The translations under genes and the position numbers were made by a program. Under the pieces are notes generated by a model, which was given only the letters and a program-made list of their open reading frames with translations, was not told the DNA's origin and did not search any database. Below, piece after piece: positions 1 to 64,000 of a DNA stretch of 64,000 bases; within the stretch, counting starts at the first letter, position 1; every line of letters starts with the position of its first letter. The DNA comes from Alphaproteobacteria bacterium (GTDB taxonomy: Bacteria; Pseudomonadota; Alphaproteobacteria; UBA828). The stretch is from NCBI GenBank assembly GCA_965214705.1, contig CBDCCI010000002.1:416001-480000 (forward strand), read 5' to 3'.

Positions 1-2
1 GG

Positions 3-1439
3 GATTGGCCGATCCGCTTCGGTCACGACGTGCTGCTGGCGGAGACGTTCGTGGACCCGGCGCTCTTCCGGGGCACGGTCTACCGCGCGGCCAACTGGAT
101 CGAGGTCGGGCGCACCCGCGGCTTCGCTCGCGGTGGGGCCGGCTACAGCGAGCACGCACGGCCCAAGCGCGTGTTCCTTCTTCCCCTGTCCCGCACCGCG
201 CGGGCCCGGCTGCGGGCCGACGATCTCGACCCCCGTCTGCGACATGGAGTGCCGAAGATGACGCTCACCGCCGCACAGATGCGATCCCTCCCCGAGTTCT
301 TCCAGGGCATCGACGATCCCCGCCGCCGCCAGGGCCGGCGCCATGCGCTGCCCACGGTACTGGCGCTCGCCGCCGCCGCGACGTTCTGTGGCATGCGCGG
401 CTACAAGGCGATCAGCGAATGGGTCGACGACCTCAGTCCCAGGGTGCTGCAGCGCTTCCGCGTGCGCCGCCGCGACGGCCGGTACCGCCCGCCCAGCCTG
501 TCGGCGATGCGCAGCCTGCTGATCCGCGTCGATCCGGTCCAGCTCGACGCCGCGCTCAGGGCTTGGCACGAGGCCCACGGCTCGGGCGACAGCGCGCTGG
601 CCATCGACGGCAAGACCATCCGCGGCGCCATCGATGACGATGGCACGCAGGCTCATGTGCTCGGCATCATAGGCCACGACACCAAGGCGCCCTGGGGTCA
701 AAAAAAGTCGGCATGAGGCCCGACGCCGACGAAGGGGAGAAGCGCACCAACGAGATCGGCACCATCATCCCCCTGCTCGAGACGGTGCCCGACATCGCGG
801 GCCGCACCGTCACCGCCGATGCTCTGCTCACCCAGCGCGCGCTGGCCTCCTATCTGCGCGACCGCGGCGCCGACTATCTGTTCACCGTCAAGGGCAACCA
901 GCCCACCTTGCTCGACGACATCCGGCTCACTCTCGACGAGGCCATCGCAGGCCGCGCGCCGGACTTCGCGGACGAGAGCCCCAAGCCCGAGCACGGCCGC
1001 CGCGAGCGGCGCTCCATCTGGGTCTCCAGCGAGCTCAACGACTACCTCAACTTCCCCGGCGTCGGACAGGTCTTCGCCGTGCGGCGCGAAACCCGGCACG
1101 TCAAATCCGGCAAGGAGCTGCGAGACGGCTTACGGCGTCACCAGCCTGAGTGCGCAGGCCGCATCGCCGGAACGCCTGCTCACCCTCAATCGCGGGCACT
1201 GGACCATCGAGGCGGCCCATCACATCCTCGACTGGAGCTTCGACGAGGACCGATGCCGTATCCGCTCGGGCTACGGTCCGGAGAACATGACCCTGCTGCG
1301 GCGCTTCGCCATCGGCGTCATCAAGGGGCGCGGGCTCGCTGTCGCCGAGACCATGCGCAATCTGGCCAGGAAACCGAGGCGGGTTCTCGACTTCCTGAAA
1401 ATGACCGACAACGTCGCTCCGCGGCCAGCGCCGGACTGA
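3..1439 (+). pseudogene. DUF4338-ISAs1 transposase spread over three frames (likely programmed -1 shift at 701-707, plus a second shift near 1115)
   Basis: LAETFVDPALFRGTVYRAANW (DUF4338 C-part); DPRRRQGRRH and AIDGKTIRG in ORF 30..716; TNEI..IPLL, VTADALLTQ, VKGNQPTL and HGRRERR in ORF 713; RGHWTIE..HHILDWSFDEDRCR in ORF 819..1439. Confidence 0.85.
701..707 (+). promoter_or_regulatory. A_AAA_AAG -1 ribosomal frameshift site
   Basis: In-frame codons CAA AAA AAG TCG GCA TGA. The -1 frame continues with ISAs1 sequence (KVGMRPDADEGEKRTNEI). Confidence 0.7.
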
Positions 1440-1754
1440 CCCCCTCCCAGCCGTGCCCCTCGCCGCGACGCCAACCCTCGGAACGCCGGGGGCGAGCGGT
1501 CATGTTCAGATGAAGCCGTGCTCGACTCTCGCGGCCAAGGGCATCGCTATGCGGCGGCGCGATGGCAATGCGGCGGCGCGGCCAAATCCCGTGCCCAGCC
1601 CCCGCAAGGTCCCAAACGAAAGCGGATGGAGCATGATTCAGTGCCGTCAGCCAGCGGCGAAAATCAGAACGAATTTGCCGTGGTCAAGCCGCTTTGTTGT
1701 GCCTAGTAGGTATTTTGGGTTGTCCACGGCGCCGCCGCTCGCTATGCTTCCTCC

Positions 1755-2605
1755 ATGTTCGTGCGCATCAAGACCACCCCCAACAGCCCGCGCCGCTCGG
1801 TGCAACTCGTCGAGGGCGTGCGCGACGGCGGCAAGGTCCGACAGCGCATCGTCCGCCACATCGGCGTGGCCATGGACGAGGACGAACTGGAGCGCCTGAG
1901 GCAGCTCGGCGAGTACGTCAAGGCGAAGCTGGAGGACGAGCGCCAGCCGGCGCTGTTCGCACCCGAGAAGATCGCCGAGCAGGTGATCCGCCTCGGCCGC
2001 CAGGGAGACGGCAAGCAGGAACTCCCGGTCGACCTCAAGCAGCTTGAAGAGGAGCAGCGTCTGGTCACAGGGGTTCACGAGGTCTACGGCGAGATGTACC
2101 GCCTGCTGGGCCTCGACGCGCTGCTGCCGCGCTCGCGCTACCGGGCCTCCCATGACGCGCTGTTCCATGTGGTGATGGCACGGATCGCCAACCCGGACAG
2201 CAAGCGGGGCAGCGTGCGTCGGCTCGAGGAGGATTTCGGCGTGAGCCTTTCGCTCGAGAAGGTCTACTGGATGATGGACCGGCTGGACGCGAAGGCGATC
2301 GGGCATCTGCGCACGCGCGTCGGCGAGGCGAGCCGGGCGCTGCTGCCGGAGCCGGTCGCGGTTCTGTTCTTCGATTGCACTACGCTCGCCTTCGAGACGG
2401 CGGTGGAGGACACGCTTCGCCAGCACGGCTTCAGCAAGGACGGCAAGCACAAGGACTCCCAGGTGCTGCTGGCGCTGATGGTCACGCGCGAGGGGCTGCC
2501 GGTGAGCTACGAGGTCTTTCCCGGCGCCACCTATGAGGGACACAGCCTGGTGCCGGCGCTGCGGGACATGCAACAGCGCCACCGGGTCGAGCGTCAGGTG
2601 TGCAC
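1755..2605 (+). pseudogene. IS1634-family transposase, 3'-truncated
   Basis: MFVRIKTT..SVQLVEGVRDGGKVRQR N-terminus, FFDCTTLAFE, GFSKDGKH..QVLLALMVTREGLP. Homology stops just before the IS at 2610. Confidence 0.85.
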
Positions 2606-2609
2606 TTAC

Positions 2610-4111
2610 GAGCCACTTGCAAAATTCCGCATTTGAGCGGGATTTTGCCGCCGTGGCGGTCAGATTGTCCTGGAAATCGGGACCGCTCTCTGTTCCTGTC
2701 GGGTTTCGGACAACGTCGACGGAGAGGGCGGCCCCATGTCGCTGGGACAGACACTATCCGGATTCTGGCATCACATTCAAGCGGATCTTTTCCCGTGGCT
2801 TGAGGAGGAGCTCGGGCCGCTCGGCGAGAGGTACCGGCGCTTCGTCACCGTGCTTGAGCTTGCGCGGGTCGAGAGCTTCCTTCCCCATTTCCATGGCCTG
2901 CCCGGTCGGCCGGTCGAGGATCGGGCGGCCTTGGCCCGCGCCTTCATCGCCAAGGCGGTGTTCGACGTACCCACGACGCGCGCCCTGATCGAGCGCCTTG
3001 AGAACGACAAGACGCTACGCCGTCTCTGCGGCTGGACCTATGCCGCAGAGATCCCGAGCGAGGCGACGTTTTCGCGGGCGTTTGCGGAGTTCTCCGAGAG
3101 TGCGTTGCCCGCTCGCGTGCATGAGGCGCTGATCAAGCAGACCCTCGGAGACCATCTGGTCGGGCACGTCTCGCGCGACTCGACGGCGATCGAGGCGCGC
3201 GAGAAGCCTCAGCCCAAGCCCAAGGCGGAGAAGCCGAAGCGCAAGCGCGGCCGCCCGCGCAAGGGCGAGGAGCGGCCCAAGGAGGAGCGCCGCGTGAAAC
3301 GCCAGCTCACGATGAGCTTGCCCCAGATGCTCGACGACCTGCCGAAAGCCTGCGACGTCGGCACCAAGCGCAACGCCAGGGGCCATACCACATCGTGGAT
3401 CGGTTACAAGCTGCACATCGACGCCGCCGATGGCGGCATTCCGATCAGTTGCATCCTGACGTCCGCCTCGCTGCACGACAGCCAGGCCGCGATCCCGCTG
3501 GCGAGTATGACCGCCGACCGCGTCACCAATCTGTACGACCTCATGGACTCAGCCTATGACGCGCCCGAGATCGGCTGGCACAGCTACCTGCTGGGCCACG
3601 TCCCGATCATCGACGTCAACCCTCGCGACAAGGAGTACAAGGAGGAGCTGGCGCGCGAGGCCAGGGCGCAGAGAGGCGTCGGTCACCGCCACCCGGCGGA
3701 CGAGCGCTACAACGAGCGCTCGAACATCGAGCGCATCAACGGTGGGCTGAAGGACAACTGCGGGGGCCGCCATGTCCGCGTGCGCGGCCATGCCAAGGTT
3801 CATTGCCACCTGATGTTCGGCATCCTGGTGCTGACGGTCGACCAGCTGATGCGCCTCCTGGCCTGAGCGGCGCCTCCGTCGCTGTCACGCCGGCACGCCT
3901 CCCTCCGCGGAGGCGCAAAAAGCCATGTCCGCATCGCGACGGCGGGTCCAAAATGCGCCCGCATGGGCATCGGTTTGCGGCGAATCGGCGCCCCGGCGGC
4001 AGCCAGCGACGTCCGCTCGTCCCGAAGTTCATGTTACGTTCCGACCGTCAATGTCCTCACGCCGGGCTCTCGGGAAAAGCAGACCGCGCCTGGGAGTTTT
4101 GCAAGTGGCTC
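2610..4111 (+). mobile_element. Complete 1502-bp IS (IS5/IS1182-like DDE)
   Basis: 15-bp terminal IR GAGCCACTTGCAAAA / TTTTGCAAGTGGCTC; 4-bp TSD TTAC at 2606-2609 and 4112-4115. Confidence 0.9.
2736..3866 (+). CDS. DDE transposase (IS5/IS1182-like), 376 aa
   Basis: PSEATFSRAF, SRDSTAIEA, WIGYKLH, LMDSAYD, Y.ERSNIERING motifs; lies inside an IR/TSD-bounded element. Confidence 0.88.
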   Translation: MSLGQTLSGFWHHIQADLFPWLEEELGPLGERYRRFVTVLELARVESFLPHFHGLPGRPVEDRAALARAFIAKAVFDVPTTRALIERLENDKTLRRLCGWTYAAEIPSEATFSRAFAEFSESALPARVHEALIKQTLGDHLVGHVSRDSTAIEAREKPQPKPKAEKPKRKRGRPRKGEERPKEERRVKRQLTMSLPQMLDDLPKACDVGTKRNARGHTTSWIGYKLHIDAADGGIPISCILTSASLHDSQAAIPLASMTADRVTNLYDLMDSAYDAPEIGWHSYLLGHVPIIDVNPRDKEYKEELAREARAQRGVGHRHPADERYNERSNIERINGGLKDNCGGRHVRVRGHAKVHCHLMFGILVLTVDQLMRLLA

Positions 4112-4457
4112 TTACATTAGCGAATATCTGGCGGGCGCACCGTGACGTAGGGTTGCAGTTTCCTCCTGTATTAGATCGATGCTACAGAGGTTTACGGCTG
4201 ACGTCAAGGGCGAATGGAGCGGGGCGGGAAGACACATTGGCTGATCGTATGTCTCTCGGGAGTTGCATTCGGGGAAGCCGGGATGTGGAATTTGCCGTAG
4301 AGCATTGCTATGGTGCCTTTGCCGGGAACGGATCATTCGGTCAGGACACACGAATGGTACATGTTCTCGTGCGCGAGGAATATCATAGGAGTTTCTTGAT
4401 CTATTCTACATTGATGCGTAGCTGCGTGTCCCGGTTGCAACAGGTCCATACAGACGG

Positions 4458-4680
4458 ATGGCCACGATGAGGGAGAATGCCGGCGGACGGCGCCAGCGCG
4501 CGGTCATGGCGACCGATGCGGAGTGGGAACGAATCGGCCGGGCGGCTGCGGCGAGCGGCATGGACCTGTCGCGCTTCGTGATCCATCGCGCGCTGGACCG
4601 GGACCCTCTGCCGCCGGAGGTCCTGCGCCGGGCGGTACGCGAGATGCTGGTGCTGTCCATGCTGGAGATCCTCTCGAGGG
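4458..4680 (+). pseudogene. MobC-like ribbon-helix-helix protein, truncated
   Basis: AVMATDAEWERIGRAAAASGMDLSRFVIHRAL fits the RHH pattern of relaxosome accessory proteins; paralog at 23918. Confidence 0.5.
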
Positions 4681-4769
4681 CGACTCGGAGACCGGCGCTA
4701 CGGTGCCGTTCTCGCCAAACCTGAGTAGGAGACACGATATGCCCCCCAAGAACGAGACCGCGACGCCGG

Positions 4770-5197
4770 CCGAGGCGGAGGGGAGCGAAGAACAGGCGGC
4801 GGTGAAAATCGCAGCGCTCACCCGGCTGAAGTCGATCGGCGAGAACGAAGCGACGGTGCTCGTCCACGAAATCTTCTACCGCCGCTTCCGCAACCGCCGT
4901 GAGCTCGCGAGCTGGGTCGGCCTGACGCCGACCCCCTGGGCGAGCGGCGACACGCAGCGCGACCGGGGGATTGACCGCGACGGTCCGGCATGGATCCGGG
5001 CACAACTCATCCAAATGGCGTGGCGTTGGCTGCGCTATCAGCCCGAGAGCCCTCTCAGCGCGTGGTTCGAGGAGCGCACTGCGGGCTCTCGGGGACGGAT
5101 GCGCAAGGTGATGGTGGCGCTCGCCCGCAAGCTGCTGATCGCGCTCTGGCGGTTCGCCGAGACCGGTCTCGTCCCGACGGGCGCCAAGCTCGTCTGA
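4770..5197 (+). pseudogene. IS110-family transposase C-terminal fragment (copy A)
   Basis: FRNRRELASWVGLTPTPWASG, QMAWRWLRYQPES, VALARKLLIALWRF; start approximate. Confidence 0.85.
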
Positions 5198-5400
5198 TCG
5201 CGAGACCGCGCTGATCCAGACTGGCCGGACGCGGCCAGCGCTGGGCCGGGTGGCGAGTGGCCGAGCCTCTCACGGGCTGAAACACGCCGAGCAGGAGATG
5301 GGCCCCGCCTCCGGAACGCTGCGCCCGCAGCAAGCGGGATCGAGGGATGGTTCCGGCGCACCGCCGTTGAAAGAGAAACCTCCCGGATAAGAGTTGGGTA
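5198..5400 (+). ncRNA. Putative bridge/seekRNA region of IS110 copy A (3'-truncated)
   Basis: Conserved scaffold CGGACGCGGC..GTGGCCG-N9-NGGGCTGAAA..CGCCG-N7-GATGGGCCCCGCCTCCGGAACG..CCGGATAAGAG shared with the three other copies. Confidence 0.65.
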
Positions 5401-6036
5401 CGGGTGCCGAGCGTGGAGGAGGAGGACCGCAAGCGGTTGCTCCGTGAGCGTCGGCGGCTGGTGAAGGAGCGGACGTCGCTGACGAACTCGATCAAGGGGC
5501 TACTCAAGCTGCAGGGGGTCTTCGACTTGGATCCTCGGGCCAAGGAGTTCGAGGAGAAGTTCGCGGACGCGGTGACCGCATACGGCTCACTGTTCCCGCC
5601 GCGGGCGCGTCAGGAGATTCTGCGGCTTGTGGAGCGGCTGTCGCTCGTGCAGCGGCAGATCACGGCAGTCGAGGCCGAGCGGGATGCGGTTGTCCGCCAG
5701 GGCGCCGCTATCCCGGCGCCGGTCGCGCCGCAGCGAAGCGAGGAGCGGGCGGCGGCCAGGATCGCGACGTTGGCCCAGCTGAAGGGGATCGGCGCGAACG
5801 ACGCGATGCTGCTTGAGCACGAGATCTTCTACCGCGACTTCGGAAACCGCCGTGAGCTTGCGAGCTGGGTCGGGTTGACGCCGACCCCATGGTCGAGCGG
5901 GGACATGCAACGCGACCAGGGGATCGACCGCGACGGTCCGGCCTGGATCCGTGCCCTCCTCGTCCAAATGGCGTGGCGCTGGTTGCGCCATCAACCCGAC
6001 AGCGCGCTTAGCAAGTGGTTCGATGAGCGCACCGCC
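5401..6036 (+). pseudogene. IS110 transposase copy B, first part (5'-truncated, interrupted by the transposon at 6037)
   Basis: RVPSVEEEDRKRLLRERRRL..KWFDERTA; the frame resumes exactly at 10595 (GARGRIRRVMIV). Confidence 0.88.
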
Positions 6037-6346
6037 TGTTGTTTCGCACGTTATTTGACGCCGAATCTCCCAGATTATTTGACGTGATCGCTGCCCTGAT
6101 TTCCCAGATTGCTCGGTCTTTTCCGGATCGAAGCGTAGGAGCTCATGGTCTCTGCGGGCGGTCCGGGGTCGCTGTCTGATTGAGGTTTGGACTGGTGCTT
6201 GAGGAGGGCTGACGAGGTGTCGCGCGGCCGTCCACACGACGAAGTGCTGCCATGGCCTGAAGCAAGCTTCCGGCCACGGACTGGCCGCTCACTTGACGTA
6301 GTATCCCGGTGGAGGCGCAGCGCCTTCCGGACCGTTGGGGAGGGGT

Positions 6347-6408
6347 GGTTCCCGACGGCGGTTCCGGCTCGAACCCCTAGGCGTTGGCGGAACCGGGCTC
6401 CGGGAACC
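6347..6408. repeat. Bipartite inverted repeat GGTTCCCG..CGGTTCCG / CGGAACCG..CGGGAACC overlapping the stop of the AAA_25 gene (ori-like)
   Basis: Seen directly; central CCTAGG. The function is inferred. Confidence 0.5.
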
Positions 6409-7414
6409 GCGGGGCCTGCGGCCGACTGCTGCCGTTGGCGGCGGCGGCCGCCGCCCGCTTGTCCGCTGCGCCTGCGACGACGCTGTAGCCGCCCTCGGCG
6501 TTGCGCGCGACGCGACCCTCCTGGACGAGCTTTTGCAAGATTACGCCGACGGTCTTGTGCCGGGTCGCGGCGCGTTCCCGGATCTGGCGTTGCGAGAGCG
6601 GCGCCCCGGCGTCGGCGAGCGCCTTGAGAACGCGGCATTCGGGAGTTTCGGGCTGAGGCGGCCCGCCGGCCGGGGGCGGCTGGCGCAGCTGGAAGGAGGG
6701 CTCCTCTCCGTCTTCCTTGAGCTCGATCTCGATGTCGTCGAGACCGCGAGCGGCGCGATGCTCGACGGTCATGAGCGTCTGCCGGTCCCGGCGGCGCAGG
6801 TATAGATTCGAATCTCCCCAGGCGTGCAGCTCACTGCTGCCCCGCAGGGCCTGCCCCGGCCTCGTGGCCCCGCTCTTGCGGGCGTGATGGACGAGCAGCA
6901 CGGCGGTCTCGAAGCGGCGTTGCAGGTCGCGCAGGAAGCCGAGGATCGGGGCGACGTCTGCGACCGTGTTCTCGTCCACGCCGTGCAGGCGGACCAGGGG
7001 GTCGAGGACCACGAGGCGCGGTGCGATGCGCTCCACGGTCTGCTGCAGGCGGCGCCGGTCGTCGAGATGGTCGAGGCGCAGTGTGGGCACGTCGATAACG
7101 GCGATGTCGAGGGTCTCGAAGCGAGCGCCTGCGGCGCGGGCGATCCCCTGCAGGCGCTTGCGCACGAGGTGGCCGGCGTCTTCTGCGGCGAACATCAGGA
7201 CCGGACCGGGCCGGGCCGGGGCGAAGTGCCGCAGGCATGGAACGCCGGCGGCGACTGCGACCGCGAGGTCCAGCGCCAGGATGGACTTGCCGCACTTGGG
7301 CTCGCCGCCGACGATGCCGACGGCTTGCTCGCCCCACAGCGTGTCCACCAGCCATTGCTGCTCGCGCGGCCGCTCCTCCAGCTCGATCGGGGTGCGGGTC
7401 GGGAAGCCGGTCAT
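6377..7414 (-). CDS. AAA_25 / RecA-like (RepA helicase-like) ATPase with C-terminal winged HTH
   Basis: WLVDTLW, GEPKCGKS Walker A, AAED, LVVLDPL, LLVHHARK, LRGSSEL motifs; ATG overlaps the upstream stop (ATGA at 7411-7414). Confidence 0.82.
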   Translation of the reverse strand: MTGFPTRTPIELEERPREQQWLVDTLWGEQAVGIVGGEPKCGKSILALDLAVAVAAGVPCLRHFAPARPGPVLMFAAEDAGHLVRKRLQGIARAAGARFETLDIAVIDVPTLRLDHLDDRRRLQQTVERIAPRLVVLDPLVRLHGVDENTVADVAPILGFLRDLQRRFETAVLLVHHARKSGATRPGQALRGSSELHAWGDSNLYLRRRDRQTLMTVEHRAARGLDDIEIELKEDGEEPSFQLRQPPPAGGPPQPETPECRVLKALADAGAPLSQRQIRERAATRHKTVGVILQKLVQEGRVARNAEGGYSVVAGAADKRAAAAAANGSSRPQAPRFPEPGSANA

Positions 7415-8214
7415 GGCCGCAACTCCTCTAGCGCGTGCTGCAGGTGCTCGGCGCTGACGGTCCTCGCCTCGTCGAGGGCGGCGGCGGAGAGCGCGTAGTG
7501 GGCGATGCGGTTGATCTGGCGCGGCAGGCCGCGCGCGCTCTGGAACAGGGCCTCGACGGCGGGCTCCTCGAAGAGCGGCAGCTCGCATCCCGCGAGCCTG
7601 AGGCGGTGCTTGATGTAGGCGTCGACCTCATCTCGGTCGAGGCCGGTGAGATGATGGCGGACGACGAGGCGCTGGCTGAGGGATTCGTGCATCGCCATGG
7701 CGAGACGCCGCCTGAGCTCGGTCAGGCCGACGAGGACGAGGCACAGGCGCTGCTCCGAATCCATGGCGAAGTTGGTGAGCAGGCGCAGGTCCTCGAGCAC
7801 GTCGTTGCGCAGGTGATGGGCCTCGTCGATGACGAGGACCGGCAGCTGCTTGGCCTCGGTGACGAGGCGGGAGATCTCGTTGCGGATTGCCTGATGGGCC
7901 GAGGCGCGCGAGCGCTCGATGGGCAGGCCGAGCTCCCACGCGATCGATTTGTACATGTCGAGCACGTTGCCCGTGGTCAGCGAGACGTAGTGGACCCGGT
8001 AGAGGCCAGGGTGGAGCTGCGCCGTCAGGTGCCGGCAGGCGGTGGTCTTGCCGGAGCCCACCTCGCCGGTGAGCAGGCCGATACCGCGCAGCTCGATGAG
8101 GTGGCCGAGCCTGGCCTCGGCCTCGCGGCGCGCGTTGGACTCGAACAGCTCGTCGGTCTCTGTCGGGGTCTCGAAGGGCAGGCGGGTGAAAGCGAAGTGG
8201 CGCTGGTACATCAC
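7411..8214 (-). CDS. ExeA-like AAA+ ATPase (TnsC/MuB/IstB-type transposition helper)
   Basis: MY..HF.F...PF N-terminus, GEVGSGKT, VLVIDEAH, SQRL, GLPRQIN; translationally coupled to the transposase. Confidence 0.88.
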   Translation of the reverse strand: MMYQRHFAFTRLPFETPTETDELFESNARREAEARLGHLIELRGIGLLTGEVGSGKTTACRHLTAQLHPGLYRVHYVSLTTGNVLDMYKSIAWELGLPIERSRASAHQAIRNEISRLVTEAKQLPVLVIDEAHHLRNDVLEDLRLLTNFAMDSEQRLCLVLVGLTELRRRLAMAMHESLSQRLVVRHHLTGLDRDEVDAYIKHRLRLAGCELPLFEEPAVEALFQSARGLPRQINRIAHYALSAAALDEARTVSAEHLQHALEELRP

Positions 8215-9539
8215 TCGTCCTCCTTCTTGTCCTTGAGCTTGTGCATGGCCAGCGGCGAGGGCGGGGGCTCGGGCGCCGGGTCCTCGGCCTCGATCTCCCT
8301 GGCCGGATAGGTGCGCCTGACGGCGGTGTTGGCGTAGGCGTCGAGAGGGGTAGCCTTGCCGGCCGGCTTGCCGTCATGGACCACGTCGAGAGGGCGCGAG
8401 GGCGGCGCGGCCGGGTCGTAGCGCAGGGTGATCTTCTCGCCGACCAGCACGGTATCGACCTCGTAGACGCAGCCGTCGAGACTGACGGTGCGATCCTTGT
8501 AGACACGGCGCTTGGCCTCGAAGAGGAACAGATCGTCGAGGTCCATGGTGGCGTCGGGATAGCGCACGCCGGCCGAGGCCAGCGCCCACTGCTCGAGCGG
8601 GGTGCGCCCCTCGTCGAGGCCACGATGCGGGCTGTTGTGATACTCCCCCTCGATCCAGGCCCAGAGGCTGCGGTTGAGCGCCTCCAGGCTGTCGACGTCA
8701 TCGCCGAGGTGGCGAAGCCAGCCGGCCCGAAGGGTGCGGAAGAAGCGCTCGATCTTACCCTTTCCCGCTGGCTGGAACGCTCTTGCGTGAATCAACGCAA
8801 CGCCGAGCCTGGCGCAGACCAGGGAGAGATGACGGGAGCGGTAGGCGCTTCCGTTGTCGACGTACAAGCGGGCCGGGAGGCCGCGCCGGATCAGCGCGTC
8901 CTTGAACACCGGCAGGAACGCCGCAGTGTTCTCCGCCATGGCGAAGGCGGCGAACGGGATGACGCGGGTGGCGTCGTCGATGAAGGCGATCAGGTAGGTC
9001 TTGCGCCGGCTGCGGCCGTGCCGGACCTTGGGTCCGTGCATGACGTCGCTCATCCACATCTCGCCGGCATGCCGGAAGGCGAAGCGGCGGCGATCCGCCC
9101 CGTCGGGCGGCTTCTTGTCGAACAGGCCCTCGCGGCTGAAGAGGCGGTGCACGGTGGACGAGGCGAGCGGGTGGTCGATACCCTCCTCGTGAGCCTTCTG
9201 GATGATGGCGCGGACCGACAATGCGTCGTTCTCGGTCTTCAGCGCGATGAGGCGCTCGGCGACCTCGGGCGGCAGCCGCCGGGGCTTCCCCCGGTCGGTA
9301 CGGGGCTTGGGGTAGAGCGCGTCGAAGCCGCCGTAGCGGTAGTCCTTGATCCAGCGCCGCATGGTCTCGGCGGCGACCCGGGTCCTGGTGGTTCCGGGGA
9401 TTGTGTAGGTCTTCTCGGCTTTGGCGCGCATCATCGCGCCGGCACCCGGTGCACCCACGGGCAGATGTACCAGATCGGCGATGACGTCGTATCGGAAGAG
9501 CGCGATCTGTTGGCGAAGGTCGTCGTCTGAGCTGTTCAT
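8211..9539 (-). CDS. DDE transposase/integrase (rve, Mu-like C-terminal domain)
   Basis: WMSDVMHG, FIDDATR, YVDNGSAY, KGKIERFFRT, YHNSPHRGL, RRVYKDRTVSLDG. Confidence 0.92.
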   Translation of the reverse strand: MNSSDDDLRQQIALFRYDVIADLVHLPVGAPGAGAMMRAKAEKTYTIPGTTRTRVAAETMRRWIKDYRYGGFDALYPKPRTDRGKPRRLPPEVAERLIALKTENDALSVRAIIQKAHEEGIDHPLASSTVHRLFSREGLFDKKPPDGADRRRFAFRHAGEMWMSDVMHGPKVRHGRSRRKTYLIAFIDDATRVIPFAAFAMAENTAAFLPVFKDALIRRGLPARLYVDNGSAYRSRHLSLVCARLGVALIHARAFQPAGKGKIERFFRTLRAGWLRHLGDDVDSLEALNRSLWAWIEGEYHNSPHRGLDEGRTPLEQWALASAGVRYPDATMDLDDLFLFEAKRRVYKDRTVSLDGCVYEVDTVLVGEKITLRYDPAAPPSRPLDVVHDGKPAGKATPLDAYANTAVRRTYPAREIEAEDPAPEPPPSPLAMHKLKDKKEDE

Positions 9540-9584
9540 GGTGCGATCCTCGTTCAGGGACTCCCTGGCCCCGGGATCGTCACG

Positions 9585-10220
9585 CTACGAACTCTCCGGC
9601 GGCGGGTCCGGCCCCGCCCGTTGTTGGAACTGCGGTTTGCGATTCCCCACGTCGATGCCGTGGGGTTGGAAGCCCAAAGGCGCGGGCAGCGTCTGGAGCT
9701 GCCCGGCGACCAGGCCGCGCAGTTCCATCAACGCGCTGTCGCTCTTCAGACGCTCGCGCACCGCGCTCATGGTGGGCGCGCAGCCCGCGAGCAGGTCGGG
9801 GATCAGGCCGATGACGCGCACAAGCGCGTTGTGCACGAGCTTCAGCCTGCGGCGGATCCAACGCACGGCGCCGGGAAGCTCGATGGCGTCCTCGTCCTCG
9901 GGGCAGCGCACCTCGTCCGCTGCCTCCTCCAGGCTGCCGGCCTCCTCCGCCACGACAACAACCGCTTCCAGCGCATCGAGCGTGCCCGGCAGCCGCGCCG
10001 CCAGACAGTCGGCCAGCAGGCCGATGGTCGTATGGCTCTCACGGCAATACCAGCGAGGAACCCTTGCGCCGGGCGGGGTCTTCCGCTCGTAGGTGCCGTG
10101 GCTTGCCACAGAACATCCGCCGTGCGGGTGATTCGGGCAGCGCTCAAGCCTTGCGTCGCGCCACGCCTCGGTCTTAACGTATTCCTCGCTGGTGAGCCCC
10201 GTTTCGTAGCGAAGCTGCAC
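9585..10220 (-). CDS. Transposon-associated putative Zn-finger/HTH protein, 211 aa
   Basis: CPNH..GC..HGTYERK..RWYC..H cluster of Cys/His residues; first gene of the transposon operon. Confidence 0.65.
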   Translation of the reverse strand: MQLRYETGLTSEEYVKTEAWRDARLERCPNHPHGGCSVASHGTYERKTPPGARVPRWYCRESHTTIGLLADCLAARLPGTLDALEAVVVVAEEAGSLEEAADEVRCPEDEDAIELPGAVRWIRRRLKLVHNALVRVIGLIPDLLAGCAPTMSAVRERLKSDSALMELRGLVAGQLQTLPAPLGFQPHGIDVGNRKPQFQQRAGPDPPPESS

Positions 10221-10309
10221 CGGCCCTGGCCCGGCGGGAGTTGAGTCCCCCGGGCCTCTCTTTGCGGTTCAGTGAGAGGCCGAGATTACGGACGCTCCCC
10301 GGCGCCGCC

Positions 10310-10443
10310 AAGCTGTGGAGCCGTGGACGCGTCCTGCGGACCGATCGGCGTCCTGCGGACCGTGTGGACAGCCCTTGGACAAGCTGGCGCTTGCCCACCG
10401 CCTGACCACACTCGCCGATCTCGCGCCCACCGCTCCACAGCTT
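10310..10443. other. 134-nt rod-like hairpin in the transposon leader
   Basis: Nested stems AAGCTGTGGAGC/GCTCCACAGCTT, GTGGACGCG/CGCGCCCAC, GATCGGCG/CGCCGATC, GTGTGGACAG/CTGACCACAC, TGGACAAGC/GCTTGCCCA; two identical bulges GTCCTGCGGAC. Confidence 0.75.
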
Positions 10444-10594
10444 CAACAGCAATGAGGATTCTGCTGACGATCAAAAAAATGCCGCAGGCAGCGTCCTTCC
10501 CGCACTCGGCCACCATCCCGGGAAATCCACCAACCAATCAAAGTGAGAAAAAAACCCGTGCTTCTATCCGGCTAGACCGGAAAACAACACCGCC

Positions 10595-10711
10595 GGAGCC
10601 CGGGGACGCATTCGTCGAGTGATGATCGTGGCAGTCGCCCGCAAGCTGCTCATCGCGCTGTGGCGGTTCTCCGAGACCGGTCTCGTGCCGACGGGCGCTA
10701 GGCTCGCCTGA
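10595..10711 (+). pseudogene. IS110 transposase copy B, C-terminal part
   Basis: GARGRIRRVMIVAVARKLLIALWRFSETGLVPTGARLA*; in frame with 5401-6036. Confidence 0.88.
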
Positions 10712-10990
10712 CGCCGGGACCGCAACTCTCTAGCCCGGCCGGACGCGGCCGACGCTGGGCCGGGTGGCGAGTGGCCGAACTTCACCAGGGCTGAAATACG
10801 CCGAGTCGTAGATGGGCCCCGCCTCCGGAACGCTGCAGCCCGCAGCAAACGGGATTGAGGGACGGGTCCGGTGCATCGCCACCGGTCACCGCCCGGATAA
10901 AAGGTGGGTGTGCGCTCAAGCGCGACCGATAGCGAGCGTTCCGACCTGGCAACGCGCTGATCCGGTCAACCACGAGGGAGGAATGGCATG
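10712..10990 (+). ncRNA. Putative bridge/seekRNA region of IS110 copy B (terminus lost)
   Basis: Same scaffold as copy A with different variable segments (AACTTCACC, AGTCGTA). Confidence 0.65.
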
Positions 10991-10994
10991 CAGT

Positions 10995-11700
10995 GAAGCT
11001 CCGCTTCCATCCCCATCTGCACGTGGTCGTCCCCAACGCGGGCTTCGACGTCGCGAACGGCGAGTGGAAGACCGGGAGCGGCACCTTCCTTGCCCCCGTC
11101 AAGGTCCTCGCCAGCCTGTTCCGCCGCCGCTTCCTCGAAGACCTCGCCCGCGCCCATGGGCGGGGGGAGCTGGAGTTCCACGGCACCGTCGCCCATCTCG
11201 CCAACCCCGGCGAGTTCCACGCCGCCCTCGCCGCCGCCCGCGGCAGGGACTGGGTAGTCTACGCCAAGCGGCCCTTCCGCGGGCCGGCCCAGGTGTTCCG
11301 ATACCTCGCCCGCTACACCCACCGGATCGCCATCGGTGACAGCCGCATCACAGGCTTCGATGGCGAGACCGTCTCCTTCCGGCACCGGAAGCCGAAGCAG
11401 GCGGGGCAGAAGAAGCCGCGCTACGGCACCATGACTGTCAGCGCCGACGAGTTCATCCGCCGCTTCCTGCTCCATGTCCTTCCCGACGGGATGCACCGCA
11501 TCCGTCACTTCGGCATCCTCTCCAACGGATGCCGGACCACGACGTTGGCCAGCGCGCGCGAGGCTTTCGGCTCTATCGGCTGCCCCGACGATGAGTGTGT
11601 GGACGACGATGCGCCCGAAGGCCAACGTGAGCGTGACGAAGCAGCGGAGCCCGCGGCCGCTCCCGTCGCCTGTCCCGATTGCGGAGCGCCGCTGCGCCTC
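10995..11700 (+). pseudogene. IS91-like (HUH/Y2) transposase, 5'-truncated and interrupted by IS21
   Basis: FHPHLHVVVP, YLARYTHRIAI, FIRRFLLHVLP, CPDCG; near-identical protein to 50040..51290; resumes at 16157. Confidence 0.88.
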
Positions 11701-11800
11701 GCCCAGTCTCACCAATGTAGCCGGTGAATCTCACCCGAAGTAGCCGGCGAATCTCATCCAAAGTAGCCACCCGATCTCAGCAAAGTAGCCACCCCGGAGC
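11701..11800. repeat. IS21 end repeats (4 x ~22-23 bp)
   Basis: TCTCA-N4/5-(A/T)GTAGCC repeated in tandem. Confidence 0.85.
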
Positions 11801-12039
11801 GAAGCGACGCGGTTACGTTTTTGTGGGCGGTTCTCCCTCCGCGATTTCTCCGTGATCGGTACCACCGCCGAAGGCCCGGTGGCAAGGCGGTGGAGCATGG
11901 TGCGCGCGCGGCGCGTGAGACCCCTCACGCGTCTGGCGGCGCGCGCGCGCCATGCCTGGCACCATCCGTCCCGCCCCTCCGACGCCCCGGAGCGGAGCGA
12001 CGATCACGCCGCGCGCAGCGCGGCGCTCTGTAGTCGCGT

Positions 12040-12447
12040 TCATGCCTTTTTCCCTGCGGCAGCGTCGTCGATACGCATGGACGTGCCGTGCAGCTCGATG
12101 CGGATGGCACCATGGACGAGGCGGTCGAGGATGGCGTCGGCGACCGTGGGATCGTTGAGCTGGCGGTGCCAATCGGCCACCGGCAACTGGCTGGTGACGA
12201 TCACCGAGCGCCGGCCGAAGCGGTCGTCGAGGATTTCGAGGAGATCGCGCGCGCGAGCCGCATCGATGGGCGCGATGCCCCAGTCGTCGAGGATCAGCAC
12301 CTCGATGCGGGCGAGGTCGCGGTAGAGCTTCGGGATCGTGCCCTCGCCATGGGCGATGCGCAGCTCGGTGAGCAGCCTGGGCACGCGGTGGTACTGGGCG
12401 ATGTGGCCCTCGAGGCACGCCTTGTGGCCAAGGGCACAGGAGATCCA
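12040..12447 (-). pseudogene. istB: istB ATPase, 3' part
   Basis: ISCALGHKAC, LILDDWG, LLEILDDR, TSQLP..W, ADAILDRL, IELHGTSMR. Confidence 0.9.
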
Positions 12448-12554
12448 GATACCATGAGCACGGTGGCATCGAATCGCGTCTGGCAGTTAGAGAAGCTCGG
12501 AGAGAAGGCCAGCACCTTCTCTCCGAGCGGAATCGTCAACAACGGAGTGGACGG

Positions 12555-13751
12555 ATGTCGGATGGTCCAGACACGACCGCGCTGACAGGCGCAAGTAGTA
12601 GCACGATTTATGTCGCGGTGGAGATCAGCCTCAAATCGTGGATTGTGGGCGTGCATTGCCCGGATGCCTCGGGTGGCAGCATCAGCATCCACACACTGGC
12701 TGCTGCCGACACGGCGGGACTGTTGGATCTCGTCGGGTCGGTGCGGGAACGGGTGGCGAGGGAGCTCGGCGCCCGTCCTCGGGTGATGCTGACCTACGAG
12801 GCGGGCTACGAGGGGTTCTGGCTGGCCCGCGATATCGAGCGCCGTGACGCGGAGATCGATATCTTCATGAACGATCCGGCGAGCCTGCGGGTGAACCGGC
12901 GCGCCAAGAAGAAAAAGACCGACCGCATCGACGCGAGGAGAATGGTTCGGGCTCTGAAGGCATGGGACCAAGGCGATTCGGAGGCCATGTCCTGGGTGCG
13001 CGTGCCCGACGTGGACCGGGAGGACGCCAAGCGCCTGCTGCGCGAGAGGGACACGCTGATCAGCGAGCGTACCCGCGTCAACAACCGGATCAAAGGGCTC
13101 TTGCAGTTGCACGGCATCTTCGATCTGGCGCCGCGCAAGCCGGACTTCCTCGAACGCCTCGCGGCCGCGCGGACGGGCTATGGGGCGCCGTTGCCGCCGC
13201 GGGCGCGTGCGGAGATCGAGAGGGCGGTGCGGATGCTTCGCCTGGTTGAGGACCATATCGAGATGATCGAGGCCGAGAAGAAGGCCCTGCTGAAGGCTGG
13301 CCGGAAAACCCAGGACGCGACCGACGGTGACGGGACGGCGATGATCGCGGCGCTTACGCGCATCCACGGCATCGGCCTCAATGACGCCACACTGCTGGCT
13401 GGCGAGGTGTTCTATCGGGACTTCCGCAATCGCCGGGAGTTGGGCAGCTGGGCCGGGTTGACGTCGGTGCCGTGGGCGAGCGGAGATGTCGACCACGATC
13501 TTGGCATCAGCAAGGCCGGCCCCTCGCATGTCAGGAAGCACATGATCCAGATGGCCTGGCGCTGGTTGAAACTGCAACCGGAAAGCGCGATCACGAAGTG
13601 GTTCCATGCCTACGTCGCCAGGGATGCCGGTGGCGGGAGGGACCGGCGAGCGAGGAAGCGGGCGATCGTGGGGGTCGCGCGCAAGCTGCTGATCGCGCTG
13701 TGGCGCTATGCCACCCAGGGACTGGTGCCCGAGGGCGCCATCGTCTCCTGA
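12555..13751 (+). CDS. IS110-family RuvC-like (DEDD) recombinase/transposase, 398 aa
   Basis: YVAVEIS, YEAGYEGFW, KTDRIDA, GLTSVPWASG, VGVARKLLIALW. Confidence 0.93.
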   Translation: MSDGPDTTALTGASSSTIYVAVEISLKSWIVGVHCPDASGGSISIHTLAAADTAGLLDLVGSVRERVARELGARPRVMLTYEAGYEGFWLARDIERRDAEIDIFMNDPASLRVNRRAKKKKTDRIDARRMVRALKAWDQGDSEAMSWVRVPDVDREDAKRLLRERDTLISERTRVNNRIKGLLQLHGIFDLAPRKPDFLERLAAARTGYGAPLPPRARAEIERAVRMLRLVEDHIEMIEAEKKALLKAGRKTQDATDGDGTAMIAALTRIHGIGLNDATLLAGEVFYRDFRNRRELGSWAGLTSVPWASGDVDHDLGISKAGPSHVRKHMIQMAWRWLKLQPESAITKWFHAYVARDAGGGRDRRARKRAIVGVARKLLIALWRYATQGLVPEGAIVS

Positions 13752-14096
13752 GGACAGCAGCCGAACGAACAGGAGAATACAGGAGGTTCCGACGTGGTCG
13801 GACGCGGCCGCGGAGGATGCCGGGCAAGGCGTGTGACCGGGCAAGAGTTGGGTCGCCGCTTGGCACCGTTCTACAGATGGGTCCCGCCTCCCGGAACGTC
13901 GTTACCGCTTGGATGCGGTATTGGGGTCACGGAGCCGGCAAGCGCCGGAGTTCCGAACCGGATAAGAGCTGAGCAGCGTGACGAATCGCTGCGTGGGAAG
14001 GACGTTCTGCCTGGCCATCAACCGCGGACTCGAAGGGGAGAACAGGAATGCCATTGACGTAGATGAAGCCGGGCCTTGCGGAGAGAGCTCATAAGA
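13752..14096 (+). ncRNA. Putative bridge/seekRNA region of IS110 copy C
   Basis: CGGGCAAGAGTTGG (13838-13851) is the reverse complement of the reconstituted target CCAACTCTTGCCCG; GGTAT and ATAAGAG segments match the element ends; RNA boundaries unknown. Confidence 0.8.
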
Positions 14097-14450
14097 ACTC
14101 TTGCCCGTGCCGCACGGTCCGGTGATCAGGATGTTGGCGCCGTTGCGGACCCAGGCGCAGTCTGCGAGGCCGAGCACGAGACTGCGGTCGAGGCCGCGCG
14201 GACGGCTCAGGTTGATATCCTCGAAGCAGGCGTCCTGATGGCGCAGCTGCGCCCTCTTGAGGCGCCGCTGCAGGGCCCTGGAGCGGCGCTCGGCGATCTC
14301 GCGATCGATCAGCAGCGCGAGCCGATCCTCGAAGGGCATGTCGTCGAGGTCGTTGCGCGCCACCTGCTCGAGGAAGGCGGCGTGCATGCCTGGCAGGCGC
14401 AGCGAGGCGATGCGCTCGGCCAGCGGGTGGGAGACGGGGTTTTCGGTCAT
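14097..14450 (-). pseudogene. istB: istB ATPase, 5' part
   Basis: LRLPGM, FEDRLALLIDRE, RGLDRS, ITGPCGTGKS; ATG overlaps the istA stop. Confidence 0.9.
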
Positions 14451-15979
14451 CGGTAGGCCTCCGGTCCTCTGATGTTGGAATGATCGATGGGCATGGTCTC
14501 GGGTTCCTGCTCGGCGGCGGCGCGGTCGGCGCCGGTGCGCAGGATGTTCTCGAGCCCGCGGTAGCTCCGCGTGCCGAGCTCGAGCGCGTAGCGGCAGGCG
14601 CCGTCGAAGCGGTCCTGCTCGTAGCTCTTGGCCAGCCGGAGGACGCCGTAGCAGGCACGGAAGCCGAACTCCGGATTGTTCTGCCGCTTCATGAGCGCGA
14701 CGATGTAGGCGTGGACATGGGGCCCGATATCGCGCGCGTTCTTCTCCAGCTGGGCGCGGGTGGCCTCGACGCCGGCGCGTTGGTGCGCCTTCGGTTTGTG
14801 CTCTTCGACGGTGGTGGCGCGGCCCCTGGCTGAGCTGCGGATATGGCTGGCGACGTGCCGGCCCCGGAGGAAGACGTCGATCAGGTTGTCGCGCAGGCGG
14901 ACGTCGACCTCCTTGCCGATGAGCTCGTGGGGCACCGAGTAGAAGTGGTAATCGATGGCGATGTGATAATCGCGGTGGACCGTGTTCTTGCGCCACACGG
15001 TGTGCTGCCAGCGCCGTTCCGGCAGCGGCTTCATGTGGGGGCGGTCGACGCTCTCGAAGCGGCCGTAGCGGTTCTCGCCGGTGCCGTCGGCATAGGGCCG
15101 GCTGTTGATCTTCCTGACCTGGGCGGCGATCGCGCGGTTGGCCGATGGCAGATCATGGAAGACGCGCTTGCGCAGGGGCGCGAGAATCCAGCGCTCGCCC
15201 TGGAGCACGCCGTTCTCGACCAGGGCTTTGTCGCGCGGCTTCTTCACGCGCGCCGGGAAGCCCTGAACGTCATAGTGTTCGAGCAGATCGGCGTAGGTCT
15301 CGTTGAGGACCGGCTCGTAGCGCGAGGGCTTGATCACCGCCGGCTTGATGTTGTCGGGCACCACGACCTGCGGCACGCAGCCCATATCCTTGAAGCAGCG
15401 CACGTGCGAGGCGCACCAGTCCTCGATCTTCTGGCTGAGCGTCGCCTCGGCGTAGAGCCGCCCCGAGACGCCCATCGAGGCTACGAACACCTGCGCCTCG
15501 TGCTCGGCCCCGTCGATCATGATCGGGATCGTCATGCCGGCGTAATCGACGAACAGCCTCTCGCCGGGACGGCGGTTCTGGCGCATCGTCGCGTCCCGGC
15601 GCGGCCGCCACTCCCGGAAGCGGCGGCACCAGGTCGGATAGCTCATGCCGCCGGGATGGGTCTCGCGCCATTCCTCCCACAGCAGTTTCAGGGTCACGCC
15701 CTGCTCGGACAGGTCCGTCTCGACCTTCGCCCAGTCCACCTCCTGCTGCGGCGCGGCTTGCGTGGGCGCCGGAAACAGCGCCGCCTCCAGCGCCTCCTCG
15801 GCCATGTCGCCGGCTTCCGGCCAACTCAACCCGGACGCCGCGAACCGCTCCAGGACCGACGCCACCGAGCGTCGCGCCATACCGCAGTGGGTTGCGATCA
15901 CGCGGGCGCTGCGTCCCTCCTCGAAATGGAAACCAAGAACCTTCTTCACCTTTCTCATCGGCAACCTTCCCCGTGCCAT
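14447..15979 (-). CDS. istA: IS21 transposase IstA
   Basis: TLKLLWEE, PGERLFVDYAG, VVPDNIK, PARVKKPRDKALVE, HFYSVP. Confidence 0.93.
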   Translation of the reverse strand: MARGRLPMRKVKKVLGFHFEEGRSARVIATHCGMARRSVASVLERFAASGLSWPEAGDMAEEALEAALFPAPTQAAPQQEVDWAKVETDLSEQGVTLKLLWEEWRETHPGGMSYPTWCRRFREWRPRRDATMRQNRRPGERLFVDYAGMTIPIMIDGAEHEAQVFVASMGVSGRLYAEATLSQKIEDWCASHVRCFKDMGCVPQVVVPDNIKPAVIKPSRYEPVLNETYADLLEHYDVQGFPARVKKPRDKALVENGVLQGERWILAPLRKRVFHDLPSANRAIAAQVRKINSRPYADGTGENRYGRFESVDRPHMKPLPERRWQHTVWRKNTVHRDYHIAIDYHFYSVPHELIGKEVDVRLRDNLIDVFLRGRHVASHIRSSARGRATTVEEHKPKAHQRAGVEATRAQLEKNARDIGPHVHAYIVALMKRQNNPEFGFRACYGVLRLAKSYEQDRFDGACRYALELGTRSYRGLENILRTGADRAAAEQEPETMPIDHSNIRGPEAYR

Positions 15980-16057
15980 CCCAGCCCCCCTCGGATGAGT
16001 CGCGAAATCCGACGGGTAGGACGGCGCTCTGAGTCGCACCAAAAGCCGCCGCCCCGA

Positions 16058-16155
16058 GGGGGTGGCTACTTTCGGTGAGACCGGGTGGCTACTTTCGGTG
16101 AGATTCGGCGGCTACTTTGCCTGAGATTGGGTGGCTACTTTCGTGAAATTCGGCA
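16058..16155. repeat. IS21 end repeats (4 x ~22-23 bp)
   Basis: GGCTACTTT-N3/4-TGAGA repeated; inverse of 11701-11800. Confidence 0.85.
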
Positions 16156-16156
16156 C

Positions 16157-16545
16157 GTCCGCCAGATCCCTCGCCAGCGTCCCGCCCACGCGAGCCGGGC
16201 GCCACCCGACGGGTGCCCGAACACGGGTCGCAGCCGTGGGTAATCCCTTCGCTTCAGCTTCGTGCGTCCGCGCCGTCCCGATGGCGAGCCAGATGACCCG
16301 TGCGCAATCTCACTCGCGGCCGAAGCCGTCCCGCCGGCTCAGGGCGATCTCCCCAATTCCTGTGACCATGGGCGTCGCGACGCTGGCGGAAACAGCAGCG
16401 TCGACCATAGGCATCCCGCCAATCGTCCCTTCGTAAGCGCGCCACCAGTGCACTTTCCACATACCGGCCACCCGAGCTCGGGGGCCCGCGGCTTCGTTCA
16501 ACCAGGTTGAGCAGGCTCTGGCGAACCTGCTCAACCCTAAAGATT
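16157..16545 (+). mobile_element. 3' remnant and terminus of the IS91-like element
   Basis: VRQIPRQRPAHASRAPP, then GCGGCTTCGTTCAA, hairpin GGTTGAGCAGG/CCTGCTCAACC and CCTAAAGATT, as in the terminus of the full copy at 49731. Confidence 0.82.
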
Positions 16546-16623
16546 ATGCCGACAACGCTTGAGAAAAAGCCCGGGGATTCAATGCCCCGGGCTGCAAACG
16601 CGGCATAACCCTATTGTCGGCAT
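16546..16623. repeat. 78-bp MITE-like unit
   Basis: Terminal IR ATGCCGACAA/TTGTCGGCAT with internal hairpin AGCCCGGGG/CCCCGGGCT. Confidence 0.5.
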
Positions 16624-16930
16624 GGCGCGAGTTGTTGGCGATCAGATGCAGGCGCCGGAACTGCTGCTCCGCCGACCACCCGATCCAGCGATCCCGCGCG
16701 CCCAGCTTGAACGCGCCAGGCTGCCAGCCGATCAGTGCGAGCCAAGTCTCGCCGTGCACCGCGACATGGCGCAGGCCCTTGCCGATGACGCCGTGGAACG
16801 CCAGATAGTGGTGCTCCTCAACCAGCCGGTCCCAGCGCCGGTGCTCCTGCGCGCCCCAGGTCGGGCGCACCGTGACCGCGCGCAGATCAATGGACGAATC
16901 CAGAACCGGCAGCGTCGCCATGAGCGGCAC
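16624..16930 (-). pseudogene. DUF4338 N-terminal fragment of an ISAs1-type transposase
   Basis: RWDRLVEEHHYLAF, LRHVA, ARDRWIGWS..QFRRLHLIANNSR. Confidence 0.8.
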
Positions 16931-17237
16931 ACTGCCACATCGAGAACAGAATGGTCAGCCCCGACTTCAGCTCAACCTGCTCGACCGGCGGACAATAAAT
17001 GCGCCCTGCGATCGACCGCGAGGTCCTGGCGTCAACACGAGCCTCGATACGACCTCAGCCAACTGTCCAGTCGCCGTTCAGCTTGCGATCTTCCCCTCGC
17101 CGCGGGGAGGGGGACCCGGTCTGGCCAAACGTCACGCAGCCGCCTGCCGCCAGGAACGCCACTACTTTGTCATCCACCGACGCGCCGCCATTGCAGCGCG
17201 CCAAGTCATCGTTCTTCATCGTCACCCCGTGGTGTTC

Positions 17238-17996
17238 TCACGTCGCGTCGAAGCGATAGCCAAAAGCATCAATCATCTTGTCGCAGAGCCTGGCGACATA
17301 TTCTCTCGACCAGTTGGAGTAGTAGTCGCGATGGTCGTCACACTTCTTTCTGGACTCATTCTTCGTTCTCGGCAGGGATTCCAGTGGCAATTTCAACAGC
17401 CGGCATACATGGTTGAAGTCGTGCTGCAGGTTCTCGTAACGAATATAGTAGTCCGCGTACTCGAGCCCGTCGATAAAGTAGAAATCCGGGATTTCCGAGA
17501 TATATGGAAACATCTCCGTCTTCAGAACAAGTTCGACACTCTTCCTGGGGTGGCCGCTTATGAAGCCGCGCCGCGCCTGGCGTCGCAGCAGGCTCCGGCG
17601 CACATCACGCAGACTGCGGACGCGGAGCAGATTCGAGCCGGGGATGTCCGGCCAATTGGGACCGAACTTCCAGTGGAGGAAAGACACGATCAGGTCCCAC
17701 GGGTTTCTGATCGTGGTGAACTTGAAATATTCGTTCCAAATGTCCGTGCCTACCTTCTCCCGGATCGTGCCGGGCAGGTAGTGCCCGTGGAGCTGATCTA
17801 CCGTGTCCGTAAAGGCCTCCGTATTTTTCTCCGACATGACGCCGAAGTTGTCGGTGTCCACGCCGGGACGGAATACCTCACCGCCGGAGATCACGTCCTC
17901 ATGCCCACACGAGCGGGATAACGAGATTTGGACGCTGCCGCTAGCGACCTTCCGTGGACGCACGAATATGTATCTGTGCTTGTGAGATATGATCAC
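17238..17996 (-). CDS. Sulfotransferase family 2 protein
   Basis: MIISHKHRYIFVRPRKVASGS (5'-PSB), YFKFTTIRNPWD (3'-PB), IRYENL, FGYRF. Confidence 0.85.
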   Translation of the reverse strand: MIISHKHRYIFVRPRKVASGSVQISLSRSCGHEDVISGGEVFRPGVDTDNFGVMSEKNTEAFTDTVDQLHGHYLPGTIREKVGTDIWNEYFKFTTIRNPWDLIVSFLHWKFGPNWPDIPGSNLLRVRSLRDVRRSLLRRQARRGFISGHPRKSVELVLKTEMFPYISEIPDFYFIDGLEYADYYIRYENLQHDFNHVCRLLKLPLESLPRTKNESRKKCDDHRDYYSNWSREYVARLCDKMIDAFGYRFDAT

Positions 17997-19531
17997 AGCA
18001 GCCTCTCTGGCCGAACCGCCCGCAATCGGCTAACCACCGACCGCCAAACCGAACGGCGGAGCTGTTTCAGGAGCGACCATGCTTCCGCGGGGCTGTGGAT
18101 GTCCTGTACTCTGTCAAGCAGGCGGCTCCATCTGGTGGCTTGTCCCGTGGCTGTCGCAGAGATGTGATCCACATCATCCAGCGGCTCCGCGAGCCTGATC
18201 TTCAGCTTGGCGGCGGATACCGTCACCAAATCGCCGAAATCCGAGGGCTTGCCGCCGATACGGCGCGCGCGGTGGAGTGCCCACGTCCGGGTAATCGACA
18301 CCTCAGACCCATCCGGGAGTCTCGATACCCCGGCGACCGCGTCTGAAAGTGCTGCGCGCAAACGATGCACGAGCCCCTTGGCGAACACCGCGGCGGCGGG
18401 AATCCTGACGTGGAACGAAGTAGTGGGGAACTCGTCAAGCGCGTTGCCGGCGGTGGCGACGCGTACGCGCGGGTCCGAACCGAACTCGTACTCGATCCAT
18501 GCCTGTCGATCATCATCATCGCACTCAAGCGTTTCGATTCTCACCACGAGGTCATGCACGCGATCGGCCAGGATGGTCCCGACGGACCTGATGACTTGAC
18601 CGGCCGGATGATGTCCCGCTTCGATGGTCACCACGGTCTGTGGAACCGTGAAGATTCGCCTGAGCCTCTCCTTGCGATAGCTGTCGTGGGCAATGAGGTG
18701 AGCCGCCTTGCTGCGCAGTATTCCGCGAATCCTTCGCTTGAAGTCTCGGTTCTCCTCCCACGTGCCCTGATGCCAGGTCGAGGCATCACGAAGCGGCACC
18801 AGCAGTCCACCTTGGGTATAAGCGCGATAGCCGAGTTCGGTGTCATCCACTCCCACACCAAAGCGCATGAACGATTCGTCGCTCCCGCCCAGCAACCAGT
18901 AGAAATCCTTGCGGATACCGAGGTTTCCACCGATCGTCACCTTGAACAGATCGTCAGCTTTCGACGTCAGATCGTTGGTTTCGACCAAGTAGTCTTCGAC
19001 CCAGGGCACGTGTACCGAGCGGTCCGAAAACAGTTCCTTCAAAGGCCCCGATCGGTACCGGATCGTCTCCACGTCGACGTCGTCCACCACCACATGGTTG
19101 TGGAATCCGAGCGTCAGAGCGTCGGAGAGGACGTGGTGCCACCTGGCGTGCGCCGAAATCCAGTCCGTCTCGACGAGCACATCGTTGTCGAGAAAGAGGA
19201 GGATGTCATAAGCGGCCGACCGGACGCCGGTGTTGCGCGCCCTGGCAAGCCCGAACCCGCGCCGAGCTTGGCGCACCACCTTGATGTTCAAGCAGGTTGA
19301 GTGAGGACTCGCGAGCGGAGGCTCCGACCCGTCGTCGACGATCACCACCTCAAAGAGACCCCGCGGGTACGTCTGACCTTCCAGCGACGCCAAGGTTTTC
19401 GCTATCTCGGCGGGAGCTTGGTAGTAGGGAATGATCACGCTGACAGGTCGAGTGGGTGTGAATGCCTCCAGCGCCGGCACGTCCACTTGGCGCCAGTCGT
19501 TGTAGCGTACGGATGCGGCTTCTGGCTTCAT
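17993..19531 (-). CDS. GT2 glycosyltransferase (paralog 1)
   Basis: VSVIIPYY, VVIVDDGS, ARARNTG, LLFLDND, GGSDESF..DDTELGYR; shared SVRYNDW N-terminus. Confidence 0.88.
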   Translation of the reverse strand: MKPEAASVRYNDWRQVDVPALEAFTPTRPVSVIIPYYQAPAEIAKTLASLEGQTYPRGLFEVVIVDDGSEPPLASPHSTCLNIKVVRQARRGFGLARARNTGVRSAAYDILLFLDNDVLVETDWISAHARWHHVLSDALTLGFHNHVVVDDVDVETIRYRSGPLKELFSDRSVHVPWVEDYLVETNDLTSKADDLFKVTIGGNLGIRKDFYWLLGGSDESFMRFGVGVDDTELGYRAYTQGGLLVPLRDASTWHQGTWEENRDFKRRIRGILRSKAAHLIAHDSYRKERLRRIFTVPQTVVTIEAGHHPAGQVIRSVGTILADRVHDLVVRIETLECDDDDRQAWIEYEFGSDPRVRVATAGNALDEFPTTSFHVRIPAAAVFAKGLVHRLRAALSDAVAGVSRLPDGSEVSITRTWALHRARRIGGKPSDFGDLVTVSAAKLKIRLAEPLDDVDHISATATGQATRWSRLLDRVQDIHSPAEAWSLLKQLRRSVWRSVVSRLRAVRPERLL

Positions 19532-19558
19532 CCTTTGTTCCGCACCTATCCGGTTAGC

Positions 19559-20190
19559 CAAGGCAAATTTGTCAAAGCCTGATTTTTGAGTTCTGCGCTA
19601 TCAGTTGACCTTGGGTCTGGTCAGAGCGCGCCAACCCTCAAGACTCGTTTTTCGTCCGCCCGCCATGTGGCGTGAGGTGATCACCAAGCTGACCATTTCA
19701 TTCTCGATGTGGCAGTGTGCCGATCATGGCGACGCTGCCGGGCCTGGGTTCATCCATTGATCTGCGCGCGGTCACGGTGCGCCCGACTTGGCGCGCGCGG
19801 GAGCACCGGCGCTGGGACGAGCTGGTGGCCGAGCACCACTACCTGCGGTTCCACGGTGTCGTCGGCAAGGGGCTGCGCCATGTCGCGGTACATGGGTATC
19901 CCGTCCATCTAGCGGAGACCTTCGTGGATGTCTTGCGCTTTGCCGGCACATGCTATCGCGCGTCGAACCGGCGCTCGCTGGGGCTGACGCGCGGCTTCCG
20001 AGACGAAAACCGCTGCCGGGCCTACGTGCGCCACCTGCCGCGTGATCTCTGCTGCCGGACCAACGCGGCCATCGCCATCGTGCGCTGCGACGGGCGCTTC
20101 CGCTTCCTGCCCGAGGCCAACCGCCACTATGCCGCCCGCGCCCATGAGGCCCTCGACGCGATCCTGATCGCGCCCGCCGCACGATCCCGT
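19559..20190 (+). mobile_element. Internally deleted DUF4338-ISAs1 element
   Basis: Left end CAAGGCAAATTT; DUF4338 start fused through deletions to GYPVHLAETFVD and then to an ISAs1-like C-terminus (FRDENRCR..NAAIAI); right limit approximate. Confidence 0.65.
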
Positions 20191-20426
20191 CGGCGTAACC
20201 GCGCAGCACAGTGCACCAGGACGCGCCGTCGAGTGGCGCGGCGGGATAGCCATGCCCGACGAGCCCGAAACAGGCATCCTGCCGCTCAGGGCCGAACCCA
20301 TGTAGCCGTCCAGCCAAACACCGGCAGGGCCCAGATTAGCCCGAGCCTGTCCGCTTCCGTCATCCCGATCCCTCAGCCGCGATTAAGAGATGTTCCTGTG
20401 CGGGTGGTGACGTGTCAACCGTTGCT

Positions 20427-21673
20427 TTGCGATTCCATCGATAAAGGTTGAACAGGCCTTGAATCAACGCTTTGGGGCGACCGGACAATCCGATGCCGGA
20501 ACTGCCGGCTAACAAAATGCCATTGCTCAGGGGCCGGGCTCGCCCGCGAGCTTCATCAGGAAATCGCCGTAGATACTCTTGCCCCGGGCGGCGTCCCAAT
20601 TCGGCCAGCGCCGCGCGGTCGATCCAGCCGTTCAGGAAGGCGATCTCTTCCGGTACGGCGATGCGCTGGTTCTGGCGCTTCTCGATGATCTGCACGAACG
20701 CGGCTGCCTCCACTAGGCTGTCGTGCGTCCCGATGTCGAACCAAGTGTATCCCCGGCCCAACTGCTCGACCTGGAGGTCGCCGCGATCGAGATAGCGCCG
20801 GTTGACGTCGCTGATCTCAAGCTCGCCGCGGGCGCTCGGCCTGACCTCTTCGGCGATGCGGACGACGTCATTGTCGTAGAAGTAGAGCCCCGTCACCGCC
20901 CAGCGAGAGCGCGGCCGCTCAGGCTTCTCCTCAATGGACTTGGCGCGGCCCGCCTCATCGAAGGCGACGACGCCGTAGCGCTCGGGATCGTGAACCCGGT
21001 AGCCGAATACAGTGGCGCCCTTCTCGCGGGCGGCGGCGCGGCGCAGCTTCTCGCTCAGCCCGTGCCCATAAAAGATGTTGTCGCCGAGCGCAAGGGCGCA
21101 GGCATCGTTCCCTATAAAATCCTTGCCGATGAGAAAGGCCTGGGCGATCCCGTCGGGGCTCGGCTGCACCGCATGGCGAAGCGCGAGGCCCCACTCGCTG
21201 CCGTCGCCCAGCAGCTGCCGGAAGCTGGGGCTGTCCTGGGGCGTGGCGATCACCAGGATGTCCCGGATCCCGGCCAGCATCAGCGTGCTGAGAGGATAAT
21301 AGATCATGGGTTTGTCGTAGACGGGCAGGAGTTGCTTGCTGCTGACGCTCGTGACCGGGTGGAGCCGCGTGCCCGCTCCGCCTGCGAGAACGATGCCTTT
21401 CATCCTGTTCTCATCCGCCGTGATCCCGGGTTCGTCCATCCCACGAGGTTTCGCGCCGCGCTCTCAGGCTCCCGCCGGGCCGACGCCATCCCTGGCGCAC
21501 ATGTAGCGCTCCAGCGCGTCATGCCACGCCGGCAGGGGGCCGAACGCTGCCGCGACCCTGGAATTGTCAAGCACACTATAGCACGGGCGCGCCGCACGCA
21601 CCGGGTATTCTCCGGTCGCGCACGGGATGACATCCGCCGGGATGGCCGCGCGGGACACGATCGCGCGCGCGAA
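20427..21673. repeat. 1247-bp direct repeat, copy 1 (rfbA plus 3' end of rfbD)
   Basis: Appears identical to 45452..46698 (offset 25025); the translated ORFs are identical. Confidence 0.92.
20527..21403 (-). CDS. rfbA: Glucose-1-phosphate thymidylyltransferase, with a 1-nt frameshift near 20583 altering the last ~18 aa
   Basis: [40 protein letters not shown]; the native tail GKSIYGDFL lies in another frame. Confidence 0.92.
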
Positions 21674-22360
21674 TTCGAACCAGGTCGCTGATCCGCCGTT
21701 GACCGCGTGGTAGATCCCGGGCGCGCAGCCGCCGGTCAGCATCCGCACGACGACGCGGGCCACGTCCACAGTCGCGGTCGGGGACATGGTCTGGTCATCG
21801 ACGACCCGGAGGGCCCCTTTCTTCCGCCCGGCGCGAATCATCGTCTCCACGAAGTTTCCGCACTTGCCGCCGGCACCCGCCGCCCCGAACAGGGAGGCCG
21901 TACGCAGGATGAAGGCGTCGTCGCAGGCGAGGCGGGCGAGCGCCTCCCCCATCGCCTTGGAGGCGCCGTAGACGTTGACCGGTGCGATCGGGTCGTCCTC
22001 CCGGAGCGGCCGTTGCTGCGACGGGTTCCCGCCGAACACGTAGTCCGTGCTCACGTGAAGAAGGCGGGCCCGCTTGTCTGCGCAGATGCGTGCGATCGAC
22101 TGCACGGCGTGCGCGTTGACCGCGAACGCAGCCGTTGCGTCGTCCTCGGCCCGGTCCACGTGCGTGTAGGCCGCGCAATTGACCAGTCCGTCGAACTGCA
22201 GGCCGCCAAGCACGCGCTCGACCGACCCGGCGTCCGCCACGTCCAGCGCCGCGCGTGGGAGCGGTACGAGGTCGAACGCGTCTTTCGCCGCCGCATGCGC
22301 GCGGCGGATGTCGTGCCCGAGCTGGCCGTCAGGGCCAAGCAGCAGCACCTTCAGGGGCAT
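21464..22360 (-). CDS. rfbD: dTDP-4-dehydrorhamnose reductase
   Basis: LLLGPDGQLG, NCAAYTHVDRAE, HVSTDYVFGG, YGASKAMGE, VVDDQ, RPCYSVLD. Confidence 0.93.
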   Translation of the reverse strand: MPLKVLLLGPDGQLGHDIRRAHAAAKDAFDLVPLPRAALDVADAGSVERVLGGLQFDGLVNCAAYTHVDRAEDDATAAFAVNAHAVQSIARICADKRARLLHVSTDYVFGGNPSQQRPLREDDPIAPVNVYGASKAMGEALARLACDDAFILRTASLFGAAGAGGKCGNFVETMIRAGRKKGALRVVDDQTMSPTATVDVARVVVRMLTGGCAPGIYHAVNGGSATWFEFARAIVSRAAIPADVIPCATGEYPVRAARPCYSVLDNSRVAAAFGPLPAWHDALERYMCARDGVGPAGA

Positions 22361-22368
22361 CGGGCCAC

Positions 22369-23430
22369 CTAGCCTCGGTGCAGGCCCTGGCGCCGGCCGT
22401 CCTCGAAGCCGTCTTCTCGGATCGCCTGCCACCACCAGCGGTTCTCGAGATACCAGCGCACCGTGCGCCCCAGGCCCTCGTGCAGATCGACGGACGGTTG
22501 CCATCCGAGTTCCCAGCGCACGCGGCTGGAATTGATCGCGTAGCGGCGGTCGTGCCCCGGGCGATCGGTGACGAACTCGATGAGATCCGCGTGCGGGCGG
22601 TGGGGGCTGTCGGGGACCAGCTCGTCCATCCAGCCGCAGAGCGCCCGCACCATGTCGATGTTGGCGATCTCCGCATCAGCGCCAACGTTGTAGACCTCGC
22701 CCGGTGTTCCCGCGTCCGCGATGAGCTCCAGGGCGCGGGCATGGTCTTCTACGAAGAGCCAGTCACGCACGTTGCCGCCGTCGCCGTAGACGGGGATGGG
22801 CCGGCCCTCCAGAGCCGCCAGGATGACGACGGGAACCAGCTTCTCCGGCATCTGGTAGGGGCCATAGTTGTTGGAGCAGTGGCTGACGAGGACTGGCAGG
22901 CCGAAGGTGCGGTGCCACGCGCGCGCGAAATGGTCGGAGGCCGCCTTGCTCGCCGAGTAGGGCGAGTTGGGCCGGTACGGTGTGGTATCGGTGAAGACGC
23001 CCTCGGCGCCAAGCGAGCCGTAGACTTCATCGGTGGAGACGTGGAGAAAGCGAAAGCGCGCCTGCTTCGCGCCCTCCAGGCCTTTTCAGTACTCGGTTGC
23101 GGCCTGGAGCAGCGTGACCGTTCCCCGCACGTTGGTGGTGACGAAGTCCATGGGGCTGTTGATGGAGCGATCCACGTGGGATTCCGCGGCAAGGTGAAGC
23201 ACCGCATCCGGCCGGGTCTCGGCGAAGATCCGCCGCACGGCGTCGCCGTCGCGGATGTCGGCCTGCTCGAAGCGGTGGTTTGGCGCATCGAGAGCCGGCC
23301 CGAGGGACTGAACGTGCCCAGCGTAGGTCAGCATGTCCAGGGTCGTGATGCTTTTGCCGAGCGTCACCAGCCGCCGCGCAACGCAGGAACCGATGAAGCC
23401 CGCCCCGCCGGTCAGCAGTATCCGTTCCAC
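22369..23430 (-). pseudogene. rfbB: dTDP-glucose 4,6-dehydratase with an in-frame premature TGA at 23086-23088
   Basis: TGGAGFIGS, HLAAESHVDRSI, then Y*KGL..FLHVSTDEVYGSL, RDWLFVEDH and DRPGHDRRYAI, all in one frame. Confidence 0.9.
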
Positions 23431-23917
23431 GAGTCCCTCATTCTCCGCGAGCCCGACATTGCGGGATGTCGATGCGGCGTACTCCTGAGGTGGCCCCGGT
23501 TTGCCGGACAGTCTGGCGGCTGGGTTAAGGTGTGGTCCTGAAATCGACATTACGGGAGTGCGTCAGGTAGTGGAGTGGGTCGCTTTCTCTCCTGCATATG
23601 TGTTACATTACAGGTGATTGGGCCGTTTCACAAGAGTATTGTGGCGGTTTTTGTCTGATATAAAATTTTGCGCCTCGAACCGATCAGTTGCAATCAGGGA
23701 AGTGATAGCGTATGTCTGGCGTGGCGAGGCTGTCATCCGGGAGAAACACGCGGTGGATATGCGTGTATGCAGAGAGGGTAAGGCGGTTGAATGACTGCGG
23801 CGTATCGAGATGGGAAAGTCGTAACCTCATTCTATGTATCATTGTAGGTGATAATGGCAAGAACGAGGGTGTGATTGGGGGCATCGGGCCGTGTTGCCGT
23901 GTCACCAGGGCGCCCTC

Positions 23918-24045
23918 ATGAGCCGCTGGCCGGCGGAGCGCCGCACACAGCACGCGGTGATGGCGACGGCAAGCGAATGGGCGCGCATTCGCGAACTCGC
24001 TGCCGACGCGGGCATGGATATCTCGCGCTACCTCGTGCACAAGTA
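23918..24045 (+). pseudogene. MobC-like RHH fragment (paralog of 4458)
   Basis: HAVMATASEWARIRELAADAGMDISRYLVH. Confidence 0.5.
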
Positions 24046-24990
24046 TGAGGCAGAGGCGCCGCTGATCTGCGGCATTGACGTGGCGCTTCGCCGGGGCCTC
24101 TCCCTCGACACGGTCGAGCGGACGGCACTCGAAGCCGCCTGCATGGCCTGGCGGCGTGCGCCGGAGAGCGAGCCCGACGGACAGATCGACACGACATCGG
24201 CCCCGCCCTTGAAGCGGTGGTATTCAGGGGCGTCGAGGATGTGGAGCGGCACTTCCGCGCGACCATCGAGCCTCAGCTCGCATGCAACCGGGACCTTGTC
24301 GAGGATCTGGAATCCCTTGCCGCAGAATACGGGTTCGGCTCCAACGGACTGGTCGGCCGCCTCTCGATCGAGTGGCTGCGCTCCTACCCCGAGCTGAACG
24401 GTCACGCGCTGACGGAACTGATGACCTGCGCGCTCGAGAACGCCCCGCGCGACGCGGTGCGCGAGCTGATCGTCGATTGCCGCGACAGGGTGCATCCGGA
24501 CGAGCGCGCGAAGCTCGTTTGGCTGTCGGTGGCCTGCGTCATGGACCCCGCAAGCTACAGGCAGGCGCTCCTCGAGGCGGCGGACAACAGTCCCGACTTC
24601 ACCGAGTTCGTCCGGGAGCAGGTCGGGCGCATGTTCCGCTTCGCCGAAACGCCGCTCGATTCCCTCCTGTTCGTCGTGGAGGCATTCGGCGCGCGCTGGC
24701 CGAGGATGATGGAACGGCCCGGAAGCGGGCGTGGGGGCCGAGGCTGGAACGATCCCCGGGACGCGAGCGCGTTCATCGAAAGCACCATCCACGCCATCGC
24801 AAACCGGCCCGAGCCGGAGGCGGGCGAGGCGTTGCAGGTCGCGATCGCGAGCCATGCGCCGAGCTATGCCGATACGGCGAAACAGGCGCTTGCGTTCCAG
24901 CACTGGGCCAGGCGGGAATTCGAGTACGAGATCCCCACCGTCGACGGGTTCCGTGCATTCCTGGGGAAGGCGCCGGACGGGTCGCACTAA
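24045..24990 (+). pseudogene. C-terminal fragment of a large helical protein (possibly a NACHT/STAND-type defence protein)
   Basis: Coding-like ORF 24217..24990 with a frameshifted upstream part; the family guess rests only on the recalled W.DP.DA..FI pattern and island context. Confidence 0.3.
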
Positions 24991-25105
24991 CTGGCCGACC
25001 CCGAATTCGAGTCGGACGGTGACGCCATGTGAGCGCGTGACGAGCTTCGATGCCGTTGCACTTTTCGCGTATGCTTCCACGGATGCCGATGGGACCAGGG
25101 CGGTA

Positions 25106-25258
25106 GTGACCGCTGATGACGTCATGACGGTAAGCGAAGCGGTGGACTATCTGAAGGTCGTTGACCGCACGATCTACAGGCTGGTCGCCAACGGAGACAT
25201 GCCGGGTTTCAACGTCGGCGGCTCGTGGCGGTTCAGAAAATTCGAGATCGACCGGTAG
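25106..25258 (+). CDS. Small excisionase/MerR-like HTH regulator (50 aa) heading the defence operon
   Basis: VMTVSEAVDYLKVVDRTIYRLVANGDMPGFNVGGSWRF is a typical HTH_17 pattern. Confidence 0.8.
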   Translation: MTADDVMTVSEAVDYLKVVDRTIYRLVANGDMPGFNVGGSWRFRKFEIDR

Positions 25259-25314
25259 ACAAACGCGAACGGGGTTGGCCCGAGTGAGGAAAGCAAGCGG
25301 ATGACGGGCGAGCG

Positions 25315-28300
25315 ATGACGGTCCCGACGATATTCGATTCCTGCCGCCCGCGCCCGGACGTTTTGGCAGGCGCGGTGGCGGAGGCCGATTTTGCGGCAGA
25401 TCTGGCGCAGGTGATTGTTGGCAAAGGGAGGGACGACTATGTCGATCCGGCATGTTTCTTCGCCAACACCTATCCGACGAGGGGCCTCAGGAACCTGCTG
25501 GCGAATGTCTGTGGCCGGCTGAGCGGCGCGGGCGGTGAAGCCGCATCGATTTTCCGCCTCGACACGTCTTATGGCGGGGGCAAGTCGCACGGCTTGATCG
25601 CGTTGTGCCACGCCGCGCGCAGCGGCGTCGATGTGCCGGGGATCGCGGAGTTTGTGGATCCCGCGCTGCTGCCGAGGGGTCGCGTTCGCATCGCCGCTTT
25701 CGATGGCGAGAACGCGGATCCGGCAAACGGCCGCCGGATGGACGGAGGGCATCTCGCGTTCACTCCTTGGGGCGAAATTGCCTCCGCGCTGGGTGGCAAG
25801 GACGGCTACGAGCGAATACGCACGAGCGACGAGACCCGGGTCGCTCCAGGCGCCGAGACGATACGGGAGCTCTTCGGAGGGGAACCGACGCTCATCCTGC
25901 TCGACGAGCTATCCGTCTATCTGCGCAAGGTCAGCAGCCTCGGGAACGCCGGCGATCAGCTGACAGCGTTTCTGACATCGCTGTTCAAGGCCGTTGAGAA
26001 CACGTCCAACGCGGTCCTCGTCTACACGCTGGCGATCGGCAAGGACGGGCGGGCGACCGACGCCTATCGGGACGAAAACCAGGTCATCGCAGACGGTATG
26101 GCGGAGGCGGAGAGCGTGTCGGCGCGCAAGGCGACGCTGCTCAACCCGACCGAAGAGGACGAGACGGTTCAGGTCCTTCGACGCCGCCTGTTCGAATCCA
26201 TCGACGAAACGGCGGCGGGCGCCGCCGCGGAAGCCTACCGGGTGCAGTGGGACGCCCACAGGGCCGCGTTGCCGGAAACCGCGACGCGGCCTGAGACCGG
26301 CGAGGCGTTCCGTTCCGGTTATCCCCTGCACCCCGAAGTGCTGGAGACCCTGACGTCCAAGACGGCGACGCTGGGCAATTTCCAGCGAGTGCGGGGCATG
26401 CTGCGGCTCCTGGCGCGCACGGTGGCGCATCTGTGGGAGGAGCGGCCTGCCGACGCGACGGCAATTCACCTGCACCACATGGATCCGGGACACGAGCCCA
26501 TCCGGCAGGAGATCGTGACGCGCCTGGAACAGTCCGCGTTTGCGCCGACGATTTCCAACGATGTGTCTGCCGGACCGGAAAGCAAGGCGGCGTTGGCTCA
26601 GGAGATTGATGCCGCGCATCACGGAGGCCTGCCGCCCTACGCCTCCTATGTCGCCCGCACCATCTTCATGCACACGCTCGCCTTCAACGACCCCTTGAAG
26701 GGAGTCTCGCCGGAGCGGCTTCGCTATTCGGTGCTGGGGCCGGAGACGGACATCAGCTTTGTGGAGGAGGCGCGCAGGAAGTTCCTCGCCGATTCCGCTT
26801 ATCTCGACGACCGGCCCGGGACGCCGATGCGCTTTCTGGCGGAAGCCAACCTGACTCAGATCATCCGCCGCACGGAAGACCATGTCGACGCCGGTGACGC
26901 GCGCGCGGAGTTGAACGACCGCATCCGCGAGATATTCGACGGCAAGACGCTCGACGCGGTGCCGTTTCCCGGCGGCCCGTTCGATGTGGCCGACGAAGTT
27001 GCGGACGGCCGCCCGATGCTGGTTGTGCTCGGATTTGAGGCCGTGACCATCGGGACGTCCGTCGAAGCCGTGCCGGGATTGATCGAACGCATCTTCGAGA
27101 GGAAGGGATCGGAAGGATCGGCGCTGCGCGTGCTCCGCAATAATCTGGTTTTCGTGGCCGCCGACGAGGCACGCAAGGAAGACATGCGCCGCAAGGCGTA
27201 TCGCCGGCTTGCGTTGCGGGAGATGAAGAAGCCGGAACGTCTTGTTGAGTTGGCGGAGCACCAACAGGCCAATGTGCGCGAGATGGAGCAGCGATCCGAG
27301 CAGGAACTCGCCCTCGCCATCCAACAGTGCTACCGGCACGTGTTCTATCCGTCCCGAAACCGTGTCGGCGGGAGCGATGCCGATCTGGCCCATACGGCGA
27401 TCGACACCCACTCCGCATCCGATCGGCCGGGCGCCGGGCAACGACAGGTCGTGCGGACACTGCGCGACTTGAACAAGCTGCGCCTGTCCGAGGACGAGCC
27501 GGATTCGCCCGCCTATGTGCGTGACCGGACGCCGCTCAGGAAGGGGCAGATTTCGACCCTGTCGCTGCGGGACGAGTTCCGCCGCGATCCGGCGCTGCCG
27601 ATCCTGGTTGGTGACGACATCTTCATTCGCGGCGTGAGGCGGGGCATTGAGCAGGGCGAGTACGTGTACCGGCGCGGAGACCTGCTGTTCGGACCGGACG
27701 ATCCGGCGGCGGGGATCGAGATCGACGAGCAGTCGATGATTTTCACGATGGCCTACGCGAAGAATGTCGGCGTCTGGCCACGGAAGCCCGCCGAGCCTCC
27801 GGAACCGCAGCCGACCGTCCCTGTACAGGGCGGCACAACCGAACCGGCGGGCGGTGGATCGGTTCCACCTCCAGGTCCGCCGCACGGCGAGGGGGCCGAA
27901 CCAGGTTCGTTCACTGCCGAGGGGGTTCTCAGGGAAGCGCTCGTGCGGCTCTGGGAACAGGCCCGCGCGAAGAAAGTGGAAGCCATCGGCTCGCTGACCA
28001 TCCGGCTGTTCGAGGCCGGTGACGCATTCCGGCTTCTCGGTGCCATCGGCGCCGTGTCGGGCGCGGACAGGATCGTCACCTTCGAGGGCGGCTACGAGAC
28101 GCGCGACGGCGGAACGTTCGAACTGGAGTTCCGGGGGCCGGTGCCCGATGCGCAACCGGTCCGGGAATTCCTCGAGCCGCAGCTTCGCGATGCCAGTTCA
28201 ACAGACCTCAGGGCCGGGTTCGAGTTGACCTTCGAAGACGGCCTGCCGATGAATGGCGACGCTGCGGAGAGGCTGACCGAACGGCTGAGCCGGTTCTCGA

Positions 28301-28344
28301 GTGGGGCCGCGTATGTTTCGGCGACAGCGGAGGCCAAGGCGTAG
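25315..28344 (+). CDS. DUF499 AAA+ ATPase (restriction-like / BREX-related system)
   Basis: FFANTYPT.GL, LDTSYGGGKSH, TPWGEIA, LILLDE, YPLHPE, FQRVRGMLRLLA. Confidence 0.88.
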   Translation: MTVPTIFDSCRPRPDVLAGAVAEADFAADLAQVIVGKGRDDYVDPACFFANTYPTRGLRNLLANVCGRLSGAGGEAASIFRLDTSYGGGKSHGLIALCHAARSGVDVPGIAEFVDPALLPRGRVRIAAFDGENADPANGRRMDGGHLAFTPWGEIASALGGKDGYERIRTSDETRVAPGAETIRELFGGEPTLILLDELSVYLRKVSSLGNAGDQLTAFLTSLFKAVENTSNAVLVYTLAIGKDGRATDAYRDENQVIADGMAEAESVSARKATLLNPTEEDETVQVLRRRLFESIDETAAGAAAEAYRVQWDAHRAALPETATRPETGEAFRSGYPLHPEVLETLTSKTATLGNFQRVRGMLRLLARTVAHLWEERPADATAIHLHHMDPGHEPIRQEIVTRLEQSAFAPTISNDVSAGPESKAALAQEIDAAHHGGLPPYASYVARTIFMHTLAFNDPLKGVSPERLRYSVLGPETDISFVEEARRKFLADSAYLDDRPGTPMRFLAEANLTQIIRRTEDHVDAGDARAELNDRIREIFDGKTLDAVPFPGGPFDVADEVADGRPMLVVLGFEAVTIGTSVEAVPGLIERIFERKGSEGSALRVLRNNLVFVAADEARKEDMRRKAYRRLALREMKKPERLVELAEHQQANVREMEQRSEQELALAIQQCYRHVFYPSRNRVGGSDADLAHTAIDTHSASDRPGAGQRQVVRTLRDLNKLRLSEDEPDSPAYVRDRTPLRKGQISTLSLRDEFRRDPALPILVGDDIFIRGVRRGIEQGEYVYRRGDLLFGPDDPAAGIEIDEQSMIFTMAYAKNVGVWPRKPAEPPEPQPTVPVQGGTTEPAGGGSVPPPGPPHGEGAEPGSFTAEGVLREALVRLWEQARAKKVEAIGSLTIRLFEAGDAFRLLGAIGAVSGADRIVTFEGGYETRDGGTFELEFRGPVPDAQPVREFLEPQLRDASSTDLRAGFELTFEDGLPMNGDAAERLTERLSRFSSGAAYVSATAEAKA

Positions 28345-28824
28345 GTGGCACGTCTGGAACGCATATTCGATGTCGAGACGCCGGAGTCCGCGCCGCGTTA
28401 CGAGTTGCGGGTGCGGCGTCGCGGGCCGGCGGAGGCTGGGTACGAGATATGGCAACTGCCGGCGCCCGCCTCGCCGCATGTGACCTGTGCGACGCGCGTC
28501 GCCGGGCTGCGAGGGCGCAATCTCGAACTGGTGGAGCATCTGGTGCTGAGACGGTTGTCGGAGGCCGGCGTCAAGCTCGGTAGGCGCGCCGACGCGACGA
28601 AGCGCGGCTATGCGCTGACGGAAGACCTTGCGCTGATGCTGGGGCTCCTGTTCCGTACCCTGGCGCCGATGCGCAGCCGAGATAACATGAGAGCAGTGGC
28701 CGAAGGAATTGAGGTAATGGGCCGCGAGGAGGCCGCATACTGGTTGGGAATGGCCATGCATCGCAAGCATCCCCGCCGGGTACTGACCGCGCTGAGGTGC
28801 CTGTTGACGGCGCCGAAGCGGTAG
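28345..28824 (+). CDS. Small accessory protein of the DUF499 operon (DUF3780-equivalent position)
   Basis: Directly abuts the ATPase stop; C-terminal EEAAYWL..A..R..ALR.LL pattern. Confidence 0.65.
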   Translation: MARLERIFDVETPESAPRYELRVRRRGPAEAGYEIWQLPAPASPHVTCATRVAGLRGRNLELVEHLVLRRLSEAGVKLGRRADATKRGYALTEDLALMLGLLFRTLAPMRSRDNMRAVAEGIEVMGREEAAYWLGMAMHRKHPRRVLTALRCLLTAPKR

Positions 28825-28834
28825 CACGGAAGTC

Positions 28835-29968
28835 ATGCACGAGATTCAGAAAGACCAAATCAAACGAGCAGAAGCTCTTGATCAACCCATTGAGGCGGAA
28901 GAGCTCGAAGGTCTGGATCTAGAGAGCGCGTCCTGGGGCGATTATCCTCTCGATGACCTGTTGATCCGGCGCGAAAACCGGACGATCCATGACGTCATCC
29001 GCCGTATCGACCAGTCCAACTACGTCATGGACCCGGACTTCCAGCGCGATTTCATCTGGCCTGAGGACAAACAAAGCAAGCTCATCGAGTCGGTCATCAT
29101 GCGAATACCCCTGCCGGTCTTCTACATGGCAGAGGATGATCAAGGCCGCATGGTGGTCGTGGATGGCTTGCAGCGCCTCTCTACGTTCCGCCGTTTCATA
29201 ACGGATGAGCTGAGGCTGAAGCTTCCTGACAGGCAGGAACTCCATGGCCTGCGATTCTCGGATTTATCCTCCAAGATTCAGAACCGCGTCGAAGACTGTA
29301 ACCTCATTTTCTACATCATCGACTCGAAGGTACCGGAGCGCGCTCGCCTGGACATTTTCGAACGCGTGAACGGGGGAGTCCCGCTCACTAGGCAGCAAAT
29401 GCGGAATTGTCTGTTCATGGGCGACGCGACGCGATTCCTCAAGAGCGAATCGCAGACTGACATTTTTCTCGAAGCAACGGGTCGAAGTCTGAACAGAAAC
29501 ACCATGAGGGACCGGGAGTTCGTCAACCGCTTTTGCGCCTTTCAGCTTCTGGGCGTCGATGAGTATCACGGCGACATGGATGACTTCCTTGCCCGGAGTC
29601 TTCGTCGAATGAACGCAATGGAGTCTGCTCTCCTATCGGAATTGTCGGAGGAGTTCCGCCGCGGTCTCGTCAACAATTTTACGTTGTTTGAACGACATGC
29701 ATTCCGAAAACACAAGGCTGGCCAAGAAAACCGGACGGTGCTGAACGCTTCGTTCTGGGACGTCATGTCCACCGGGTTGTCACGGTACGAGGAACGGCGC
29801 GTCTCGGCATGTGCGGAGACCCTTCGGCAATGCGTCTATTGTCTTCTGGACGACGAGGAATTCAATACTGCCATCACCTACGGCCCAAACGACGCCAGGA
29901 AGGTTAAAACGCGGTTCAACATGGCGCGACAAGCACTGCGGGAGGCTCTTGGTGATCTCACGGATTGA
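28835..29968 (+). CDS. DUF262 (GmrS/ParB-like) protein; Menshen NsnA-like
   Basis: PDFQRDFIW..KQSKLIES, PLPVFY, VVDGLQRLST, IFERVNGGVPLTRQQMRN. Confidence 0.85.
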   Translation: MHEIQKDQIKRAEALDQPIEAEELEGLDLESASWGDYPLDDLLIRRENRTIHDVIRRIDQSNYVMDPDFQRDFIWPEDKQSKLIESVIMRIPLPVFYMAEDDQGRMVVVDGLQRLSTFRRFITDELRLKLPDRQELHGLRFSDLSSKIQNRVEDCNLIFYIIDSKVPERARLDIFERVNGGVPLTRQQMRNCLFMGDATRFLKSESQTDIFLEATGRSLNRNTMRDREFVNRFCAFQLLGVDEYHGDMDDFLARSLRRMNAMESALLSELSEEFRRGLVNNFTLFERHAFRKHKAGQENRTVLNASFWDVMSTGLSRYEERRVSACAETLRQCVYCLLDDEEFNTAITYGPNDARKVKTRFNMARQALREALGDLTD

Positions 29969-31109
29969 CCTGCGGCACTTCAAGTGCTTCGAGACGCTGA
30001 AATTGTCCCTGCGCCCGCTGACCTTGCTATCGGGTAGCAATGCGACCGGAAAGTCATCGGTGATGCAGGCGCTGGTTCTTCTGCATCAAACGATGCGCGA
30101 ACACGAATGGTCGTCGCGACTGATGCTGAATGGCGCAACGATTCGTCTCGGGACCGGGGCCGATGTAATCGATCAAGTATATGGGCGCCGTAGCTGCCGA
30201 ATTGCCCTATTCGACGGAGATGCAGACCGCTTCGAGTGGGAATTCGAAGGCGAGCGCGACGAAATGTCCATGGCGGTTCAAAGGACGCAGGGCGACACGG
30301 AGAGCCATGGCGGCTGGGATACGGACGAATCTCAGGCGCTTCGGCGCCTGCTTCCGCTGGACGCGAGCGACCATCCGCTGACGGATCGGCTGTGTAGACT
30401 TACGTACTTGACCGCGGAGCGGCTCGGACCGCGCGAATACTATTCATACGACGATCCGCAGCTCACGCCCGTGGTAGGTCCGCGGGGTGAAAACGCTGTC
30501 AGCGTTCTCCATTCAGGTCGTGATCGTCAGGTTTTGCCCGAGCTGGTGGAAGCCGGAGTGCCGCACACTCGATTTCGGCAGGTGGAGGCGCGTATGGCCG
30601 GATTTTTCCCGGGCTGTGTATTGGCAGTCGAGCAAGTACCGCGCGCCAATGCGGTTACGCTCGGGGTGCGTGTATCGAGCGATACGGATTTTCATCGACC
30701 TGTGCATACCGGATTCGGGCTTACACAGGTGCTTCCCATCGTCGTCGCAGCTTTGTCGGCAAGTGAGGAGGACATGTTACTGATCGAGAATCCGGAAGTC
30801 CATCTGCACCCCGCGGGCCAGGCGGCCATGGGCGAGTTTCTGGGAAAGGTCTCGTCGGCAGGCGTGCAGGTCATGATCGAGACACACAGCGATCACGTGC
30901 TGAACGGCATCCGGCGGGCCGTCAAGGGGGGCATGTTGTCGAGTGACAATGTCGCACTTCATTTCTTCAGGCCGCGGTCGGAAACGGATGCCACTGGACC
31001 GCAGGTCCAGAGTCCGGCGATTGATTCCGACGGCAACATCGACAGCTGGCCGGATGGCTTCTTCGATCAGTTCGATCGTGACATGAACTACCTGGCCGGC
31101 TGGAGTTGA
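29952..31109 (+). CDS. ABC-type ATPase with DUF3696; Menshen NsnB-like
   Basis: HFKCF, GSNATGKS, GFGLTQVLP, LIENPEVHLHP, ETHSDH, WPDGFFDQ. Confidence 0.85.
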   Translation: MISRIDLRHFKCFETLKLSLRPLTLLSGSNATGKSSVMQALVLLHQTMREHEWSSRLMLNGATIRLGTGADVIDQVYGRRSCRIALFDGDADRFEWEFEGERDEMSMAVQRTQGDTESHGGWDTDESQALRRLLPLDASDHPLTDRLCRLTYLTAERLGPREYYSYDDPQLTPVVGPRGENAVSVLHSGRDRQVLPELVEAGVPHTRFRQVEARMAGFFPGCVLAVEQVPRANAVTLGVRVSSDTDFHRPVHTGFGLTQVLPIVVAALSASEEDMLLIENPEVHLHPAGQAAMGEFLGKVSSAGVQVMIETHSDHVLNGIRRAVKGGMLSSDNVALHFFRPRSETDATGPQVQSPAIDSDGNIDSWPDGFFDQFDRDMNYLAGWS

Positions 31110-31110
31110 C

Positions 31111-32067
31111 GTGGACCTCTTGGCTAACGACTTGTCGGTCCATGAGCAATTCCACGATCTGGCGGGATTTCGCGGTGCATTGTCGCAACTCATGGCTGTG
31201 CGTGAAGTAGCCAAGCGTCTCGGCCGGGACATCCATTGTCACCGATCATTTCTCAACACTTCCCCCATACCGGGCATTCCGCTGCAACGGGCGATTGGAA
31301 GCCTCCGGGTTGAGAGCGAACGCCGGGCCGTCATGGTCTGGCTGACTCGATCCGGTCCATTCTGGGACGATGTACGGCAGCACGGCGGGGACGACTGGCT
31401 GGAGTGCGGCGGGGAGCCCGTTACGGATAGTGCCGTGGGAGAAGCCGCCTTCCGCACCCTGCACGGTGTTGAGTGCGGTATGGTCAGCGTCTCGCCGTCG
31501 GATTGGCTCGTCACGCCTCTTGCGATAACTTGGGTTCGAGACGACGAGGGGAACCGCAACGCTGAGGTCGAGAACTGGTGGAGCGTGGAGTCACTCGAGG
31601 CGGCGCTACGGCACCGCGCGCCGGCACTCGGCTCTTGGGACGACTTGCGAGAGACATCGGGAAATAGTTTCCCGAGCCTCGTGTTTGCCGAGAATTGTTT
31701 CACACCGCTGGCGGGGGTTCCATTTGCCAGAAGTGCGGCGGATCGTTTTCTCGTGCTGCTCGATGTTCTGGACAGGCTCGCGCGCGCACGCGACGCATCC
31801 GGCGCGCGCACCGAAGGAGGCCATCGGATCTACCGAGACTACTTCATGGGCGACCGGGCGCTGTTTTCGGATTCGTCGGACGCGGAGAAGCAGAAATTCC
31901 GGCGGGAGTTGACGTTTGCCCATCCGGAAAACCCGGCAAGTTCGATGTTCTGCACTTGGCACGGCAAGGTCTCGCACTTGACCCTCCGTCTCCATTTCTC
32001 ATGGCCCATCGCAGCGGGGAAGCCAGTCTACGTCGTGTACGCCGGCCCGAAGATCACCAAGCAGTGA
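31111..32067 (+). CDS. Putative effector/nuclease; Menshen NsnC-like
   Basis: Third gene of a tight triad; C-terminal FSDSS..E, WHGK, LRLHF, VVYAGPK resembles RelE-like RNase tails (inference). Confidence 0.6.
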   Translation: MDLLANDLSVHEQFHDLAGFRGALSQLMAVREVAKRLGRDIHCHRSFLNTSPIPGIPLQRAIGSLRVESERRAVMVWLTRSGPFWDDVRQHGGDDWLECGGEPVTDSAVGEAAFRTLHGVECGMVSVSPSDWLVTPLAITWVRDDEGNRNAEVENWWSVESLEAALRHRAPALGSWDDLRETSGNSFPSLVFAENCFTPLAGVPFARSAADRFLVLLDVLDRLARARDASGARTEGGHRIYRDYFMGDRALFSDSSDAEKQKFRRELTFAHPENPASSMFCTWHGKVSHLTLRLHFSWPIAAGKPVYVVYAGPKITKQ

Positions 32068-32068
32068 T

Positions 32069-35041
32069 TTGGCGATGGCGGTGGAGAACGTATCGGATGT
32101 TCGCCTGATCGAGCGCTGGCTTCCGATCTCCAAACTCGGCATCGAGAGCACACGCGAGCGGACGCCGATGACACCATTCCCGGCTCCGAACCGTCTCCAT
32201 GTCTGGTGGGCGCGGCGGCCGTTGGTGGCGTCGCGGGCCGCCGTTCTGGCTTCCCTGCTTCCGGCGGATGCGGACCGCGAGAAGTTCCTGCATGTGCTGG
32301 GTATCCACGGCGATCCGGTGTTGGCACGCAACGCAATTGACCGAGCCCGAAGAACAGGGATCCGAGTGGACAATCCTTACGATTACAACCGGGCCTTCAG
32401 TTACTCTCCAAGCCAGGATGATCTGGAGTGGCTCAAATCTAATCTCACCGACGCACCCCACGCTCTGACGGTTTTCGATCCGACTGCGGGCGGCGGAAGT
32501 ATACCGTTTGAAACCGTCAGGATTGGTCTTACGGTAATGGCGAATGATCTCAATCCCGTAGCCGCCCTAATACTGAAGGGCACAGTGGAATGGCCCTCCA
32601 GATTTGCTCAAGAAGCAAAGAGAGAATACGATTCCTTGGCCGGCAACTGGCGTGAACAGCTCGAAAAGCGTCTGTCGGAATTTTTCCCACAGAAAGATTT
32701 GCCAGATCGACTAGACGTGACTTACCTCTGGGCGCGCACGATCGCCTGCCCCTACTGCGCGGGCCTTGTCCCGCTGTCTCCGAACTGGCGTCTGGCGCCG
32801 GGCGGAACGGGGGTGCGGCTGAATCCGGCCCTCGCTTCGGGACCGGGTTCAGAAGGTCGGACCTGTTCATTCGAGATCGTGGGGAACGCGCGGGAGCATT
32901 CGCAAGGCACGGTGTCGCGGGGGGACGGGGCGTGCCCATATACGGATTGCGGCCGCGTCATCGACGGCGACGAGATAAAAAGTCAGGCGCAGGCCGGCCA
33001 AATGGGCGAGCAACTCTACGCCGTCGTCTACAAGAAGAGCGTGCCTGGCAAGATCTTGAAATCCGGCAAGCGCGGCAAGGACCGATGGGTACGCGGTTAC
33101 CGTGCGCCGGTGCCAGGGGACGACAACAGCGCCGAAATCGCAGCGCGGCTCGCCGAGAAGCTCCCCGAGTGGGAGGCGCTCGACATGGTGCCGAACGAGA
33201 AGTTCCCCGAAGTCAGCAACGACGATCGCCCCATCCAGTACGGCATGCCGCTCTGGCGCGACCTGTTCTCGCCGCGCCAGCTTCTGTGCCACGGCACGAG
33301 CGTCGAGGTCTTCCGAGAGATGCTCGAAACGGACCGGGCGAACGGCGAGTTGACCGGCGTTCGCGAGGCGGCGTATGGGTACCTCGCCCTCAGCCTCGAT
33401 ACGATTTTGGACTACAACAATCGCGCGAGCTACTGGGACTCCATCACGGGAAGAGGAATACGGCACATATTCGCTCGTCACGATTTCGCCATTGTGTGGT
33501 CATATGCGGAAATGGCACCACTTGTAACCGGCGTGGGGTATGACTGGGCCATCTACAAAACCGTTAAGTGCATCGACGAGCTGGTCGCAATGGTCCGTCC
33601 CGAGGCGAAGGGCGAGAACGAGGATCTCTTCGAGGGCGCGAAAACCGCGGATTACGCGCCTCCGCCTATTACCATTTCCTGCAAGTCCGGCGATAGCCTC
33701 GACCATATTGCCGACGCCAGCATCGACGCGGTCGTCATGGATCCGCCCTACTACGACAACGTCATGTACGCGGAGTTGTCGGACTTCTTCTATGTCTGGC
33801 TCAAGCGCACCGCCGGCCACGTTTTTCCCGAACTGTTCCGTCGCAACCTGACCGACAAGGAGAGCGAAGCTGTTGCGAACGTGGCGCGGTTCCGGGGCGA
33901 GAAGGGCGCGAAGGCGCTTGCGGGCCGCGACTATCAGGAACGCATGGCGTCGATCTTCGCCGAGTGCCGCCGGGTGCTGAAGCCCGAAGGCATCATGACG
34001 CTCATGTTCACGCACAAGGCGACCGGCGCGTGGGATGCGCTCACTAAGGGGTTGATCGAGGCAGAATTCGCCATCACCGCCTCATGGCCGGTCAACACCG
34101 AGTCGGAAGGCGGACTACACATAAAGAACAAGGCTGCAGCAAAAAGTACGGTCCTTCTGGCATGCCGCCCACGCGGCAGCCGGGACGACGCGGGTGAAGT
34201 TGTCTACTGGGAGGATGTTGAGCCCCGTGTGGCAAAGGCGGTTCGCAAGCGGATCGGAGAGTTTCAGGAAGCGGGGATCGCTGGCGTCGATCTCTATCTG
34301 GCCTCGTTCGGTCCGGCGCTCGAAGAGTTTTCGCGCCATTGGCCGCTCAAGCGCGGCACGCCGCGCGAGATGCCGGACGAACGCCGAAGGCGGCGGCAGC
34401 AGGTATTGTTCGAGGACGAATGGGATCCCTACGCGGCGACGCCGGAGGACGCGTTCGACGCCGCGCGCCGCGAGGTCAAGCGCTGGCGCCTGGAGAAGCT
34501 GACACATCTGAAGGCGGATGCCGATCTCGATCCTTCGACCGCCTTCTTCGTGCTCGCCTGGGACGCCTTCCGGGCGCCGGTGTTCTCCTACGACGAAGCG
34601 TTGCGCTTGGCTCGCGCCGTAGGCGCGAACCTCGACGGCGACATCGTGGGCCGGCTGGCGGGGAAGAAGGGCAGCGACATCGTCCTGTGGGACAGTGCGT
34701 GCCGGGCGGCCAAAGGGGCGCTCGGTCCCGCGGACGGCTCGCGCGGCATGATCGATGCGATCCACCACGGCGCGAACCTGGCACGCATTCGATCGCTCGC
34801 CGCCGCCCGGGAATCGCTCACCGGCACAATGGTGGACCGGGACCCCCATTTCTTCGCGGCCCTCGAGGCGGTGCTGGAGGTTCTGCCGGTTTCCCGAGCC
34901 TTCTCGGGCATCGACCTCGAAGGCGAGGCCGCAGCCTCGGGCGACGACTTCGAGGTTCTCTACAATCTGAGCCGCCTGGCCTACAGCGATCACGTCGATG
35001 AGCCCGAGCAGCTCAGGCTCTGGCGCGACGATGAACCCTGA
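32069..35041 (+). CDS. DUF1156 amino (N6A/N4C) DNA methyltransferase
   Basis: RLIE..LP, LHVWWARRPL, FDPTAGGGSIP (SAM motif), Zn ribbon CPYC..CPYTDC, DPPYYDNVMYAELSDFFYVWL. Confidence 0.92.
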   Translation: MAMAVENVSDVRLIERWLPISKLGIESTRERTPMTPFPAPNRLHVWWARRPLVASRAAVLASLLPADADREKFLHVLGIHGDPVLARNAIDRARRTGIRVDNPYDYNRAFSYSPSQDDLEWLKSNLTDAPHALTVFDPTAGGGSIPFETVRIGLTVMANDLNPVAALILKGTVEWPSRFAQEAKREYDSLAGNWREQLEKRLSEFFPQKDLPDRLDVTYLWARTIACPYCAGLVPLSPNWRLAPGGTGVRLNPALASGPGSEGRTCSFEIVGNAREHSQGTVSRGDGACPYTDCGRVIDGDEIKSQAQAGQMGEQLYAVVYKKSVPGKILKSGKRGKDRWVRGYRAPVPGDDNSAEIAARLAEKLPEWEALDMVPNEKFPEVSNDDRPIQYGMPLWRDLFSPRQLLCHGTSVEVFREMLETDRANGELTGVREAAYGYLALSLDTILDYNNRASYWDSITGRGIRHIFARHDFAIVWSYAEMAPLVTGVGYDWAIYKTVKCIDELVAMVRPEAKGENEDLFEGAKTADYAPPPITISCKSGDSLDHIADASIDAVVMDPPYYDNVMYAELSDFFYVWLKRTAGHVFPELFRRNLTDKESEAVANVARFRGEKGAKALAGRDYQERMASIFAECRRVLKPEGIMTLMFTHKATGAWDALTKGLIEAEFAITASWPVNTESEGGLHIKNKAAAKSTVLLACRPRGSRDDAGEVVYWEDVEPRVAKAVRKRIGEFQEAGIAGVDLYLASFGPALEEFSRHWPLKRGTPREMPDERRRRRQQVLFEDEWDPYAATPEDAFDAARREVKRWRLEKLTHLKADADLDPSTAFFVLAWDAFRAPVFSYDEALRLARAVGANLDGDIVGRLAGKKGSDIVLWDSACRAAKGALGPADGSRGMIDAIHHGANLARIRSLAAARESLTGTMVDRDPHFFAALEAVLEVLPVSRAFSGIDLEGEAAASGDDFEVLYNLSRLAYSDHVDEPEQLRLWRDDEP

Positions 35042-35043
35042 CC

Positions 35044-38000
35044 ATGCTGCGGGATCGCGAATGGCGGCTCAAATACACTGCCGAGGACGGCGATCTCGTC
35101 CGGCTGTTCTACATCCCGGCGCTTGAGGACGCGGAGCGCTACGATCGGCTGACCGGGTATTTCAACGCGGGCGCCCTGGCACTCGCTGCGCGCGGCATCG
35201 AAGGTCTGGTGCGAAACGACGGTCGCATGAGGCTCGTCGTCGGCTGTACCCTGGACCCGCCGGAGATCGACGCGATCGAGCGGGGCGAGCAACTCCGCAG
35301 CCTCGTCGAAAGGCGCCTGACCGGCTTTCCGCTTGCCCCGCCCGATCCGGCGTCGGCCGGCGCGCTTGAACTGCTGGCGTGGATGGTCGCGCGCGGATTC
35401 CTTGAAGTGAAGGTCGCCGTCCCTTGCGACGCGGCCGGCACGCCGGTCGCGGAGGACGGCATCTTTCACGAGAAGACCGGGATCGTCGAGGATCGGGTCG
35501 GCGACCGGCTCGCATGGTCGGGGAGCCTGAACGAGACCGGCGCCGGCTGGCGGAGCAACTGGGAGAGCATCGGCGTCTATACCAGTTGGGGACCCGAGCC
35601 CGGACGTGTCGATGAGGAGGAAACGAACTTCGCGCGCATCTGGGCCGGAAAGGCGAAGCGCGTGATCGTGATGGACGTGCCGGAGGCGGCACGCCGGGAT
35701 CTGATGCGCTTCATGCCGGCAACGGACATGCCGGCCCAACTTGAACCGAAGTCGGGCGACGAGCCGTCGGAGCGGTCCGTTGGCGATGCCGGGCCCCCGC
35801 CGCTTCCGGCCACGACTCCTGCTGCGCCGCCGAAGGGTGACTTGCGGGGCCGGGTCTGGAGATTCATTCGGGAGGCGCCGTCGCGTGCGCACGGCGGCGA
35901 GCGGGTCGGCGAGGCGACCGCGGCGGTCGATCCCTGGCCGCATCAGGCGAGGGCTTTCGAGCGCCTGTACGGCGACTGGCCGCCGAGGCTCCTGATTGCG
36001 GACGAGGTGGGGCTCGGCAAGACCGTCCAGGCGGGCATGCTGCTGCGCCAGGCTTGGCTCGCCGAACGCACCAGGCGCATCCTGGTGCTCACGCCCAAGG
36101 CCGTGCTCCGCCAATGGCAGATCGAACTGCGGGAGAAGTTCAACCTCAACTGGCCGATCTACGACGGCGGCAAGCTGACATGGTATCCGTCGCCGGCGAT
36201 GAGGGGCCGTGACGAGCGCGAGGCCGGACGCGGGGACTGGCATCGCGAGCCCGCCGTGATCGCGTCGAGCCAGTTGATGCGCCGGAGCGATCGCGTAGCG
36301 GAGCTCCTCGAACGGGCGGAGCCGTGGGATCTGGTGGTGCTCGACGAGGCGCATCACGCGCGGCGGCGCGGCGCGGGCAGCCAGCGCGACGGCGGGCCCA
36401 ACACGCTGCTCAGGCTGATGCGGGGCCTGAAGGACCGCACGGCGGGGCTGGTCCTGCTGACCGCGACGCCGATGCAGGTACACCCCATAGAGGTCTGGGA
36501 CCTGCTCGACCTGCTGGGTTTGCCGCCCGAATGGACATCGAAGGCGTTTCTCGAGTTCTTCGACAATGTCGATCAGCCGAGCCCCTCGGCGGAGGCGTTG
36601 GAGCGGATGGCTTCGCTATTCAAGGCGGCGGAGCGTGCCTACGGCGAGTTCGAGATTTCCGATGCGCAGCGCATGACGGGGCTGTCCCGGCTGAAGGTCA
36701 AAAGGGTTCTCAGTGCGTTGCGCGACGCGGCGAGCATTCCACGCCGGCAACTGGAGACCGCTGAACGACGGGCGGCAGTCGACATCATGCGTGCGGGGGC
36801 GCCGATACGCAGGCTGGTCTCGAGGAACACCCGCGAACTGCTTCGGCGCTACTTCCAGAAAGGAATGATGACCACGCCGGTCGCGGAGCGTCAGGTAGAG
36901 GATTGCTTCCTGGAGGTGTCGGACGCGGAACGCGGCATCTACGACGCGGTCGAGGACTACATCGCCGGCGCGTACAGCCGCGCGAGCGGCAAGGAGCGCA
37001 CGGCCGTAGGGTTCGTCATGACGGTCTACCGCCGACGGCTCGCCAGCAGCTTCGTGGCGCTGCGCGAGACGCTGCAGAAGCGCCGCGCCGCGATCGATGA
37101 CGGGGGACGCTCGGAACTGTTCGGCCTCGACGAGGACCTCCCGGACGACGAAGCCGCGGATGAAGCGGCCGATCCCGACGAGGCGGCAAGACTCGAACGG
37201 AGCGCCCTCGCCCACGAACAGAAAGCCGAGATCGACGGTCTGCTCGGCGCGATCGGCCGCCTGCCGCCGGACAGCAAGCTCGGCAGCCTCAAGGACGTTC
37301 TGCGCGAACTGCGCCGGGCGGGCTACGGCCAGGCGATGGTGTTCACCCAGTACACCGATACCATGGACTTCCTGCGCGAGGCGCTGGTCGAAGACGGCGA
37401 ATGGCGGCTGCTCTGCTTCTCCGGGCGCGGCGGCGAAGCGCCTGGAGCGGACGGCGCGTGGCGCACTATCGGCAGGGACGATGCGAAACGGCGGTTCCGG
37501 GACCGGGAAGCCGACGTGCTGCTGTGCACCGACGCGGCGGCCGAGGGCCTGAACTTCCAGTTCTGCGGCGCGCTGGTGAATTACGACATGCCGTGGAACC
37601 CCATGCGGGTGGAGCAGCGCATCGGACGCATCGACCGGTTGGGTCAGAAGCACGCGACCATCCGCATCATCAACCTGCACTACGAGGGGACGGTGGAAAC
37701 CGATATCTACCGCGCTCTCCGGGATCGCATCGGCCTCTTCCAGTCCGTGGTGGGGCCGCTGCAGCCAATTCTTGCCCGTTTGCCCGGGAGAATTTCGCAG
37801 TGCGTGCTTGCCGGCAAAGGCCGTGACGCTCGCGAGCGCGCAAATCTCGTCGATACCATCGAACGCGAGGCGAACGAACGCCGCGACTCGGGGTTCAATA
37901 TCGACGCGATAACGGAGAGCGATCTCGCCATGCCGGAGCGTCTGCCGTCGACCGTCACCATGGAGGACCTGGACCGAATAGTCGGATCCGGCGATCTCAT

Positions 38001-38232
38001 GGCGCCGGGCGTCGAAATCCAGCGGATGGGGCATCGGGAGTACGGTCTGCTGGCGCCGGGCATGAGCGAGCCGCTTCGTGTGACGACGGATCCGGAGTAT
38101 TTCGAGGAGCACGCCGAAAGCGTGGAACTCTGGTCGCCTGGCAATCCCCTCTTCATTGCGCCGGAGTTCGCGGACGGTGTGGATCTGGACCCGTCGCACG
38201 GGACGCTGAAGGACATCCTGGATGGGGGTTGA
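35044..38232 (+). CDS. PLD-nuclease / SNF2-family helicase fusion
   Basis: FHEKTG..SGSLNET (PLD-like), ADEVGLGKT, DEAH, LLTATPMQ, EGLNFQ, NYDMPWNP..EQRIGRIDR. Confidence 0.92.
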   Translation: MLRDREWRLKYTAEDGDLVRLFYIPALEDAERYDRLTGYFNAGALALAARGIEGLVRNDGRMRLVVGCTLDPPEIDAIERGEQLRSLVERRLTGFPLAPPDPASAGALELLAWMVARGFLEVKVAVPCDAAGTPVAEDGIFHEKTGIVEDRVGDRLAWSGSLNETGAGWRSNWESIGVYTSWGPEPGRVDEEETNFARIWAGKAKRVIVMDVPEAARRDLMRFMPATDMPAQLEPKSGDEPSERSVGDAGPPPLPATTPAAPPKGDLRGRVWRFIREAPSRAHGGERVGEATAAVDPWPHQARAFERLYGDWPPRLLIADEVGLGKTVQAGMLLRQAWLAERTRRILVLTPKAVLRQWQIELREKFNLNWPIYDGGKLTWYPSPAMRGRDEREAGRGDWHREPAVIASSQLMRRSDRVAELLERAEPWDLVVLDEAHHARRRGAGSQRDGGPNTLLRLMRGLKDRTAGLVLLTATPMQVHPIEVWDLLDLLGLPPEWTSKAFLEFFDNVDQPSPSAEALERMASLFKAAERAYGEFEISDAQRMTGLSRLKVKRVLSALRDAASIPRRQLETAERRAAVDIMRAGAPIRRLVSRNTRELLRRYFQKGMMTTPVAERQVEDCFLEVSDAERGIYDAVEDYIAGAYSRASGKERTAVGFVMTVYRRRLASSFVALRETLQKRRAAIDDGGRSELFGLDEDLPDDEAADEAADPDEAARLERSALAHEQKAEIDGLLGAIGRLPPDSKLGSLKDVLRELRRAGYGQAMVFTQYTDTMDFLREALVEDGEWRLLCFSGRGGEAPGADGAWRTIGRDDAKRRFRDREADVLLCTDAAAEGLNFQFCGALVNYDMPWNPMRVEQRIGRIDRLGQKHATIRIINLHYEGTVETDIYRALRDRIGLFQSVVGPLQPILARLPGRISQCVLAGKGRDARERANLVDTIEREANERRDSGFNIDAITESDLAMPERLPSTVTMEDLDRIVGSGDLMAPGVEIQRMGHREYGLLAPGMSEPLRVTTDPEYFEEHAESVELWSPGNPLFIAPEFADGVDLDPSHGTLKDILDGG

Positions 38233-38346
38233 TCGACCGTCGATGTGGGAACGGTTTCGGGCCTGATGTCGGCGGCGTGAACCGGGCGAGCGAAGACTTG
38301 GGCAATCGGAATCGAACAGGAGGCTACTGCGATCACACTGTCCTTC

Positions 38347-38440
38347 GTGTTGCTCGGCGCGTAGATTGCACGCCGATCGGCGCGATAAGCTATTGAAGTG
38401 GCTTGATACTAGGGGGTCACAATTGCACCCCGAGCAACAC
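38347..38440. repeat. 94-bp MITE-like unit with IS21-like ends
   Basis: 11-bp IR GTGTTGCTCGG / CCGAGCAACAC; sits where IS110 copy D loses its 5' end. Confidence 0.55.
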
Positions 38441-38444
38441 TCTC

Positions 38445-39413
38445 GACCGAGAGGTGCGCGTCCTGTGCTGCTACGAGGGCTTCTGGCTGGCTCGCTGGCT
38501 GGAACAGAAGATGTCCATCGAGACGGTGGTGCTCGATCCGGCGAGCCTGTTGGTGAACCGGAAGGCGAAGCAGCGCAAGACGGATCGGATCGATGCGAAG
38601 AAGATGGTGCGCGCCCTTCTCGCCCATGACCGGGGTGACGCCGCAGTGCTGAGCCGTGTGCGGGTTCCGAGCGTCGAGGAGGAGGATCGCAAGCGGCTGC
38701 TTCGCGAGCGTCGGCGCCTGGTGAAGGAGCGGACCTCGCTGACCAACTCGATCAAGGGGCTGCTGAAACTGCACGGCATCTTCCACTTGAACCCTCGTCT
38801 CAAAGCCTTTGAGGCGCAGTTCGCCGAGTTGATGACCGCGTGCGGCTCGCCGCTCCCGCCGCTAGCACGGCAGGAGATCGAGCGGCTCAAAGAGCGACTG
38901 TCCCTCGTGGAGCGGCAGATCGCAGAGGTCGAGGCCGAGCGAGATGGAGTCGCGAAGACGGGTGCGGAGTTCTCGATCGCGGACGCGCCGGAAGGCAGCA
39001 ACGAACAGGCGGCGGCGAAGATTGCAACGCTGACCCGGCTGAAGGGGATCGGTGAGAACGACGCGACTGTGCTCACCCATGAGATCTTCTACCGCGGCTT
39101 CCGCAATCGCCGCGAGCTCGCGGCCTGGGTCGGCGTGACGCCCGCGCCTTGGGCGAGCGGGAACACTCAGCGGGACCAGGGGATCGGCCGAGATGGCCCC
39201 GGCTGGATCCGGCAGCAGCTCATCCAAATGGCCTGGCGATGGTTGCAACATCAGCCCGAGAGCGCGCTCTCGATATGGTTTGAAGATCGCACTGCAGGAG
39301 CGCGAGGGCGGATACGCCGGGTGATGATCGTCGCTCTCGCCCGGAAGCTGCTGATCGCTCTCTGGCGGTTCTCCGAAACCGGTCTCGTGCCGACAGGCGC
39401 CAAGCTTGTCTGA
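38445..39413 (+). pseudogene. IS110 transposase copy D, 5'-truncated, with YEAGYEG collapsed to YEG
   Basis: KTDRIDAKK, RVPSVEEED, GVTPAPWASG, ALARKLLIALW. Confidence 0.88.
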
Positions 39414-39750
39414 CCGCGAGACCTCATCATTCCAGTGCAGTCGGACGCGGCTGGCACTGGGCCGGGTGGCGAGTGACCGGGTATTCGCTGGGCTGAAAGA
39501 CGCCGTAAATCAGAGTGGTCCCGCCTCCGGAACGCTGCGCCCGCAGCAAGCGGGATTGGGGGACGGATCCGGCACACCCTTGCCGGCAACCGCCCGGATA
39601 AGAGCTTGGTATGCGCACTTGAGGCGCGACCGGTGCAAGAAGCGTTCGACCCGGTGGCGAAAGCGACTAGCGATCCTGCCAACTCAGAGGAGGCGAGGCA
39701 TGTGATAGCCAGCGCTAGCCTTCTGACTTGACCCAGACAGCCCCATAAGA
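39414..39750 (+). ncRNA. Putative bridge/seekRNA region and right end of IS110 copy D
   Basis: Same scaffold; ends CATAAGA like copy C; segment TATTCGCT (39482-39489) is 7/8 complementary to the flank AGCAAATA (39750-39757). Confidence 0.72.
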
Positions 39751-39912
39751 GCAAATAAGCGCACTATTCGACAGTCATCAACACCGAGTGCAAACTGAGT
39801 CCCCGAACCTGTTCTTCAATTCGCAACCAACTACCGCTCCAAGAGCGATATTGTAAGACGGCAATTGACCTATCTACACTCTTTCGCGCGTGGCGCTCAT
39901 TTTCGCCTACAT

Positions 39913-40710
39913 TCACTTGTCATCGACATATCTTCGAACCGTTTCCGATAACGTCGTCCACGACGCCGCTCTCCTGCCATCTGCGTTCCGGCCATTCCAA
40001 GCATGAGGACTTACATAAAGGTCGAATCCTTTGTACCCGATGTGGTTCGCCCAAAACCTGAGTTGCGAAACTACACAGTCCGGCACTTCATGCGCGTCAA
40101 ACACGTCACTCATAAGTTTTCTCTTGAGTCCCGGTTCCTGCGTTGCATACTCCCACAAAAGCCAATCTAGGTCGTAGTTTCCAAACTCAGGCGGTCTTGT
40201 CCTGTACTTCGCTTCATCCTTGGCCACTTCATTGGTGTAGTTGTCGATCATTTCGCACACGATGAGGGCAATCTCATCCCGGGACAGAAGATAAGAATGC
40301 AGGCTGCCAAGGAACTCAGCCAGCCTTACAATCCACCTTCCTCTGTCGGACATGACGTCCAGTCTGACGGTTCGTTCGTCTCCTTCGGTTACGCCAATAT
40401 GGATATACCGTTCATGGATGATCGCACCAAGCAAAACTATGATGCCGACGTCGTTCCTGTTGGAGTATCTGTTATTCGCCGCAAACGACCTGGAAGGTTC
40501 AAATTCCAGCAGCTCAATTGCTTGTTTTGTTTTTCGTGCTTTGTCTATTTCTTCGACGATCGGCCTCATTCTCACTGACAGATCTACTACGTGATAGGGA
40601 TAACCGACAAACTCCTTACCCACCCTCATGACTGAACTCATGTGACGCTTCGCTTCCTGAACTCGATTGTACAAGCATGACGGATACAGGGCCATTTTCA
40701 TCGCCTCCAA
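39913..40710 (-). CDS. Hypothetical protein, low GC, 265 aa
   Basis: Long ORF in a visibly AT-richer block; no recognised motif; start uncertain. Confidence 0.55.
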   Translation of the reverse strand: MEAMKMALYPSCLYNRVQEAKRHMSSVMRVGKEFVGYPYHVVDLSVRMRPIVEEIDKARKTKQAIELLEFEPSRSFAANNRYSNRNDVGIIVLLGAIIHERYIHIGVTEGDERTVRLDVMSDRGRWIVRLAEFLGSLHSYLLSRDEIALIVCEMIDNYTNEVAKDEAKYRTRPPEFGNYDLDWLLWEYATQEPGLKRKLMSDVFDAHEVPDCVVSQLRFWANHIGYKGFDLYVSPHAWNGRNADGRRAASWTTLSETVRRYVDDK

Positions 40711-41045
40711 ACTACTGGCCGCTCAACTCGAGACCATCCGACATCTCAGCCTCGCATTACGGGATGCCCGATTCTCACACGGGCGAAAGCGGGTGAACAG
40801 GCGCAACGCTCCTATATGTGCGTCTACATGCGTCGCCTTTCGATCCGGTCCTTGCCTCACCCTGCAGCGACCCTGCGCGCAACCGTACGTTCCGAGCTCC
40901 CGACCGTCGCGGACCCGGATCGCATCGGCGCCGCGGCTGACCGGGTCGCCACGCCTGCCGGCATCCAGCCGCGGTGTCACCTTCAGGTCATGAACCTAGC
41001 GGGCTTGCGGCTCGCGCCTGCCGCAGGCTGCCGCAAACGTACGGG

Positions 41046-41084
41046 GCCGGGTAGGAGGGGTCGTTGCCGAGCCCCTCCCCCGCA
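41046..41084 (-). ncRNA. Isolated domain VI of a second group II intron
   Basis: TGCGGGGGAGGGGCTCGGCAACGACCCCTCCTACCCGGC: hairpin with bulged A, immediately 3' of the first intron end. Confidence 0.6.
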
Positions 41085-41545
41085 GTTGCGGTAGGAATGC
41101 GCATTGCTGCGCACCCCCCGCGCAGATCCGGACATGGTCGCTAAACCATCCGGCTCCTACCTCGGGTGATTGACGGCAAACCGCTGGTCCGGCCATGGGT
41201 GGCGGATTGAGGCGCGTGGCCACAGGATTTCGGTCATGCGCTCCAGCCGCTTCCAGTTGAAGTGGGCTCGCTGGGACCGCCGGCGCAGCGCCCGCATCCA
41301 CAGGCGTTGCAGCCTGCGGTGGAACGAGCGGATGAACCGGCTCGACCCTGGGACGGCGAAGTAGTTGAGCCAGCCATGGTAGACCTGCCCGAGCCACATG
41401 CCGACTTCCCAGATGTCGTGGTGCCAGCGCTTGCAGAGCACCTCGTCGATGCGCGCCAGGGTCCTGACGACCCGTTTCGCGACCGGTTTGCGACCAAGCC
41501 GAAAGCGTCCTCGCCGGGTCGTCGTGCAGTAGTGCGTGAAGCCCA
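41085..41545 (-). mobile_element. Group II intron 3' remnant (RT/maturase tail, DV, DVI)
   Basis: LGFTHYC, GWLNYFAVP, LRRRSQR, IRHPWP; DV GAGCCGGATG..GTCCGGATC (41156-41125); DVI ending CCTACCGCAAC. Confidence 0.88.
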
Positions 41546-42440
41546 GCTCGCGCTCGCCTGGCTCGCCGGCCGGGCCGCCATATGGTGGAGCAACGCAATC
41601 GGCCCGGTTCCGACGGCTCTCCTCGATCTCGTCTTTCTGGCCGGACTCGCGGTCTTCGTCGCCAACGAGATCGTCGCAGGCCGCAATTGGCGCAACCTGC
41701 CGGTCCTCGCCGGGCTCGGGCTGATGGTCGCCGCCAACGTGCTGTTCCACCTCTCCGCGATGGACGCGGCGAACCTCGAGGAGGTTGCCGTTCGGCTTTC
41801 AATCGCCGTGGTGTCGCTGCTGCTGGCGTTGGTCGGCGGGCGCATCGTGCCGAGCTTCACGCGCAACTGGTTCGCGAAGCGGGACGGCCCGAAGATCGCG
41901 GCGCCCATGGGCAGGTTCGACAAAGTCACGCTCGCCGTGACGGGGGTGGGACTGGCGACCTGGGTGGCATCGGCGCCGGCGCCGGTTGCGGGCGGTCTCC
42001 TGACCGCAGCGGGTCTGCTCCACCTCGCGCGGCTCGCGCGCTGGCGCGGCTGGAGGACGCTGGCCGAGCCGCTTCTGACCATATTGCATGTCGGCTATCT
42101 GTGGCTCGCCATCGGCCTCGGCCTGCTTGGGGTCTCCCTGCTCGGGGAGTCGGTGTCCGAGGCAATGGCACTGCACGTGCTGACCATCGGCGCGATGGCA
42201 AGCATGACGCTCGCGGTCATGACGCGTGCGATCCGCGGCCACACCGGACGCGATCTCCACGCCGGGCCCTGGGTCGTGGCGATCTACGTTTTGGCCACGG
42301 TGCCGGTGTTCACGCGCGCAGCCTTCGAAATCGCTTACGAGGTCAGTCTCCTGTGGGCAACCGCCGGCGCCTGGTCTCTCGCTTTCGCGCTGTTTGCGGC
42401 TGTCCATGCGCCGATGGTGTTCGGGCCGCCCAAATCTTGA
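41545..42440 (+). pseudogene. nnrS: NnrS-family membrane protein, 5'-truncated
   Basis: WLAGR, AGRNWRNL, GGRIVPSFTRNW, RLARWRG, LHVGYLW, VMTRA.RGHTGR. Confidence 0.85.
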
Positions 42441-42466
42441 GCCCGGATGGGGTCGGTTTGCCGGGC

Positions 42467-43636
42467 TCAACCCAAGGGGGGCAGTTGTGCGTCCAGTCCC
42501 ATTCTCCTGGCGATTGCCTGGCCGATCCTCTCGGCTGCTGCCTCAATGTCGCGATCTGCGAGGTGAGCGTAGCGCAAGGTCATTCGCACATTGGAGTGTC
42601 CGAGCAGCCGCGAAACCACTGGCACCGGCACACCGTTCATCACTGCGTGGCTAGCCAGAGTGTGACGGAGGTCGTGGAGGCGCACATCCTCGATGCCGGC
42701 TTCCTTGCGGACCCGGTGCCAGAGCTTGAAGTCCCGGTGGCGCGGCCGGGACGGATCGCGCGCCGACGGAAACACGAACGGACTCTCTCCCCGAGGTTGC
42801 CGTTCGAGAATACGCCGGGCCTGCGAGTTGAGGGGAACCTTCCGGGGCCCGGTCTTGCTGTCGGCCAGCATGAGCATGTCGCCCTGGACCTCGGACCAGC
42901 GCAGGCGCACGATCTCGCCCCTGCGGCACCCGGTCAGCAGCAGGAGCCGGATCAGGTCGGCCTGCTGGCGGTTGCCCCGCCCGGCTTGCCCGTCGAGCGC
43001 CCTGTGGAGGCGGGCGATCTCCTCGCGGGAGAGGAAGCGGGTGAGCTTCGGCCGGCGATTGGGTTCGATGCCTGCGGCCGGGTTGGCGTCAGCGTGACCG
43101 CGGTCGATGGCGAAGTTCATGATCTGGCGGAGGACGTCGAGGCCGCGGTTGGCGTTGACCGGGGCGGTCCGGCTGAACGCGTCGAACCACCGCCTGACCC
43201 GCGAGGGGGGAATGCGGTCGAGCGGGATCGAGCCGAACTCCGGCATCAGCTGGCTCGCGAGGAGCGAGCGGACACCCGTTTTCGTGGAGAGCTTGTAGCG
43301 CTGGAAATGCGCGTCCTTCCACTCGCCCTCGACGAACTCCCGGAACGAGAGGGCGCGGCCTTTGGGCACGCTCTCCCTGTCGGGCTCGTGGGCGAGCTGC
43401 CGCGCGAGGCAATCCCGGCGCGCCTCGGCGACGGTCCTGAGCGACACCGGACCCAGTGAGATGCGTTTCGAGCGCCCGCCGGATCGCTGCAACCAGACAT
43501 AGCTCTTCCCGCCGCCAGGCCGGACCCGGACCCCGAGGCCGGGGATGCGGTCGTCCCAGACGGTGAATTCCCGTTCTCGCGGACGGAGGCGTTCGACGGA
43601 GGCGTCGGTCAGCCGCATGCGTTCCCTGCCGGCCAT
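42467..43636 (-). CDS. Tyrosine recombinase with arm-binding N-domain
   Basis: LTD..V..L, WDDRIPGLGVRV, LLTGCRRGEI, DSKTGP, LHDLRHTLAS, LLGH, RYAH. Confidence 0.92.
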   Translation of the reverse strand: MAGRERMRLTDASVERLRPREREFTVWDDRIPGLGVRVRPGGGKSYVWLQRSGGRSKRISLGPVSLRTVAEARRDCLARQLAHEPDRESVPKGRALSFREFVEGEWKDAHFQRYKLSTKTGVRSLLASQLMPEFGSIPLDRIPPSRVRRWFDAFSRTAPVNANRGLDVLRQIMNFAIDRGHADANPAAGIEPNRRPKLTRFLSREEIARLHRALDGQAGRGNRQQADLIRLLLLTGCRRGEIVRLRWSEVQGDMLMLADSKTGPRKVPLNSQARRILERQPRGESPFVFPSARDPSRPRHRDFKLWHRVRKEAGIEDVRLHDLRHTLASHAVMNGVPVPVVSRLLGHSNVRMTLRYAHLADRDIEAAAERIGQAIARRMGLDAQLPPLG

Positions 43637-43639
43637 CGA

Positions 43640-44764
43640 TCAGTTTCCTTCCAGCACGGCGCCGACGGTCTCGGCGGCTTCCATCGTCATGGCGTCGCTG
43701 AGGTGCGTGTACTTGAGGGTCGTCTCCGGGTTGGCATGGCCGAGCAGCCGACCGATGGCGAGCACGGTCTCTCCCTCGCGCAGGGCGATGCTGGCATGGG
43801 TATGGCGGAGGTCGTGGAGACGAACGTCGTCCAGTTCCGCCTCGGCCCGGAGCTTCCACCAGAACCGGTCCAGCCAGTTGTTGCCCTGCGGGCCTGCCGT
43901 CCGGTACGAGGGGAACACCCAGCGGCCCTTTCGCTCCAGGGCGTCGAGAATGTTCCTGGCCGGCTCGGACAGCCAGACGGTTCGGGGACCCGTCTTCGAA
44001 TCGCGGAGGAACAGGCGCCCCTCTCGGTAGTCGGACCAGCGCAGCGTCAGGATTTCGCCCTTCCGGCATCCGGTCAGCAGGAGGAGGCGCACGAGCGCGA
44101 CCTGCTCCGGATGCCGCCCCTCATGGGCCGTGAGTGCCGCCGACAAGCGGCCGATCTCATCGTCCGACAGGAAGCGCTCCCGCCCCTCACGGCGGCAGCG
44201 CCGGATGCCCTTGCACGGGTTCGAGCCTTCGGGACGGAAGCCCATTGCCTCGGCCTCGCGCATGATGACGGAGAGCACCGGCATCGACCGGTCTGCGGCG
44301 ACCGGGGTGGCGCGCAGCGAAGCGAACCAGTTGGCGACGTCCCGGCTGTCGATGTCGGCGATCTGCCGTCCCGTGAAGTACGGCAGGATCTGGCTTCGCA
44401 GGTAGGCCCGGTTCACCGCCAGCGTTCCCGCCTTCCAGACCCGGCTGCGGCGCTCGAACACGGCTTCGGCGACGGCCTCGAAGAGGGTCTCGGCAGGATC
44501 GGGTGGCGGGTTCTCCCCCAGGCGGACCGCGGCGAGGACGGTCACGGCGCGCGATCGCGCCTCGCTGACATCCATGGTGGCGTCGTCGCCCATGATCTTC
44601 CAGACGCGCTCGCCGCGATGCTGGCAGTGGACGAAGAAGCGCTTGGCGCCCGAGGGCAATACCCGGAGGCCGAACCCCCTTAGCTTGCCGTCGCGAATGT
44701 CGTATGCGGTCTTGCGGGGCTTGAAGGCGCGGACGCGGGCGTCGGTAAGGTGGGTTCCAGGCAT
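43640..44764 (-). CDS. Tyrosine recombinase with arm-binding N-domain (tandem paralog)
   Basis: LRGFGLRV, LLTGCRKGEI, DSKTGP, LHDLRHTHAS, LLGH, KYTH. Confidence 0.92.
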   Translation of the reverse strand: MPGTHLTDARVRAFKPRKTAYDIRDGKLRGFGLRVLPSGAKRFFVHCQHRGERVWKIMGDDATMDVSEARSRAVTVLAAVRLGENPPPDPAETLFEAVAEAVFERRSRVWKAGTLAVNRAYLRSQILPYFTGRQIADIDSRDVANWFASLRATPVAADRSMPVLSVIMREAEAMGFRPEGSNPCKGIRRCRREGRERFLSDDEIGRLSAALTAHEGRHPEQVALVRLLLLTGCRKGEILTLRWSDYREGRLFLRDSKTGPRTVWLSEPARNILDALERKGRWVFPSYRTAGPQGNNWLDRFWWKLRAEAELDDVRLHDLRHTHASIALREGETVLAIGRLLGHANPETTLKYTHLSDAMTMEAAETVGAVLEGN

Positions 44765-45070
44765 CTCCCCTCTTCCAGTTTCGGTTGCATCCTGGGAACC
44801 GGGAGTTGACGGATCCGTCCGGATGCAACAATGTGGGGGAGAAAAAACAACCCTTGTTCAGATAGTTAGAACCGCAGGTGCGAGTTGAGGTGTATTCCGG
44901 TTGGATCTCAGGCCGCCAGAATCCCCTTGGATCGATTTTCCTGTTGGTGCTGTTGGGCCTGTGGGCAAGGCGCGGAGCGGCTTGTCCATCATATCCACAG
45001 GCACCTCGCCCCGGTAGGCCTCGGCCGGGGTATGTCCGATGGTCTGTGTAAGCTGGCTTGGTGGGCATGT

Positions 45071-45106
45071 CGCTTTCCGGCCTCAGCGCGCTGAGGCCGG
45101 AAAGCG
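45071..45106. repeat. 36-bp perfect loopless palindrome
   Basis: CGCTTTCCGGCCTCAGCG|CGCTGAGGCCGGAAAGCG. Confidence 0.85.
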
Positions 45107-45450
45107 CTCCTCGAACAGGATCGCAAACTGCCCCATCGCGGCGGTCCACTCAATGGGCCGTCGCCAACAGACGCTGGCGTTGCGGATCGCCAGGAACAAC
45201 AGCTTGGTTGCCGCCTCGTCGTTGGGAAAGCTGCCCCCCGGTCTTGATGATCTTGCGCAACGAACGGTGCAAACTCTCCAAGGCGTTGGTGGTGTAGATC
45301 ATCTTCCGGATCGCCGGCGGGAAGGCGAACATCGGCACCACGTGCTCCCAAGCGCGCCGCCAGGCCGGGACGATCACCGGATAGCGCGACCCCAGTGGGC
45401 TTCGAACCGCGCTCGAGCCGGGCCGCTGCCGCCTCGGCCCGGTAGATCGC
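45082..45450 (-). pseudogene. IS256-family transposase C-terminal fragment, frameshifted
   Basis: [55 protein letters not shown]. Confidence 0.85.
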
Positions 45451-45551
45451 CTTGCGATTCCATCGATAAAGGTTGAACAGGCCTTGAATCAACGCTTTGG
45501 GGCGACCGGACAATCCGATGCCGGAACTGCCGGCTAACAAAATGCCATTGC

Positions 45552-46428
45552 TCAGGGGCCGGGCTCGCCCGCGAGCTTCATCAGGAAATCGCCGTAGATA
45601 CTCTTGCCCCGGGCGGCGTCCCAATTCGGCCAGCGCCGCGCGGTCGATCCAGCCGTTCAGGAAGGCGATCTCTTCCGGTACGGCGATGCGCTGGTTCTGG
45701 CGCTTCTCGATGATCTGCACGAACGCGGCTGCCTCCACTAGGCTGTCGTGCGTCCCGATGTCGAACCAAGTGTATCCCCGGCCCAACTGCTCGACCTGGA
45801 GGTCGCCGCGATCGAGATAGCGCCGGTTGACGTCGCTGATCTCAAGCTCGCCGCGGGCGCTCGGCCTGACCTCTTCGGCGATGCGGACGACGTCATTGTC
45901 GTAGAAGTAGAGCCCCGTCACCGCCCAGCGAGAGCGCGGCCGCTCAGGCTTCTCCTCAATGGACTTGGCGCGGCCCGCCTCATCGAAGGCGACGACGCCG
46001 TAGCGCTCGGGATCGTGAACCCGGTAGCCGAATACAGTGGCGCCCTTCTCGCGGGCGGCGGCGCGGCGCAGCTTCTCGCTCAGCCCGTGCCCATAAAAGA
46101 TGTTGTCGCCGAGCGCAAGGGCGCAGGCATCGTTCCCTATAAAATCCTTGCCGATGAGAAAGGCCTGGGCGATCCCGTCGGGGCTCGGCTGCACCGCATG
46201 GCGAAGCGCGAGGCCCCACTCGCTGCCGTCGCCCAGCAGCTGCCGGAAGCTGGGGCTGTCCTGGGGCGTGGCGATCACCAGGATGTCCCGGATCCCGGCC
46301 AGCATCAGCGTGCTGAGAGGATAATAGATCATGGGTTTGTCGTAGACGGGCAGGAGTTGCTTGCTGCTGACGCTCGTGACCGGGTGGAGCCGCGTGCCCG
46401 CTCCGCCTGCGAGAACGATGCCTTTCAT
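45552..46428 (-). CDS. rfbA: Glucose-1-phosphate thymidylyltransferase, second identical copy with the same terminal frameshift
   Basis: Identical translation to the copy at 20527..21403. Confidence 0.9.
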
Positions 46429-46488
46429 CCTGTTCTCATCCGCCGTGATCCCGGGTTCGTCCATCCCACGAGGTTTCGCGCCGCGCTC

Positions 46489-46698
46489 TCAGGCTCCCGC
46501 CGGGCCGACGCCATCCCTGGCGCACATGTAGCGCTCCAGCGCGTCATGCCACGCCGGCAGGGGGCCGAACGCTGCCGCGACCCTGGAATTGTCAAGCACA
46601 CTATAGCACGGGCGCGCCGCACGCACCGGGTATTCTCCGGTCGCGCACGGGATGACATCCGCCGGGATGGCCGCGCGGGACACGATCGCGCGCGCGAA
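46489..46698 (-). pseudogene. rfbD: 3' fragment of rfbD
   Basis: FARAIVSRAAIPADV..RPCYSVLDNS only. Confidence 0.85.
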
Positions 46699-46751
46699 CC
46701 GGCCCATGGCCCGAGGCTCGGCGTTCGTTCCGCCCCGCGCGGCGCGCGCTC

Positions 46752-47333
46752 TCACGGGCTGAACGGGCTCGTGAGCTCCGAGAGCATCGGCTGTCCCAGG
46801 TCCTTGTCGGAAAGCACCACCTCGTCCGCCGGGAGCGGCCACTGGATGCCCAGGGCCGGATCGTTCCACAGGAGACCCCTGTCGTGTTCCGGCGAATAGA
46901 GGTCGCTGACCTTGTAGAGGACCTCGGTATCGGCCTCAAGGGTCATGAACCCGTGGGCGAAGCCGACCGGAACCAGGACCTGATTCCACGCCTCGGCGGA
47001 CAGTACGACGCTTGCGTGCCGGCCGTAGGTGGCCGAACCCTGCCGCAAATCGACCGCGACATCGAACACCGAACCCCGCACCACACGCACCAGCTTGTCC
47101 TGCGCGAACGGCGGCGCCTGGAAGTGCAGCCCCCGGAGGGTTCCCTTCTGCGCCGAAAGCGAGTGGTTGTCCTGCACGAAATCGATCTCGATCCCTGCCT
47201 CCAGAAGCTCCTTCCTGCTGTACACCTCCGAGAAGAAGCCGCGGCTGTCTCCGTGCTTCTCGGGTCTCAGCACCTTCACCTCTGAGATGGACGACTCTCG
47301 GATATGCACGCCAGCCCGCTCCTCGCCGATCAC
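46752..47333 (-). CDS. rfbC: dTDP-4-dehydrorhamnose 3,5-epimerase
   Basis: GDSRGFFSE, FVQDNHS, GTLRGLHFQ, QDKLVRV, GFAHGF, WNDPALGIQWP. Confidence 0.94.
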   Translation of the reverse strand: MIGEERAGVHIRESSISEVKVLRPEKHGDSRGFFSEVYSRKELLEAGIEIDFVQDNHSLSAQKGTLRGLHFQAPPFAQDKLVRVVRGSVFDVAVDLRQGSATYGRHASVVLSAEAWNQVLVPVGFAHGFMTLEADTEVLYKVSDLYSPEHDRGLLWNDPALGIQWPLPADEVVLSDKDLGQPMLSELTSPFSP

Positions 47334-47709
47334 GCTCGTCGGGGGAGAGCGTTCACCATGCCTGACCCGCTGCAGGCGACCGACCGGGCTGCAATGTTAG
47401 CGCACGGCCGGCTTTTGGGCCACGCGGAGCGCGCGGCCTCTCAATGCGGATGGCTGCGAGAAACCGCGCTTAGATGGTGCTCATGTAACTGCCCAGGTTA
47501 TACCAATCCGACACGGATTTGGCTCATGTTGGTTGATGTAGGGTATTGCGGCTGTTCTTCCGCAACATATTGTGGTGCGGGCTGGCTTGGTTGTGGGGGG
47601 GTGCGATGGTGTTGGCGGTTACGATCACGCGGACGACGCATCCGTCGGACGAGCTTCGGAACCTTGCGCGTGCGAGTTCGGACATCAGGCAGCGCACCCG
47701 TCTTTTGAT

Positions 47710-47977
47710 GGATGTCGTCGTCCAGCGACAGAATGACTTCGTTGGTTGCATCCTCGTAAGCCAGAAAACGCCGCGCCATGCCGTATCGACGGTCTATGTC
47801 GCCGTAGTCGCGCCGATGCACCATGCGGCACCGCTCGCTCTCGTAGTCGAACGCCGTGTCCAGTTTGCCGTACGAGATGATGATCTCGTCGATCTGCGGG
47901 CATTGTGCGAGGATCGGAAGAATGATGTGCTTCAGTTTGTACGGTCGTTCCCAGTTGAGGATAACCGCCGAAATCAT
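47710..47977 (-). pseudogene. Glycosyltransferase (GT-A fold, GT64-like) N-terminal fragment
   Basis: ISAVILNWER, IDEIII, RRF, VILSLDDDI; homology is lost right after the DxD motif. Confidence 0.6.
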
Positions 47978-48007
47978 GCTCGACTCCCGTATCGGTTCAG
48001 GCAGCCC

Positions 48008-48850
48008 TCAGTCCGGCGAATAGCCGAACATCCGACAATCCTCCGCGTACCGCGTTCGGAGCAACGCCTTGTTCTGCGGGGTCAGGTGCGCGTCTCTGGC
48101 GGCCGATCTGGCGGTGTTGAGCGCGCCCGGCGTCGTCTCCCATCCCGCCATCGTGTTCAACATTGGCAGCGCCGGCGCTGGCATACCGAGATGCTCGGCG
48201 ATCCGCTTCATATCGGCGTCGAGGGTCTCGAAACGGCCGACGAAATCGGGCAAGCGGTTTATGCCCCCCTCCCCGAGGTCGATCTGCATGTACTGGGACA
48301 GAAAATGCTTTTCGCCGAAGGCGTCCGAGCCATAGGGCGTGTTCAGCCAACGGCAGACATCGTCGAAGTCGCCCGTTTCCGCCAGACCGTAGAACAGGTC
48401 GAAGAGGGTCTGACGTTTCCTACCTTTGTGGCGGCGTTGTTCTCCCGTGTAGATCGCATGGGCGACATGCAATTCATGCCAGAACGAGAGCGCCCGGTCG
48501 AACGGGTGCCTGACGAACGCGAAGCTGTAGTAGCTCCTCGCTTCGGGACGCATCGCGTACACGTCTCGGACATGTTTGCTGCGGAATATCTCGGCTTCGG
48601 GATCGGCGCATCGCAGCGCCCGCATGAGGCTGCGCGACGCCACTTTGGGGACGCATATCCAGAGCCACCGGTACCTGTGGGAGACGATCTTCTCCGCCCG
48701 CTGATCGGGCTTCAGATGCGCCGTATGCGCCATGCGCTTCGCGTCGCGGAACCTCCCGTGCGACAACGCGCCCGCGACGTCTCTGGCGATGGGCGGGTTC
48801 GATGCGACGGCGGCCAGCACTCTCAAGTAGCGTTTCGGCTTGTCAATCAT
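48008..48850 (-). CDS. Sulfotransferase family 2 protein
   Basis: WICVPKVASRS, FAFVRHPFDRALS, HFLSQ, DFVGRFETL, RYAED..FGY. Confidence 0.87.
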   Translation of the reverse strand: MIDKPKRYLRVLAAVASNPPIARDVAGALSHGRFRDAKRMAHTAHLKPDQRAEKIVSHRYRWLWICVPKVASRSLMRALRCADPEAEIFRSKHVRDVYAMRPEARSYYSFAFVRHPFDRALSFWHELHVAHAIYTGEQRRHKGRKRQTLFDLFYGLAETGDFDDVCRWLNTPYGSDAFGEKHFLSQYMQIDLGEGGINRLPDFVGRFETLDADMKRIAEHLGMPAPALPMLNTMAGWETTPGALNTARSAARDAHLTPQNKALLRTRYAEDCRMFGYSPD

Positions 48851-49732
48851 GGCTGGTCTGAAAACGGCTCTTTCAACGTCCCTGAACGGCGCCGGATCGT
48901 CTCCGCGTCGAGATCGCTCGCCTCGCCCTCGGGAACCGTCGAGAATAGTTGGTCGAGGAAAGTCCCCGGACGGGCTTTCGCCATATCCAGCCGCCAATCC
49001 AGAAAATACAACGGCGTGAGCCCGTCGTCTATTGCCCGTCGCGCGTCTTCGGAAAGGGGCTGGCACAACTGCCCGAACTGACGCGGTCCGGTAAGGTCGG
49101 TCGGGGACCGCTTCGGCGTGGCGTCCCAGATTCGCCGCATCTCCGGGTGTTTCGCGTAGCAATACTTGAAGAGGTAAAACAGCCAGCCGTACGGAGCGGA
49201 TTTGATGACGTTTCTGAACAGAGGCGAGACATAGACCAGGGGGTGCCGCCGGATCCACCTTCCGAGGGCGAGCAGCGGCCAAAAGGCATAGGCGGTGCGG
49301 AGGGGAACCATCCCATCCCCAACGTTTCGTGCGAGGTCGTTCGAGACTTCCACAACCCAACCGATGGGGGACCGTTTTCGCAGCGAATCGCGCAGTCGAG
49401 GCGGGCAGCCTATCCAGTAGGCGCGCATTTCACGGCGCCAGATATCCACCGCGCGGTTGCCGCGCGCCGCCGCCAGGAAGCCGCAGAGGGGCGCCTGGCT
49501 CCACCCAAAGCCGAAGAAGCCGCTGTGCAGATATCCGAAGAGCCATTCGTCCAGCGGGCGCCGACAGAACAAGGCAGCGTCGACCCATACGCCGCCATAG
49601 GTCGCCAGCAATTCGATACGGACGATGTCGGACAAGGCTTGGGGGGTGAAATCCTTCTCCGGCGCAGCGGAAAAACCGGACAGGTCGATGTAGGCGGGCA
49701 AGGTTTCCGCGTCCAGGACGCGGATCGTCCAA
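48847..49732 (-). pseudogene. Capsular polysaccharide synthesis protein (DxD GT), 3' part
   Basis: WTIRVLD, SDIVRIELLATYGGVWVDA; joins 52408-52514 to give SWEYHNPG-WTIRVLD. Confidence 0.85.
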
Positions 49733-50039
49733 TCTTTAGGGTTGAGCAGGTTCGCGAGAGCGATCCTGCTCAACCTGTTTGAACGAAGCCGCGGGCCCCG
49801 AGACTGGACGTTGGATATGTGGAAAGTGCGCCGGTGGCGCGCTTAGGAAGGGATGACTGGCGGGATGCCTGTTGTCGCGGCTGCTGTTTCAGTCCGGGCT
49901 GGGCCGGCCTTCGGCACGTGAATCGGGGAGATCGATCGGGTCGAGCGGCGCGCCTGCGTGCATGATCGGGATCGAGCACGAGTTGCCCGGCTTGCCGGCG
50001 AGACGGCGCCGACGCACGAAGCTGAAGCGAAGGGATTAC

Positions 50040-51290
50040 TCACGGTTGCAACCCGTGGTTCGGCCATTCGTTGGGCGGCGCCCGGCTCGCGTGGGCGGGG
50101 CGCCGGCGCGGGATTTCGCGGACCAGGCGCAGCGCTGCGCCGCAATGGGGGCAGGCCACGGGAGCGGTTCCGGGGTCCGCTATTTCGTCGCGCTCGCGCT
50201 CGCCTTCGGGCGCATCGTCATCGACACACTCGTCGTCGGGACAGCCGATAGGGCCGAGGGCTTCGCGCGCGCGCTCCAGCGTCCTGGCGCGGCATCCGTT
50301 GGCGAGGATGCCGAAGTGACGGATGCGGTGCATCCCGTCGGGCAGGACATGGAGCAGGAAGCGGCGGATGAACTCGTCGACGCTGACGGTCATGGTGCCG
50401 TAGCGGGGCTTGCTCTGCCCTGGCCCCTTGGGCTTTCGGTGCCGGAAGGAGACGGTCTCGCCGTCGAAGGCCGTGATGCGGCTGTCGGAGATTGCGATCC
50501 GGTGGGTGTAGCGGGCGAGGTATCGGAACACCTGCCCAGGCCCGCGGAAGGGCCGCTTGGCGTAGACCACCCAGTCCCTGCTGCGTGCGGCGGCGAGTGT
50601 GGCGTGGAACTCGCCGGGGTTGGCGAGATGGGCGACGGTGCCGTGGAACTCCAGCTCGCCGCGGCCATGGGCGAGAGCCAACTCTTCGAGGAAGCGGCGG
50701 CGAAAGAAGCTGGCCAGGACCTTGACGGGGGCGAAGAAGGTGCCGCTCCCGGTCTTCCACTCGCCGCTCTCGACATCGAAGCCCGCGTTGGGCACCACCA
50801 CGTGCAGATGGGGATGGAAGCGGAGCTTCTGGTCCCACGTATGAAGGACGGCGGTGCCGCCGATGCGCATGCCCCCATGCCGGGGATCGGCGGCGATGGT
50901 GCGCAGGGTCTCGGCGACCGTCTTGAACAGGATGCCGAAGACGACCCTGCGGTTGCCGAAGCCGATGGCGGCGATCTGGGCTGGCAGGGTGAAGACCGCG
51001 TGGAAGTAGGGCACCGGCAGGAGCTCGGCGGCGCGTGCCTCGCTCCATCGGTTGGCTGCCAACCCCTGGCAGCTCGGGCAGTGGCGGTTGCGACAGGAAT
51101 TGTAAAGCGGATGCTCGCGCCCGCAGCCCTCACAGGCGTAGATGTGCCCGCCGAGCACGGCGGTGCGGCACGCCTCGATCGCAGCCATGACCTTGAGCCG
51201 GGCGGCGTCGATGCGCCCCTTGCAGCGCTCACGGAAAGCGAGGCCGGCGCGGCGGAAGATGTCCGCCACGCCGACGTTCTGGCGATCCAC
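50040..51290 (-). CDS. IS91-family (Y2/HUH) transposase with Zn-binding N-domain
   Basis: CRTAVLGG..CEGC, SCRNRHCPSCQ, YFHAVFTLP, LHTW..HPHLH, YLARY. Confidence 0.92.
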   Translation of the reverse strand: MDRQNVGVADIFRRAGLAFRERCKGRIDAARLKVMAAIEACRTAVLGGHIYACEGCGREHPLYNSCRNRHCPSCQGLAANRWSEARAAELLPVPYFHAVFTLPAQIAAIGFGNRRVVFGILFKTVAETLRTIAADPRHGGMRIGGTAVLHTWDQKLRFHPHLHVVVPNAGFDVESGEWKTGSGTFFAPVKVLASFFRRRFLEELALAHGRGELEFHGTVAHLANPGEFHATLAAARSRDWVVYAKRPFRGPGQVFRYLARYTHRIAISDSRITAFDGETVSFRHRKPKGPGQSKPRYGTMTVSVDEFIRRFLLHVLPDGMHRIRHFGILANGCRARTLERAREALGPIGCPDDECVDDDAPEGERERDEIADPGTAPVACPHCGAALRLVREIPRRRPAHASRAPPNEWPNHGLQP

Positions 51291-51296
51291 GCCGGA

Positions 51297-52175
51297 TCAG
51301 CGGCGAAGCAGCGGAAAGTCCGAGATGGGGTGATCGAGGCCCTCGAACATCCTGGCGGTGGAGCGCGCGTACTCGCGGGTCGTGTCCGCACGACGATGGC
51401 CGAGCATGTCGCGGATCACCTCCATGTTGCCGCCCCGCTCATGAAGATGGGTGGCGGCCGAATGACGCAGGCAGTGGAAGGTGTGGCGGCTGTCGACGCC
51501 GGCCCGCTCGCGCGCCTTCTTGAAGGCCACGTGCAGGTCCCCTGTCCGGATGGGCACGTCGGGCGAGGCGCCATAGAAGAGCCAGGTCACCGGCTGCGGC
51601 CAGATGTTCTTGTAGAAGCCGCGCAGGTAATGGATGACGGCTTCCGGAATCGGTGCCATCCTCTCGGTGCCGCCCTTGCCGGAAGGGATGTGTAGCAGCT
51701 TCTGGTCCGACTTGATGTCGCCGATCTTGATGGCCACGGTCTCGGAGATGCGAAGCCCGACACCGTAGGCGGTGACGATGGCGGCGCGGTACCGGAGGTC
51801 GGGCGTTGCGAGGATGATGCGCTCGACCTCCTCCTCCTCCATGTGTCGCGGCAGCTTGCGGGGCTTCTTGCGGGCGCGCAGCCCGGCCACGCGCTCAGGG
51901 CATCCCAGGGTCTCGGCATAGAAGAACTTCAGGGCGGCGACGGTGACGTTGGTCGTCGCCGGCTTCAGGCCGCGATCGATGCCGGACAGGACCCAGGCGC
52001 GCACCTGGTCGGCGTCGAGGTCGGCCGGCGAGGCCTTGTAGTGCTTGGCAAGCTGCGCGATCTCGCCGATGTAGATGGTCTGCGTGCTCTCGGCGAAGTT
52101 GGCGATGCGCATCTGGTCGATCATGCGCTGGCGAAGAGGGCTGCCCGTTGTCCCCTCGGCTGTGGTCTCGGTCAT
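51297..52175 (-). CDS. Tyrosine recombinase (integron-integrase-like SAM_4 N-domain)
   Basis: SPLRQRMI, RKLP, YGVGLRISE, GKGGTER, HCLRHSAATHL, LGH..TT..Y. Confidence 0.9.
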   Translation of the reverse strand: MTETTAEGTTGSPLRQRMIDQMRIANFAESTQTIYIGEIAQLAKHYKASPADLDADQVRAWVLSGIDRGLKPATTNVTVAALKFFYAETLGCPERVAGLRARKKPRKLPRHMEEEEVERIILATPDLRYRAAIVTAYGVGLRISETVAIKIGDIKSDQKLLHIPSGKGGTERMAPIPEAVIHYLRGFYKNIWPQPVTWLFYGASPDVPIRTGDLHVAFKKARERAGVDSRHTFHCLRHSAATHLHERGGNMEVIRDMLGHRRADTTREYARSTARMFEGLDHPISDFPLLRR

Positions 52176-52407
52176 CGTCGATCTCCCGTGATCGCGACGG
52201 CGAGCCGCCGGACCGTTCCGACGACGGACCGTCTCGGGGATCGATGCTAACCACTGGTGATCGGGAACATGCCGGCCACTCGCCCGACCGGCGCTGCGCC
52301 AATGGACGCAATCTGAAGCGCGCGCGACACCTGCCAGCAGCGCACCCCGCACATCGAGGAAATGAACGAACGCTAGGCCGCCAACTCCGCGTAGCGGCTT
52401 CGTTCAA

Positions 52408-52514
52408 CCGGGATTGTGGTATTCCCAGGAGCGCAGGCAACGTTTCACCAGTTCCGGCGCGTTCTCCCGGCCCTGGAGCCAGAGCATCCAGATGGTCCGG
52501 GGGCAATCGGTCAT
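52408..52514 (-). pseudogene. Capsular polysaccharide synthesis protein, 5' part
   Basis: MTDCPRTIWMLWLQGRENAPELVKRCLRSWEYHNPG; ATG overlaps the upstream stop. Confidence 0.85.
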
Positions 52515-53938
52515 GACGATCTCCCGGCGCCGCTGCGCGCGTCGGCCCATGGTTGGCCGTACGCCGGATGCGGCAGGTCAAGATCCCCGAGATCGGCCAG
52601 TGCCGGGTCCCAGCCTGGGCTGGCACTGTCGGCTCGTGCGAGAAACCAGTCATCGGACACGTCCCAGGTATGGCGATGGCCGTGTCGAACCAGCATGAAG
52701 CCGGCGCCGTGGGTGCGGTAAACGCTGCCACCCGCTCGATCGACATCTCCAATCAGCATCTGATCGACGCCTCGCGGCGCTGGCCGCCAGCCGCCCGCCC
52801 GGTCGAGAGCGTCGCGGGCAATCAGCAGGGCGCCTCCGGCCAGGGTGGTCGGCTCGCGGTAGCTCTCGCCGCCCCCGCGATGCCAGTGCACGGTCCGATC
52901 CGATGCGGCCAGATAGACGAACTCCACCCCCTTGCCCACCAGCGTCGCCCGCGAGTACTCGTGGGCCAGGACGAGGTCCCAGACATGGTCGGCGCCGTAT
53001 AGATCGTCGTCATCCATCTTGGTCAGCAGCGCCCCGCTCGCGGCTGCCGTGGCGGCGGCGAGCACGGCGCCGAGCGGCTTACTTGCAGGCGCGCGCACCA
53101 CCTTCACCGGGTATGACGATCCAGCGACAAGCCGTTCGACCTCCGGGGAGGGACTGCCGTGCAGCGCCAGCACCAACTCCAGCCGGGGATAGGTCTGCCT
53201 TGCCACCGCGGCAAGCGCCCGCGACAGAAGCCGGGGGCGTCTGGTCGCCAGAAGGACCGACACCAGGGGCGGCGCTTCGTGGCCGAGCTGCCGGGCGCGT
53301 GCCCGGCCCGAATGGTCCCGCAGAGCCGCACGGCGCATCCTGATGCTGAGCAGCTCCCGCGCGCCAGCATCGACGCCGCTCGCGTCGGTGGCCATCAGGC
53401 CATGGAGTTCGGCGCCGAGCAGTGCCCGAAGCGATGGATCGCCATCGGCGAGATGCACCACCACACCAGTGGAGGCCATGCGAGCGAGGGCGCCGGCGCG
53501 TGCCACGACGTCGGTGTGGAACTCCCTCACGTCCTCCACATGATGAAAGCGACGAAGCCGAAGCAAGTCATCCCGCTGAACGACGCGGTGCGCCTCGACA
53601 CCGGGCGGCAGCCACTCGATCGGCCCCGTCGCCGCCACCTCGTTCTTGGCGGCGCGCGGCCATCGGAACGGATTGCAGATTCGGGGGTCAAGGGCGGGAA
53701 CGGCTGACTGGCGCGGTGCCACCGGCAGCTTCGATTCATCCTCTTCGATTTGTCGGGTAGCAGCTGGCCGGTTCCACGCCGCTCGGCTCCGTATCGAAGC
53801 GCGCTGTTTCGGCAACTTCGATGTGGCCCACAGCCACCGGCTCCAGGACCAGTGACGGAGATGCCACCATGCCGCACGCCGCATGTCGGCGGCCCGCCAC
53901 CGAACGACGTTCAACCCTCCCGCGAACGACGCTTCCAT
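52511..53938 (-). CDS. GT2-like glycosyltransferase (start uncertain; may be the split C-half of the upstream GT)
   Basis: VSVLLATRRP, QTYPRLELV, TKMDDDDLYG, GVDQ. Confidence 0.75.
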   Translation of the reverse strand: MEASFAGGLNVVRWRAADMRRAAWWHLRHWSWSRWLWATSKLPKQRASIRSRAAWNRPAATRQIEEDESKLPVAPRQSAVPALDPRICNPFRWPRAAKNEVAATGPIEWLPPGVEAHRVVQRDDLLRLRRFHHVEDVREFHTDVVARAGALARMASTGVVVHLADGDPSLRALLGAELHGLMATDASGVDAGARELLSIRMRRAALRDHSGRARARQLGHEAPPLVSVLLATRRPRLLSRALAAVARQTYPRLELVLALHGSPSPEVERLVAGSSYPVKVVRAPASKPLGAVLAAATAAASGALLTKMDDDDLYGADHVWDLVLAHEYSRATLVGKGVEFVYLAASDRTVHWHRGGGESYREPTTLAGGALLIARDALDRAGGWRPAPRGVDQMLIGDVDRAGGSVYRTHGAGFMLVRHGHRHTWDVSDDWFLARADSASPGWDPALADLGDLDLPHPAYGQPWADARSGAGRSS

Positions 53939-55518
53939 ATTCTCCGTGTCCGGCGCCGGAAATGCCAGGGAATCACAGACAGACGCCTGACCGCCCGCCA
54001 CCACGCCACGCCGGCTAGCCAATGCAGGAACGACCATGCCTCTCCGGCGCCGCGGATATCGCGCGCCCGGTCGCGCAAGCGTTCCCATTGCGTAGGATAG
54101 ACTACCGCCTCCGGTGCCGCAGTGCCGCAGTGCCGCAGTGCCGCAGTCCGGCCCGCCACACCTGCCGGCCGACCGGCCGCGAACTTCAGGGACGCGGCGG
54201 AGAGCGCCAGCGCGTCTCCGAAATCGGCGGGGTCGGTCGCCGTTCGGCGCGCCCGGTGGAGCGCCCAGGCCCGGGTGATCGATACCCGGGAGCCGTCGGC
54301 GAGGACCGCGACCGCAGTGACCGCGTCTCCCAGCCCGGCGTGCAGACGATGCACCAGGTCCCTGGCAAACACGGCGCCGGCAGGCAGCGTGATGTGGATG
54401 GGGGTCGCGGGGAACTCGTCGAGGGCGGAGCGAGTGGGTGCGACCCGCACCCGCGGGTCCGGACCGAACTCTTCCCGGAGCTGCGCCAGTCGTCCATCAT
54501 TGTCACCCGCGCGCGTGTCGAGTCTCACCACCAAGTCGTGCACGCGGTCGGCGAGAACCCGTGCGGCGGTCCTCTTGATCGTGTCGGCCCGGAGATATCC
54601 CGCCTCGATCGTCACCACGTACCGGCGCACCGCGAACGTTCGGCCGGGCCTGTTGTCGCGGAACCCCGGGTGGGCGATCAGGTTGGCCAGTTTCCCGCGC
54701 TGGAGCCGAAAACTCCGGTCCTTCGCGTCGCGGCCTTCCTCGGGGAGGCCCTGATGCCAAGAAATGGGGTCCAGGACCGGAACCAGTAGCCCGCCGCGGG
54801 TGTACGTCCGATAGGCGAGCTCGGTGTCCTCCCCACCCCATCGCAGGAACGATTCGTCGCTCCCGCCAACCAGATGGTAGAAATCCTTGCCGATCCCGAA
54901 GTTTCCCGCCATCACCCTGAACGGGTCGTCGGCCCTCGACGTCAGATCGTTGGTTCTGAGCATATGGGTTTTGATCCAGAACCGTTCCTCCGGCTGCTCC
55001 AGGCGGTCCGAGAACAACTCTTCCAACGTCCCCCGCCGCCGCCTGATCGTCTCCGCGTCGAGGCCGTCCACCGCCACATGAGTGCGGAACCCCATGGTCA
55101 GGGCATCGGAGACGACGTGGTGCCAGCGGGCGTGAGCCGCGATCCAGCTCGCTTCGGCCAGCATATCGCTGTCGAGAAAGAGGAGAATGTCGTGGGCAGC
55201 CGCCCGAGCGCCGGTGTTGCGCGCCCGGGCCAGCCCAAATCCGCGGCGCTCCTGACGCACCACCCTGACATCCAACGGGGTCGATCGGGGCGGCTCCAAC
55301 GGCGGCTCGGATCCGTCGTCGACGATCACCACCTCGAAGAGGTCCCGCGGGCAAGTCTGCCCTTCCAGCGCGGCCAGGGTTCTCTCCAGCGTCTCGGCGG
55401 GCGTCTGGTAGTACGGCATGATCACACTGACCGGCATGACAGGCATGAACGTCTCCAGCGGCTCCACCGCCACTTGGCGCCAGTCGTTGTACCGGACGGA
55501 ATTAGGGTGCGGGTTCAT
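53911..55518 (-). CDS. GT2 glycosyltransferase (paralog 2)
   Basis: SVRYNDW, VVIVDDGS, ARARNTG, FLDSD, WGGEDTEL. Confidence 0.88.
   Translation of the reverse strand: MNPHPNSVRYNDWRQVAVEPLETFMPVMPVSVIMPYYQTPAETLERTLAALEGQTCPRDLFEVVIVDDGSEPPLEPPRSTPLDVRVVRQERRGFGLARARNTGARAAAHDILLFLDSDMLAEASWIAAHARWHHVVSDALTMGFRTHVAVDGLDAETIRRRRGTLEELFSDRLEQPEERFWIKTHMLRTNDLTSRADDPFRVMAGNFGIGKDFYHLVGGSDESFLRWGGEDTELAYRTYTRGGLLVPVLDPISWHQGLPEEGRDAKDRSFRLQRGKLANLIAHPGFRDNRPGRTFAVRRYVVTIEAGYLRADTIKRTAARVLADRVHDLVVRLDTRAGDNDGRLAQLREEFGPDPRVRVAPTRSALDEFPATPIHITLPAGAVFARDLVHRLHAGLGDAVTAVAVLADGSRVSITRAWALHRARRTATDPADFGDALALSAASLKFAAGRPAGVAGRTAALRHCGTAAPEAVVYPTQWERLRDRARDIRGAGEAWSFLHWLAGVAWWRAVRRLSVIPWHFRRRTRRIWKRRSREG
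54114..54147. repeat. (GTGCCGCA)x4 tandem octamer inside the GT gene
   Basis: Four perfect units plus GT; absent from the two paralogs. Confidence 0.9.
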
Positions 55519-55527
55519 TGTTCTTGA

Positions 55528-57108
55528 TCAAGGTGCGGACTTGCTTCGGACGTTCGTCATTGTGCGCCCGAGATCCTGATCGACCGACTGCCGCTTGATG
55601 CGCGCCCGCCACCGAAGCATTGTGGCCACCGCCCTCAATAAGGACCAAGCCTCTCCGGGGTTGCGGATGTCCTGGATCCAGCCTAACAGGAGAGCCCACC
55701 GCGCAGGGTAGACTGCCATATCCGTCGCAACGCTGTGGACCGCGTCTACCGTCGGCGCGGTGTTAGCGGTGTTCTTGAACTTGAGCGACGCTGCGGAAAT
55801 CGTTCGCGCTTCTCCGAAGTCGGCGGGGCTGGCCGCTTGGCGGCGCGCCCGGTGGAGCGCCCACGTCCGTGTGATCGACACCCGGGATCCGTCGGGGAGG
55901 ATGGCGGTCGCGGCGACCGCGCTTCCCAGCCTTGCCCGCAGACGATGCACCAGGTTGTTCGCGAACGTCGCGCCGGCGGGCAGCGTGACGTGGAACGACG
56001 ACGCGGGAAACTCGTCGAGGGCGGAGCGGGCCGGTGCAACGCGCACCCGCGGCTCTGGGCCGAATTCGCCCCGGAGCAGCGCCAGCCGCTCATCGCCGTC
56101 TCGCGACGGCGTTTCGATTCTCACCACCAAGTCGTACACGCGATCGGCCAAGAGGGTCGTAACCATCGCGATGACCTGTTCCGTGGGGCAATGTCCCGCC
56201 TCGACGGTCACGACGTACTGAGGCACAGCGAAAACTCGGTTAATCCCGCTTCTGCGAAAACCGCGATGGGCGATCAGGTGGGCCGCCTTCGACCGCATGA
56301 TGCGCTGATCTCGATCCTTGGCGTCTCTACCGTCGCACCAGCGGCCCTGATGCCAGGCAAAGGCGTCCCAGACCGGGACCAGCAATCCGCCGCGAGTATA
56401 GGCCCGATATCCGAGCTCGGTGTCCTCCAGCCCGTACCGCATAAACGATTCGTCGAACCCGCCCACCGACTCGTAGAATTGCTTGCGGATCCCGAAATTG
56501 CCCGACGAGACCACCCTGAACAGGTCGTCGGCCCTCGACGTGAGATCGTCGGTCCGGAGCATGTGGCCCTCGAACCAGGGCGGGTCAGCCGGCCGGCCCG
56601 AAAACAACTCCTTCAGTGACCCCCGTCGGCGCCGGACCGTTTCCGGGTCGAGGCCGTCTACCGCCACGAAGGCGTAGAATCCCAATGTCATGGCGTCGGA
56701 TACGGCGTAGTGCCACCGAGCGTGCGCCGCGATCCAGCCGGCCTCGGCCAGCATGTCGCTGTCGAGAAAAAGGAGGATGTCGTGGGCGGCCGCCCGCGCG
56801 CCGTTGTTTCGCGCCCGGGCGGCGCCGAACCCGCGGCGTTCCTGACGCACCACCTTGACGTCAAGCGGGGTCGAACGGGGCGCCTCTACAGGCGGTTCGG
56901 ACCCATCGTCAACGATCACCACCTCGAAGAGATCACGCGGCCAAGTCTGGCCTTCGAGCGCCGCCAGGGTCCTCTCCAGCATCCCGGCCGGAGGCTGCCA
57001 AGTCGGCAGGATCACGCTGACCGGCAGGGTGGGTGTGAACACCTCGGACGCCAGCATGTCCACCTGCCGCCAGTCGTTGTACCGGACGGACGCCGGTTTG
57101 GGGAGCAT
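55528..57108 (-). CDS. GT2 glycosyltransferase (paralog 3)
   Basis: SVRYNDW, VVIVDDGS, ARARNNG, FLDSD, GGFDESF..EDTELGYR. Confidence 0.88.
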   Translation of the reverse strand: MLPKPASVRYNDWRQVDMLASEVFTPTLPVSVILPTWQPPAGMLERTLAALEGQTWPRDLFEVVIVDDGSEPPVEAPRSTPLDVKVVRQERRGFGAARARNNGARAAAHDILLFLDSDMLAEAGWIAAHARWHYAVSDAMTLGFYAFVAVDGLDPETVRRRRGSLKELFSGRPADPPWFEGHMLRTDDLTSRADDLFRVVSSGNFGIRKQFYESVGGFDESFMRYGLEDTELGYRAYTRGGLLVPVWDAFAWHQGRWCDGRDAKDRDQRIMRSKAAHLIAHRGFRRSGINRVFAVPQYVVTVEAGHCPTEQVIAMVTTLLADRVYDLVVRIETPSRDGDERLALLRGEFGPEPRVRVAPARSALDEFPASSFHVTLPAGATFANNLVHRLRARLGSAVAATAILPDGSRVSITRTWALHRARRQAASPADFGEARTISAASLKFKNTANTAPTVDAVHSVATDMAVYPARWALLLGWIQDIRNPGEAWSLLRAVATMLRWRARIKRQSVDQDLGRTMTNVRSKSAP

Positions 57109-57443
57109 CGTTCGCTGGTCCCGACCCGTCACGTTTCTGGGGCAGGCGCAAACTTGTTGGCTCAATTCGTGATCCATAGGCATGGGTTGCCAGTGCTCGC
57201 GGCCACGCGCCTCTCGGGGTGCAAAATTCCTACGCACTTGACGGCGGATTCCTATTTTGCTTGATCGCGAATCCTGGCCATTTGACCGCCAAGGCGATGC
57301 CGTTTGTCAGTCTCTCCCGGGTCTTGCGGTAGGCGTTCTCCGTTGTTGGTTTCAGGGGGCTGGCCGCAGGCCAGCCCGACGCGAGCGCAAGCGAGCCCTG
57401 GTCGCCATTCAAAGGCCTGTCGGGCGCGGTGACAAGCCCCCAC

Positions 57444-59560
57444 CAGGGCCATCCCACGCTAGGTTTCGTTGACGATTTGAGCTTCCAATCGAGGTAGTTG
57501 CATTTTCCGCTGGCTTTTCGCCGCCGGTTCGATTAGTCATGGCGGCATGGGCCACCGAGCGGATGGCAGACCCTTCTTCGAGAGCGCGCCGGACGGCTTC
57601 TCGCTTGCCGATGTCGTGGTCCGCCTCGCGGAGCCGAATGAACGCGTGCAGTGGGATGCGGCGGTCGAGCGGCACCATTACCTCGGCTTCAAGCGCTTCG
57701 CCGGACGCGGCCTGCGCTACATCGTCGAATGGTGCGGGTTGTGGATCGCGCTTGCCGGGTGGCAGGCCGGCGCCTTCAAGAGCAGGCACCGGGACCGCTG
57801 GATCGGGTGGTCGGCGGCGCAGCAGTTCCAGCGCCTGCATCTGATCGCGAACAACACCCGCTTCGTCATCCTCGGCGCGAAGCGCGTCTTTCCGTGTCTT
57901 GCCTCGTTCGCGATCGCCGCGATGCTGCGCCGCCTCGGCGACGACTGGCAGTCCTGTTATGGGCATCCGATTCTGATCGCGGAGACCTTCGTGAACCCGG
58001 CGCTCTTCGAGGGCACGATCTACGAGGCCGCCAACTGGCATTATCTCGGCGACACCAGGGGCTTTGCCCGCCACAACGGCCGCTACACCGACCCCCACGG
58101 CGAGCCCAAGCGGCTCTATGTCTATCCCCTGCGCCGCGATGCCCGCCGGCGGCTCAGCGCGCCCCGCCCGCTGCCCGCAAGCTGGGAGCCCAAGGGCCAC
58201 GCCGGCAGGGCGCCGAGCGAACTGCGCTCGCTCTACCAGGAACTCGACGGGATCGAGGACTTCCGGCGCGGCCAGGGGCGCAAGCACAGCGTCGCAACCA
58301 CGCTCGCGGTCTATATCCTCGCAAGGCTCGCCAACATGCGCGGTCCCGTCGCCGCCGCCGAGTATGCGAGCAAGCTGGCGCAGCGGGAACTGGAAGCGCT
58401 CGGCGCCTGGAAGAACCCGAAGACCGGCCTCTACGTGCCGGTCTCGAAGTCGACCCTGCACCGGGTCATCGCCTCCCTCGACCCCGAGCAGATCGAGGCG
58501 GCGCTGCAACGCTTCTCGATGCCGAGACTTAACCTTGGCCGTGCGATCGCGCTCGACGGCAAGCGCATTCGCGGCGCCAACCGCAACGGCGAGGGCCACC
58601 ACGAGACCGCGACCCTGGTCGACCACGCAACCGGCGCGCCGCTCGCAAGCCTCGCCTTCAACGACTCAGGCGGCGAGATCGCGGCCGTGTGCGCGCTGCT
58701 CGACGAGGTTCCCGTCGAAGGCCGCGTGATCACCATCGACGCGCTTCACACCACCCGCGACACCGCGCGCACCATCAAGGAAACCCACGGCGCCGACTAT
58801 CTCATGACGGTCAAGGAAAACGCGCCCGAGACCTGCGAGACCCTCGCCTCCATCGACTGGGAGCGCGACGCGAGCGGACACTTCGAGGAAGATGTCGCCA
58901 AGGCCCATGGCCGCATCGAGCAACGCCGCATCGAGACCCTGACCCCGCTTCCAGGCCTGATCAACTATCCTCATGTCGCGCAGATCTTCCGTGTCACCCG
59001 CAAGCGCACCGACGCACGGCGCAACGGCACAGGCGAGACCAGCATCGAGCACGCCTACGGCATCACCTCGGTGCCGGCAGAGCGCGCCTCGCCAAAGCAC
59101 CTTCTCGCCTGGAACCGCGGCCACTGGTCGGTCGAGGTCAACCACCACGTCAGGGACAAGCTCTTCGACGAGGACGCCTGCCTCGCGCGCACCGGCTTCG
59201 CGCCCGAGAACAACGCGCTCTGCACCAACATCGCGATCGCGCTCATCATCCACAAGACCGACTTCGACAGCGTCGCCTCGGCAACCCGCCACTTCGCGCT
59301 CCAGCGCGAGGACGCCTTCGCCGCGATCCTTTCCCCCTGAGCGCCACCACGCCGTCCGATCCGGACGGCAGACAATGGCGGTGTGCAACCTCGTCACCGC
59401 TCAGCTGTCAGCACTGACGTTCATTGCGGCCAAGCCAACGTCTCGCCCGAACCGAGAGCCGTGAGCCTGCGAATCGGGCTATCGCGCGGGAGCCGCAACA
59501 CCCGAAATCGCCCGAACGCGGCCCAGATCGTCCGCATTTGAGGAGCGTGGGATAGTCCTG
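57444..59560 (+). mobile_element. Complete 2117-bp ISAs1-family element
   Basis: 17-bp IR CAGGGCCATCCCACGCT / AGCGTGGGATAGTCCTG (15/17); 11-bp TSD CAAGCCCCCAC at 57433-57443 and 59561-59571. Confidence 0.93.
57547..59340 (+). CDS. DUF4338-ISAs1 fusion transposase, 597 aa, single frame
   Basis: HHYLGF, RDRWIGWS, NNTRF, ETFV..GTIYEAANW, then D.RR.QG.KH, ALDGK.IRG, ITIDALHT, VKEN, HGRIEQR, RGHWSVE..HHVRD..FDED. Confidence 0.92.
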   Translation: MGHRADGRPFFESAPDGFSLADVVVRLAEPNERVQWDAAVERHHYLGFKRFAGRGLRYIVEWCGLWIALAGWQAGAFKSRHRDRWIGWSAAQQFQRLHLIANNTRFVILGAKRVFPCLASFAIAAMLRRLGDDWQSCYGHPILIAETFVNPALFEGTIYEAANWHYLGDTRGFARHNGRYTDPHGEPKRLYVYPLRRDARRRLSAPRPLPASWEPKGHAGRAPSELRSLYQELDGIEDFRRGQGRKHSVATTLAVYILARLANMRGPVAAAEYASKLAQRELEALGAWKNPKTGLYVPVSKSTLHRVIASLDPEQIEAALQRFSMPRLNLGRAIALDGKRIRGANRNGEGHHETATLVDHATGAPLASLAFNDSGGEIAAVCALLDEVPVEGRVITIDALHTTRDTARTIKETHGADYLMTVKENAPETCETLASIDWERDASGHFEEDVAKAHGRIEQRRIETLTPLPGLINYPHVAQIFRVTRKRTDARRNGTGETSIEHAYGITSVPAERASPKHLLAWNRGHWSVEVNHHVRDKLFDEDACLARTGFAPENNALCTNIAIALIIHKTDFDSVASATRHFALQREDAFAAILSP

Positions 59561-59762
59561 CAAGCCCCCACACCGGGCATGCCGCCGCGCGATGTTTGGG
59601 CCATGCCTATGGTTCACGAAGTCCTTGAGCCATCTTGTCACGAATTAGGGGGGGCATGCGGTGTGTCTGCAATCGGGAGGTCGTCGAGCGTCATCTGGTC
59701 CTGGAGGTGTCCCTCGCTGTCGCGGCCCGGATCGCCGTCGTGCTGGCAAGCCGCTTCGCAAC

Positions 59763-60383
59763 CTAGAATTTTCGCTCAGCGACGCGCGCGTCGGTCATCT
59801 TCGCTTGACGCAGATATTGCGAGAGTATGTGCATGATCGACTGGTGGGTGTCCTCGATCACGCCGTAGTTGTCGCCGTCGACGTGCAGGTTGACGGTGGC
59901 CAGCGGTGCCGAGCGGCCGCCGTCGAAGCCGGTCAGCGCGACGCCGTCCAGTCCGTTCGCGACCGCCCATTCGAGCGCGCGGACGATGTTTTCCGAATCG
60001 CCCGAGGCCGAAATGGTCATCAGCAGATCGCCGGGTCGTGCTGCGGTCCTGAGCTGATAGACGAAGCAATCTTCGAATGCGATGTCATTGGCGATCGCGG
60101 TAACGATCTCCATGTTCGCGCTCAGGCTCATCACCCGCGGCAGAACGCCGGTGTCGGTCTGCACCCCCTTGGCGACATCGCAGAGCAGGTGGTTGGCGAT
60201 CGCCGCCGAGCCGCCATTGCCGCAGACGAAGAGCCACGCGCCGCGCGCGAATGCCGCATCAAGCAGGTTGGCGGCATGGGTAAGCCGCGCCCGGTCGATG
60301 GAGGCACCCGCCTGTGCAAGCTGGGTCAGGTAGTCGTCGCAGTAGCGGGCCACTGATCGGTAGCCCGTGTCCGGAAAGGTCAT
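59763..60383 (-). CDS. gmhA: Phosphoheptose isomerase (SIS domain)
   Basis: CGNGGSAA, TAIAND, ISASGDSENI, LTGFDGG, IEDTH. Confidence 0.85.
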   Translation of the reverse strand: MTFPDTGYRSVARYCDDYLTQLAQAGASIDRARLTHAANLLDAAFARGAWLFVCGNGGSAAIANHLLCDVAKGVQTDTGVLPRVMSLSANMEIVTAIANDIAFEDCFVYQLRTAARPGDLLMTISASGDSENIVRALEWAVANGLDGVALTGFDGGRSAPLATVNLHVDGDNYGVIEDTHQSIMHILSQYLRQAKMTDARVAERKF

Positions 60384-61024
60384 GAAGCGTCCTGCGCGGG
60401 TCGGGGATTGTCGGCGGAAAGCGCCGTACCGAGCGCGACGATCGGCCGCCCGATGGTGATGGGGAAGTCGCTGCGTGCCAAGCCCGCCGCGGCGGCACGG
60501 TCCCGGGCGCCGTAGCCGGTCTGCACCAGCCAGCCGCGCGCGAGCCCGGCGCGCCGCCCGGCCTCCAAATCGTCGACGCTGTCGCCAACGATCCAGCTTC
60601 GGGCGAGATCGATACCAATATCCGCAGCGGCGGCATGGAGCATACCGGGGCTGGGCTTGCGGCAAGGGGCGCTGCTCTCAGGCAGCGCCGGGCAGGCGTA
60701 CACCGCGTCGACGAGGCCGCCGGCGGCGTCGGCGAGCGCGAGCACCCGCTTCTGCACGGCGGCGAACGCCTCCCACCCGTAGAAGCCGCGGCCGATCCCG
60801 GACTGATTGGTGACGATCACCACCCGGTACCCGCAACGACGGGCCGCGGCCAAGCTCTCGAAGGCGCCGGCGATGGGTACGACCCGTTCGGCAGTGCAGA
60901 GATAGTCCACCAGCTCAATAAGTGTCCCATCGCGGTCGAGGAAGAGCGCCGGGACAGGAGGTAGCGAGGGGTCGGCGCGCACTTCGCGCCACAGGCCGAA
61001 CGGGTCGAGCGGAAACCCGCGCAT
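60380..61024 (-). CDS. gmhB: D,D-heptose 1,7-bisphosphate phosphatase (HAD IIIA)
   Basis: LFLDRDGTL, VTNQSGIGRG, CRKPSPGML, SWIVGD..DL.AG. Confidence 0.88.
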   Translation of the reverse strand: MRGFPLDPFGLWREVRADPSLPPVPALFLDRDGTLIELVDYLCTAERVVPIAGAFESLAAARRCGYRVVIVTNQSGIGRGFYGWEAFAAVQKRVLALADAAGGLVDAVYACPALPESSAPCRKPSPGMLHAAAADIGIDLARSWIVGDSVDDLEAGRRAGLARGWLVQTGYGARDRAAAAGLARSDFPITIGRPIVALGTALSADNPRPAQDAS

Positions 61025-61217
61025 CGCGGGTCTGTCGGTTGCGCGGCCTGGGCACGACGGAGCCATTGTCGGGCCGGAGTCGCTCCCTGCAGCCTGTCGG
61101 CGGCCACTACAAGGCGCATCCGGGACAAGTGACCGGCGGCGGCGTTGGCGTGGCTCAGCGCCGGGAGCGGAAGGGGGAGAGGGGAGGCCGAAATGGGGGC
61201 CGTGTGACGTCATTCCA

Positions 61218-62564
61218 GTGTCTCACTGCCCCGAGGCGGCCCGTTGGCTGAACGCGAACAGCGCGACCCTGGAGTTGCTCGATGTCGACAGCGGCAAGTC
61301 GCTCACGCTCAGCAAGCTCTACCGCATCGGCGACCTCTTGTGGCGTCACCGCGCGGCGCTTGAAGAGGCGCTGTGCGCCCGGGAGCGCGATCTCTTCGGC
61401 ATCCCCGACACCATCGTCTTCTTCGACCTGACCAACACCCATATGACCGGACGGCCCAGCTCCGCGCTGGCCCGCTTCGGGCGCTCGAAGCAGAGGCGTG
61501 ACGATTGTCCGATCGTGACCCTGGCCCTGTCGCTGAACCAGGCCGGCTTTCCGCAGCACAGCGAGATCCTGCCCGGCAACATCTCCGAGCCGGCCACTCT
61601 CGCCGACGCCATCGGGCGGCTGGAATGCCAAGCGCGCGGCAGCAACGCCCCCAGGCCCACGGTCATCATGGACGCCGGCATCTCCACCGAGGCCAACCTC
61701 GCCTGGCTGCGGGCACGCGGCTATCGCTGGATCACCGTTCGCCGCGGCGTCTCGGCGCCGCCCGGGCGCGAAGCCGATGCCGCCTTCGAAACCCGGGCCG
61801 GCCACGATGCCCGTGCCTGGCGTCTCGCGGCAGGGGACGACGAAGCGCACCTGTGCGTCTGGAGCCATGAGCGCCAGCAGAAGGACGAGGCCGTGCTCGC
61901 CCGTCAGCGTCACAACTTCGAGGACGCCCTGCGCGCCCTGCATGGCGGGCTGTCGAAGAAGAACCACATCAAGCAGTTCACCAAGGTGATGGAGAAGCTG
62001 GGCCGGCTGAAGGAAAGGTACAGGCGCGTCCACCGTCAGTACGACATCGAGGTCGAGCCCGGAGAGAAGGGGCGGGCCAGTGCGGTCCGCTGGAGGCGCA
62101 ACGCTCTCCATGCCGAGCGCGACCGCCAGGCGGGCATCTATGTGCTGCGCACCAGCCACGTCGAGTGGGATCTTGAAACCGTGGTCCGAACCTACTGGAA
62201 GCTCACAGAGCTCGAGGCCACCTTCCGCAGCCTGAAATCCGAAATCGGCCTGCGCCCGGTCTGGCACTCCAAGACCTCGCGCATCGCCGCCCACCTGTTC
62301 ATCGCCGTCCTCGCCTACCACGCGGTTCATCTGCTGCGAACCCGTCTGGCGGCGCACGGCTTGCATGACCGCTGGAGTACGATCCGCGACAAGCTCGCGG
62401 GCTGGGTGCGTCTCACCTCCACCATCCGGGAGGTGGACGGAAACCGCATCGTCATCCGCCAGGATGCTCAACCCGACGCCGAGGCGCGCGTCATCGCGCA
62501 GGCGGCGGGCCTCACGGTGGATCCCCACAGGCGCCGGGCGGTGCTCCCGGGAGTGTCGCGATGA
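61218..62564 (+). pseudogene. IS1634-family transposase, 5'-truncated
   Basis: FFDLTNT, FGRSKQRRDDCP, PGN, VIMDAGI, Y..L..LEATFRSLKSEIGLRPVWH, AHLFIAVLAY. Confidence 0.85.
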
Positions 62565-62667
62565 GCGCACAAACGTAGTGCCATAATCCCAGATGGGCCA
62601 GAAAATCAGCCCATCATCGCAACTACTTAGGTCGCAGGCGCGCCAAAATGGCAAAGATGGGTTGAAC

Positions 62668-63311
62668 TCGGGCTGCCCCTGGCGATTGATGCCGAAGGAT
62701 TTTCCGCCGCGTTCGACAGTGCAGCGCTATTTTGCCGCGTGGCGGGATGCGGGGCTGTGGTCTGGGATCAATCACGCCTTGCTGACGGCGGCGCGCGAGG
62801 CGGAGGGACGTGAGGCCGCTCCGTCCGCCGGCGTCATCGACAGCAAGTCGGTGAAGAGCACGGAAAGCGGCAGCCCACGGGACTTTGACGCGGGCAAGAA
62901 GGTCAAGGGCCGCAAGCGTCATATCCTCACCGACACCGGCGGCCTGCTGCTCGCCGCCCAGGTCCACGCCGCCGACATTCAGGGCCGCGACGGCGCGCCA
63001 GGCGTGTTCGCGGCCATCCGTCATGCCTTTCCGTCTCTGCGCCATGTCTTCGCCGACGGCGCTTATGCCGCCCCAAACTGGAAGCGGAGCTGAAGCGGAT
63101 CGGTCGATGGACCCTGGAAATTGTCAAGCGCTCGGGCGGCGCACAAGGGTTCGAGATTCTGCCCCGCCGCTGGGTTGTCGAACGCACCTTGGCTTGGTTA
63201 AACCGGAACCGGAGGCTGGCCAAAGACTTCGAGGCGACGATCGCTACTGCCCAGACTTGGCTCTTCATCGCCAGCGTTCAGCTCCTCGCCCGGCGGCTTG
63301 CAAGGCCTTGA
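62668..63311 (+). pseudogene. IS5-family (IS1031-type) transposase, 5'-truncated and frameshifted near 63070
   Basis: GCPWRLMPKDFPP.STV, IDSKSVK, DAGKKVKGRKRH, FADGAY, PRRWVVERT.AWL. Confidence 0.88.
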
Positions 63312-63387
63312 AAAACACCAATTCATGTCGGGCCAGACTCTGAGGGGCCGACGCTCAAAATGAATGGCTCAAAAGGCTTATCCCTCT

Positions 63388-64000
63388 GAGCCACTTGCAG
63401 AATTCCGCCGTTGAGCGGGATTTTGCCGCCATGTGATGCAGATTGTTCTGGGAATCGGGACCGCTCTCTGTTCCTGTCGGGCTTCCGAAGACATCGACAG
63501 GGAGAGCGGTCCCATGTCGCTGGGACAGACACTAACCAGATTCTTGAACTCCCTTCAAGGCGATCTCTTCCCGTGGCTTGAGGAGGAGCTCGGGCCACTC
63601 GGCGAGAGGTATCGGCGCTTCGTCACTGTGCTTGAGTTTGCGCGGGTCGAGAGCTTCCTTCCCCATTTTCATGGCCTGCCCGGTCGGCCGGTCGAGGACC
63701 GTGCGGCGCTGGCGCGCGCCTTCATCGCCAAGGCGGTGTTCGACGTACCCACGACACGCGCGCTGATCGAGCGCCTTGAGGTCGACAAGACGTTGCGCCG
63801 ATTGTGCGGCTGGAACTATGCCGGAGAAGTGCCGAGCGAGGCGACCTTTTCACGGGCCTTCGCCGAGTTCTCCGAGAGTGCCCTGCCCGCACGCCTGCAC
63901 GAGGCGCTGATCAAGCAGACCCTCGGCGACCACTTGGTGGGGCATGTCTCGCGCGATTCGACGGCGGTCGAGGCGCGCGAGAAGCCTCAGCGCAAACGCA
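63388..64000 (+). mobile_element. Second, diverged copy of the IS at 2610..4111 (runs off window)
   Basis: IR GAGCCACTTGCAGAA; ORF from ATG 63514 MSLGQTL..DLFPWLEEELGP. Confidence 0.9.

What the first reader, a model, noticed from the sequence alone, without database searches (positions are those of the whole stretch)
5198..39757. Four paralogous IS110 RNA scaffolds with naturally swapped guide segments
Seen: copies A (5198), B (10712), C (13752) and D (39414) share GTGRCCG-[N9]-NGGG..CCG-[N7]-GA..GG.CCCGCCT.CCGGAACG..CCGGATAA. The N9/N7 segments are AGCCTCTCA/AGCAGGA, AACTTCACC/AGTCGTA, GGCAAGAGT/TTCTACA and GGTATTCGC/TAAATCA. In D, the only other copy with its right end intact, TATTCGCT is 7/8 complementary to the flank AGCAAATA in the same register as in C, which supports the guide reading independently. 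All N7 segments end in A, matching the single shared A at the junction of C. Inference: an in-genome library of guides for one recombinase clade. The truncated copies keep the RNA part and might act in trans.
Basis: partly seen in the sequence, partly recalled or inferred. Interest (0 to 1): 0.82.

Follow-up and report, generated by a model that had tools for sequence, protein, structure and literature searches.

The report
Guide RNAs of IS1111-type insertion sequences
The four repeats are the guide-RNA genes that sit behind the transposase in a known class of RNA-guided jumping genes, and their two variable stretches spell out each element's landing site, so this is a clear but ordinary example of a mechanism described in 2024.

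Summary
Copies A, B, C and D share the stated scaffold, and each lies directly 3' of an IS110-family transposase gene or remnant.

- The genome carries 32 such RNA genes with 9 guide pairs.
- In 73 of 80 related loci from other bacteria the same scaffold follows the transposase gene.
- Variation peaks at N9 and at the first six bases of N7.
- N9 is complementary to the right flank and N7 is identical to the left flank. No permutation out of 10,000 reached the observed match.
- A second, conserved 7-mer in the RNA repeats the element's own right end.
- The fold shows compensatory changes in 21 of 44 pairs.

This is the IS1111-type seekRNA/bridge RNA. Natural re-direction between relatives is already published (PMC11187229).

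The "library acting in trans" idea is not supported. A, B and D are decayed relics of separate insertion-sequence species. B is part of a copy split by a 4.56-kb insertion. I found no promoter next to any copy and no evidence that they are expressed.

Verdict: a new member of a known kind, of modest interest.

The parts
4668..5397 (+). Element A, a relic. It has a left end, an internal deletion of about 730 bp, the 3' part of the transposase gene and most of the RNA gene. The right end is missing.
   Evidence: BLAST against the intact relative E: E positions 671-784 match window 4666-4780 and E 1515-2141 match 4776-5402. The ORF carries Pfam PF02371 only. Left junction read.
5252..5397 (+). 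RNA gene of A. Target loop 5252-5312 (right guide N9 5264-5272 plus C 5273; left guide 5290-5295 plus core AG 5296-5297). Donor 7-mer at 5387-5393. The 3' strand of the long-range helix is lost.
   Evidence: Fold of the target loop. A's left flank TGCTGG-AG matches its left guide AGCAGG-AG at 4 of 6.
5396..6036 (+). 5' half of the copy that carries B. It is an internal transposase fragment and the left end is missing.
   Evidence: Matches relative F positions 1185-1824 at 90%. Pfam PF02371. Contigs in runs X3 and X4 join 6029 to 10588 with 7 shared letters.
6037..10587 (.). 4.56-kb insertion that splits the B copy. It looks like a transposon.
   Evidence: The ORFs carry rve plus Mu-transposase C-terminal domains, and AAA_25. 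Bounds.
10588..10990 (+). 3' half of the B copy: transposase tail and RNA gene. About 45 nt of the right end are missing.
   Evidence: Matches F positions 1818-2184. Comparison with relative G.
10766..10943 (+). RNA gene of B. Right guide 10778-10786, left guide 10804-10809 plus core AG 10810-10811, donor 7-mer 10897-10903, 3' strand of the long-range helix 10935-10943.
12447..14096 (+). Element C, a complete 1.65-kb IS. The boundary is ambiguous by one A. It sits inside an IstB-like gene.
   Evidence: An empty site at C1:621479 joins the two flanks. A contig in run X1 joins 12446 to 14096. The transposase gene 12555-13751 has PF01548 and PF02371 and NF033542 at 174.5 bits.
13828..14009 (+). 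RNA gene of C. Right guide 13840-13849, left guide 13869-13874 plus core 13875-13876, donor 7-mer 13962-13968, 3' strand of the long-range helix 14001-14009.
   Evidence: The right flank 14096-14105 is 10 of 10 complementary to the right guide. The left flank matches at only 2 of 6.
38440..39751 (+). Element D, a relic that is 5'-truncated (no left end, and the transposase lacks its N-terminus). The RNA gene and right end are intact. Core AG at 39750-39751.
   Evidence: Homology to E, F and G starts at window 38440. The Pfam match to PF01548 starts at profile position 69. Right end read.
39468..39648 (+). RNA gene of D. Right guide 39480-39489, left guide 39506-39511 plus core 39512-39513, donor 7-mer 39598-39604, 3' strand of the long-range helix 39641-39648.
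39752..39784 (+). Right flank of D. It is a diverged copy of the end of another repeat that occurs four times in the genome and carries D's predicted target.
   Evidence: The predicted 16-mer is found four times with 2 mismatches. D's flank is 23 of 33 identical to that repeat end, counted by eye on the print-out.

Best explanation
**What they are.** A, B, C and D are the RNA genes of four insertion sequences of the IS110 family, in the IS1111-type layout: short left end, DEDD transposase gene, then a roughly 335-nt non-coding right end that encodes a bridge RNA (seekRNA) of about 180 nt.

**The fold.** The RNA has two domains.
- Domain 1 is a stem with a large internal loop. The 5' strand of the loop (N9 plus one base) pairs with the top strand of the DNA just right of the insertion point; a C in it pairs with the G of the AG core. 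The 3' strand (the first six bases of N7, then AG) has the sequence of the DNA just left of the insertion point plus the core, so it pairs with the bottom strand.
- Domain 2 is closed by a 9-bp long-range helix. It carries a single-stranded 7-mer that repeats the element's own right terminus plus core. A short stretch in it is complementary to the first bases of the left end. Together these would recognise the excised circle's junction.

**How it works.** The recombinase, loaded with this RNA, inserts the circle at the AG core in one orientation, without duplicating the target.

**Why the copies differ.** They belong to different IS species whose guides have diverged. They now aim at different sites, mostly inside other mobile elements. 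Only C is intact in the window; A, B and D are wrecks.

**Shown here:** the complementarities, the covariation, the element boundaries and the empty sites.

**Inferred from the published family (PMC11187229, PMC11208160):** that the RNA is made, binds the transposase and directs recombination.
For: **Setting**
- All four copies follow an IS110-family transposase gene or remnant.
- The same scaffold follows the gene in 73 of 80 related loci.

**Boundaries fixed independently of the guides**
- C: an empty site at C1:621479.
- E: empty sites at C1:603304 and C3:3041043. F: several empty sites.
- The empty sites give a 2-nt AG core in E and F and a single shared A in C. No further duplication is seen.

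**Guides against flanks in this genome**
- E: left CCTTCAG matches; right 9 of 9 in one copy.
- G: left 9 of 9.
- F: left 10 of 10.
- C: right 10 of 10.
- C2: right 8 of 9.

**Guides against flanks across genomes**
- Right: 30 of 44 distinct guides match at 6 or more of 8. Mean 5.59 against 2.44 permuted; 0 of 10,000 permutations reach it.
- Left: 19 of 23 match at 4 or more of 6. Mean 4.52 against 1.85; 0 of 10,000.

**Where the variation lies**
- Entropy peaks at N9 and at N7 positions 1-6.
- Pairs of scaffolds that are 0.80-0.90 identical outside the guides are only 0.32-0.35 identical in the guides.

**Donor side**
- The RNA 7-mer, in five variants, recurs exactly 30-300 nt downstream in 44 of 51 distinct elements. 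In 43 of the 44 it sits at the right terminus next to the subterminal repeat.
- In this genome F, G and B carry one variant and E, D, A and C another. The right ends of F, G, E, D and C match their own RNA.
- The left-end stretch covaries in three lineages: ATCC/GGAU, ATACC/GGUAU and ATGCC/GGCAU.

**Structure**
- 44 pairs; 91.9% of cells are paired, against 84.1% in shuffles and 30-47% when partners are slid.
- 21 pairs have changes on both sides.
- The outer stem of the target loop is 99.7% paired. The long-range helix is 93.2% paired with 4 covarying pairs.
Against: **Guide-flank exceptions**
- F's right flank matches its right guide at 0 of 8.
- Window C's left flank matches at 2 of 6.
- G and C2 match well only if the right guide is slid by one base. 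The register of the right guide is therefore not fixed.
- 5 of 44 right guides score 1 of 8 under my fixed rule.

**Donor side**
- The left-end donor stretch is only 4-5 nt long and overlaps the 3' strand of a hairpin. It is 4 of 5 in two further lineages. That half of the donor loop is not secure.

**Thermodynamics**
- Single-sequence folds of the target loop are no more stable than shuffles (z from -0.2 to -1.0). C's minimum-energy fold differs from the consensus.

**Other gaps**
- No RNA or binding data exist for this organism.
- Rfam gave no match at gathering score.
- phmmer found no solved structure.
- The transposases are 395-398 aa, longer than the 330-350 aa the seekRNA paper gives for IS1111.
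Confidence: 0.93

Rival explanations
1. One reading: the copies form a working repertoire. The truncated copies A, B and D still make guide RNAs that load onto transposases of intact relatives (E, F, G) in trans and send their circles to additional sites.
For: - B keeps the whole RNA, including the long-range helix. D keeps the RNA and the right end.
- Intact relatives with 83% identical transposases exist in the genome.
- B's donor 7-mer is the F/G variant; A's and D's is the E variant.
- An NCR-derived RNA supplied in trans supports transposition of ISEc11 (PMC11187229, passages seen).
Against: - No sigma-70-like promoter was found in 4600-14200 or in 38200-39900.
- The published view is co-transcription with the transposase gene (PMC11187229, Discussion). 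That gene is broken or beheaded in A, B and D.
- A has lost the 3' strand of the helix that closes the donor domain.
- The same paper reports that the donor's own flanks had to match the guides. A foreign guide would then not excise an E or F copy.
- No insertion of E, F or G sits at an A-, B- or D-type site. The best matches to the predicted A and B targets are no more numerous than for shuffled strings, or are scattered in coding sequence.
Confidence: 0.06
2. N9 and N7 are merely fast-evolving unpaired loops of a structural RNA or of the IS end. They have no role in target choice, and the flank matches in C and D are coincidence.
For: Large internal loops are free to vary.
Against: - The cognate guide-flank match far exceeds permuted pairings for both halves: 0 of 10,000 permutations each.
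- A and its nearest relatives change one half while keeping the other.
- Empty sites show that the matched bases are target DNA, not part of the element.
Confidence: 0.01

Closest known systems
IS1111-family seekRNA (ISEc11, ISPa11, ISKpn4, ISPst6; Siddiquee et al. 2024, PMC11187229; abstract and sections 6, 9, 10, 13, 14 read)
   Same: - The RNA is encoded in the long non-coding region 3' of a DEDD transposase gene.
- Subterminal inverted repeats lie inside short terminal extensions.
- There are two short target matches, and the top-strand match is 5' of the bottom-strand match.
- The two matches overlap at the insertion point.
- There is no target duplication.
- Insertion goes into repeated or mobile DNA.
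- Relatives share the stem but differ in the guide segments (the paper's ISEc11/ISXne4 'natural re-direction').
   Different: - The transposases here are 395-398 aa, against the 330-350 aa stated for IS1111.
- The conserved RNA domain extends to about 180 nt and includes a covarying long-range helix and a 7-mer copy of the right end. The paper found an 82-96 nt short form sufficient and left the role of the long form open.
- No experiment has been done on these elements.
IS621 / IS110-group bridge RNA (Durrant et al. 2024, PMC11208160, IS1111 passages read; Hiraizumi et al. 2024, PMC11208158, listing only)
   Same: - A two-domain RNA with a target-binding loop whose two strands read the two sides of the target on opposite DNA strands.
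- A second domain that reads the element's own joined ends.
- A dinucleotide core shared by target and donor.
- That paper predicts bridge RNAs in the right end of 93% of IS1111-group elements.
   Different: - The RNA is in the right end, not the left.
- The order of the guides is reversed.
- The core is AG, not CT. The CT core of IS621 is recalled, not seen in a call.
- The left-end half of the donor loop is short and only weakly supported here.
- There is no detectable sequence similarity to solved structures.
ISPpu9 / Ssr9 of Pseudomonas putida (Pares-Guillen et al. 2025, PMC12288879; abstract read)
   Same: An IS110-family element with a small-RNA gene 3' of the transposase gene. Extra RNA-gene copies without a transposase gene occur elsewhere in the same genome.
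   Different: There the solo RNA modules move as their own circles, and Ssr9 was not needed for transposition. Here the solo RNA copies are explained by ordinary decay: deletions and an insertion. I found no sign that they move on their own.

Membership tests
IS110 family (RNA-guided DEDD transposase) | The transposase has the DEDD/RuvC-like N-terminal domain and the IS116/IS110/IS902 C-terminal domain. | tested here: met
   C carries PF01548 and PF02371, and so does the D remnant. NCBIfam NF033542 'IS110 family RNA-guided transposase' scores 192.1 bits (E) and 174.5 bits (C) against a cut-off of 140.
IS110 family (RNA-guided DEDD transposase) | Insertion at a specific sequence, in one orientation, without a target-site duplication. 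| tested here: met
   Empty sites for C, E and F leave only a 1-2 nt shared core. 19 occupied and 68 empty copies of one 20-mer target exist for the C type.
IS1111 group | Subterminal inverted repeats of 7-17 bp inside short terminal extensions. | tested here: met
   E has TATGGGGC at the left and GCCCCATA at the right. F has TATGAGGC and GCCTCATA. These are 8 bp and covary, set 4 nt in from the left end and 2 nt plus core from the right. The same holds in most related loci.
IS1111 group | The long non-coding region, and the RNA, lie downstream of the transposase gene. | tested here: met
   The scaffold starts 40-60 nt after the stop codon in all four window copies and lies 3' of the gene in 73 of 80 loci.
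IS1111 group | The top-strand target match lies 5' of the bottom-strand match in the RNA. | tested here: met
   N9, complementary to the top strand of the right flank, precedes N7, identical to the top strand of the left flank.
IS1111 group | Transposase of about 330-350 aa (range given in PMC11187229, section 6). | tested here: not met
   395-398 aa. I treat this as a size variant, not an exclusion. The GL-P----SG motif named in that section is visible in the translation, read by eye.
Bridge RNA (two-loop architecture) | A target-binding internal loop with two guides reading opposite strands on either side of a core. | tested here: met
   The outer stem is 99.7% paired with 4 covarying pairs. 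The loop strands match the flanks.
Bridge RNA (two-loop architecture) | A donor-binding part that matches both ends of the element. | tested here: inconclusive
   The right-end side is met: the 7-mer recurs in 44 of 51 elements, in five covarying variants. The left-end side is only 4-5 nt. It is perfect in three lineages and 4 of 5 in two, and it overlaps a hairpin strand.
Bridge RNA / seekRNA | The RNA is transcribed, binds the recombinase and is needed for transposition. | not testable with these tools
   Only metatranscriptome contigs from relatives (90-95% alike) could be laid. They cannot show a transcript of this strain.
Rfam families | A match to a curated covariance model at its gathering score. 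| tested here: not met
   0 matches in the whole window. This says only that no model in the library reaches its threshold.

The most novel reading that the evidence does not exclude
The decayed copies are not inert. RNAs from B and D, and perhaps A, load onto the closely related transposases of the intact E, F and G elements. The genome would then hold a multi-guide repertoire that widens where those elements can land. A related, somewhat likelier point is that one matching half-site may be enough for natural integration: F has a perfect left match and no right match, and window C the reverse. The two halves would then be exchanged independently (A against L013 and L061).
Probability: 0.08. 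Interest if true: 0.6.

Novelty: new member of a known kind. Interest (0 to 1): 0.3.

Why it matters
The mechanism itself is not new. RNA-guided target choice by IS1111/IS110 elements, and natural re-direction between relatives, were published in 2024.

What this locus adds is a compact natural data set for an uncharacterised alphaproteobacterial branch with longer transposases:
- Nine guide pairs occur in one genome, and 44 across relatives, each with its flanks.
- There is a simple rule for reading the target from the RNA: six bases, then AG, then the reverse complement of N9, with a C set on the core G.
- There is covariation support for a long-range helix and for a right-end-matching 7-mer in the long form of the RNA. 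The seekRNA paper left the role of that long form open.
- Close relatives have changed only one guide half.

This may help annotators predict IS targets. It may also help people who engineer bridge recombinases to choose scaffolds with known tolerated variation.

Tried and rejected
**Rfam.** A search of the whole window at gathering score gave 0 matches.

**Solved structures.** phmmer of the E transposase against PDB sequences gave 0 matches.

- There is no second copy of either in this genome.
- There is none in 43 other genomes of the same family, allowing up to 2 mismatches.
- An exact 21-mer scan of metagenome contigs gave 3 stretches. None has the scaffold downstream. They are chance matches. 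The test remains undone.

**Predicted targets in this genome.**
- A: 0 sites with up to 2 mismatches; 16 with up to 3, against 11-32 for five shuffles.
- B: 8 sites with up to 2 mismatches; 100 with up to 3, against 2-25 for shuffles. They are scattered and not in a repeat, so I draw nothing from this.
- Only D's prediction led somewhere.

**Expression.**
- The run search offered five RNA runs holding 0.05-0.08 of the sampled words.
- Laying four of them gave contigs that were mostly 90-95% alike, that is, from relatives. They say nothing about transcription of A, B or D in this strain.
- A contig of run X4 covers 13185-14014, including C's RNA region, with 53 other letters. That is presence in an RNA library only.

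**Promoters.** The scan found 0 sigma-70-like sites near any copy. The scan is crude, and other promoter types are not covered.

**Single-sequence folding.** Folds of the four target loops have weak z-scores. I rely on covariation instead.

**RNAalifold.** On 11 sequences from this genome it gave a poor donor domain. I replaced it with a hand-drawn structure tested on 39 sequences.

**Closed or failed calls.**
- Supplementary files of the papers were not opened. Supplementary Figs 6-9 of PMC11187229 (long seekRNA folds) may bear on whether the long-range helix and the right-end 7-mer are already drawn there.
- timed out and was redone.

**Rows dropped before the counts.**
- Hits with no exact downstream recurrence of the 7-mer.
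- Hits with an insertion or deletion in the N9 columns.
- Hits whose right-end context lacked the conserved triplet.
- For the left side, hits with no inverted-repeat partner 1,000-1,900 nt upstream, or whose left end did not begin with the usual four bases.
- Only the first flank listed for each distinct guide was kept.
- This left 72 right pairs giving 44 guides, and 35 left pairs giving 23 guides.

Full report
**The observation.**
- The GTGRCCG anchor lies at window 5257, 10771, 13833 and 39473.
- The N9/N7 strings are letter for letter those given.
- The four regions align with 72% mean column identity.
- Each lies 40-60 nt after the stop codon of an IS110-family transposase gene or its remnant. 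Pfam finds PF01548 and PF02371 in C and D, and PF02371 only in A and in the fragment at 5404-6087. NCBIfam NF033542 'IS110 family RNA-guided transposase' scores above its cut-off.
- The RNA therefore sits 3' of the gene. The papers read here give that as the IS1111-type arrangement (PMC11187229 sections 6 and 9; PMC11208160 passages).

**What stands in the window.**
- Only C is complete: 12447/8 to 14095/6, 1.65 kb. An empty copy of its site at C1:621479 joins the two flanks with one shared A. A contig of run X1 makes the same join.
- A (4668-5397) has a left end, an internal deletion of about 730 bp, and an RNA gene that breaks off just after the donor 7-mer.
- B is not a lone stub. Window 5396-6036 and 10588-10990 match consecutive parts of relative F. 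Contigs in two runs join 6029 to 10588 with seven shared letters.
- They are therefore one 5'-truncated copy split by a 4.56-kb insertion. That insertion encodes rve/Mu-type transposase and AAA_25 proteins. The copy has also lost about 45 nt of its right end.
- D (38440-39751) has lost its left end and the N-terminus of its transposase. It keeps the RNA gene and the right end.

**The genome as a natural experiment.**
- The laid genome has 3 contigs and 7.92 Mb. It holds 30 scaffolds that fit a strict pattern, two more full ones (G and C4) and two fragments.
- The nine guide pairs are: the C type (20 copies), two C-like variants, A, B, D, E (3 copies), F (3 copies) and G.
- Boundaries come from copy-to-copy comparison and from empty sites, not from the guides.
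- E and F show an AG present once in the empty site and at both junctions of the occupied site. Nothing else is duplicated.
- The left end is AG-ATCC followed by an 8-bp repeat. The right end is the inverted 8-bp repeat, then two bases, then AG. The 8-bp repeats covary between E and F.

**Guides against flanks in this genome.**
- E: the left flank ends CCTTCAG, which equals N7 plus G. In one of its three copies, the right flank after the core is the exact reverse complement of N9, 9 of 9.
- G: left 9 of 9.
- F: left 10 of 10.
- C: right 10 of 10.
- C2: right 8 of 9.
- A: its surviving left flank matches its left guide at 4 of 6.

**Guides against flanks across genomes.**
- A search with the transposase alignment returned 80 loci, mostly alphaproteobacterial assemblies.
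- A profile of the scaffold found it just after the gene in 73 of the 80. That is 78 hits and 54 distinct sequences.
- I used one flank per distinct guide and a fixed register rule: a C of the guide sits on the core G.
- Right guides: 30 of 44 match their own flank at 6 or more of 8 positions. The mean is 5.59, against 2.44 with flanks permuted. No permutation of 10,000 reaches it.
- Left guides: 19 of 23 match at 4 or more of 6. The mean is 4.52, against 1.85. Again 0 of 10,000.
- The rows dropped before these counts are listed under Tried and rejected.

**Results against the simple picture.**
- F's right flank scores 0 of 8.
- Window C's left flank scores 2 of 6.
- G and C2 fit only with the right guide slid by one base.
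- Five right guides score 1 of 8 under the fixed rule. At least one of them, L031, fits in the other register.
- So the right-guide register is not rigid. Some surviving insertions match on one side only.

**Variation is not uniform.**
- Column entropy over the distinct scaffolds peaks at N9, at the first six bases of N7 and in one hairpin that covaries. The seventh base of N7 and the next base (AG) are nearly invariant.
- Scaffold pairs that are 0.80-0.90 identical outside the guides are 0.32 and 0.35 identical in N9 and N7. That is close to the values for the most distant pairs.
- A's nearest relatives show the halves changing separately. L013: scaffold 0.96, N9 0.33, N7 0.83. L061: scaffold 0.95, N9 0.89, N7 0.33.

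**Structure.**
- I drew a structure by hand and tested it on 39 sequences aligned by reference only.
- Of its 44 pairs, 91.9% of cells form standard pairs. Shuffles give 84.1% (0 of 500 reach the observed value). Sliding the partners gives 30-47%.
- 21 pairs have changes on both sides.
- The outer stem of the target loop is 99.7% paired with 4 covarying pairs.
- A 9-bp long-range helix closes the second domain. It joins the bases just after the target loop to a stretch about 45-50 nt beyond the donor 7-mer. It is 93.2% paired with 4 covarying pairs.
- The control has limits that the tool states. Related sequences can beat shuffles without any structure, and I derived the structure from these sequences.
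- Single-sequence folds of A, B and D give the expected stem, open loop and inner hairpin, but they are no more stable than shuffles. C folds otherwise.

**The donor side.**
- A single-stranded 7-mer in the second domain recurs exactly 30-300 nt downstream in 44 of 51 distinct elements.
- In 43 of the 44 it sits at the right terminus, beside the subterminal repeat. The remaining case, L015, picks up the RNA motif itself.
- All five sequence variants of the 7-mer do so.
- In this genome F, G and B carry one variant and E, D, A and C another. The right ends of F, G, E, D and C agree with their own RNA.
- A 4-5 nt stretch upstream is complementary to the first bases of the left end. This holds in three lineages with different left ends. 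It is 4 of 5 in two more, and it overlaps a hairpin strand. I count that half as suggestive only.

**Where the elements land.**
- The C-type target is a 20-mer inside the Y2 (IS91-family) transposase gene of a high-copy element: 68 empty and 19 occupied copies.
- F sits in another multi-copy IS. An unoccupied copy of that site lies in the window near 1112-1114.
- E's site also recurs.
- D's predicted 16-mer occurs four times with two mismatches, each about 33 nt from the end of one repeat. D's own right flank is a diverged copy of that end, 23 of 33 by eye.
- Landing in other mobile or repeated DNA is a known habit of the family (PMC11187229 section 12 passage; titles cited).

**The trans-acting library.**
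- In its favour: B and D keep complete RNA genes; intact relatives exist; and the published ISEc11 RNA works when supplied in trans.
- Against it: A has lost the closing helix; the transposase genes upstream are broken; no promoter-like site was found; and the published model has the RNA co-transcribed with the gene and needs the donor's flanks to match the guides.
- I found no expression data for this strain.
- I put this idea at a few per cent.

**Comparison and verdict.**
- Everything essential matches the IS1111-type seekRNA/bridge RNA: its position, the subterminal repeats, the order of the two target matches, the lack of duplication, and guide replacement between relatives.
- The ISEc11/ISXne4 pair in PMC11187229 section 10 is the same phenomenon.
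- The transposases are longer than that paper's stated range (395-398 aa). No Rfam model or solved structure matches by sequence.
- The finding is real and correctly read in its core. It is a new member of a known kind.
- Its value is as a clean comparative data set, and for the donor-side features of the long RNA form.

Noticed in passing
window 450-1222: Part of another multi-copy IS that carries an unoccupied F-type target (..GGCAAG|GAGCTG..) near 1112-1114. Compared with other empty copies it lacks one AG.
   Followed up: partly
window 6037-10587: A 4.56-kb transposon-like insertion with a 7-letter overlap at its joints. It splits an IS110-family copy. Its ORFs carry rve plus Mu-transposase C-terminal domains, and AAA_25/MarR_2. 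Relatives of it are heavily represented in coral and other metatranscriptome contigs.
   Followed up: partly
window 10993-11727, and G000 C1:4300-8000 (L093): A Y2/IS91-family transposase fragment abuts B's truncated right end. The full element (a phage-integrase-like gene plus a Y2 transposase gene) has about 87 copies in the genome. 19 of them are interrupted by the C-type IS at one 20-mer in the zinc-binding domain region.
   Followed up: partly
window 13902-16042 (- strand): Element C interrupts an IstB-like ATPase gene that lies next to a Mu-transposase-C_2 protein gene, an IS21-like pair. An intact copy of the site is at C1:621479. Here the right half-site matches C's guide perfectly and the left half does not.
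   Followed up: partly
G000 C3:1762100-1764300 (L004); C3:525800-527700; C3:532900-534700: All three F copies carry a right guide that matches none of their right flanks, while the left guide is a 10 of 10 match. Two of the copies lie 7,034 bp apart with identical upstream sequence, which suggests a segmental duplication.
   Followed up: partly
window 38345-38440: A repeat of about 95 bp, found at several other places in the genome (D query 873-971), lies exactly where element D is truncated.
   Followed up: no
window 35044-38232: A 1,062-aa ORF with PLD-like, SNF2-related and helicase C-terminal domains lies just upstream of D. Its function was not examined.
   Followed up: no
right ends of E, F, G and D (for example window 39727-39732): A -35-like hexamer (TTGACA, TTGACT or TTGACC) lies about 20 nt from the right terminus. 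This fits the junction promoter that the family forms when the ends are joined in the circle. No -10 partner was identified.
   Followed up: no
L020 (4240 and 4639), L057 (4195 and 4561): Two scaffold copies lie about 370-400 nt apart behind one transposase gene. This suggests tandem duplication of the RNA gene in other genomes.
   Followed up: no

What the first reader, a model, noticed from the sequence alone, without database searches (positions are those of the whole stretch)
6037..10589. Precisely bounded four-gene transposon: Zn-finger protein, Mu-like DDE, ExeA/TnsC-like ATPase and AAA_25 helicase-like protein
Seen: TGTTGTTT..AAACAACA ends, 5-bp TSD CCGCC, exact restoration of the host IS110 ORF, and three translationally coupled genes plus an upstream Cys/His-rich gene. 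Established: TG..CA ends, a 5-bp TSD and a DDE + AAA+ pair typify the Mu/Tn7/Tn552/IS21 group. Unusual: the coupled fourth gene is a RecA-fold AAA_25 ATPase with a winged HTH, like RepA/primase-helicase proteins of plasmids and satellites, with no resolvase or TniQ recognisable. Inference: a little-characterised transposon class in which the extra ATPase supports replication or target selection and the Zn-finger protein acts as an adaptor.
Basis: partly seen in the sequence, partly recalled or inferred. Interest (0 to 1): 0.78.

Follow-up and report, generated by a model that had tools for sequence, protein, structure and literature searches.

The report
Transposon carrying its own helicase-like gene
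This is a real, precisely bounded jumping gene with a Mu-like transposase and helper ATPase, and its odd fourth gene, a helicase-like ATPase, recurs just after the helper ATPase gene in three transposon families, so it looks like a dedicated but dispensable add-on.

Summary
Window 6037-10589 is a 4553-bp transposon with TGTTGTTT/AAACAACA ends and a 5-bp CCGCC duplication, inserted in an IS110-type gene. Removing it restores a gap-free match to 9 IS110 paralogues.

Near-identical copies are multi-copy in other genomes. One MAG holds at least 19 copies that are 99.85-100% identical.

The core is three genes:
- a Cys/His protein that proves to be a divergent DUF6431 member (hhalign 96%);
- an IS481-like DDE transposase with a Mu C-terminal domain;
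- an ExeA/MuB-like AAA_22 ATPase.

This three-gene cassette also occurs in Geobacillus, Acidithiobacillus and Streptomyces plasmids.

The fourth gene resembles the RSF1010 RepA helicase and carries a winged helix. It is dispensable: three-gene relatives are multi-copy in genomes with no homologue. It is not a random passenger either. In 72 of 72 informative metagenome loci chosen only by similarity to it, it sits directly behind a transposition ATPase gene. Those ATPase genes belong to three transposon families, IS21 included. A Toprim primase-like gene sometimes joins or replaces it.

A role in the replication step of transposition is inferred, not shown.

The parts
5404..6036 (+). 5' part of the interrupted IS110-type transposase ORF (the target gene)
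   Evidence: Pfam Transposase_20, E 3.2e-14. It continues in frame at 10595 once the element and one CCGCC are removed.
6032..6036 (.). Left copy of the 5-bp target-site duplication CCGCC
6037..6376 (.). Element end next to the AAA_25 gene: terminal TGTTGTTTC plus non-coding DNA holding two repeated ATTATTTGACG sites
   Evidence: Read directly. Ten related element types conserve the terminal TGTTG, mostly as TGTTGTTTC, and repeated GATTTCC-type sites about 27 and 60 nt from the end. Contigs of runs X1, X4 and X17 start exactly at 6037.
6377..7414 (-). Fourth gene, 345 aa: RepA/DnaB-like RecA-fold ATPase (AAA_25) with a C-terminal MarR-like winged helix
   Evidence: Pfam AAA_25 E 4.6e-37; MarR_2 E 2.3e-5, which is below its cut-off. 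RSF1010 RepA 1g8y at profile E 2.8e-12, with GKS, AED, LVVLD, HHARK and RGSS aligned. PHROGs primase/helicase and DnaB-like families. The start at 7414 fits the MxGFPTR start of 25 aligned homologues.
7411..8214 (-). ExeA/MuB/TniB-like AAA+ transposition ATPase, 267 aa
   Evidence: Pfam AAA_22 E 5e-27; TniB 21.5 bits against a cut-off of 22.4. PHROG 296 'DNA transposition protein' E 4e-30. PADLOC TnsC V-K E 1.2e-4.
8211..9539 (-). DDE transposase, 442 aa: IS481-like core with a Mu transposase C-terminal domain
   Evidence: Pfam HTH_32, rve and Mu-transpos_C (24.8 bits, cut-off 21.7). NCBIfam IS481 200.8 bits, below its cut-off of 224. PHROG 310 transposase E 4.7e-48.
9585..10220 (-). Cys/His-rich first gene, 211 aa: a divergent DUF6431-type zinc-ribbon protein
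   Evidence: No Pfam or NCBIfam hit. Invariant C28, H31, C36, H41 and C59 in 29 homologues. Nearest Atlas clusters carry DUF6431. hhalign against PGAP-named DUF6431 proteins: 96.1%, E 3.4e-9.
10221..10589 (.). Upstream non-coding region and the other element end (ends ...GAAAACAACA); holds a 22-nt inverted repeat at 10310-10331 and 10422-10443
   Evidence: No Rfam match. Contigs end at 10590/10591 in runs X17 and X9.
10590..10594 (.). Right copy of the target-site duplication CCGCC
10595..10712 (+). 3' part of the interrupted IS110-type ORF
   Evidence: The frame is restored across the junction, and the join aligns gap-free to 9 paralogues.

Best explanation
Window 6037-10589 is an intact, probably active transposon. 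Its core is a DUF6431-like zinc-ribbon protein, a DDE transposase (IS481-like core with a MuA-type C-terminal domain) and an ExeA/MuB/TniB-like AAA+ ATPase.

Inferred from the known families: the transposase binds the TGTTGTTTC termini and the repeated subterminal sites, and the AAA+ protein delivers target DNA as MuB, TnsC and IstB do. Shown here: integration makes a staggered cut that is usually 5 bp (4-7 bp seen), at sites with only a weak N-C-N-G-S preference. This copy landed in an IS110 transposase gene.

The fourth gene encodes an RSF1010-RepA/DnaB-type RecA-fold ATPase with a winged helix. It is an accessory module, not core machinery: it has been lost and gained repeatedly, and three-gene elements multiply without it. 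It is nevertheless specialised for this kind of transposon. Its clade was found only immediately downstream of the AAA+ gene of three different DDE plus AAA+ families (this family, a distant 'family 2', and IS21), and it has moved between them. A DUF3991-Toprim primase-like gene sometimes joins it or replaces it.

My inferred mechanism, untested: the module supplies an element-encoded helicase, and sometimes a primase, for the DNA synthesis that transposition of such elements needs. That synthesis could be copy-out of a circle or replication and repair at the strand-transfer joint. The transposon's AAA+ protein would then play a loader-like part, as DnaC does for DnaB.
For: SHOWN
- Boundaries, duplication and restoration of the target gene.
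- Domains.
- Recent activity of the family. Copies within a genome are 99.85-100% identical: 19, 7, 22, 4 and 9 loci compared in five genomes. 49 of 57 insertions have a 4-7 bp duplication.
- The first gene is DUF6431-like.
- The same three-gene cassette is annotated in three plasmids of three phyla. A preprint passage reports it as 15 copies in a Clostridium.
- The fourth gene resembles RepA, with the helicase motifs aligned.
- It is under purifying selection like the core genes. dN/dS between the A and B copies: AAA_25 0.29, DDE 0.28, AAA_22 0.22.

FOURTH GENE IS DISPENSABLE
- Three-gene elements of 3427 and 3411 bp are present as 4 and 9 identical or near-identical copies.
- 0 of 4 genomes holding three-gene elements gave any AAA_25 match at E <= 1e-5. 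The same query matches the window's own genome.
- Among 23 distinct family-1 transposases whose fourth slot can be read, 16 have AAA_25, 1 has Toprim and 6 have nothing. The tree needs at least 4 changes of that state.

FOURTH GENE IS DEDICATED TO THESE TRANSPOSONS
- 80 metagenome loci were picked only by AAA_25 similarity. 78 hold at least 250 aa of it.
- All 72 with enough upstream sequence have a transposition AAA+ gene within 400 nt upstream on the same strand: 62 family 2, 7 IstB of IS21, 3 family-1-like. The other 6 lie at contig edges. The IS21 identity was confirmed with Pfam.
- The AAA_25 tree needs at least 6 partner switches, 4 of them forced by well-supported branches.
- There was no tblastn match in 72,556 plasmids.
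- A Toprim gene occupies the same slot in L063, L071, L079, L114 and L116.

INFERRED
- The replication role. It rests on established knowledge, recalled rather than from any call, that IstB is a DnaC/DnaA-clade AAA+ and that RepA/DnaB are hexameric replicative helicases.
- It also rests on a review passage listing IS21 among families with circular, presumably copy-out-paste-in intermediates.
Against: - No assay or read evidence shows helicase activity, a circular form or replicative transposition. The four public runs I laid were assembled contigs only, and they showed no end-to-end joint.
- The gene is dispensable. Copy numbers with it (19, 7, 22) and without it (4, 9) do not prove a benefit.
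- The AAA+ partners are very different: 29% identity between families 1 and 2, and IstB belongs to another Pfam family. The AAA_25 ATPase domain stays 81-96% identical within its sponge-associated clade. That fits poorly with a specific protein-protein interface.
- The structure models were poor: pLDDT 44 and 54.
- The link between the family-1 zinc protein and the family-2 and IS21-linked Cys-rich ORFs is by eye only. hhalign found nothing against the family-2 one.
- The metagenome sample is the best 80 of 576 relatives, all 49% identical or more, so more distant members may live elsewhere.
- Two loci (L116, L117) hold a truncated AAA_25 with no ATPase gene directly upstream.
Confidence: 0.6

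Rival explanations
1. The AAA_25 gene is a selfish hitchhiker or cargo gene, for example a maintenance, defence or anti-defence function. It rides in the cargo slot between the ATPase gene and the element end and has no part in transposition.
For: It is dispensable and repeatedly lost. It lies at the end-proximal position where such elements usually carry cargo (recalled knowledge). Three-gene and four-gene elements have the same ends, and both show 4-7 bp duplications.
Against: In 72 of 72 informative loci it lies directly behind a transposition AAA+ gene, across three families. Its start often overlaps the upstream stop: ATGA in the window and overlapping ORF coordinates in L142. There was no PADLOC hit and no plasmid homologue. 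The other gene seen in the slot is also a replication-type gene, Toprim. No other cargo appeared in that slot in the loci examined.
Confidence: 0.2
2. The AAA_25/winged-helix protein is a regulator or target selector. It binds the element ends or particular target structures through its winged helix and tunes where or how often the element inserts, functionally like TnsE/TniQ-type selectors or a repressor.
For: It has a C-terminal winged helix (pLDDT about 80-86 there). That region is more variable (44-90% identity) than the ATPase domain (81-96%), as would be expected if it reads element-specific DNA. No TniQ is present.
Against: Insertion sites of four-gene and three-gene elements both look near-random, with only a weak N-C-N-G-S preference. 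The protein's family is helicases, with all helicase motifs kept. The same protein clade serves elements with unrelated ends (family 2, IS21).
Confidence: 0.12
3. The module lets an excised circular copy replicate for a while as a small episome. This would be a plasmid-like stage with RepA-like helicase plus or minus primase, raising the chance of reinsertion or transfer.
For: The RepA of RSF1010 is a plasmid replication helicase. The helicase plus Toprim pair in L079 and L114 looks like a plasmid or ICE replication module. A review passage lists IS21 among families with circular intermediates.
Against: No circle junction was seen, though only assembled contigs were available. No initiator or origin is recognisable. 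There was no homologue in 72,556 plasmids.
Confidence: 0.08

Closest known systems
Tn552, Tn5053/Tn402, Tn7 and phage Mu (transposons with a MuA/TnsB-type DDE transposase and an AAA+ regulator)
   Same: The transposase has rve plus a Mu C-terminal domain, and an adjacent AAA+ ATPase is translationally coupled to it. The ends are TG...CA with repeated subterminal sites. The duplication is mostly 5 bp. The weak N-C-N-G-S target pattern recalls Mu's N-Y-S-R-N, which is recalled knowledge.
   Different: No resolvase, TniQ/TnsD or TnsA is present. The duplication length is not fixed, ranging 4-7 bp. The transposase core scores best as IS481-like. The first gene is a DUF6431 zinc protein. The fourth gene is a RepA-like helicase homologue.
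IS481 family insertion sequences
   Same: This is the best NCBIfam match of the transposase: 200.8 bits over 263 of 284 profile positions. PGAP names the Geobacillus relative an 'IS481 family transposase'.
   Different: The score is below the family cut-off of 224. The element has three or four genes rather than one. It carries an extra Mu C-terminal domain and an AAA+ partner. A passage of Kojima 2023 (PMC10045372) gives mostly 6-bp or about 15-bp duplications for IS481, whereas here they are mostly 5 bp.
IS21 (IstA transposase plus IstB AAA+)
   Same: Both have a two-protein DDE plus AAA+ logic. Some IS21-type elements carry the same AAA_25 gene directly behind istB, with a Cys-rich ORF in front of istA.
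   Different: The window's ATPase has no IstB_IS21 hit, and its transposase scores only 39.8 bits against the IS21 cut-off of 160.
DUF6431 - DDE - AAA ATPase cassette (annotated but, in the papers searched, not studied)
   Same: Same gene order and homologous proteins. The transposases are 37-40% identical. The zinc protein matches at hhalign 96%. A preprint passage reports the cassette as a 15-copy repeat in Clostridium sp. JS66.
   Different: Those cassettes have no fourth gene. The window's zinc protein has swapped part of the CxxC pairs for His, and it misses the Pfam model.
RSF1010 RepA hexameric helicase (PDB 1g8y) and DnaB-family helicases
   Same: Residues 32-196 align, with the Walker A GKS, AED, Walker B LVVLD, HHARK and RGSS motifs matched.
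   Different: The window protein has an added C-terminal winged helix. It is encoded in a transposon, not a plasmid replicon. Its activity and oligomeric state are untested.
IEE, the IS excision enhancer (a PrimPol-helicase protein acting on copy-out-paste-in ISs)
   Same: It is a precedent for a primase/helicase-type protein that acts on IS transposition intermediates. I read the abstract and passages of Chandler et al., bioRxiv 10.1101/2023.06.07.543989.
   Different: By that abstract IEE affects many IS families rather than being described as a gene of one IS. No homology to IEE was tested here.

Membership tests
Mu/Tn7/Tn552/Tn5053-type DDE + AAA+ transposons | DDE (rve) transposase with a Mu transposase C-terminal domain | tested here: met
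   rve E 1.1e-10; Mu-transpos_C 24.8 bits against a cut-off of 21.7. PHROG 310 E 4.7e-48.
Mu/Tn7/Tn552/Tn5053-type DDE + AAA+ transposons | Adjacent AAA+ regulator of the MuB/TnsC/TniB kind | tested here: met
   AAA_22 E 5e-27. PHROG 296 'DNA transposition protein' E 4e-30. TniB itself scores 21.5 bits, just under its cut-off of 22.4.
Mu/Tn7/Tn552/Tn5053-type DDE + AAA+ transposons | TG...CA termini and a 5-bp target duplication | tested here: met
   Termini. The duplication is 5 bp in this copy and in 29 of 57 insertions of relatives, but 4 bp in 15, 6-7 bp in 5 and absent in 8.
Tn552 / Tn5053 | Serine resolvase and a res site (cointegrate resolution); TniQ in Tn5053 | tested here: not met
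   None of the four proteins gives a resolvase or TniQ hit in Pfam or NCBIfam. No further ORF of the element was tested.
IS481 family | Transposase reaches the NCBIfam IS481 equivalog cut-off; single-gene IS | tested here: not met
   200.8 bits against a cut-off of 224. The element has four genes.
IS21 family | IstA-type transposase and IstB_IS21 ATPase | tested here: not met
   NF033546 scores 39.8 bits against a cut-off of 160. PF01695 gives no hit on the ATPase.
DUF6431 - DDE - AAA ATPase cassette | First gene is a DUF6431 zinc protein | tested here: inconclusive
   The Pfam model itself is not reached: no hit, and 13 bits at E 0.58 on a sister copy. A profile-profile comparison with three PGAP-named DUF6431 proteins gives 96.1%, E 3.4e-9 over 74 columns. 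The nearest Atlas clusters carry DUF6431 in 29-57% of their members.
DUF6431 - DDE - AAA ATPase cassette | Gene order: zinc protein, DDE transposase, AAA ATPase, all on one strand | tested here: met
   Window. Geobacillus, Acidithiobacillus (its ATPase gene is not in the incomplete PLSDB table) and Streptomyces plasmids.
RepA/DnaB-family hexameric helicases | RecA-fold core with the helicase motifs H1, H1a, H2, H3 and H4 | tested here: met
   Alignment to 1g8y over residues 32-196 has GKS, AED, LVVLD, HHARK and RGSS matched. Profile E 2.8e-12. The motif names are recalled.
RepA/DnaB-family hexameric helicases | Hexamer formation and DNA unwinding | not testable with these tools
   The AlphaFold model was poor, with mean pLDDT 53.8. 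No oligomer was folded.

The most novel reading that the evidence does not exclude
A set of bacterial DDE plus AAA+ transposons carries its own replisome parts: this family, a widespread 'family 2', and some IS21 elements. The parts are a RepA/DnaB-like helicase with a DNA-binding winged helix and sometimes a Toprim primase. In this reading the transposon's MuB/IstB-type AAA+ protein loads them at the transposition joint, or at the copy-out fork, much as DnaC loads DnaB. The element would then prime and drive its own replicative step without the host's restart primosome. That independence would explain why the module moves as a unit between unrelated transposons and boosts them in some hosts while being dispensable in others.
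Probability: 0.3. Interest if true: 0.8.

Novelty: new variant of a known kind. Interest (0 to 1): 0.62.

Why it matters
DDE plus AAA+ transposons (Mu, Tn7, Tn552, IS21) are the models for how transposition is coupled to target choice and to replication. They are also the basis of programmable insertion tools.

How the replication or repair step is started is well worked out only for Mu, where host restart proteins are recruited (recalled knowledge). A helicase-like gene, and sometimes a primase-like gene, that travels between three such transposon families and always sits behind the AAA+ gene would give a direct handle on that step. It would also tie in with the old observation that IstB resembles the helicase loader DnaC.

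Separately, the three-gene DUF6431-DDE-AAA cassette is common in genomes of several phyla. It is annotated piecemeal and causes rearrangements: a swapped-flank pair, and a deletion described in the preprint passage. Defining its ends and duplication makes it easy to annotate.

Tried and rejected
STRUCTURE
- AlphaFold2 of the zinc protein (mean pLDDT 44.1) and of the AAA_25 protein (53.8) were too poor for fold searches.
- Complex prediction of the AAA_22 ATPase with the AAA_25 protein returned 'no answer' (score 0.00). I draw nothing from it.

SEQUENCE COMPARISONS THAT FOUND NOTHING
- hhalign of the zinc-protein profile against the family-2 Cys-rich ORF (probability 0.1). The shared C..C..H..Y.RK look is by eye only.
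- Pfam DUF6431 against the own genome: 13 bits on a sister copy.
- Rfam on 5800-10800: no match.
- PADLOC: no defence family for the zinc protein or the AAA_25 protein.
- tblastn of AAA_25 against PLSDB plasmids: no match.

EVEN SAMPLES OF GENOMES (too sparse to use for synteny statistics)
- AAA_25 at E <= 1e-20 in 3 of 301 genomes of the class, own genome included.
- The family-2 transposase in 2 of 401 genomes of the phylum. One of these, L191, has zinc gene, DDE and ATPase followed by 460 nt to the contig end with no AAA_25. The other, L192, is cut too short to tell.

PUBLIC RUNS
- All four runs laid were assembled contigs. No end-to-end (circle or tandem) joint appeared, and contigs could not have shown a rare one.
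- RNA run X17 has a few contigs on the element. That does not show transcription, because DNA carry-over was not excluded.

OTHER
- The repeat finder on the element listed only weak internal repeats, plus the 22-nt inverted repeat noted under parts.
- Solo ends elsewhere in the own genome have no transposition genes within 9 kb in 5 of 7 cases. The other two have AAA_22 fragments. They were not pursued.
- Target bias towards mobile DNA. In the own genome the flanks of copies A, B1, B2 and C1 are multi-copy sequence. That is 4 of 6 copies in one repeat-rich genome, and it can reflect survival of harmless insertions rather than targeting. I make no claim.

PAPERS
- Seven answered searches found no description of this element family or of a helicase gene linked to IS21-type or Mu-type transposons. 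'Not in print' rests on these searches only.
- ISfinder and TnCentral could not be consulted.
- The supplementary Excel file of the JS66 preprint was closed, and it may describe the three-gene cassette further.
- Of the papers, I saw only search listings, one outline with its abstract, and passages.

TREES
- The tree is the quick IQ-TREE stand-in, because the careful search did not finish in time. The tree is also 'quick', and its three plasmid outgroups sit on very long branches.
- Rows with an internal stop, and AAA_25 hits under 250 aa (DDE hits under 400 aa), were dropped before the trees and counts.

Full report
WHAT IS THERE

The sequence shows TGTTGTTT at 6037 and AAACAACA ending at 10589, with CCGCC on both sides. 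Four genes lie on the minus strand:
- a 211-aa Cys/His protein at 9585-10220, with no Pfam or NCBIfam hit;
- a 442-aa DDE transposase at 8211-9539, with HTH_32, rve and Mu-transpos_C, and an NCBIfam IS481 score of 200.8 bits, below the cut-off of 224;
- a 267-aa AAA_22 ATPase at 7411-8214;
- a 345-aa AAA_25 ATPase with a MarR-like winged helix at 6377-7414.

The last three genes overlap stop-to-start (GTGA, ATGA).

The interrupted host gene is IS110-type (Transposase_20). Removing the element and one CCGCC gives an open frame. The join aligns gap-free across the junction to 9 paralogues in the same genome. A public-run contig bridges 6029 to 10588, which is an uninterrupted IS110 variant. Contigs of three runs break exactly at 6037.

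IT IS A MOBILE FAMILY, RECENTLY ACTIVE

The window's genome (7.9 Mb, 3 contigs) holds this copy (type A) and two other types:
- three 4394-bp four-gene copies, about 81% identical in DNA (type B);
- two three-gene copies of 3852 and 3677 bp that lack the AAA_25 gene (type C);
- several solo ends.

Four of the six copies have a 5-bp duplication, one has 4 bp and one has none.

A scan of species-representative genomes with the zinc-protein alignment found 261 relatives, and 80 loci were kept. One alphaproteobacterial MAG has at least 19 copies of a 4621-bp element whose proteins are 96-99% identical to the window's. Two others have 7 and 22 copies of 4387- and 4380-bp four-gene elements. A Pseudomonadales and a gammaproteobacterial MAG have 4 and 9 or more copies of 3427- and 3411-bp three-gene elements. 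Copies within a genome are 99.85-100% identical.

Across 57 insertions in these five genomes, the duplication is 5 bp in 29, 4 bp in 15, 6 bp in 3 and 7 bp in 2; 8 have none. Two of those 8 are a pair with swapped flanks, which is an inversion between copies. With shuffled flank pairs 88% have none.

The 29 five-base sites give only a weak N-C-N-G-S pattern.

All types share TGTTG, mostly TGTTGTTTC, at both termini. They also share repeated GATTTCC-type sites about 27 and 60 nt inside. Several transposase-binding sites per end is the usual layout in Mu, Tn7 and Tn552 (recalled).

THE CORE IS A KNOWN-BY-ANNOTATION, UNSTUDIED THREE-GENE CASSETTE

The zinc protein has 1301 homologues at E <= 0.001 among the 3028 candidates scored, with invariant C28, H31, C36, H41 and C59. 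The Atlas placed it next to clusters carrying DUF6431.

The closest plasmid relatives of the transposase are 37-40% identical. In Geobacillus, Acidithiobacillus and Streptomyces plasmids the transposase sits directly behind a gene that NCBI names 'DUF6431 domain-containing protein'. In Geobacillus and Streptomyces it also sits in front of an 'AAA family ATPase'. A profile-profile comparison of my zinc-protein alignment with those three proteins gives 96.1%, E 3.4e-9.

A 2026 preprint passage describes the same three-gene cassette as a 15-copy repeat that mediated a deletion in a Clostridium. An R. gnavus gene table lists the DDE and DUF6431 pair. I found no paper that treats it as a transposon family; the searches are listed under Tried and rejected.

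So the zinc protein is a standard core gene, not an adaptor peculiar to this element. What it does is unknown. I assume it binds DNA or is an assembly factor.

THE FOURTH GENE IS DISPENSABLE

Its profile matches the RSF1010 RepA helicase (1g8y, E 2.8e-12), with GKS, AED, LVVLD, HHARK and RGSS aligned. It also matches phage primase-helicase and DnaB-like families.

Three-gene elements multiply without it. None of the four genomes that hold three-gene elements gave any match to it at E <= 1e-5, so it is not supplied in trans either.

Of 23 distinct family-1 transposases with a readable fourth slot, 16 have AAA_25, 1 has a Toprim gene and 6 have nothing. One of the 6, L070, has a truncated ATPase gene. 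Two more could not be read. The transposase tree needs at least 4 gains or losses, and the window genome's own three-gene type C nests among four-gene elements.

Between types A and B the gene has diverged in step with the core and under similar constraint. dN/dS is 0.29, against 0.28 for the DDE and 0.22 for AAA_22; dS is 0.43-0.51 for these three genes.

THE FOURTH GENE IS ALSO NOT A RANDOM PASSENGER

I ran the reciprocal test and picked loci only by similarity to AAA_25 in metagenome contigs. That gave 576 relatives, of which the best 80 were kept, 49-92% identical.
- 78 hold at least 250 aa of the gene.
- All 72 with enough upstream sequence have a transposition AAA+ gene within 400 nt upstream on the same strand. 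The other 6 lie at contig edges.
- Two further loci hold a truncated copy with no ATPase gene directly upstream.

The partners fall into three families.
- Three loci have family-1-like ATPases.
- 62 loci belong to a distant 'family 2'. Against the window's proteins its DDE is 26% identical and its AAA_22 29%. It has the same four-gene plan, with an upstream Cys-rich, HTH-bearing ORF.
- 7 loci are IS21-type, with IstA (Mu-transpos_C_2) and IstB_IS21, again with a Cys-rich ORF in front.

On the AAA_25 tree, the 13 family-1-linked sequences and 3 family-2-linked sequences form one strongly supported clade, set among family-2-linked sequences. The IS21-linked ones nest inside a family-2 clade. At least 6 partner switches are needed, 4 of them forced by well-supported branches (a quick tree).

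The simplest reading is that the gene is at home in family 2 and has been handed to the window's family and to IS21 elements, always into the same position.

A DUF3991-Toprim primase-like gene uses the same slot:
- behind AAA_25 in two family-2 elements (L079, L114);
- instead of AAA_25 behind a family-1-like ATPase (L071);
- behind istB (L063, L116).

One database protein fuses AAA_22 and AAA_25 in 597 aa (P0124). No homologue was found in 72,556 plasmids.

MECHANISM

Shown: the boundaries, the duplication, the domain content, recent multiplication of the family, dispensability of the fourth gene, and its exclusive linkage to DDE plus AAA+ transposons in the sample examined.

Inferred from family knowledge: the transposase and AAA+ protein work as in Mu, Tn552 and IS21.

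Inferred by me: the helicase-like, and sometimes primase-like, module serves the DNA synthesis step of transposition. Two points favour this. Both alternative occupants of the slot are replication proteins. And IstB-type ATPases are kin of the helicase loader DnaC (recalled). A review passage lists IS21 among families with circular, presumably copy-out-paste-in intermediates, a route that needs replication through the element.

Against it: there is no direct evidence, the gene is dispensable, and the AAA+ partners are very different, which makes a specific loader-helicase interface doubtful. The complex prediction gave no answer. The rivals are hitchhiker cargo, regulator or target selector, and an episomal stage; they are scored in their own section.

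COMPARISON AND NOVELTY

The element works like the Mu, Tn552 and IS21 group. It fails membership of Tn552/Tn5053 because it has no resolvase or TniQ. It fails IS481 because it scores below the cut-off and has several genes. It fails IS21 because it has no IstA or IstB signature. It belongs to the DUF6431-DDE-AAA cassette.

Two things are new as far as my searches reach. One is the definition of that cassette as a transposon with TGTTGTTTC ends and a 4-7 bp duplication. The other is the recurrent, exchangeable helicase/primase-type module behind the AAA+ gene in three transposon families.

Noticed in passing
window 4523-5197, 10993-11727 and 12040-12384: The element sits in a patch of mobile-DNA debris. 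A second IS110-type C-terminal fragment (Transposase_20) lies just upstream. By eye only, an ORF downstream looks like part of an IS91-type transposase, and another looks like an IstB-like ATPase fragment. The last two were not tested.
   Followed up: partly
L024 and L028 (one MAG contig): Two inverted copies carry each other's flanking 5-mers: CGGGG/CCCTC and CCCTC/CGGGG. This is the footprint of an inversion by recombination between copies.
   Followed up: no
L030 and L032: Two copies of the 4621-bp element measure 6082 bp between their ends. An extra 1461 bp lies near the AAA_25-side end, and one of the two has a perfect CGCCG duplication. It is probably a nested insertion.
   Followed up: no
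protein P0124: A 597-aa database protein carries both AAA_22 and AAA_25 domains, and its AAA_25 part is 92% identical to the window's. It is either a fusion of the two coupled genes or a frameshift in assembly.
   Followed up: no
L071:12102-15646, L063:2372-5986, L079:9782-14719, L114:1696-6649: A DUF3991-Toprim primase-like gene occupies the slot behind the transposition ATPase. It replaces AAA_25 in a family-1-like element and in an IS21-type element. It follows AAA_25 in two family-2 elements.
   Followed up: partly
own genome C1:453541-457392 and C1:473238-476914: The two three-gene copies lie inverted about 16 kb apart. One lacks a duplication and is 175 bp shorter. Its outer flank is repeated 100% at C1:449217, which suggests a segmental duplication or rearrangement around them.
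   Followed up: no
window 10310-10331 and 10422-10443: A 22-nt inverted repeat, 91% complementary with 90 nt between the arms, lies in the non-coding region upstream of the zinc-protein gene. It has no Rfam match. It could be an operator or an RNA structure.
   Followed up: partly
L064, L065/L081 and L082 (record titles): Four-gene elements 76-85% identical in the zinc protein occur in MAGs titled Dehalococcoidia, Acidimicrobiales and Acidobacteria, as well as in Alphaproteobacteria. This is either transfer across phyla or binning errors in metagenomes of one habitat.
   Followed up: no
own genome C2:663182-671757: A solo AAA_25-side end lies 5.2 kb from a broken AAA_22 gene, whose fragments are at two places. 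The element there has been disrupted by further insertions.
   Followed up: no

What the first reader, a model, noticed from the sequence alone, without database searches (positions are those of the whole stretch)
12448..14107. Intact IS1111-type element whose 3' non-coding region carries a 14/14 match to its own insertion site (bridge/seekRNA)
Seen: removing 12448-14096 restores istB (GGC AAG AGT TGG ATC TCC = GKSWIS). The reconstituted target on the + strand reads ..GATCCAACTCTTGCCCG. At 13838-13851 the element's downstream non-coding region reads CGGGCAAGAGTTGG, the exact reverse complement of CCAACTCTTGCCCG; the central 9 nt fall in a segment that is hypervariable between paralogs, and the outer bases are scaffold. 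Further downstream, GGTAT (complement of left-end ATACC) and ATAAGAG (predicted circle junction CATAAGA|GATACC) look like donor guides. Established: IS110/IS1111 recombinases are RNA-guided. Inference: this is a complete recombinase + RNA + donor + target set readable from one locus. Caveat: the second variable segment (TTCTACA) matches the left flank (AGATCCA) poorly.
Basis: partly seen in the sequence, partly recalled or inferred. Interest (0 to 1): 0.88.

Follow-up and report, generated by a model that had tools for sequence, protein, structure and literature searches.

The report
RNA-guided insertion sequence inside istB
This is an intact jumping gene of the already known RNA-guided (bridge RNA / seekRNA) kind that has landed in another jumping gene, and the short guide segments that aim it can be read directly from its own sequence.

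Summary
Window 12448-14096 is a 1649-nt IS110-family element inserted without duplication into the Walker-A codons of an IS21 istB gene. The empty site exists in the same genome and, for this very copy, in contigs of two public runs. CGGGCAAGAGTTGG (13838-13851) is the exact complement of the rebuilt target.

Comparison with own-genome paralogs and external homologs (45 sequences aligned) shows a target-binding internal loop. Two stems with compensatory changes enclose a hypervariable T loop (13839-13849) and B loop (13868-13878). Across 21 guide families both loops covary with the flanks (0 of 20000 shuffles). GGTAT and ATAAGAG covary with the left and right element ends.

Three corrections:
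- Only about 10 of the 14 matched bases are programmable; the outer ones are invariant scaffold.
- The same guide sits in 19 other copies that occupy a different site, in an IS91-family transposase gene, with a T match of 9/11 and a B match of 6/8. For istB the B match is 4/8, which is chance level.
- Membership of the IS1111 subgroup is only partly shown.

No RNA was demonstrated.

The parts
12448..14096 (+). Whole element, 1649 nt (GATACC...CATAAGA); simple insertion, boundary ambiguous by one A
   Evidence: empty site in the genome; contig joint that skips 1649 nt.
12454..12459 (+). Left subterminal inverted repeat ATGAGC, 6 nt inside the left end
   Evidence: Read. The pair of repeats covaries in homologs (ATGAGG/CCTCAT, ATGGGG/CCCCAT). 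It is 6/6 complementary in 26 of 37 element types.
12495..12528 (+). Perfect 14-bp hairpin in the 5' leader, upstream of the transposase start; role unknown
   Evidence: inverted repeat I11.
12555..13751 (+). Transposase/recombinase gene, 398 aa, intact
   Evidence: NF033542 'IS110 family RNA-guided transposase', 174.5 bits against a cut-off of 140. PF01548 and PF02371. Aligns full length with 4 paralogs, with S309-G310 invariant. S309-G310 aligns to the SG of the ISCro4 transposase, PDB 9t56.
13828..13838 (+). 5' strands of outer stems P1a (GGCG, 13828-31) and P1b (GACC, 13835-38)
   Evidence: They pair with 13885-88 and 13880-83. Four of these pairs show changes on both sides in 9 to 14 sequences each.
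13839..13849 (+). T loop GGGCAAGAGTT: guide complementary to the top strand of A + right flank ACTCTTGCCC
   Evidence: 11/11 for istB and 9/11 for the IS91-family site. Family-wide covariation.
13850..13867 (+). Inner stem-loop P2 between the two guide strands
   Evidence: Three pairs, one with 12 double changes.
13868..13878 (+). B loop GTTCTACAGAT: guide with the sense of the left flank plus GAT, the first 3 nt of the left end
   Evidence: 4/8 for istB and 6/8 for the IS91-family site. Family-wide covariation.
13880..13888 (+). 3' strands of P1b (GGTC) and P1a (CGCC)
13891..13961 (+). Putative donor-binding multiloop, closed by CCGG 13891-94 with CCGG 13958-61; it holds hairpins H1 (13904-19) and H2 (13935-48)
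   Evidence: Closing stem predicted (no double changes; 96.7% of cells paired). H1 has 3 pairs with double changes. H2 was read by eye and was not counted.
13917..13921 (+). D1 GGTAT: complementary to left-end bases 2-6 (ATACC)
   Evidence: Its middle base is complementary to the 4th left-end base in 31 of 34 homologs with an identifiable left end. The segment overlaps the 3' strand of H1.
13962..13968 (+). D2 ATAAGAG: same sense as the last 6 nt of the right end plus the first G of the left end (the circle junction)
   Evidence: Identical to the right-end terminal 7-mer in 38 of 46 element types. All four minority variants follow the right end.
14087..14092 (+). Right subterminal inverted repeat GCTCAT
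12040..12447 (-). 3' part of the interrupted istB (IS21-family helper ATPase)
   Evidence: PF01695, 1.6e-31.
14097..14460 (-). 5' part of the interrupted istB up to the Walker-A codons (approximate upstream limit); istA follows at 14447-16042

Best explanation
The element is an autonomous IS110-family insertion sequence with the IS1111-like layout: a short left end, a long 3' non-coding region and short subterminal inverted repeats.

Inferred mechanism. The 3' non-coding region is transcribed in the sense of the transposase gene and folds into a bridge/seekRNA with two parts.

- **Target-binding internal loop.** It lies between stems P1 and P2. Its 5' strand (T loop, 13839-49) pairs with the top strand of the right half of the target. 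Its 3' strand (B loop, 13868-78) pairs with the bottom strand of the left half.
- **Donor-binding multiloop.** D1 (GGTAT) pairs with the top strand of the left end. D2 (ATAAGAG) pairs with the bottom strand of the right end at the junction of the excised circle.

The DEDD/serine recombinase (398 aa, Ser309) then exchanges strands, giving a simple insertion without duplication.

History of this copy. It came from a sister copy at C3:550809, which is identical apart from a 13-nt indel. It entered istB because the site matches the T loop perfectly, although it matches the B loop no better than chance. The same RNA has placed at least 19 copies in the zinc-finger codons of an IS91-family transposase gene, where both loops match imperfectly (9/11 and 6/8).

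What is shown and what is inferred. Shown: the anatomy, the empty and filled sites, the structural covariation, and the covariation of guides with flanks and with ends. Inferred: that the guide acts as RNA, that it binds the transposase, and the order of strand exchange.
For: - **Protein.** NF033542 scores 174.5 bits, above its cut-off. Both Pfam domains are present.
- **Empty and filled sites.**
- **T loop.** 11/11 in register with the junction. Chance gave 1 of 5000 shuffles.
- **Structure.** RNAalifold finds P1a, P1b, P2 and the closing stem unprompted. 96.3% of cells are paired, against 28-54% when partners are slid. There are 70 double-change cells, against 19.6 +/- 3.4 (0 of 500 shuffles). 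G-U pairs occur on the + strand only in the transposase sense.
- **Target guides across 21 guide families.** The T loop matches its own site at a mean of 7.76, against 5.01 +/- 1.08 for other families' sites. The B loop scores 5.76 of 8, against 3.04 +/- 1.21. Both: 0 of 20000 permutations reach the observed sum.
- **Donor guides.** D1 complementary in 31 of 34; D2 identical in 38 of 46.
- **Published mechanism.** The mechanism and guide order agree with PMC11187229 (sections 6, 9, 10, 13 read) and PMC11208160 (passages on IS1111 read).
Against: - No transcript of this locus was shown. Two metatranscriptome runs hold only contigs 90-95% alike, from relatives, and DNA carry-over cannot be excluded.
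- No sigma-70-like promoter or intrinsic terminator was found in 12400-14150.
- No Rfam family matches the region.
- The B loop does not match the istB left flank better than chance.
- The single-sequence fold of the non-coding region is not unusually stable (z = -0.91).
- One paralog family (B) has a T loop that matches its right flank only 5/11.
- D1 overlaps the 3' strand of hairpin H1, so its covariation with the left end is confounded with stem covariation.
- Many of the 21 guide families are related, so the permutation counts overstate independence.
Confidence: 0.85

Rival explanations
1. The element is RNA-guided as above, but the istB insertion is an off-target accident. The true (selected) target would be the IS91-family zinc-finger site, and the perfect T-loop match to istB would be partly luck. 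On this reading the locus is not a cognate guide-target pair.
For: - 19 of the 20 copies that carry this guide sit in the IS91-family site (16 full-length and 3 split copies).
- Three sequence subtypes (99, 97 and 92% alike) and three flank variants show several independent hits.
- The B loop fits IS91 (6/8) but not istB (4/8).
- A review's account of Durrant et al. says most IS621 off-targets have one or two mismatches (PMC13604230, passages read).
Against: - The T loop is perfect for istB and has an internal A-C mismatch for IS91.
- The T loop has stayed unchanged in copies that differ by 8% elsewhere, so it is under constraint without being perfect for IS91.
- Occupancy is 1 of 2 istB sites against 19 of 87 IS91 sites.
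- The two readings differ only in which site is called cognate.
Confidence: 0.45
2. The guide segments act as single-stranded DNA of the element itself and not as RNA. Target choice would work like the transposon-end DNA guides of IS200/IS605.
For: Sequence covariation alone cannot tell RNA from top-strand DNA. No transcript was shown.
Against: - The protein is a member of the family whose members were shown experimentally to use RNA (PMC11187229, PMC11208160).
- The guides sit 130-260 nt inside the element in a long structured scaffold, not at the cleavage sites.
Confidence: 0.04
3. The 14/14 match is a coincidence, or a scar copied from the target, and has no role in targeting.
For: One of 5000 shuffles reached 14 nt. 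Four of the 14 bases are invariant scaffold.
Against: - The match is in the same register as the matches of 20 other guide families.
- The guide is present in copies that never saw istB, so it is not a scar.
Confidence: 0.01

Closest known systems
IS1111-type elements with seekRNA (ISEc11, ISPa11, ISKpn4, ISPst6; Siddiquee et al. 2024, PMC11187229)
   Same: - DEDD-type transposase with PF02371.
- Long non-coding region downstream of the gene.
- Subterminal inverted repeats.
- Two short target matches, the one complementary to the top strand lying 5' of the one complementary to the bottom strand.
- The two matches meet at the insertion point.
- Simple insertion into a repeated, specific site.
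   Different: - The transposase is 398 aa, against 330-350 aa stated for the IS1111 family (section 6).
- The inverted repeat is 6 bp here and 8 bp in relatives. The published range is 7-17 bp (PMC11208160).
- Relatedness to the IS1111 transposase itself was not tested.
- The closest named relative in plasmid records is ISRel9, at 38% identity.
- Donor guides are visible here. The paper's short seekRNA was described through its target matches only.
IS621 / ISCro4 bridge RNA (IS110 group; Durrant et al. 2024, PMC11208160; PDB 9t56)
   Same: - An internal loop between two stems whose two strands read the two halves of the target on opposite DNA strands.
- A second region that reads the donor ends.
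- A conserved Ser-Gly in the C-terminal domain.
   Different: - The RNA is encoded 3' of the gene, not 5'.
- The guide order is reversed.
- The donor guides lie in a multiloop rather than a simple internal loop, as Durrant et al. predicted for many IS1111 orthologues.
- Only the C-terminal half is detectably similar to a solved structure (E = 3.3e-4). The N-terminal 200 aa found nothing.
IS4321/IS5075 and other IS1111-family members that target mobile-element sequences (titles seen in the reference list of PMC11208160; papers not read)
   Same: The element aims at a sequence carried by other mobile elements, so insertion costs the host nothing.
   Different: Here the targets are coding motifs inside transposase or helper genes (IS91 zinc finger, IstB Walker A), not terminal inverted repeats, REP or attC sites.

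Membership tests
IS110 family (RNA-guided DEDD transposases) | Transposase matches the curated family model above its cut-off | tested here: met
   NF033542 at 174.5 bits against a cut-off of 140, residues 33-389. PF01548 at 31.1 bits (cut-off 29) and PF02371 at 45.8 bits (cut-off 21.3).
IS110 family (RNA-guided DEDD transposases) | Conserved Ser-Gly of the C-terminal domain in a G..P....SG context | tested here: met
   S309-G310 is invariant in 5 paralogs and aligns with the SG of ISCro4. Here the motif reads GLTSVPWASG; the 52%-identical paralogs read GLTPTPWASG.
IS110 family (RNA-guided DEDD transposases) | DEDD catalytic tetrad in a RuvC-like N-terminal domain | tested here: inconclusive
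   E82, D123 and D126 are invariant in motifs YEAGY and KTDRIDA. Assigning them to the tetrad is recalled, not computed. The first acidic residue appears to be Glu23 (VAVEIS), not Asp. The N-terminal 200 aa found no solved relative. No structure was predicted.
IS110 family (RNA-guided DEDD transposases) | Insertion without target duplication at a specific sequence | tested here: met
   Empty and filled sites were compared for istB, the IS91-family site and paralog family C.
IS1111 subgroup | Longer non-coding region downstream of the transposase gene | tested here: met
   345 nt at the 3' side (13752-14096) against 107 nt at the 5' side (12448-12554).
IS1111 subgroup | Subterminal inverted repeats of sufficient length (7-17 bp in PMC11208160) | tested here: inconclusive
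   6 bp here (ATGAGC/GCTCAT), 8 bp in paralog families B and C. The repeat pair covaries and is perfect in 26 of 37 element types.
IS1111 subgroup | Transposase related over its full length to that of IS1111; length 330-350 aa | not tested
   No IS1111 reference sequence was at hand. The length is 398 aa, outside the stated range.
IS1111 subgroup | Top-strand-complementary guide lies 5' of the bottom-strand-complementary guide | tested here: met
   T loop at 13839-49 precedes B loop at 13868-78.
Bridge RNA / seekRNA | Conserved secondary structure supported by compensatory changes | tested here: met
Bridge RNA / seekRNA | Variable loop segments that covary with both target flanks | tested here: met
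   0 of 20000 permutations for T and for B. For this copy alone, T is 11/11 and B is 4/8, which is chance level.
Bridge RNA / seekRNA | Segments that match the donor ends | tested here: met
   D1 in 31 of 34; D2 in 38 of 46.
Bridge RNA / seekRNA | The RNA is made and binds the transposase | not testable with these tools
   Only contigs of 90-95% alike relatives were found in two metatranscriptome runs. That is not proof of transcription.
Bridge RNA / seekRNA | Match to a curated RNA family | tested here: not met
   No relevant Rfam 15 match in 12300-14300 at E up to 10.

The most novel reading that the evidence does not exclude
In this clade the right-flank (T) guide would largely decide where the element lands, and the left-flank (B) guide would be only loosely required. 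One natural bridge RNA would then serve two unrelated targets.

The clade may also be specialised as an RNA-guided parasite of parasites. In this genome every guide family whose site could be named sits inside a gene of another insertion sequence and inactivates it:
- IS91-family transposase
- two different IS21 istB genes
- an ISAs1-family transposase
- an IS110-family transposase
Probability: 0.3. Interest if true: 0.6.

Novelty: new member of a known kind. Interest (0 to 1): 0.38.

Why it matters
The mechanism itself has been known since 2024, so the finding does not open a new category.

Its value is as a clean natural data set:
- an intact element with its empty site;
- about 20 paralogs in one genome;
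- 80 fetched homologous loci, yielding 21 guide families in which all four guide segments (two for the target, two for the donor) can be read and checked by covariation.

This gives a ready rule set for an uncharacterised clade with a longer recombinase. It lends natural support to RNA-guided donor recognition in elements with a 3' RNA. It also offers a natural case of one guide serving two sites, which bears on the off-target rules of bridge recombinases.

Tried and rejected
- **Rfam.** A scan of 12300-14300 at E up to 10 gave only chance hits.
- **Single-sequence fold.** The fold of the non-coding region is no more stable than shuffles (z = -0.91) and puts the T loop in a hairpin. I rejected that fold because homologs lack that pairing and support the internal-loop model.
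- **Promoter and terminator scan.** Nothing useful in the non-coding region.
- **Solved structures.** The N-terminal 200 aa found nothing.
- **Second target match in hairpin H2.** The region 13936-53 is 78% complementary to the right flank (I17). It does not covary with the T loops of the other families (read by eye), so I treat it as chance.
- **Core dinucleotide as in IS621.**
  - Family C sites show a 2-nt overlap, AG.
  - In this copy the target has AA, the left junction has AG and the right junction has AA. This fits either a blunt join or a mismatched core.
  - I could not decide between the two.
- **RNA runs X19 and X20.** They hold only related sequences (90-95% alike) as contigs. I draw no conclusion on expression from them, nor from the uncovered bins.
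- **Paralog at C3:483685.** Its site, compared with an intact paralogous gene, is one A short. Unexplained.
- **Not seen.** Supplementary files of the papers were not seen; the target logos and the ISfinder classification in the supplements of PMC11187229 and PMC11208160 may already list this clade.
Full report
**What is there.**
- Window 12448-14096 is a 1649-nt element on the + strand.
- It carries one intact 398-aa gene (12555-13751).
- The gene product matches NCBIfam NF033542, 'IS110 family RNA-guided transposase', at 174.5 bits against a cut-off of 140. It also matches Pfam PF01548 and PF02371.
- The element interrupts an IS21-family istB on the minus strand. The 3' fragment (12040-12384) is PF01695, and istA follows at 14447-16042.

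**The empty site.**
- The genome holds a second, uninterrupted copy of this IS21 element at C1:~621468. It reads GGAGATCCAACTCTTGCCCGTGCC and encodes a complete IstB (PF01695 4.9e-65; NF038214).
- The insertion is therefore simple, without duplication, and the boundary is ambiguous by one A.
- Contigs of two public runs (X1, X5) join 12446 to 14096 and show no difference to the window's flanks. The C1 paralog differs from those flanks at four positions.
- So an empty allele of this very copy exists, and the insertion is young or reversible.
- The element is identical to the copy at C3:550809 apart from a 13-nt indel. That copy is the likely source.

**The match.**
- CGGGCAAGAGTTGG at 13838-13851 is the exact complement of the target across the junction.
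- A junction-spanning match of this length arose in 1 of 5000 dinucleotide shuffles of the non-coding region.

**Copies in the genome.** BLAST finds the following:
- 18 full-length copies, at least 86% alike;
- three copies split by other insertions;
- three further fragments.

Seventeen of the 18 full-length copies and all three split copies carry exactly the same two variable segments. Of these 20 copies:
- one is in istB;
- 19 are at one position in the zinc-finger codons of an IS91-family transposase gene, CCGCTCTTCA|ACTCCTGCCGC (NF033538 at 382 bits).

There are 68 further empty copies of that site. Three sequence subtypes of the element and three variants of the host flank show that this site was hit several times independently.

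The 86%-alike copy at C3:483685 has different variable segments. It sits near the 3' end of another IstB gene.

**Structure.**
- I collected four more-distant paralog families from the genome (about 52% protein identity) and 80 loci from other genomes. Most of these are alphaproteobacterial metagenome bins; one Defluviicoccus bin is 86% identical.
- Forty-five distinct non-coding regions align well except in two short segments.
- RNAalifold, without guidance, predicts two outer stems, an inner stem and a closing CCGG:CCGG stem. Five pairs carry compensatory changes.
- I then counted the named structure of 20 pairs:
  - 96.3% of cells pair, against 28-54% when partners are slid;
  - 70 cells have changes on both sides, against 19.6 +/- 3.4 in shuffles;
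  - 0 of 500 shuffles reach the observed value.
- The two hypervariable segments are the two strands of the internal loop between the outer and inner stems. They are the T loop (13839-13849) and the B loop (13868-13878). This is the geometry of a target-binding loop.

**Guide and flank covariation.**
- Simple patterns located the loops, the left end and the right end in the 14 own-genome and 80 external sequences. I kept only sequences in which both ends were found with enough flank. After removing duplicates, 49 element/site combinations remained, with 21 distinct T loops and 21 distinct B loops. I did not tally the number dropped.
- The reverse complement of the T loop matches the right flank at the junction with a mean of 7.76 of 11. 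It matches the sites of other families with a mean of 5.01 +/- 1.08.
- The B loop matches the last 8 bases of the left flank with a mean of 5.76, against 3.04 +/- 1.21 for other families' sites.
- In both cases 0 of 20000 permutations reach the observed sum. Related families are not independent, so these numbers overstate the case, but the effect is large.
- Scores for this guide: T 11/11 and B 4/8 at istB; T 9/11 and B 6/8 at the IS91-family site.
- One paralog family (B) matches its left flank 7/8 but its right flank only 5/11.

**Donor guides.**
- The 7-mer after the closing stem (ATAAGAG, 13962-68) equals the terminal 7-mer of the right end in 38 of 46 element types. The minority variants follow the right end: ATAAAAG 11 of 12, ATACAAG 5 of 5, ATAGGAG 2 of 2, ATATAAG 1 of 1.
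- Five of the eight misses differ only at the seventh base, which in those copies comes from the target. This copy is one of them. Its seventh base G equals the first base of the left end, as expected if the RNA reads the circle junction.
- The middle base of GGTAT (13917-21) is complementary to the fourth base of the left end in 31 of 34 homologs. This segment overlaps a hairpin strand, so the signal is partly confounded.
- The last three bases of the B loop (GAT) equal the first three of the left end in most families.

**What it is like.**
- The layout and the order of guides agree with the IS1111-type seekRNA. I read sections 6, 9, 10 and 13 and the abstract of PMC11187229.
- They also agree with the prediction that IS1111 orthologues hold donor-binding bases in a multiloop. 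I read the passages on IS1111 in PMC11208160.
- A 2026 review (PMC13604230, passages read) confirms this as the current picture.
- The clade differs in three ways:
  - a longer protein (398 aa);
  - a short inverted repeat;
  - an N-terminal domain too divergent for sequence detection against solved structures.
- Whether it belongs to the IS1111 branch proper was not tested.

**What is not shown.**
- No transcript of this locus.
- No promoter or terminator.
- No Rfam family.
- Two metatranscriptome runs hold only contigs of relatives.

**Verdict.**
- The element is a new member of a known kind.
- The points worth keeping:
  - the fully readable four-guide code;
  - the natural use of one guide at two unrelated sites;
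  - every nameable target in this genome lies in a gene of another insertion sequence.

Noticed in passing
G000 whole genome; example L115 (C1:5300-7800): An IS91-family element is present in about 87 copies carrying the same zinc-finger target sequence: 68 empty and 19 occupied. This is a very large expansion for one genome.
   Followed up: partly
G000 C3:1762715-1763960 (L028), C3:526358-527533 (L030): Paralog family B sits in an ISAs1-family transposase gene (NF033564, 1.7e-14 on the 3' fragment). Its B loop GGGCAAGAGAT is nearly the same sequence as this element's T loop. Both read a GGCAAGAG (Gly-Lys-Ser) codon string, but from opposite sides. Its own T loop matches the right flank only 5/11.
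   Followed up: partly
G000 C1:2642217-2643410 (L031) and two sister copies: Paralog family C is inserted in the C-terminal domain (PF02371) of another IS110-family transposase gene. An empty site at C3:~3041030 shows a 2-nt overlap (AG) at the junction.
   Followed up: partly
G000 C1:1873054-1874867: A full copy is followed directly by a partial copy that starts at element position 1485, inside hairpin H2. The IS91-family right flank follows that. It may be a tandem or aberrant recombination product; unexplained.
   Followed up: no
G000 C3:483685-485334 (L019): Compared with an intact paralogous IstB gene (C1, about 49.8 kb), the flanks of this copy are one A short of the uninterrupted reading frame.
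   Followed up: no
window 12615-12626 (protein residues 21-24): Where IS110-family proteins usually have the first catalytic Asp (recalled), all five aligned paralogs have Glu (VAVEIS / VAIEVS).
   Followed up: no
window 12495-12528: A perfect 14-bp inverted repeat with a 6-nt loop lies in the leader, 27 nt upstream of the transposase start.
   Followed up: no
window 38472-39900 and 4808-6025: Two further degenerate or truncated relatives of the element lie in the window (families D and E). Their target-binding loops are still recognisable (39459-39644 and 5243-5428).
   Followed up: partly
L073-L100 (one Paracoccaceae chromosome record): One relative is present in at least 28 copies at many different sites. 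These share the right-flank match (7-10 of 11 in all but one site) but have very different left flanks (3-8 of 10).
   Followed up: partly
L116 (Azospirillum brasilense plasmid NZ_CP059451.1, 400665-402591): An unrelated IS110-family transposase gene (24% identity) overlaps the 3' end of an annotated istB. Insertion of IS110-family elements into istB may be recurrent.
   Followed up: no
G000 C3:550809-552470: The sister copy carries a 13-nt insertion (AAACGGAAAAAGA) in the distal non-coding region, which all other copies lack.
   Followed up: no
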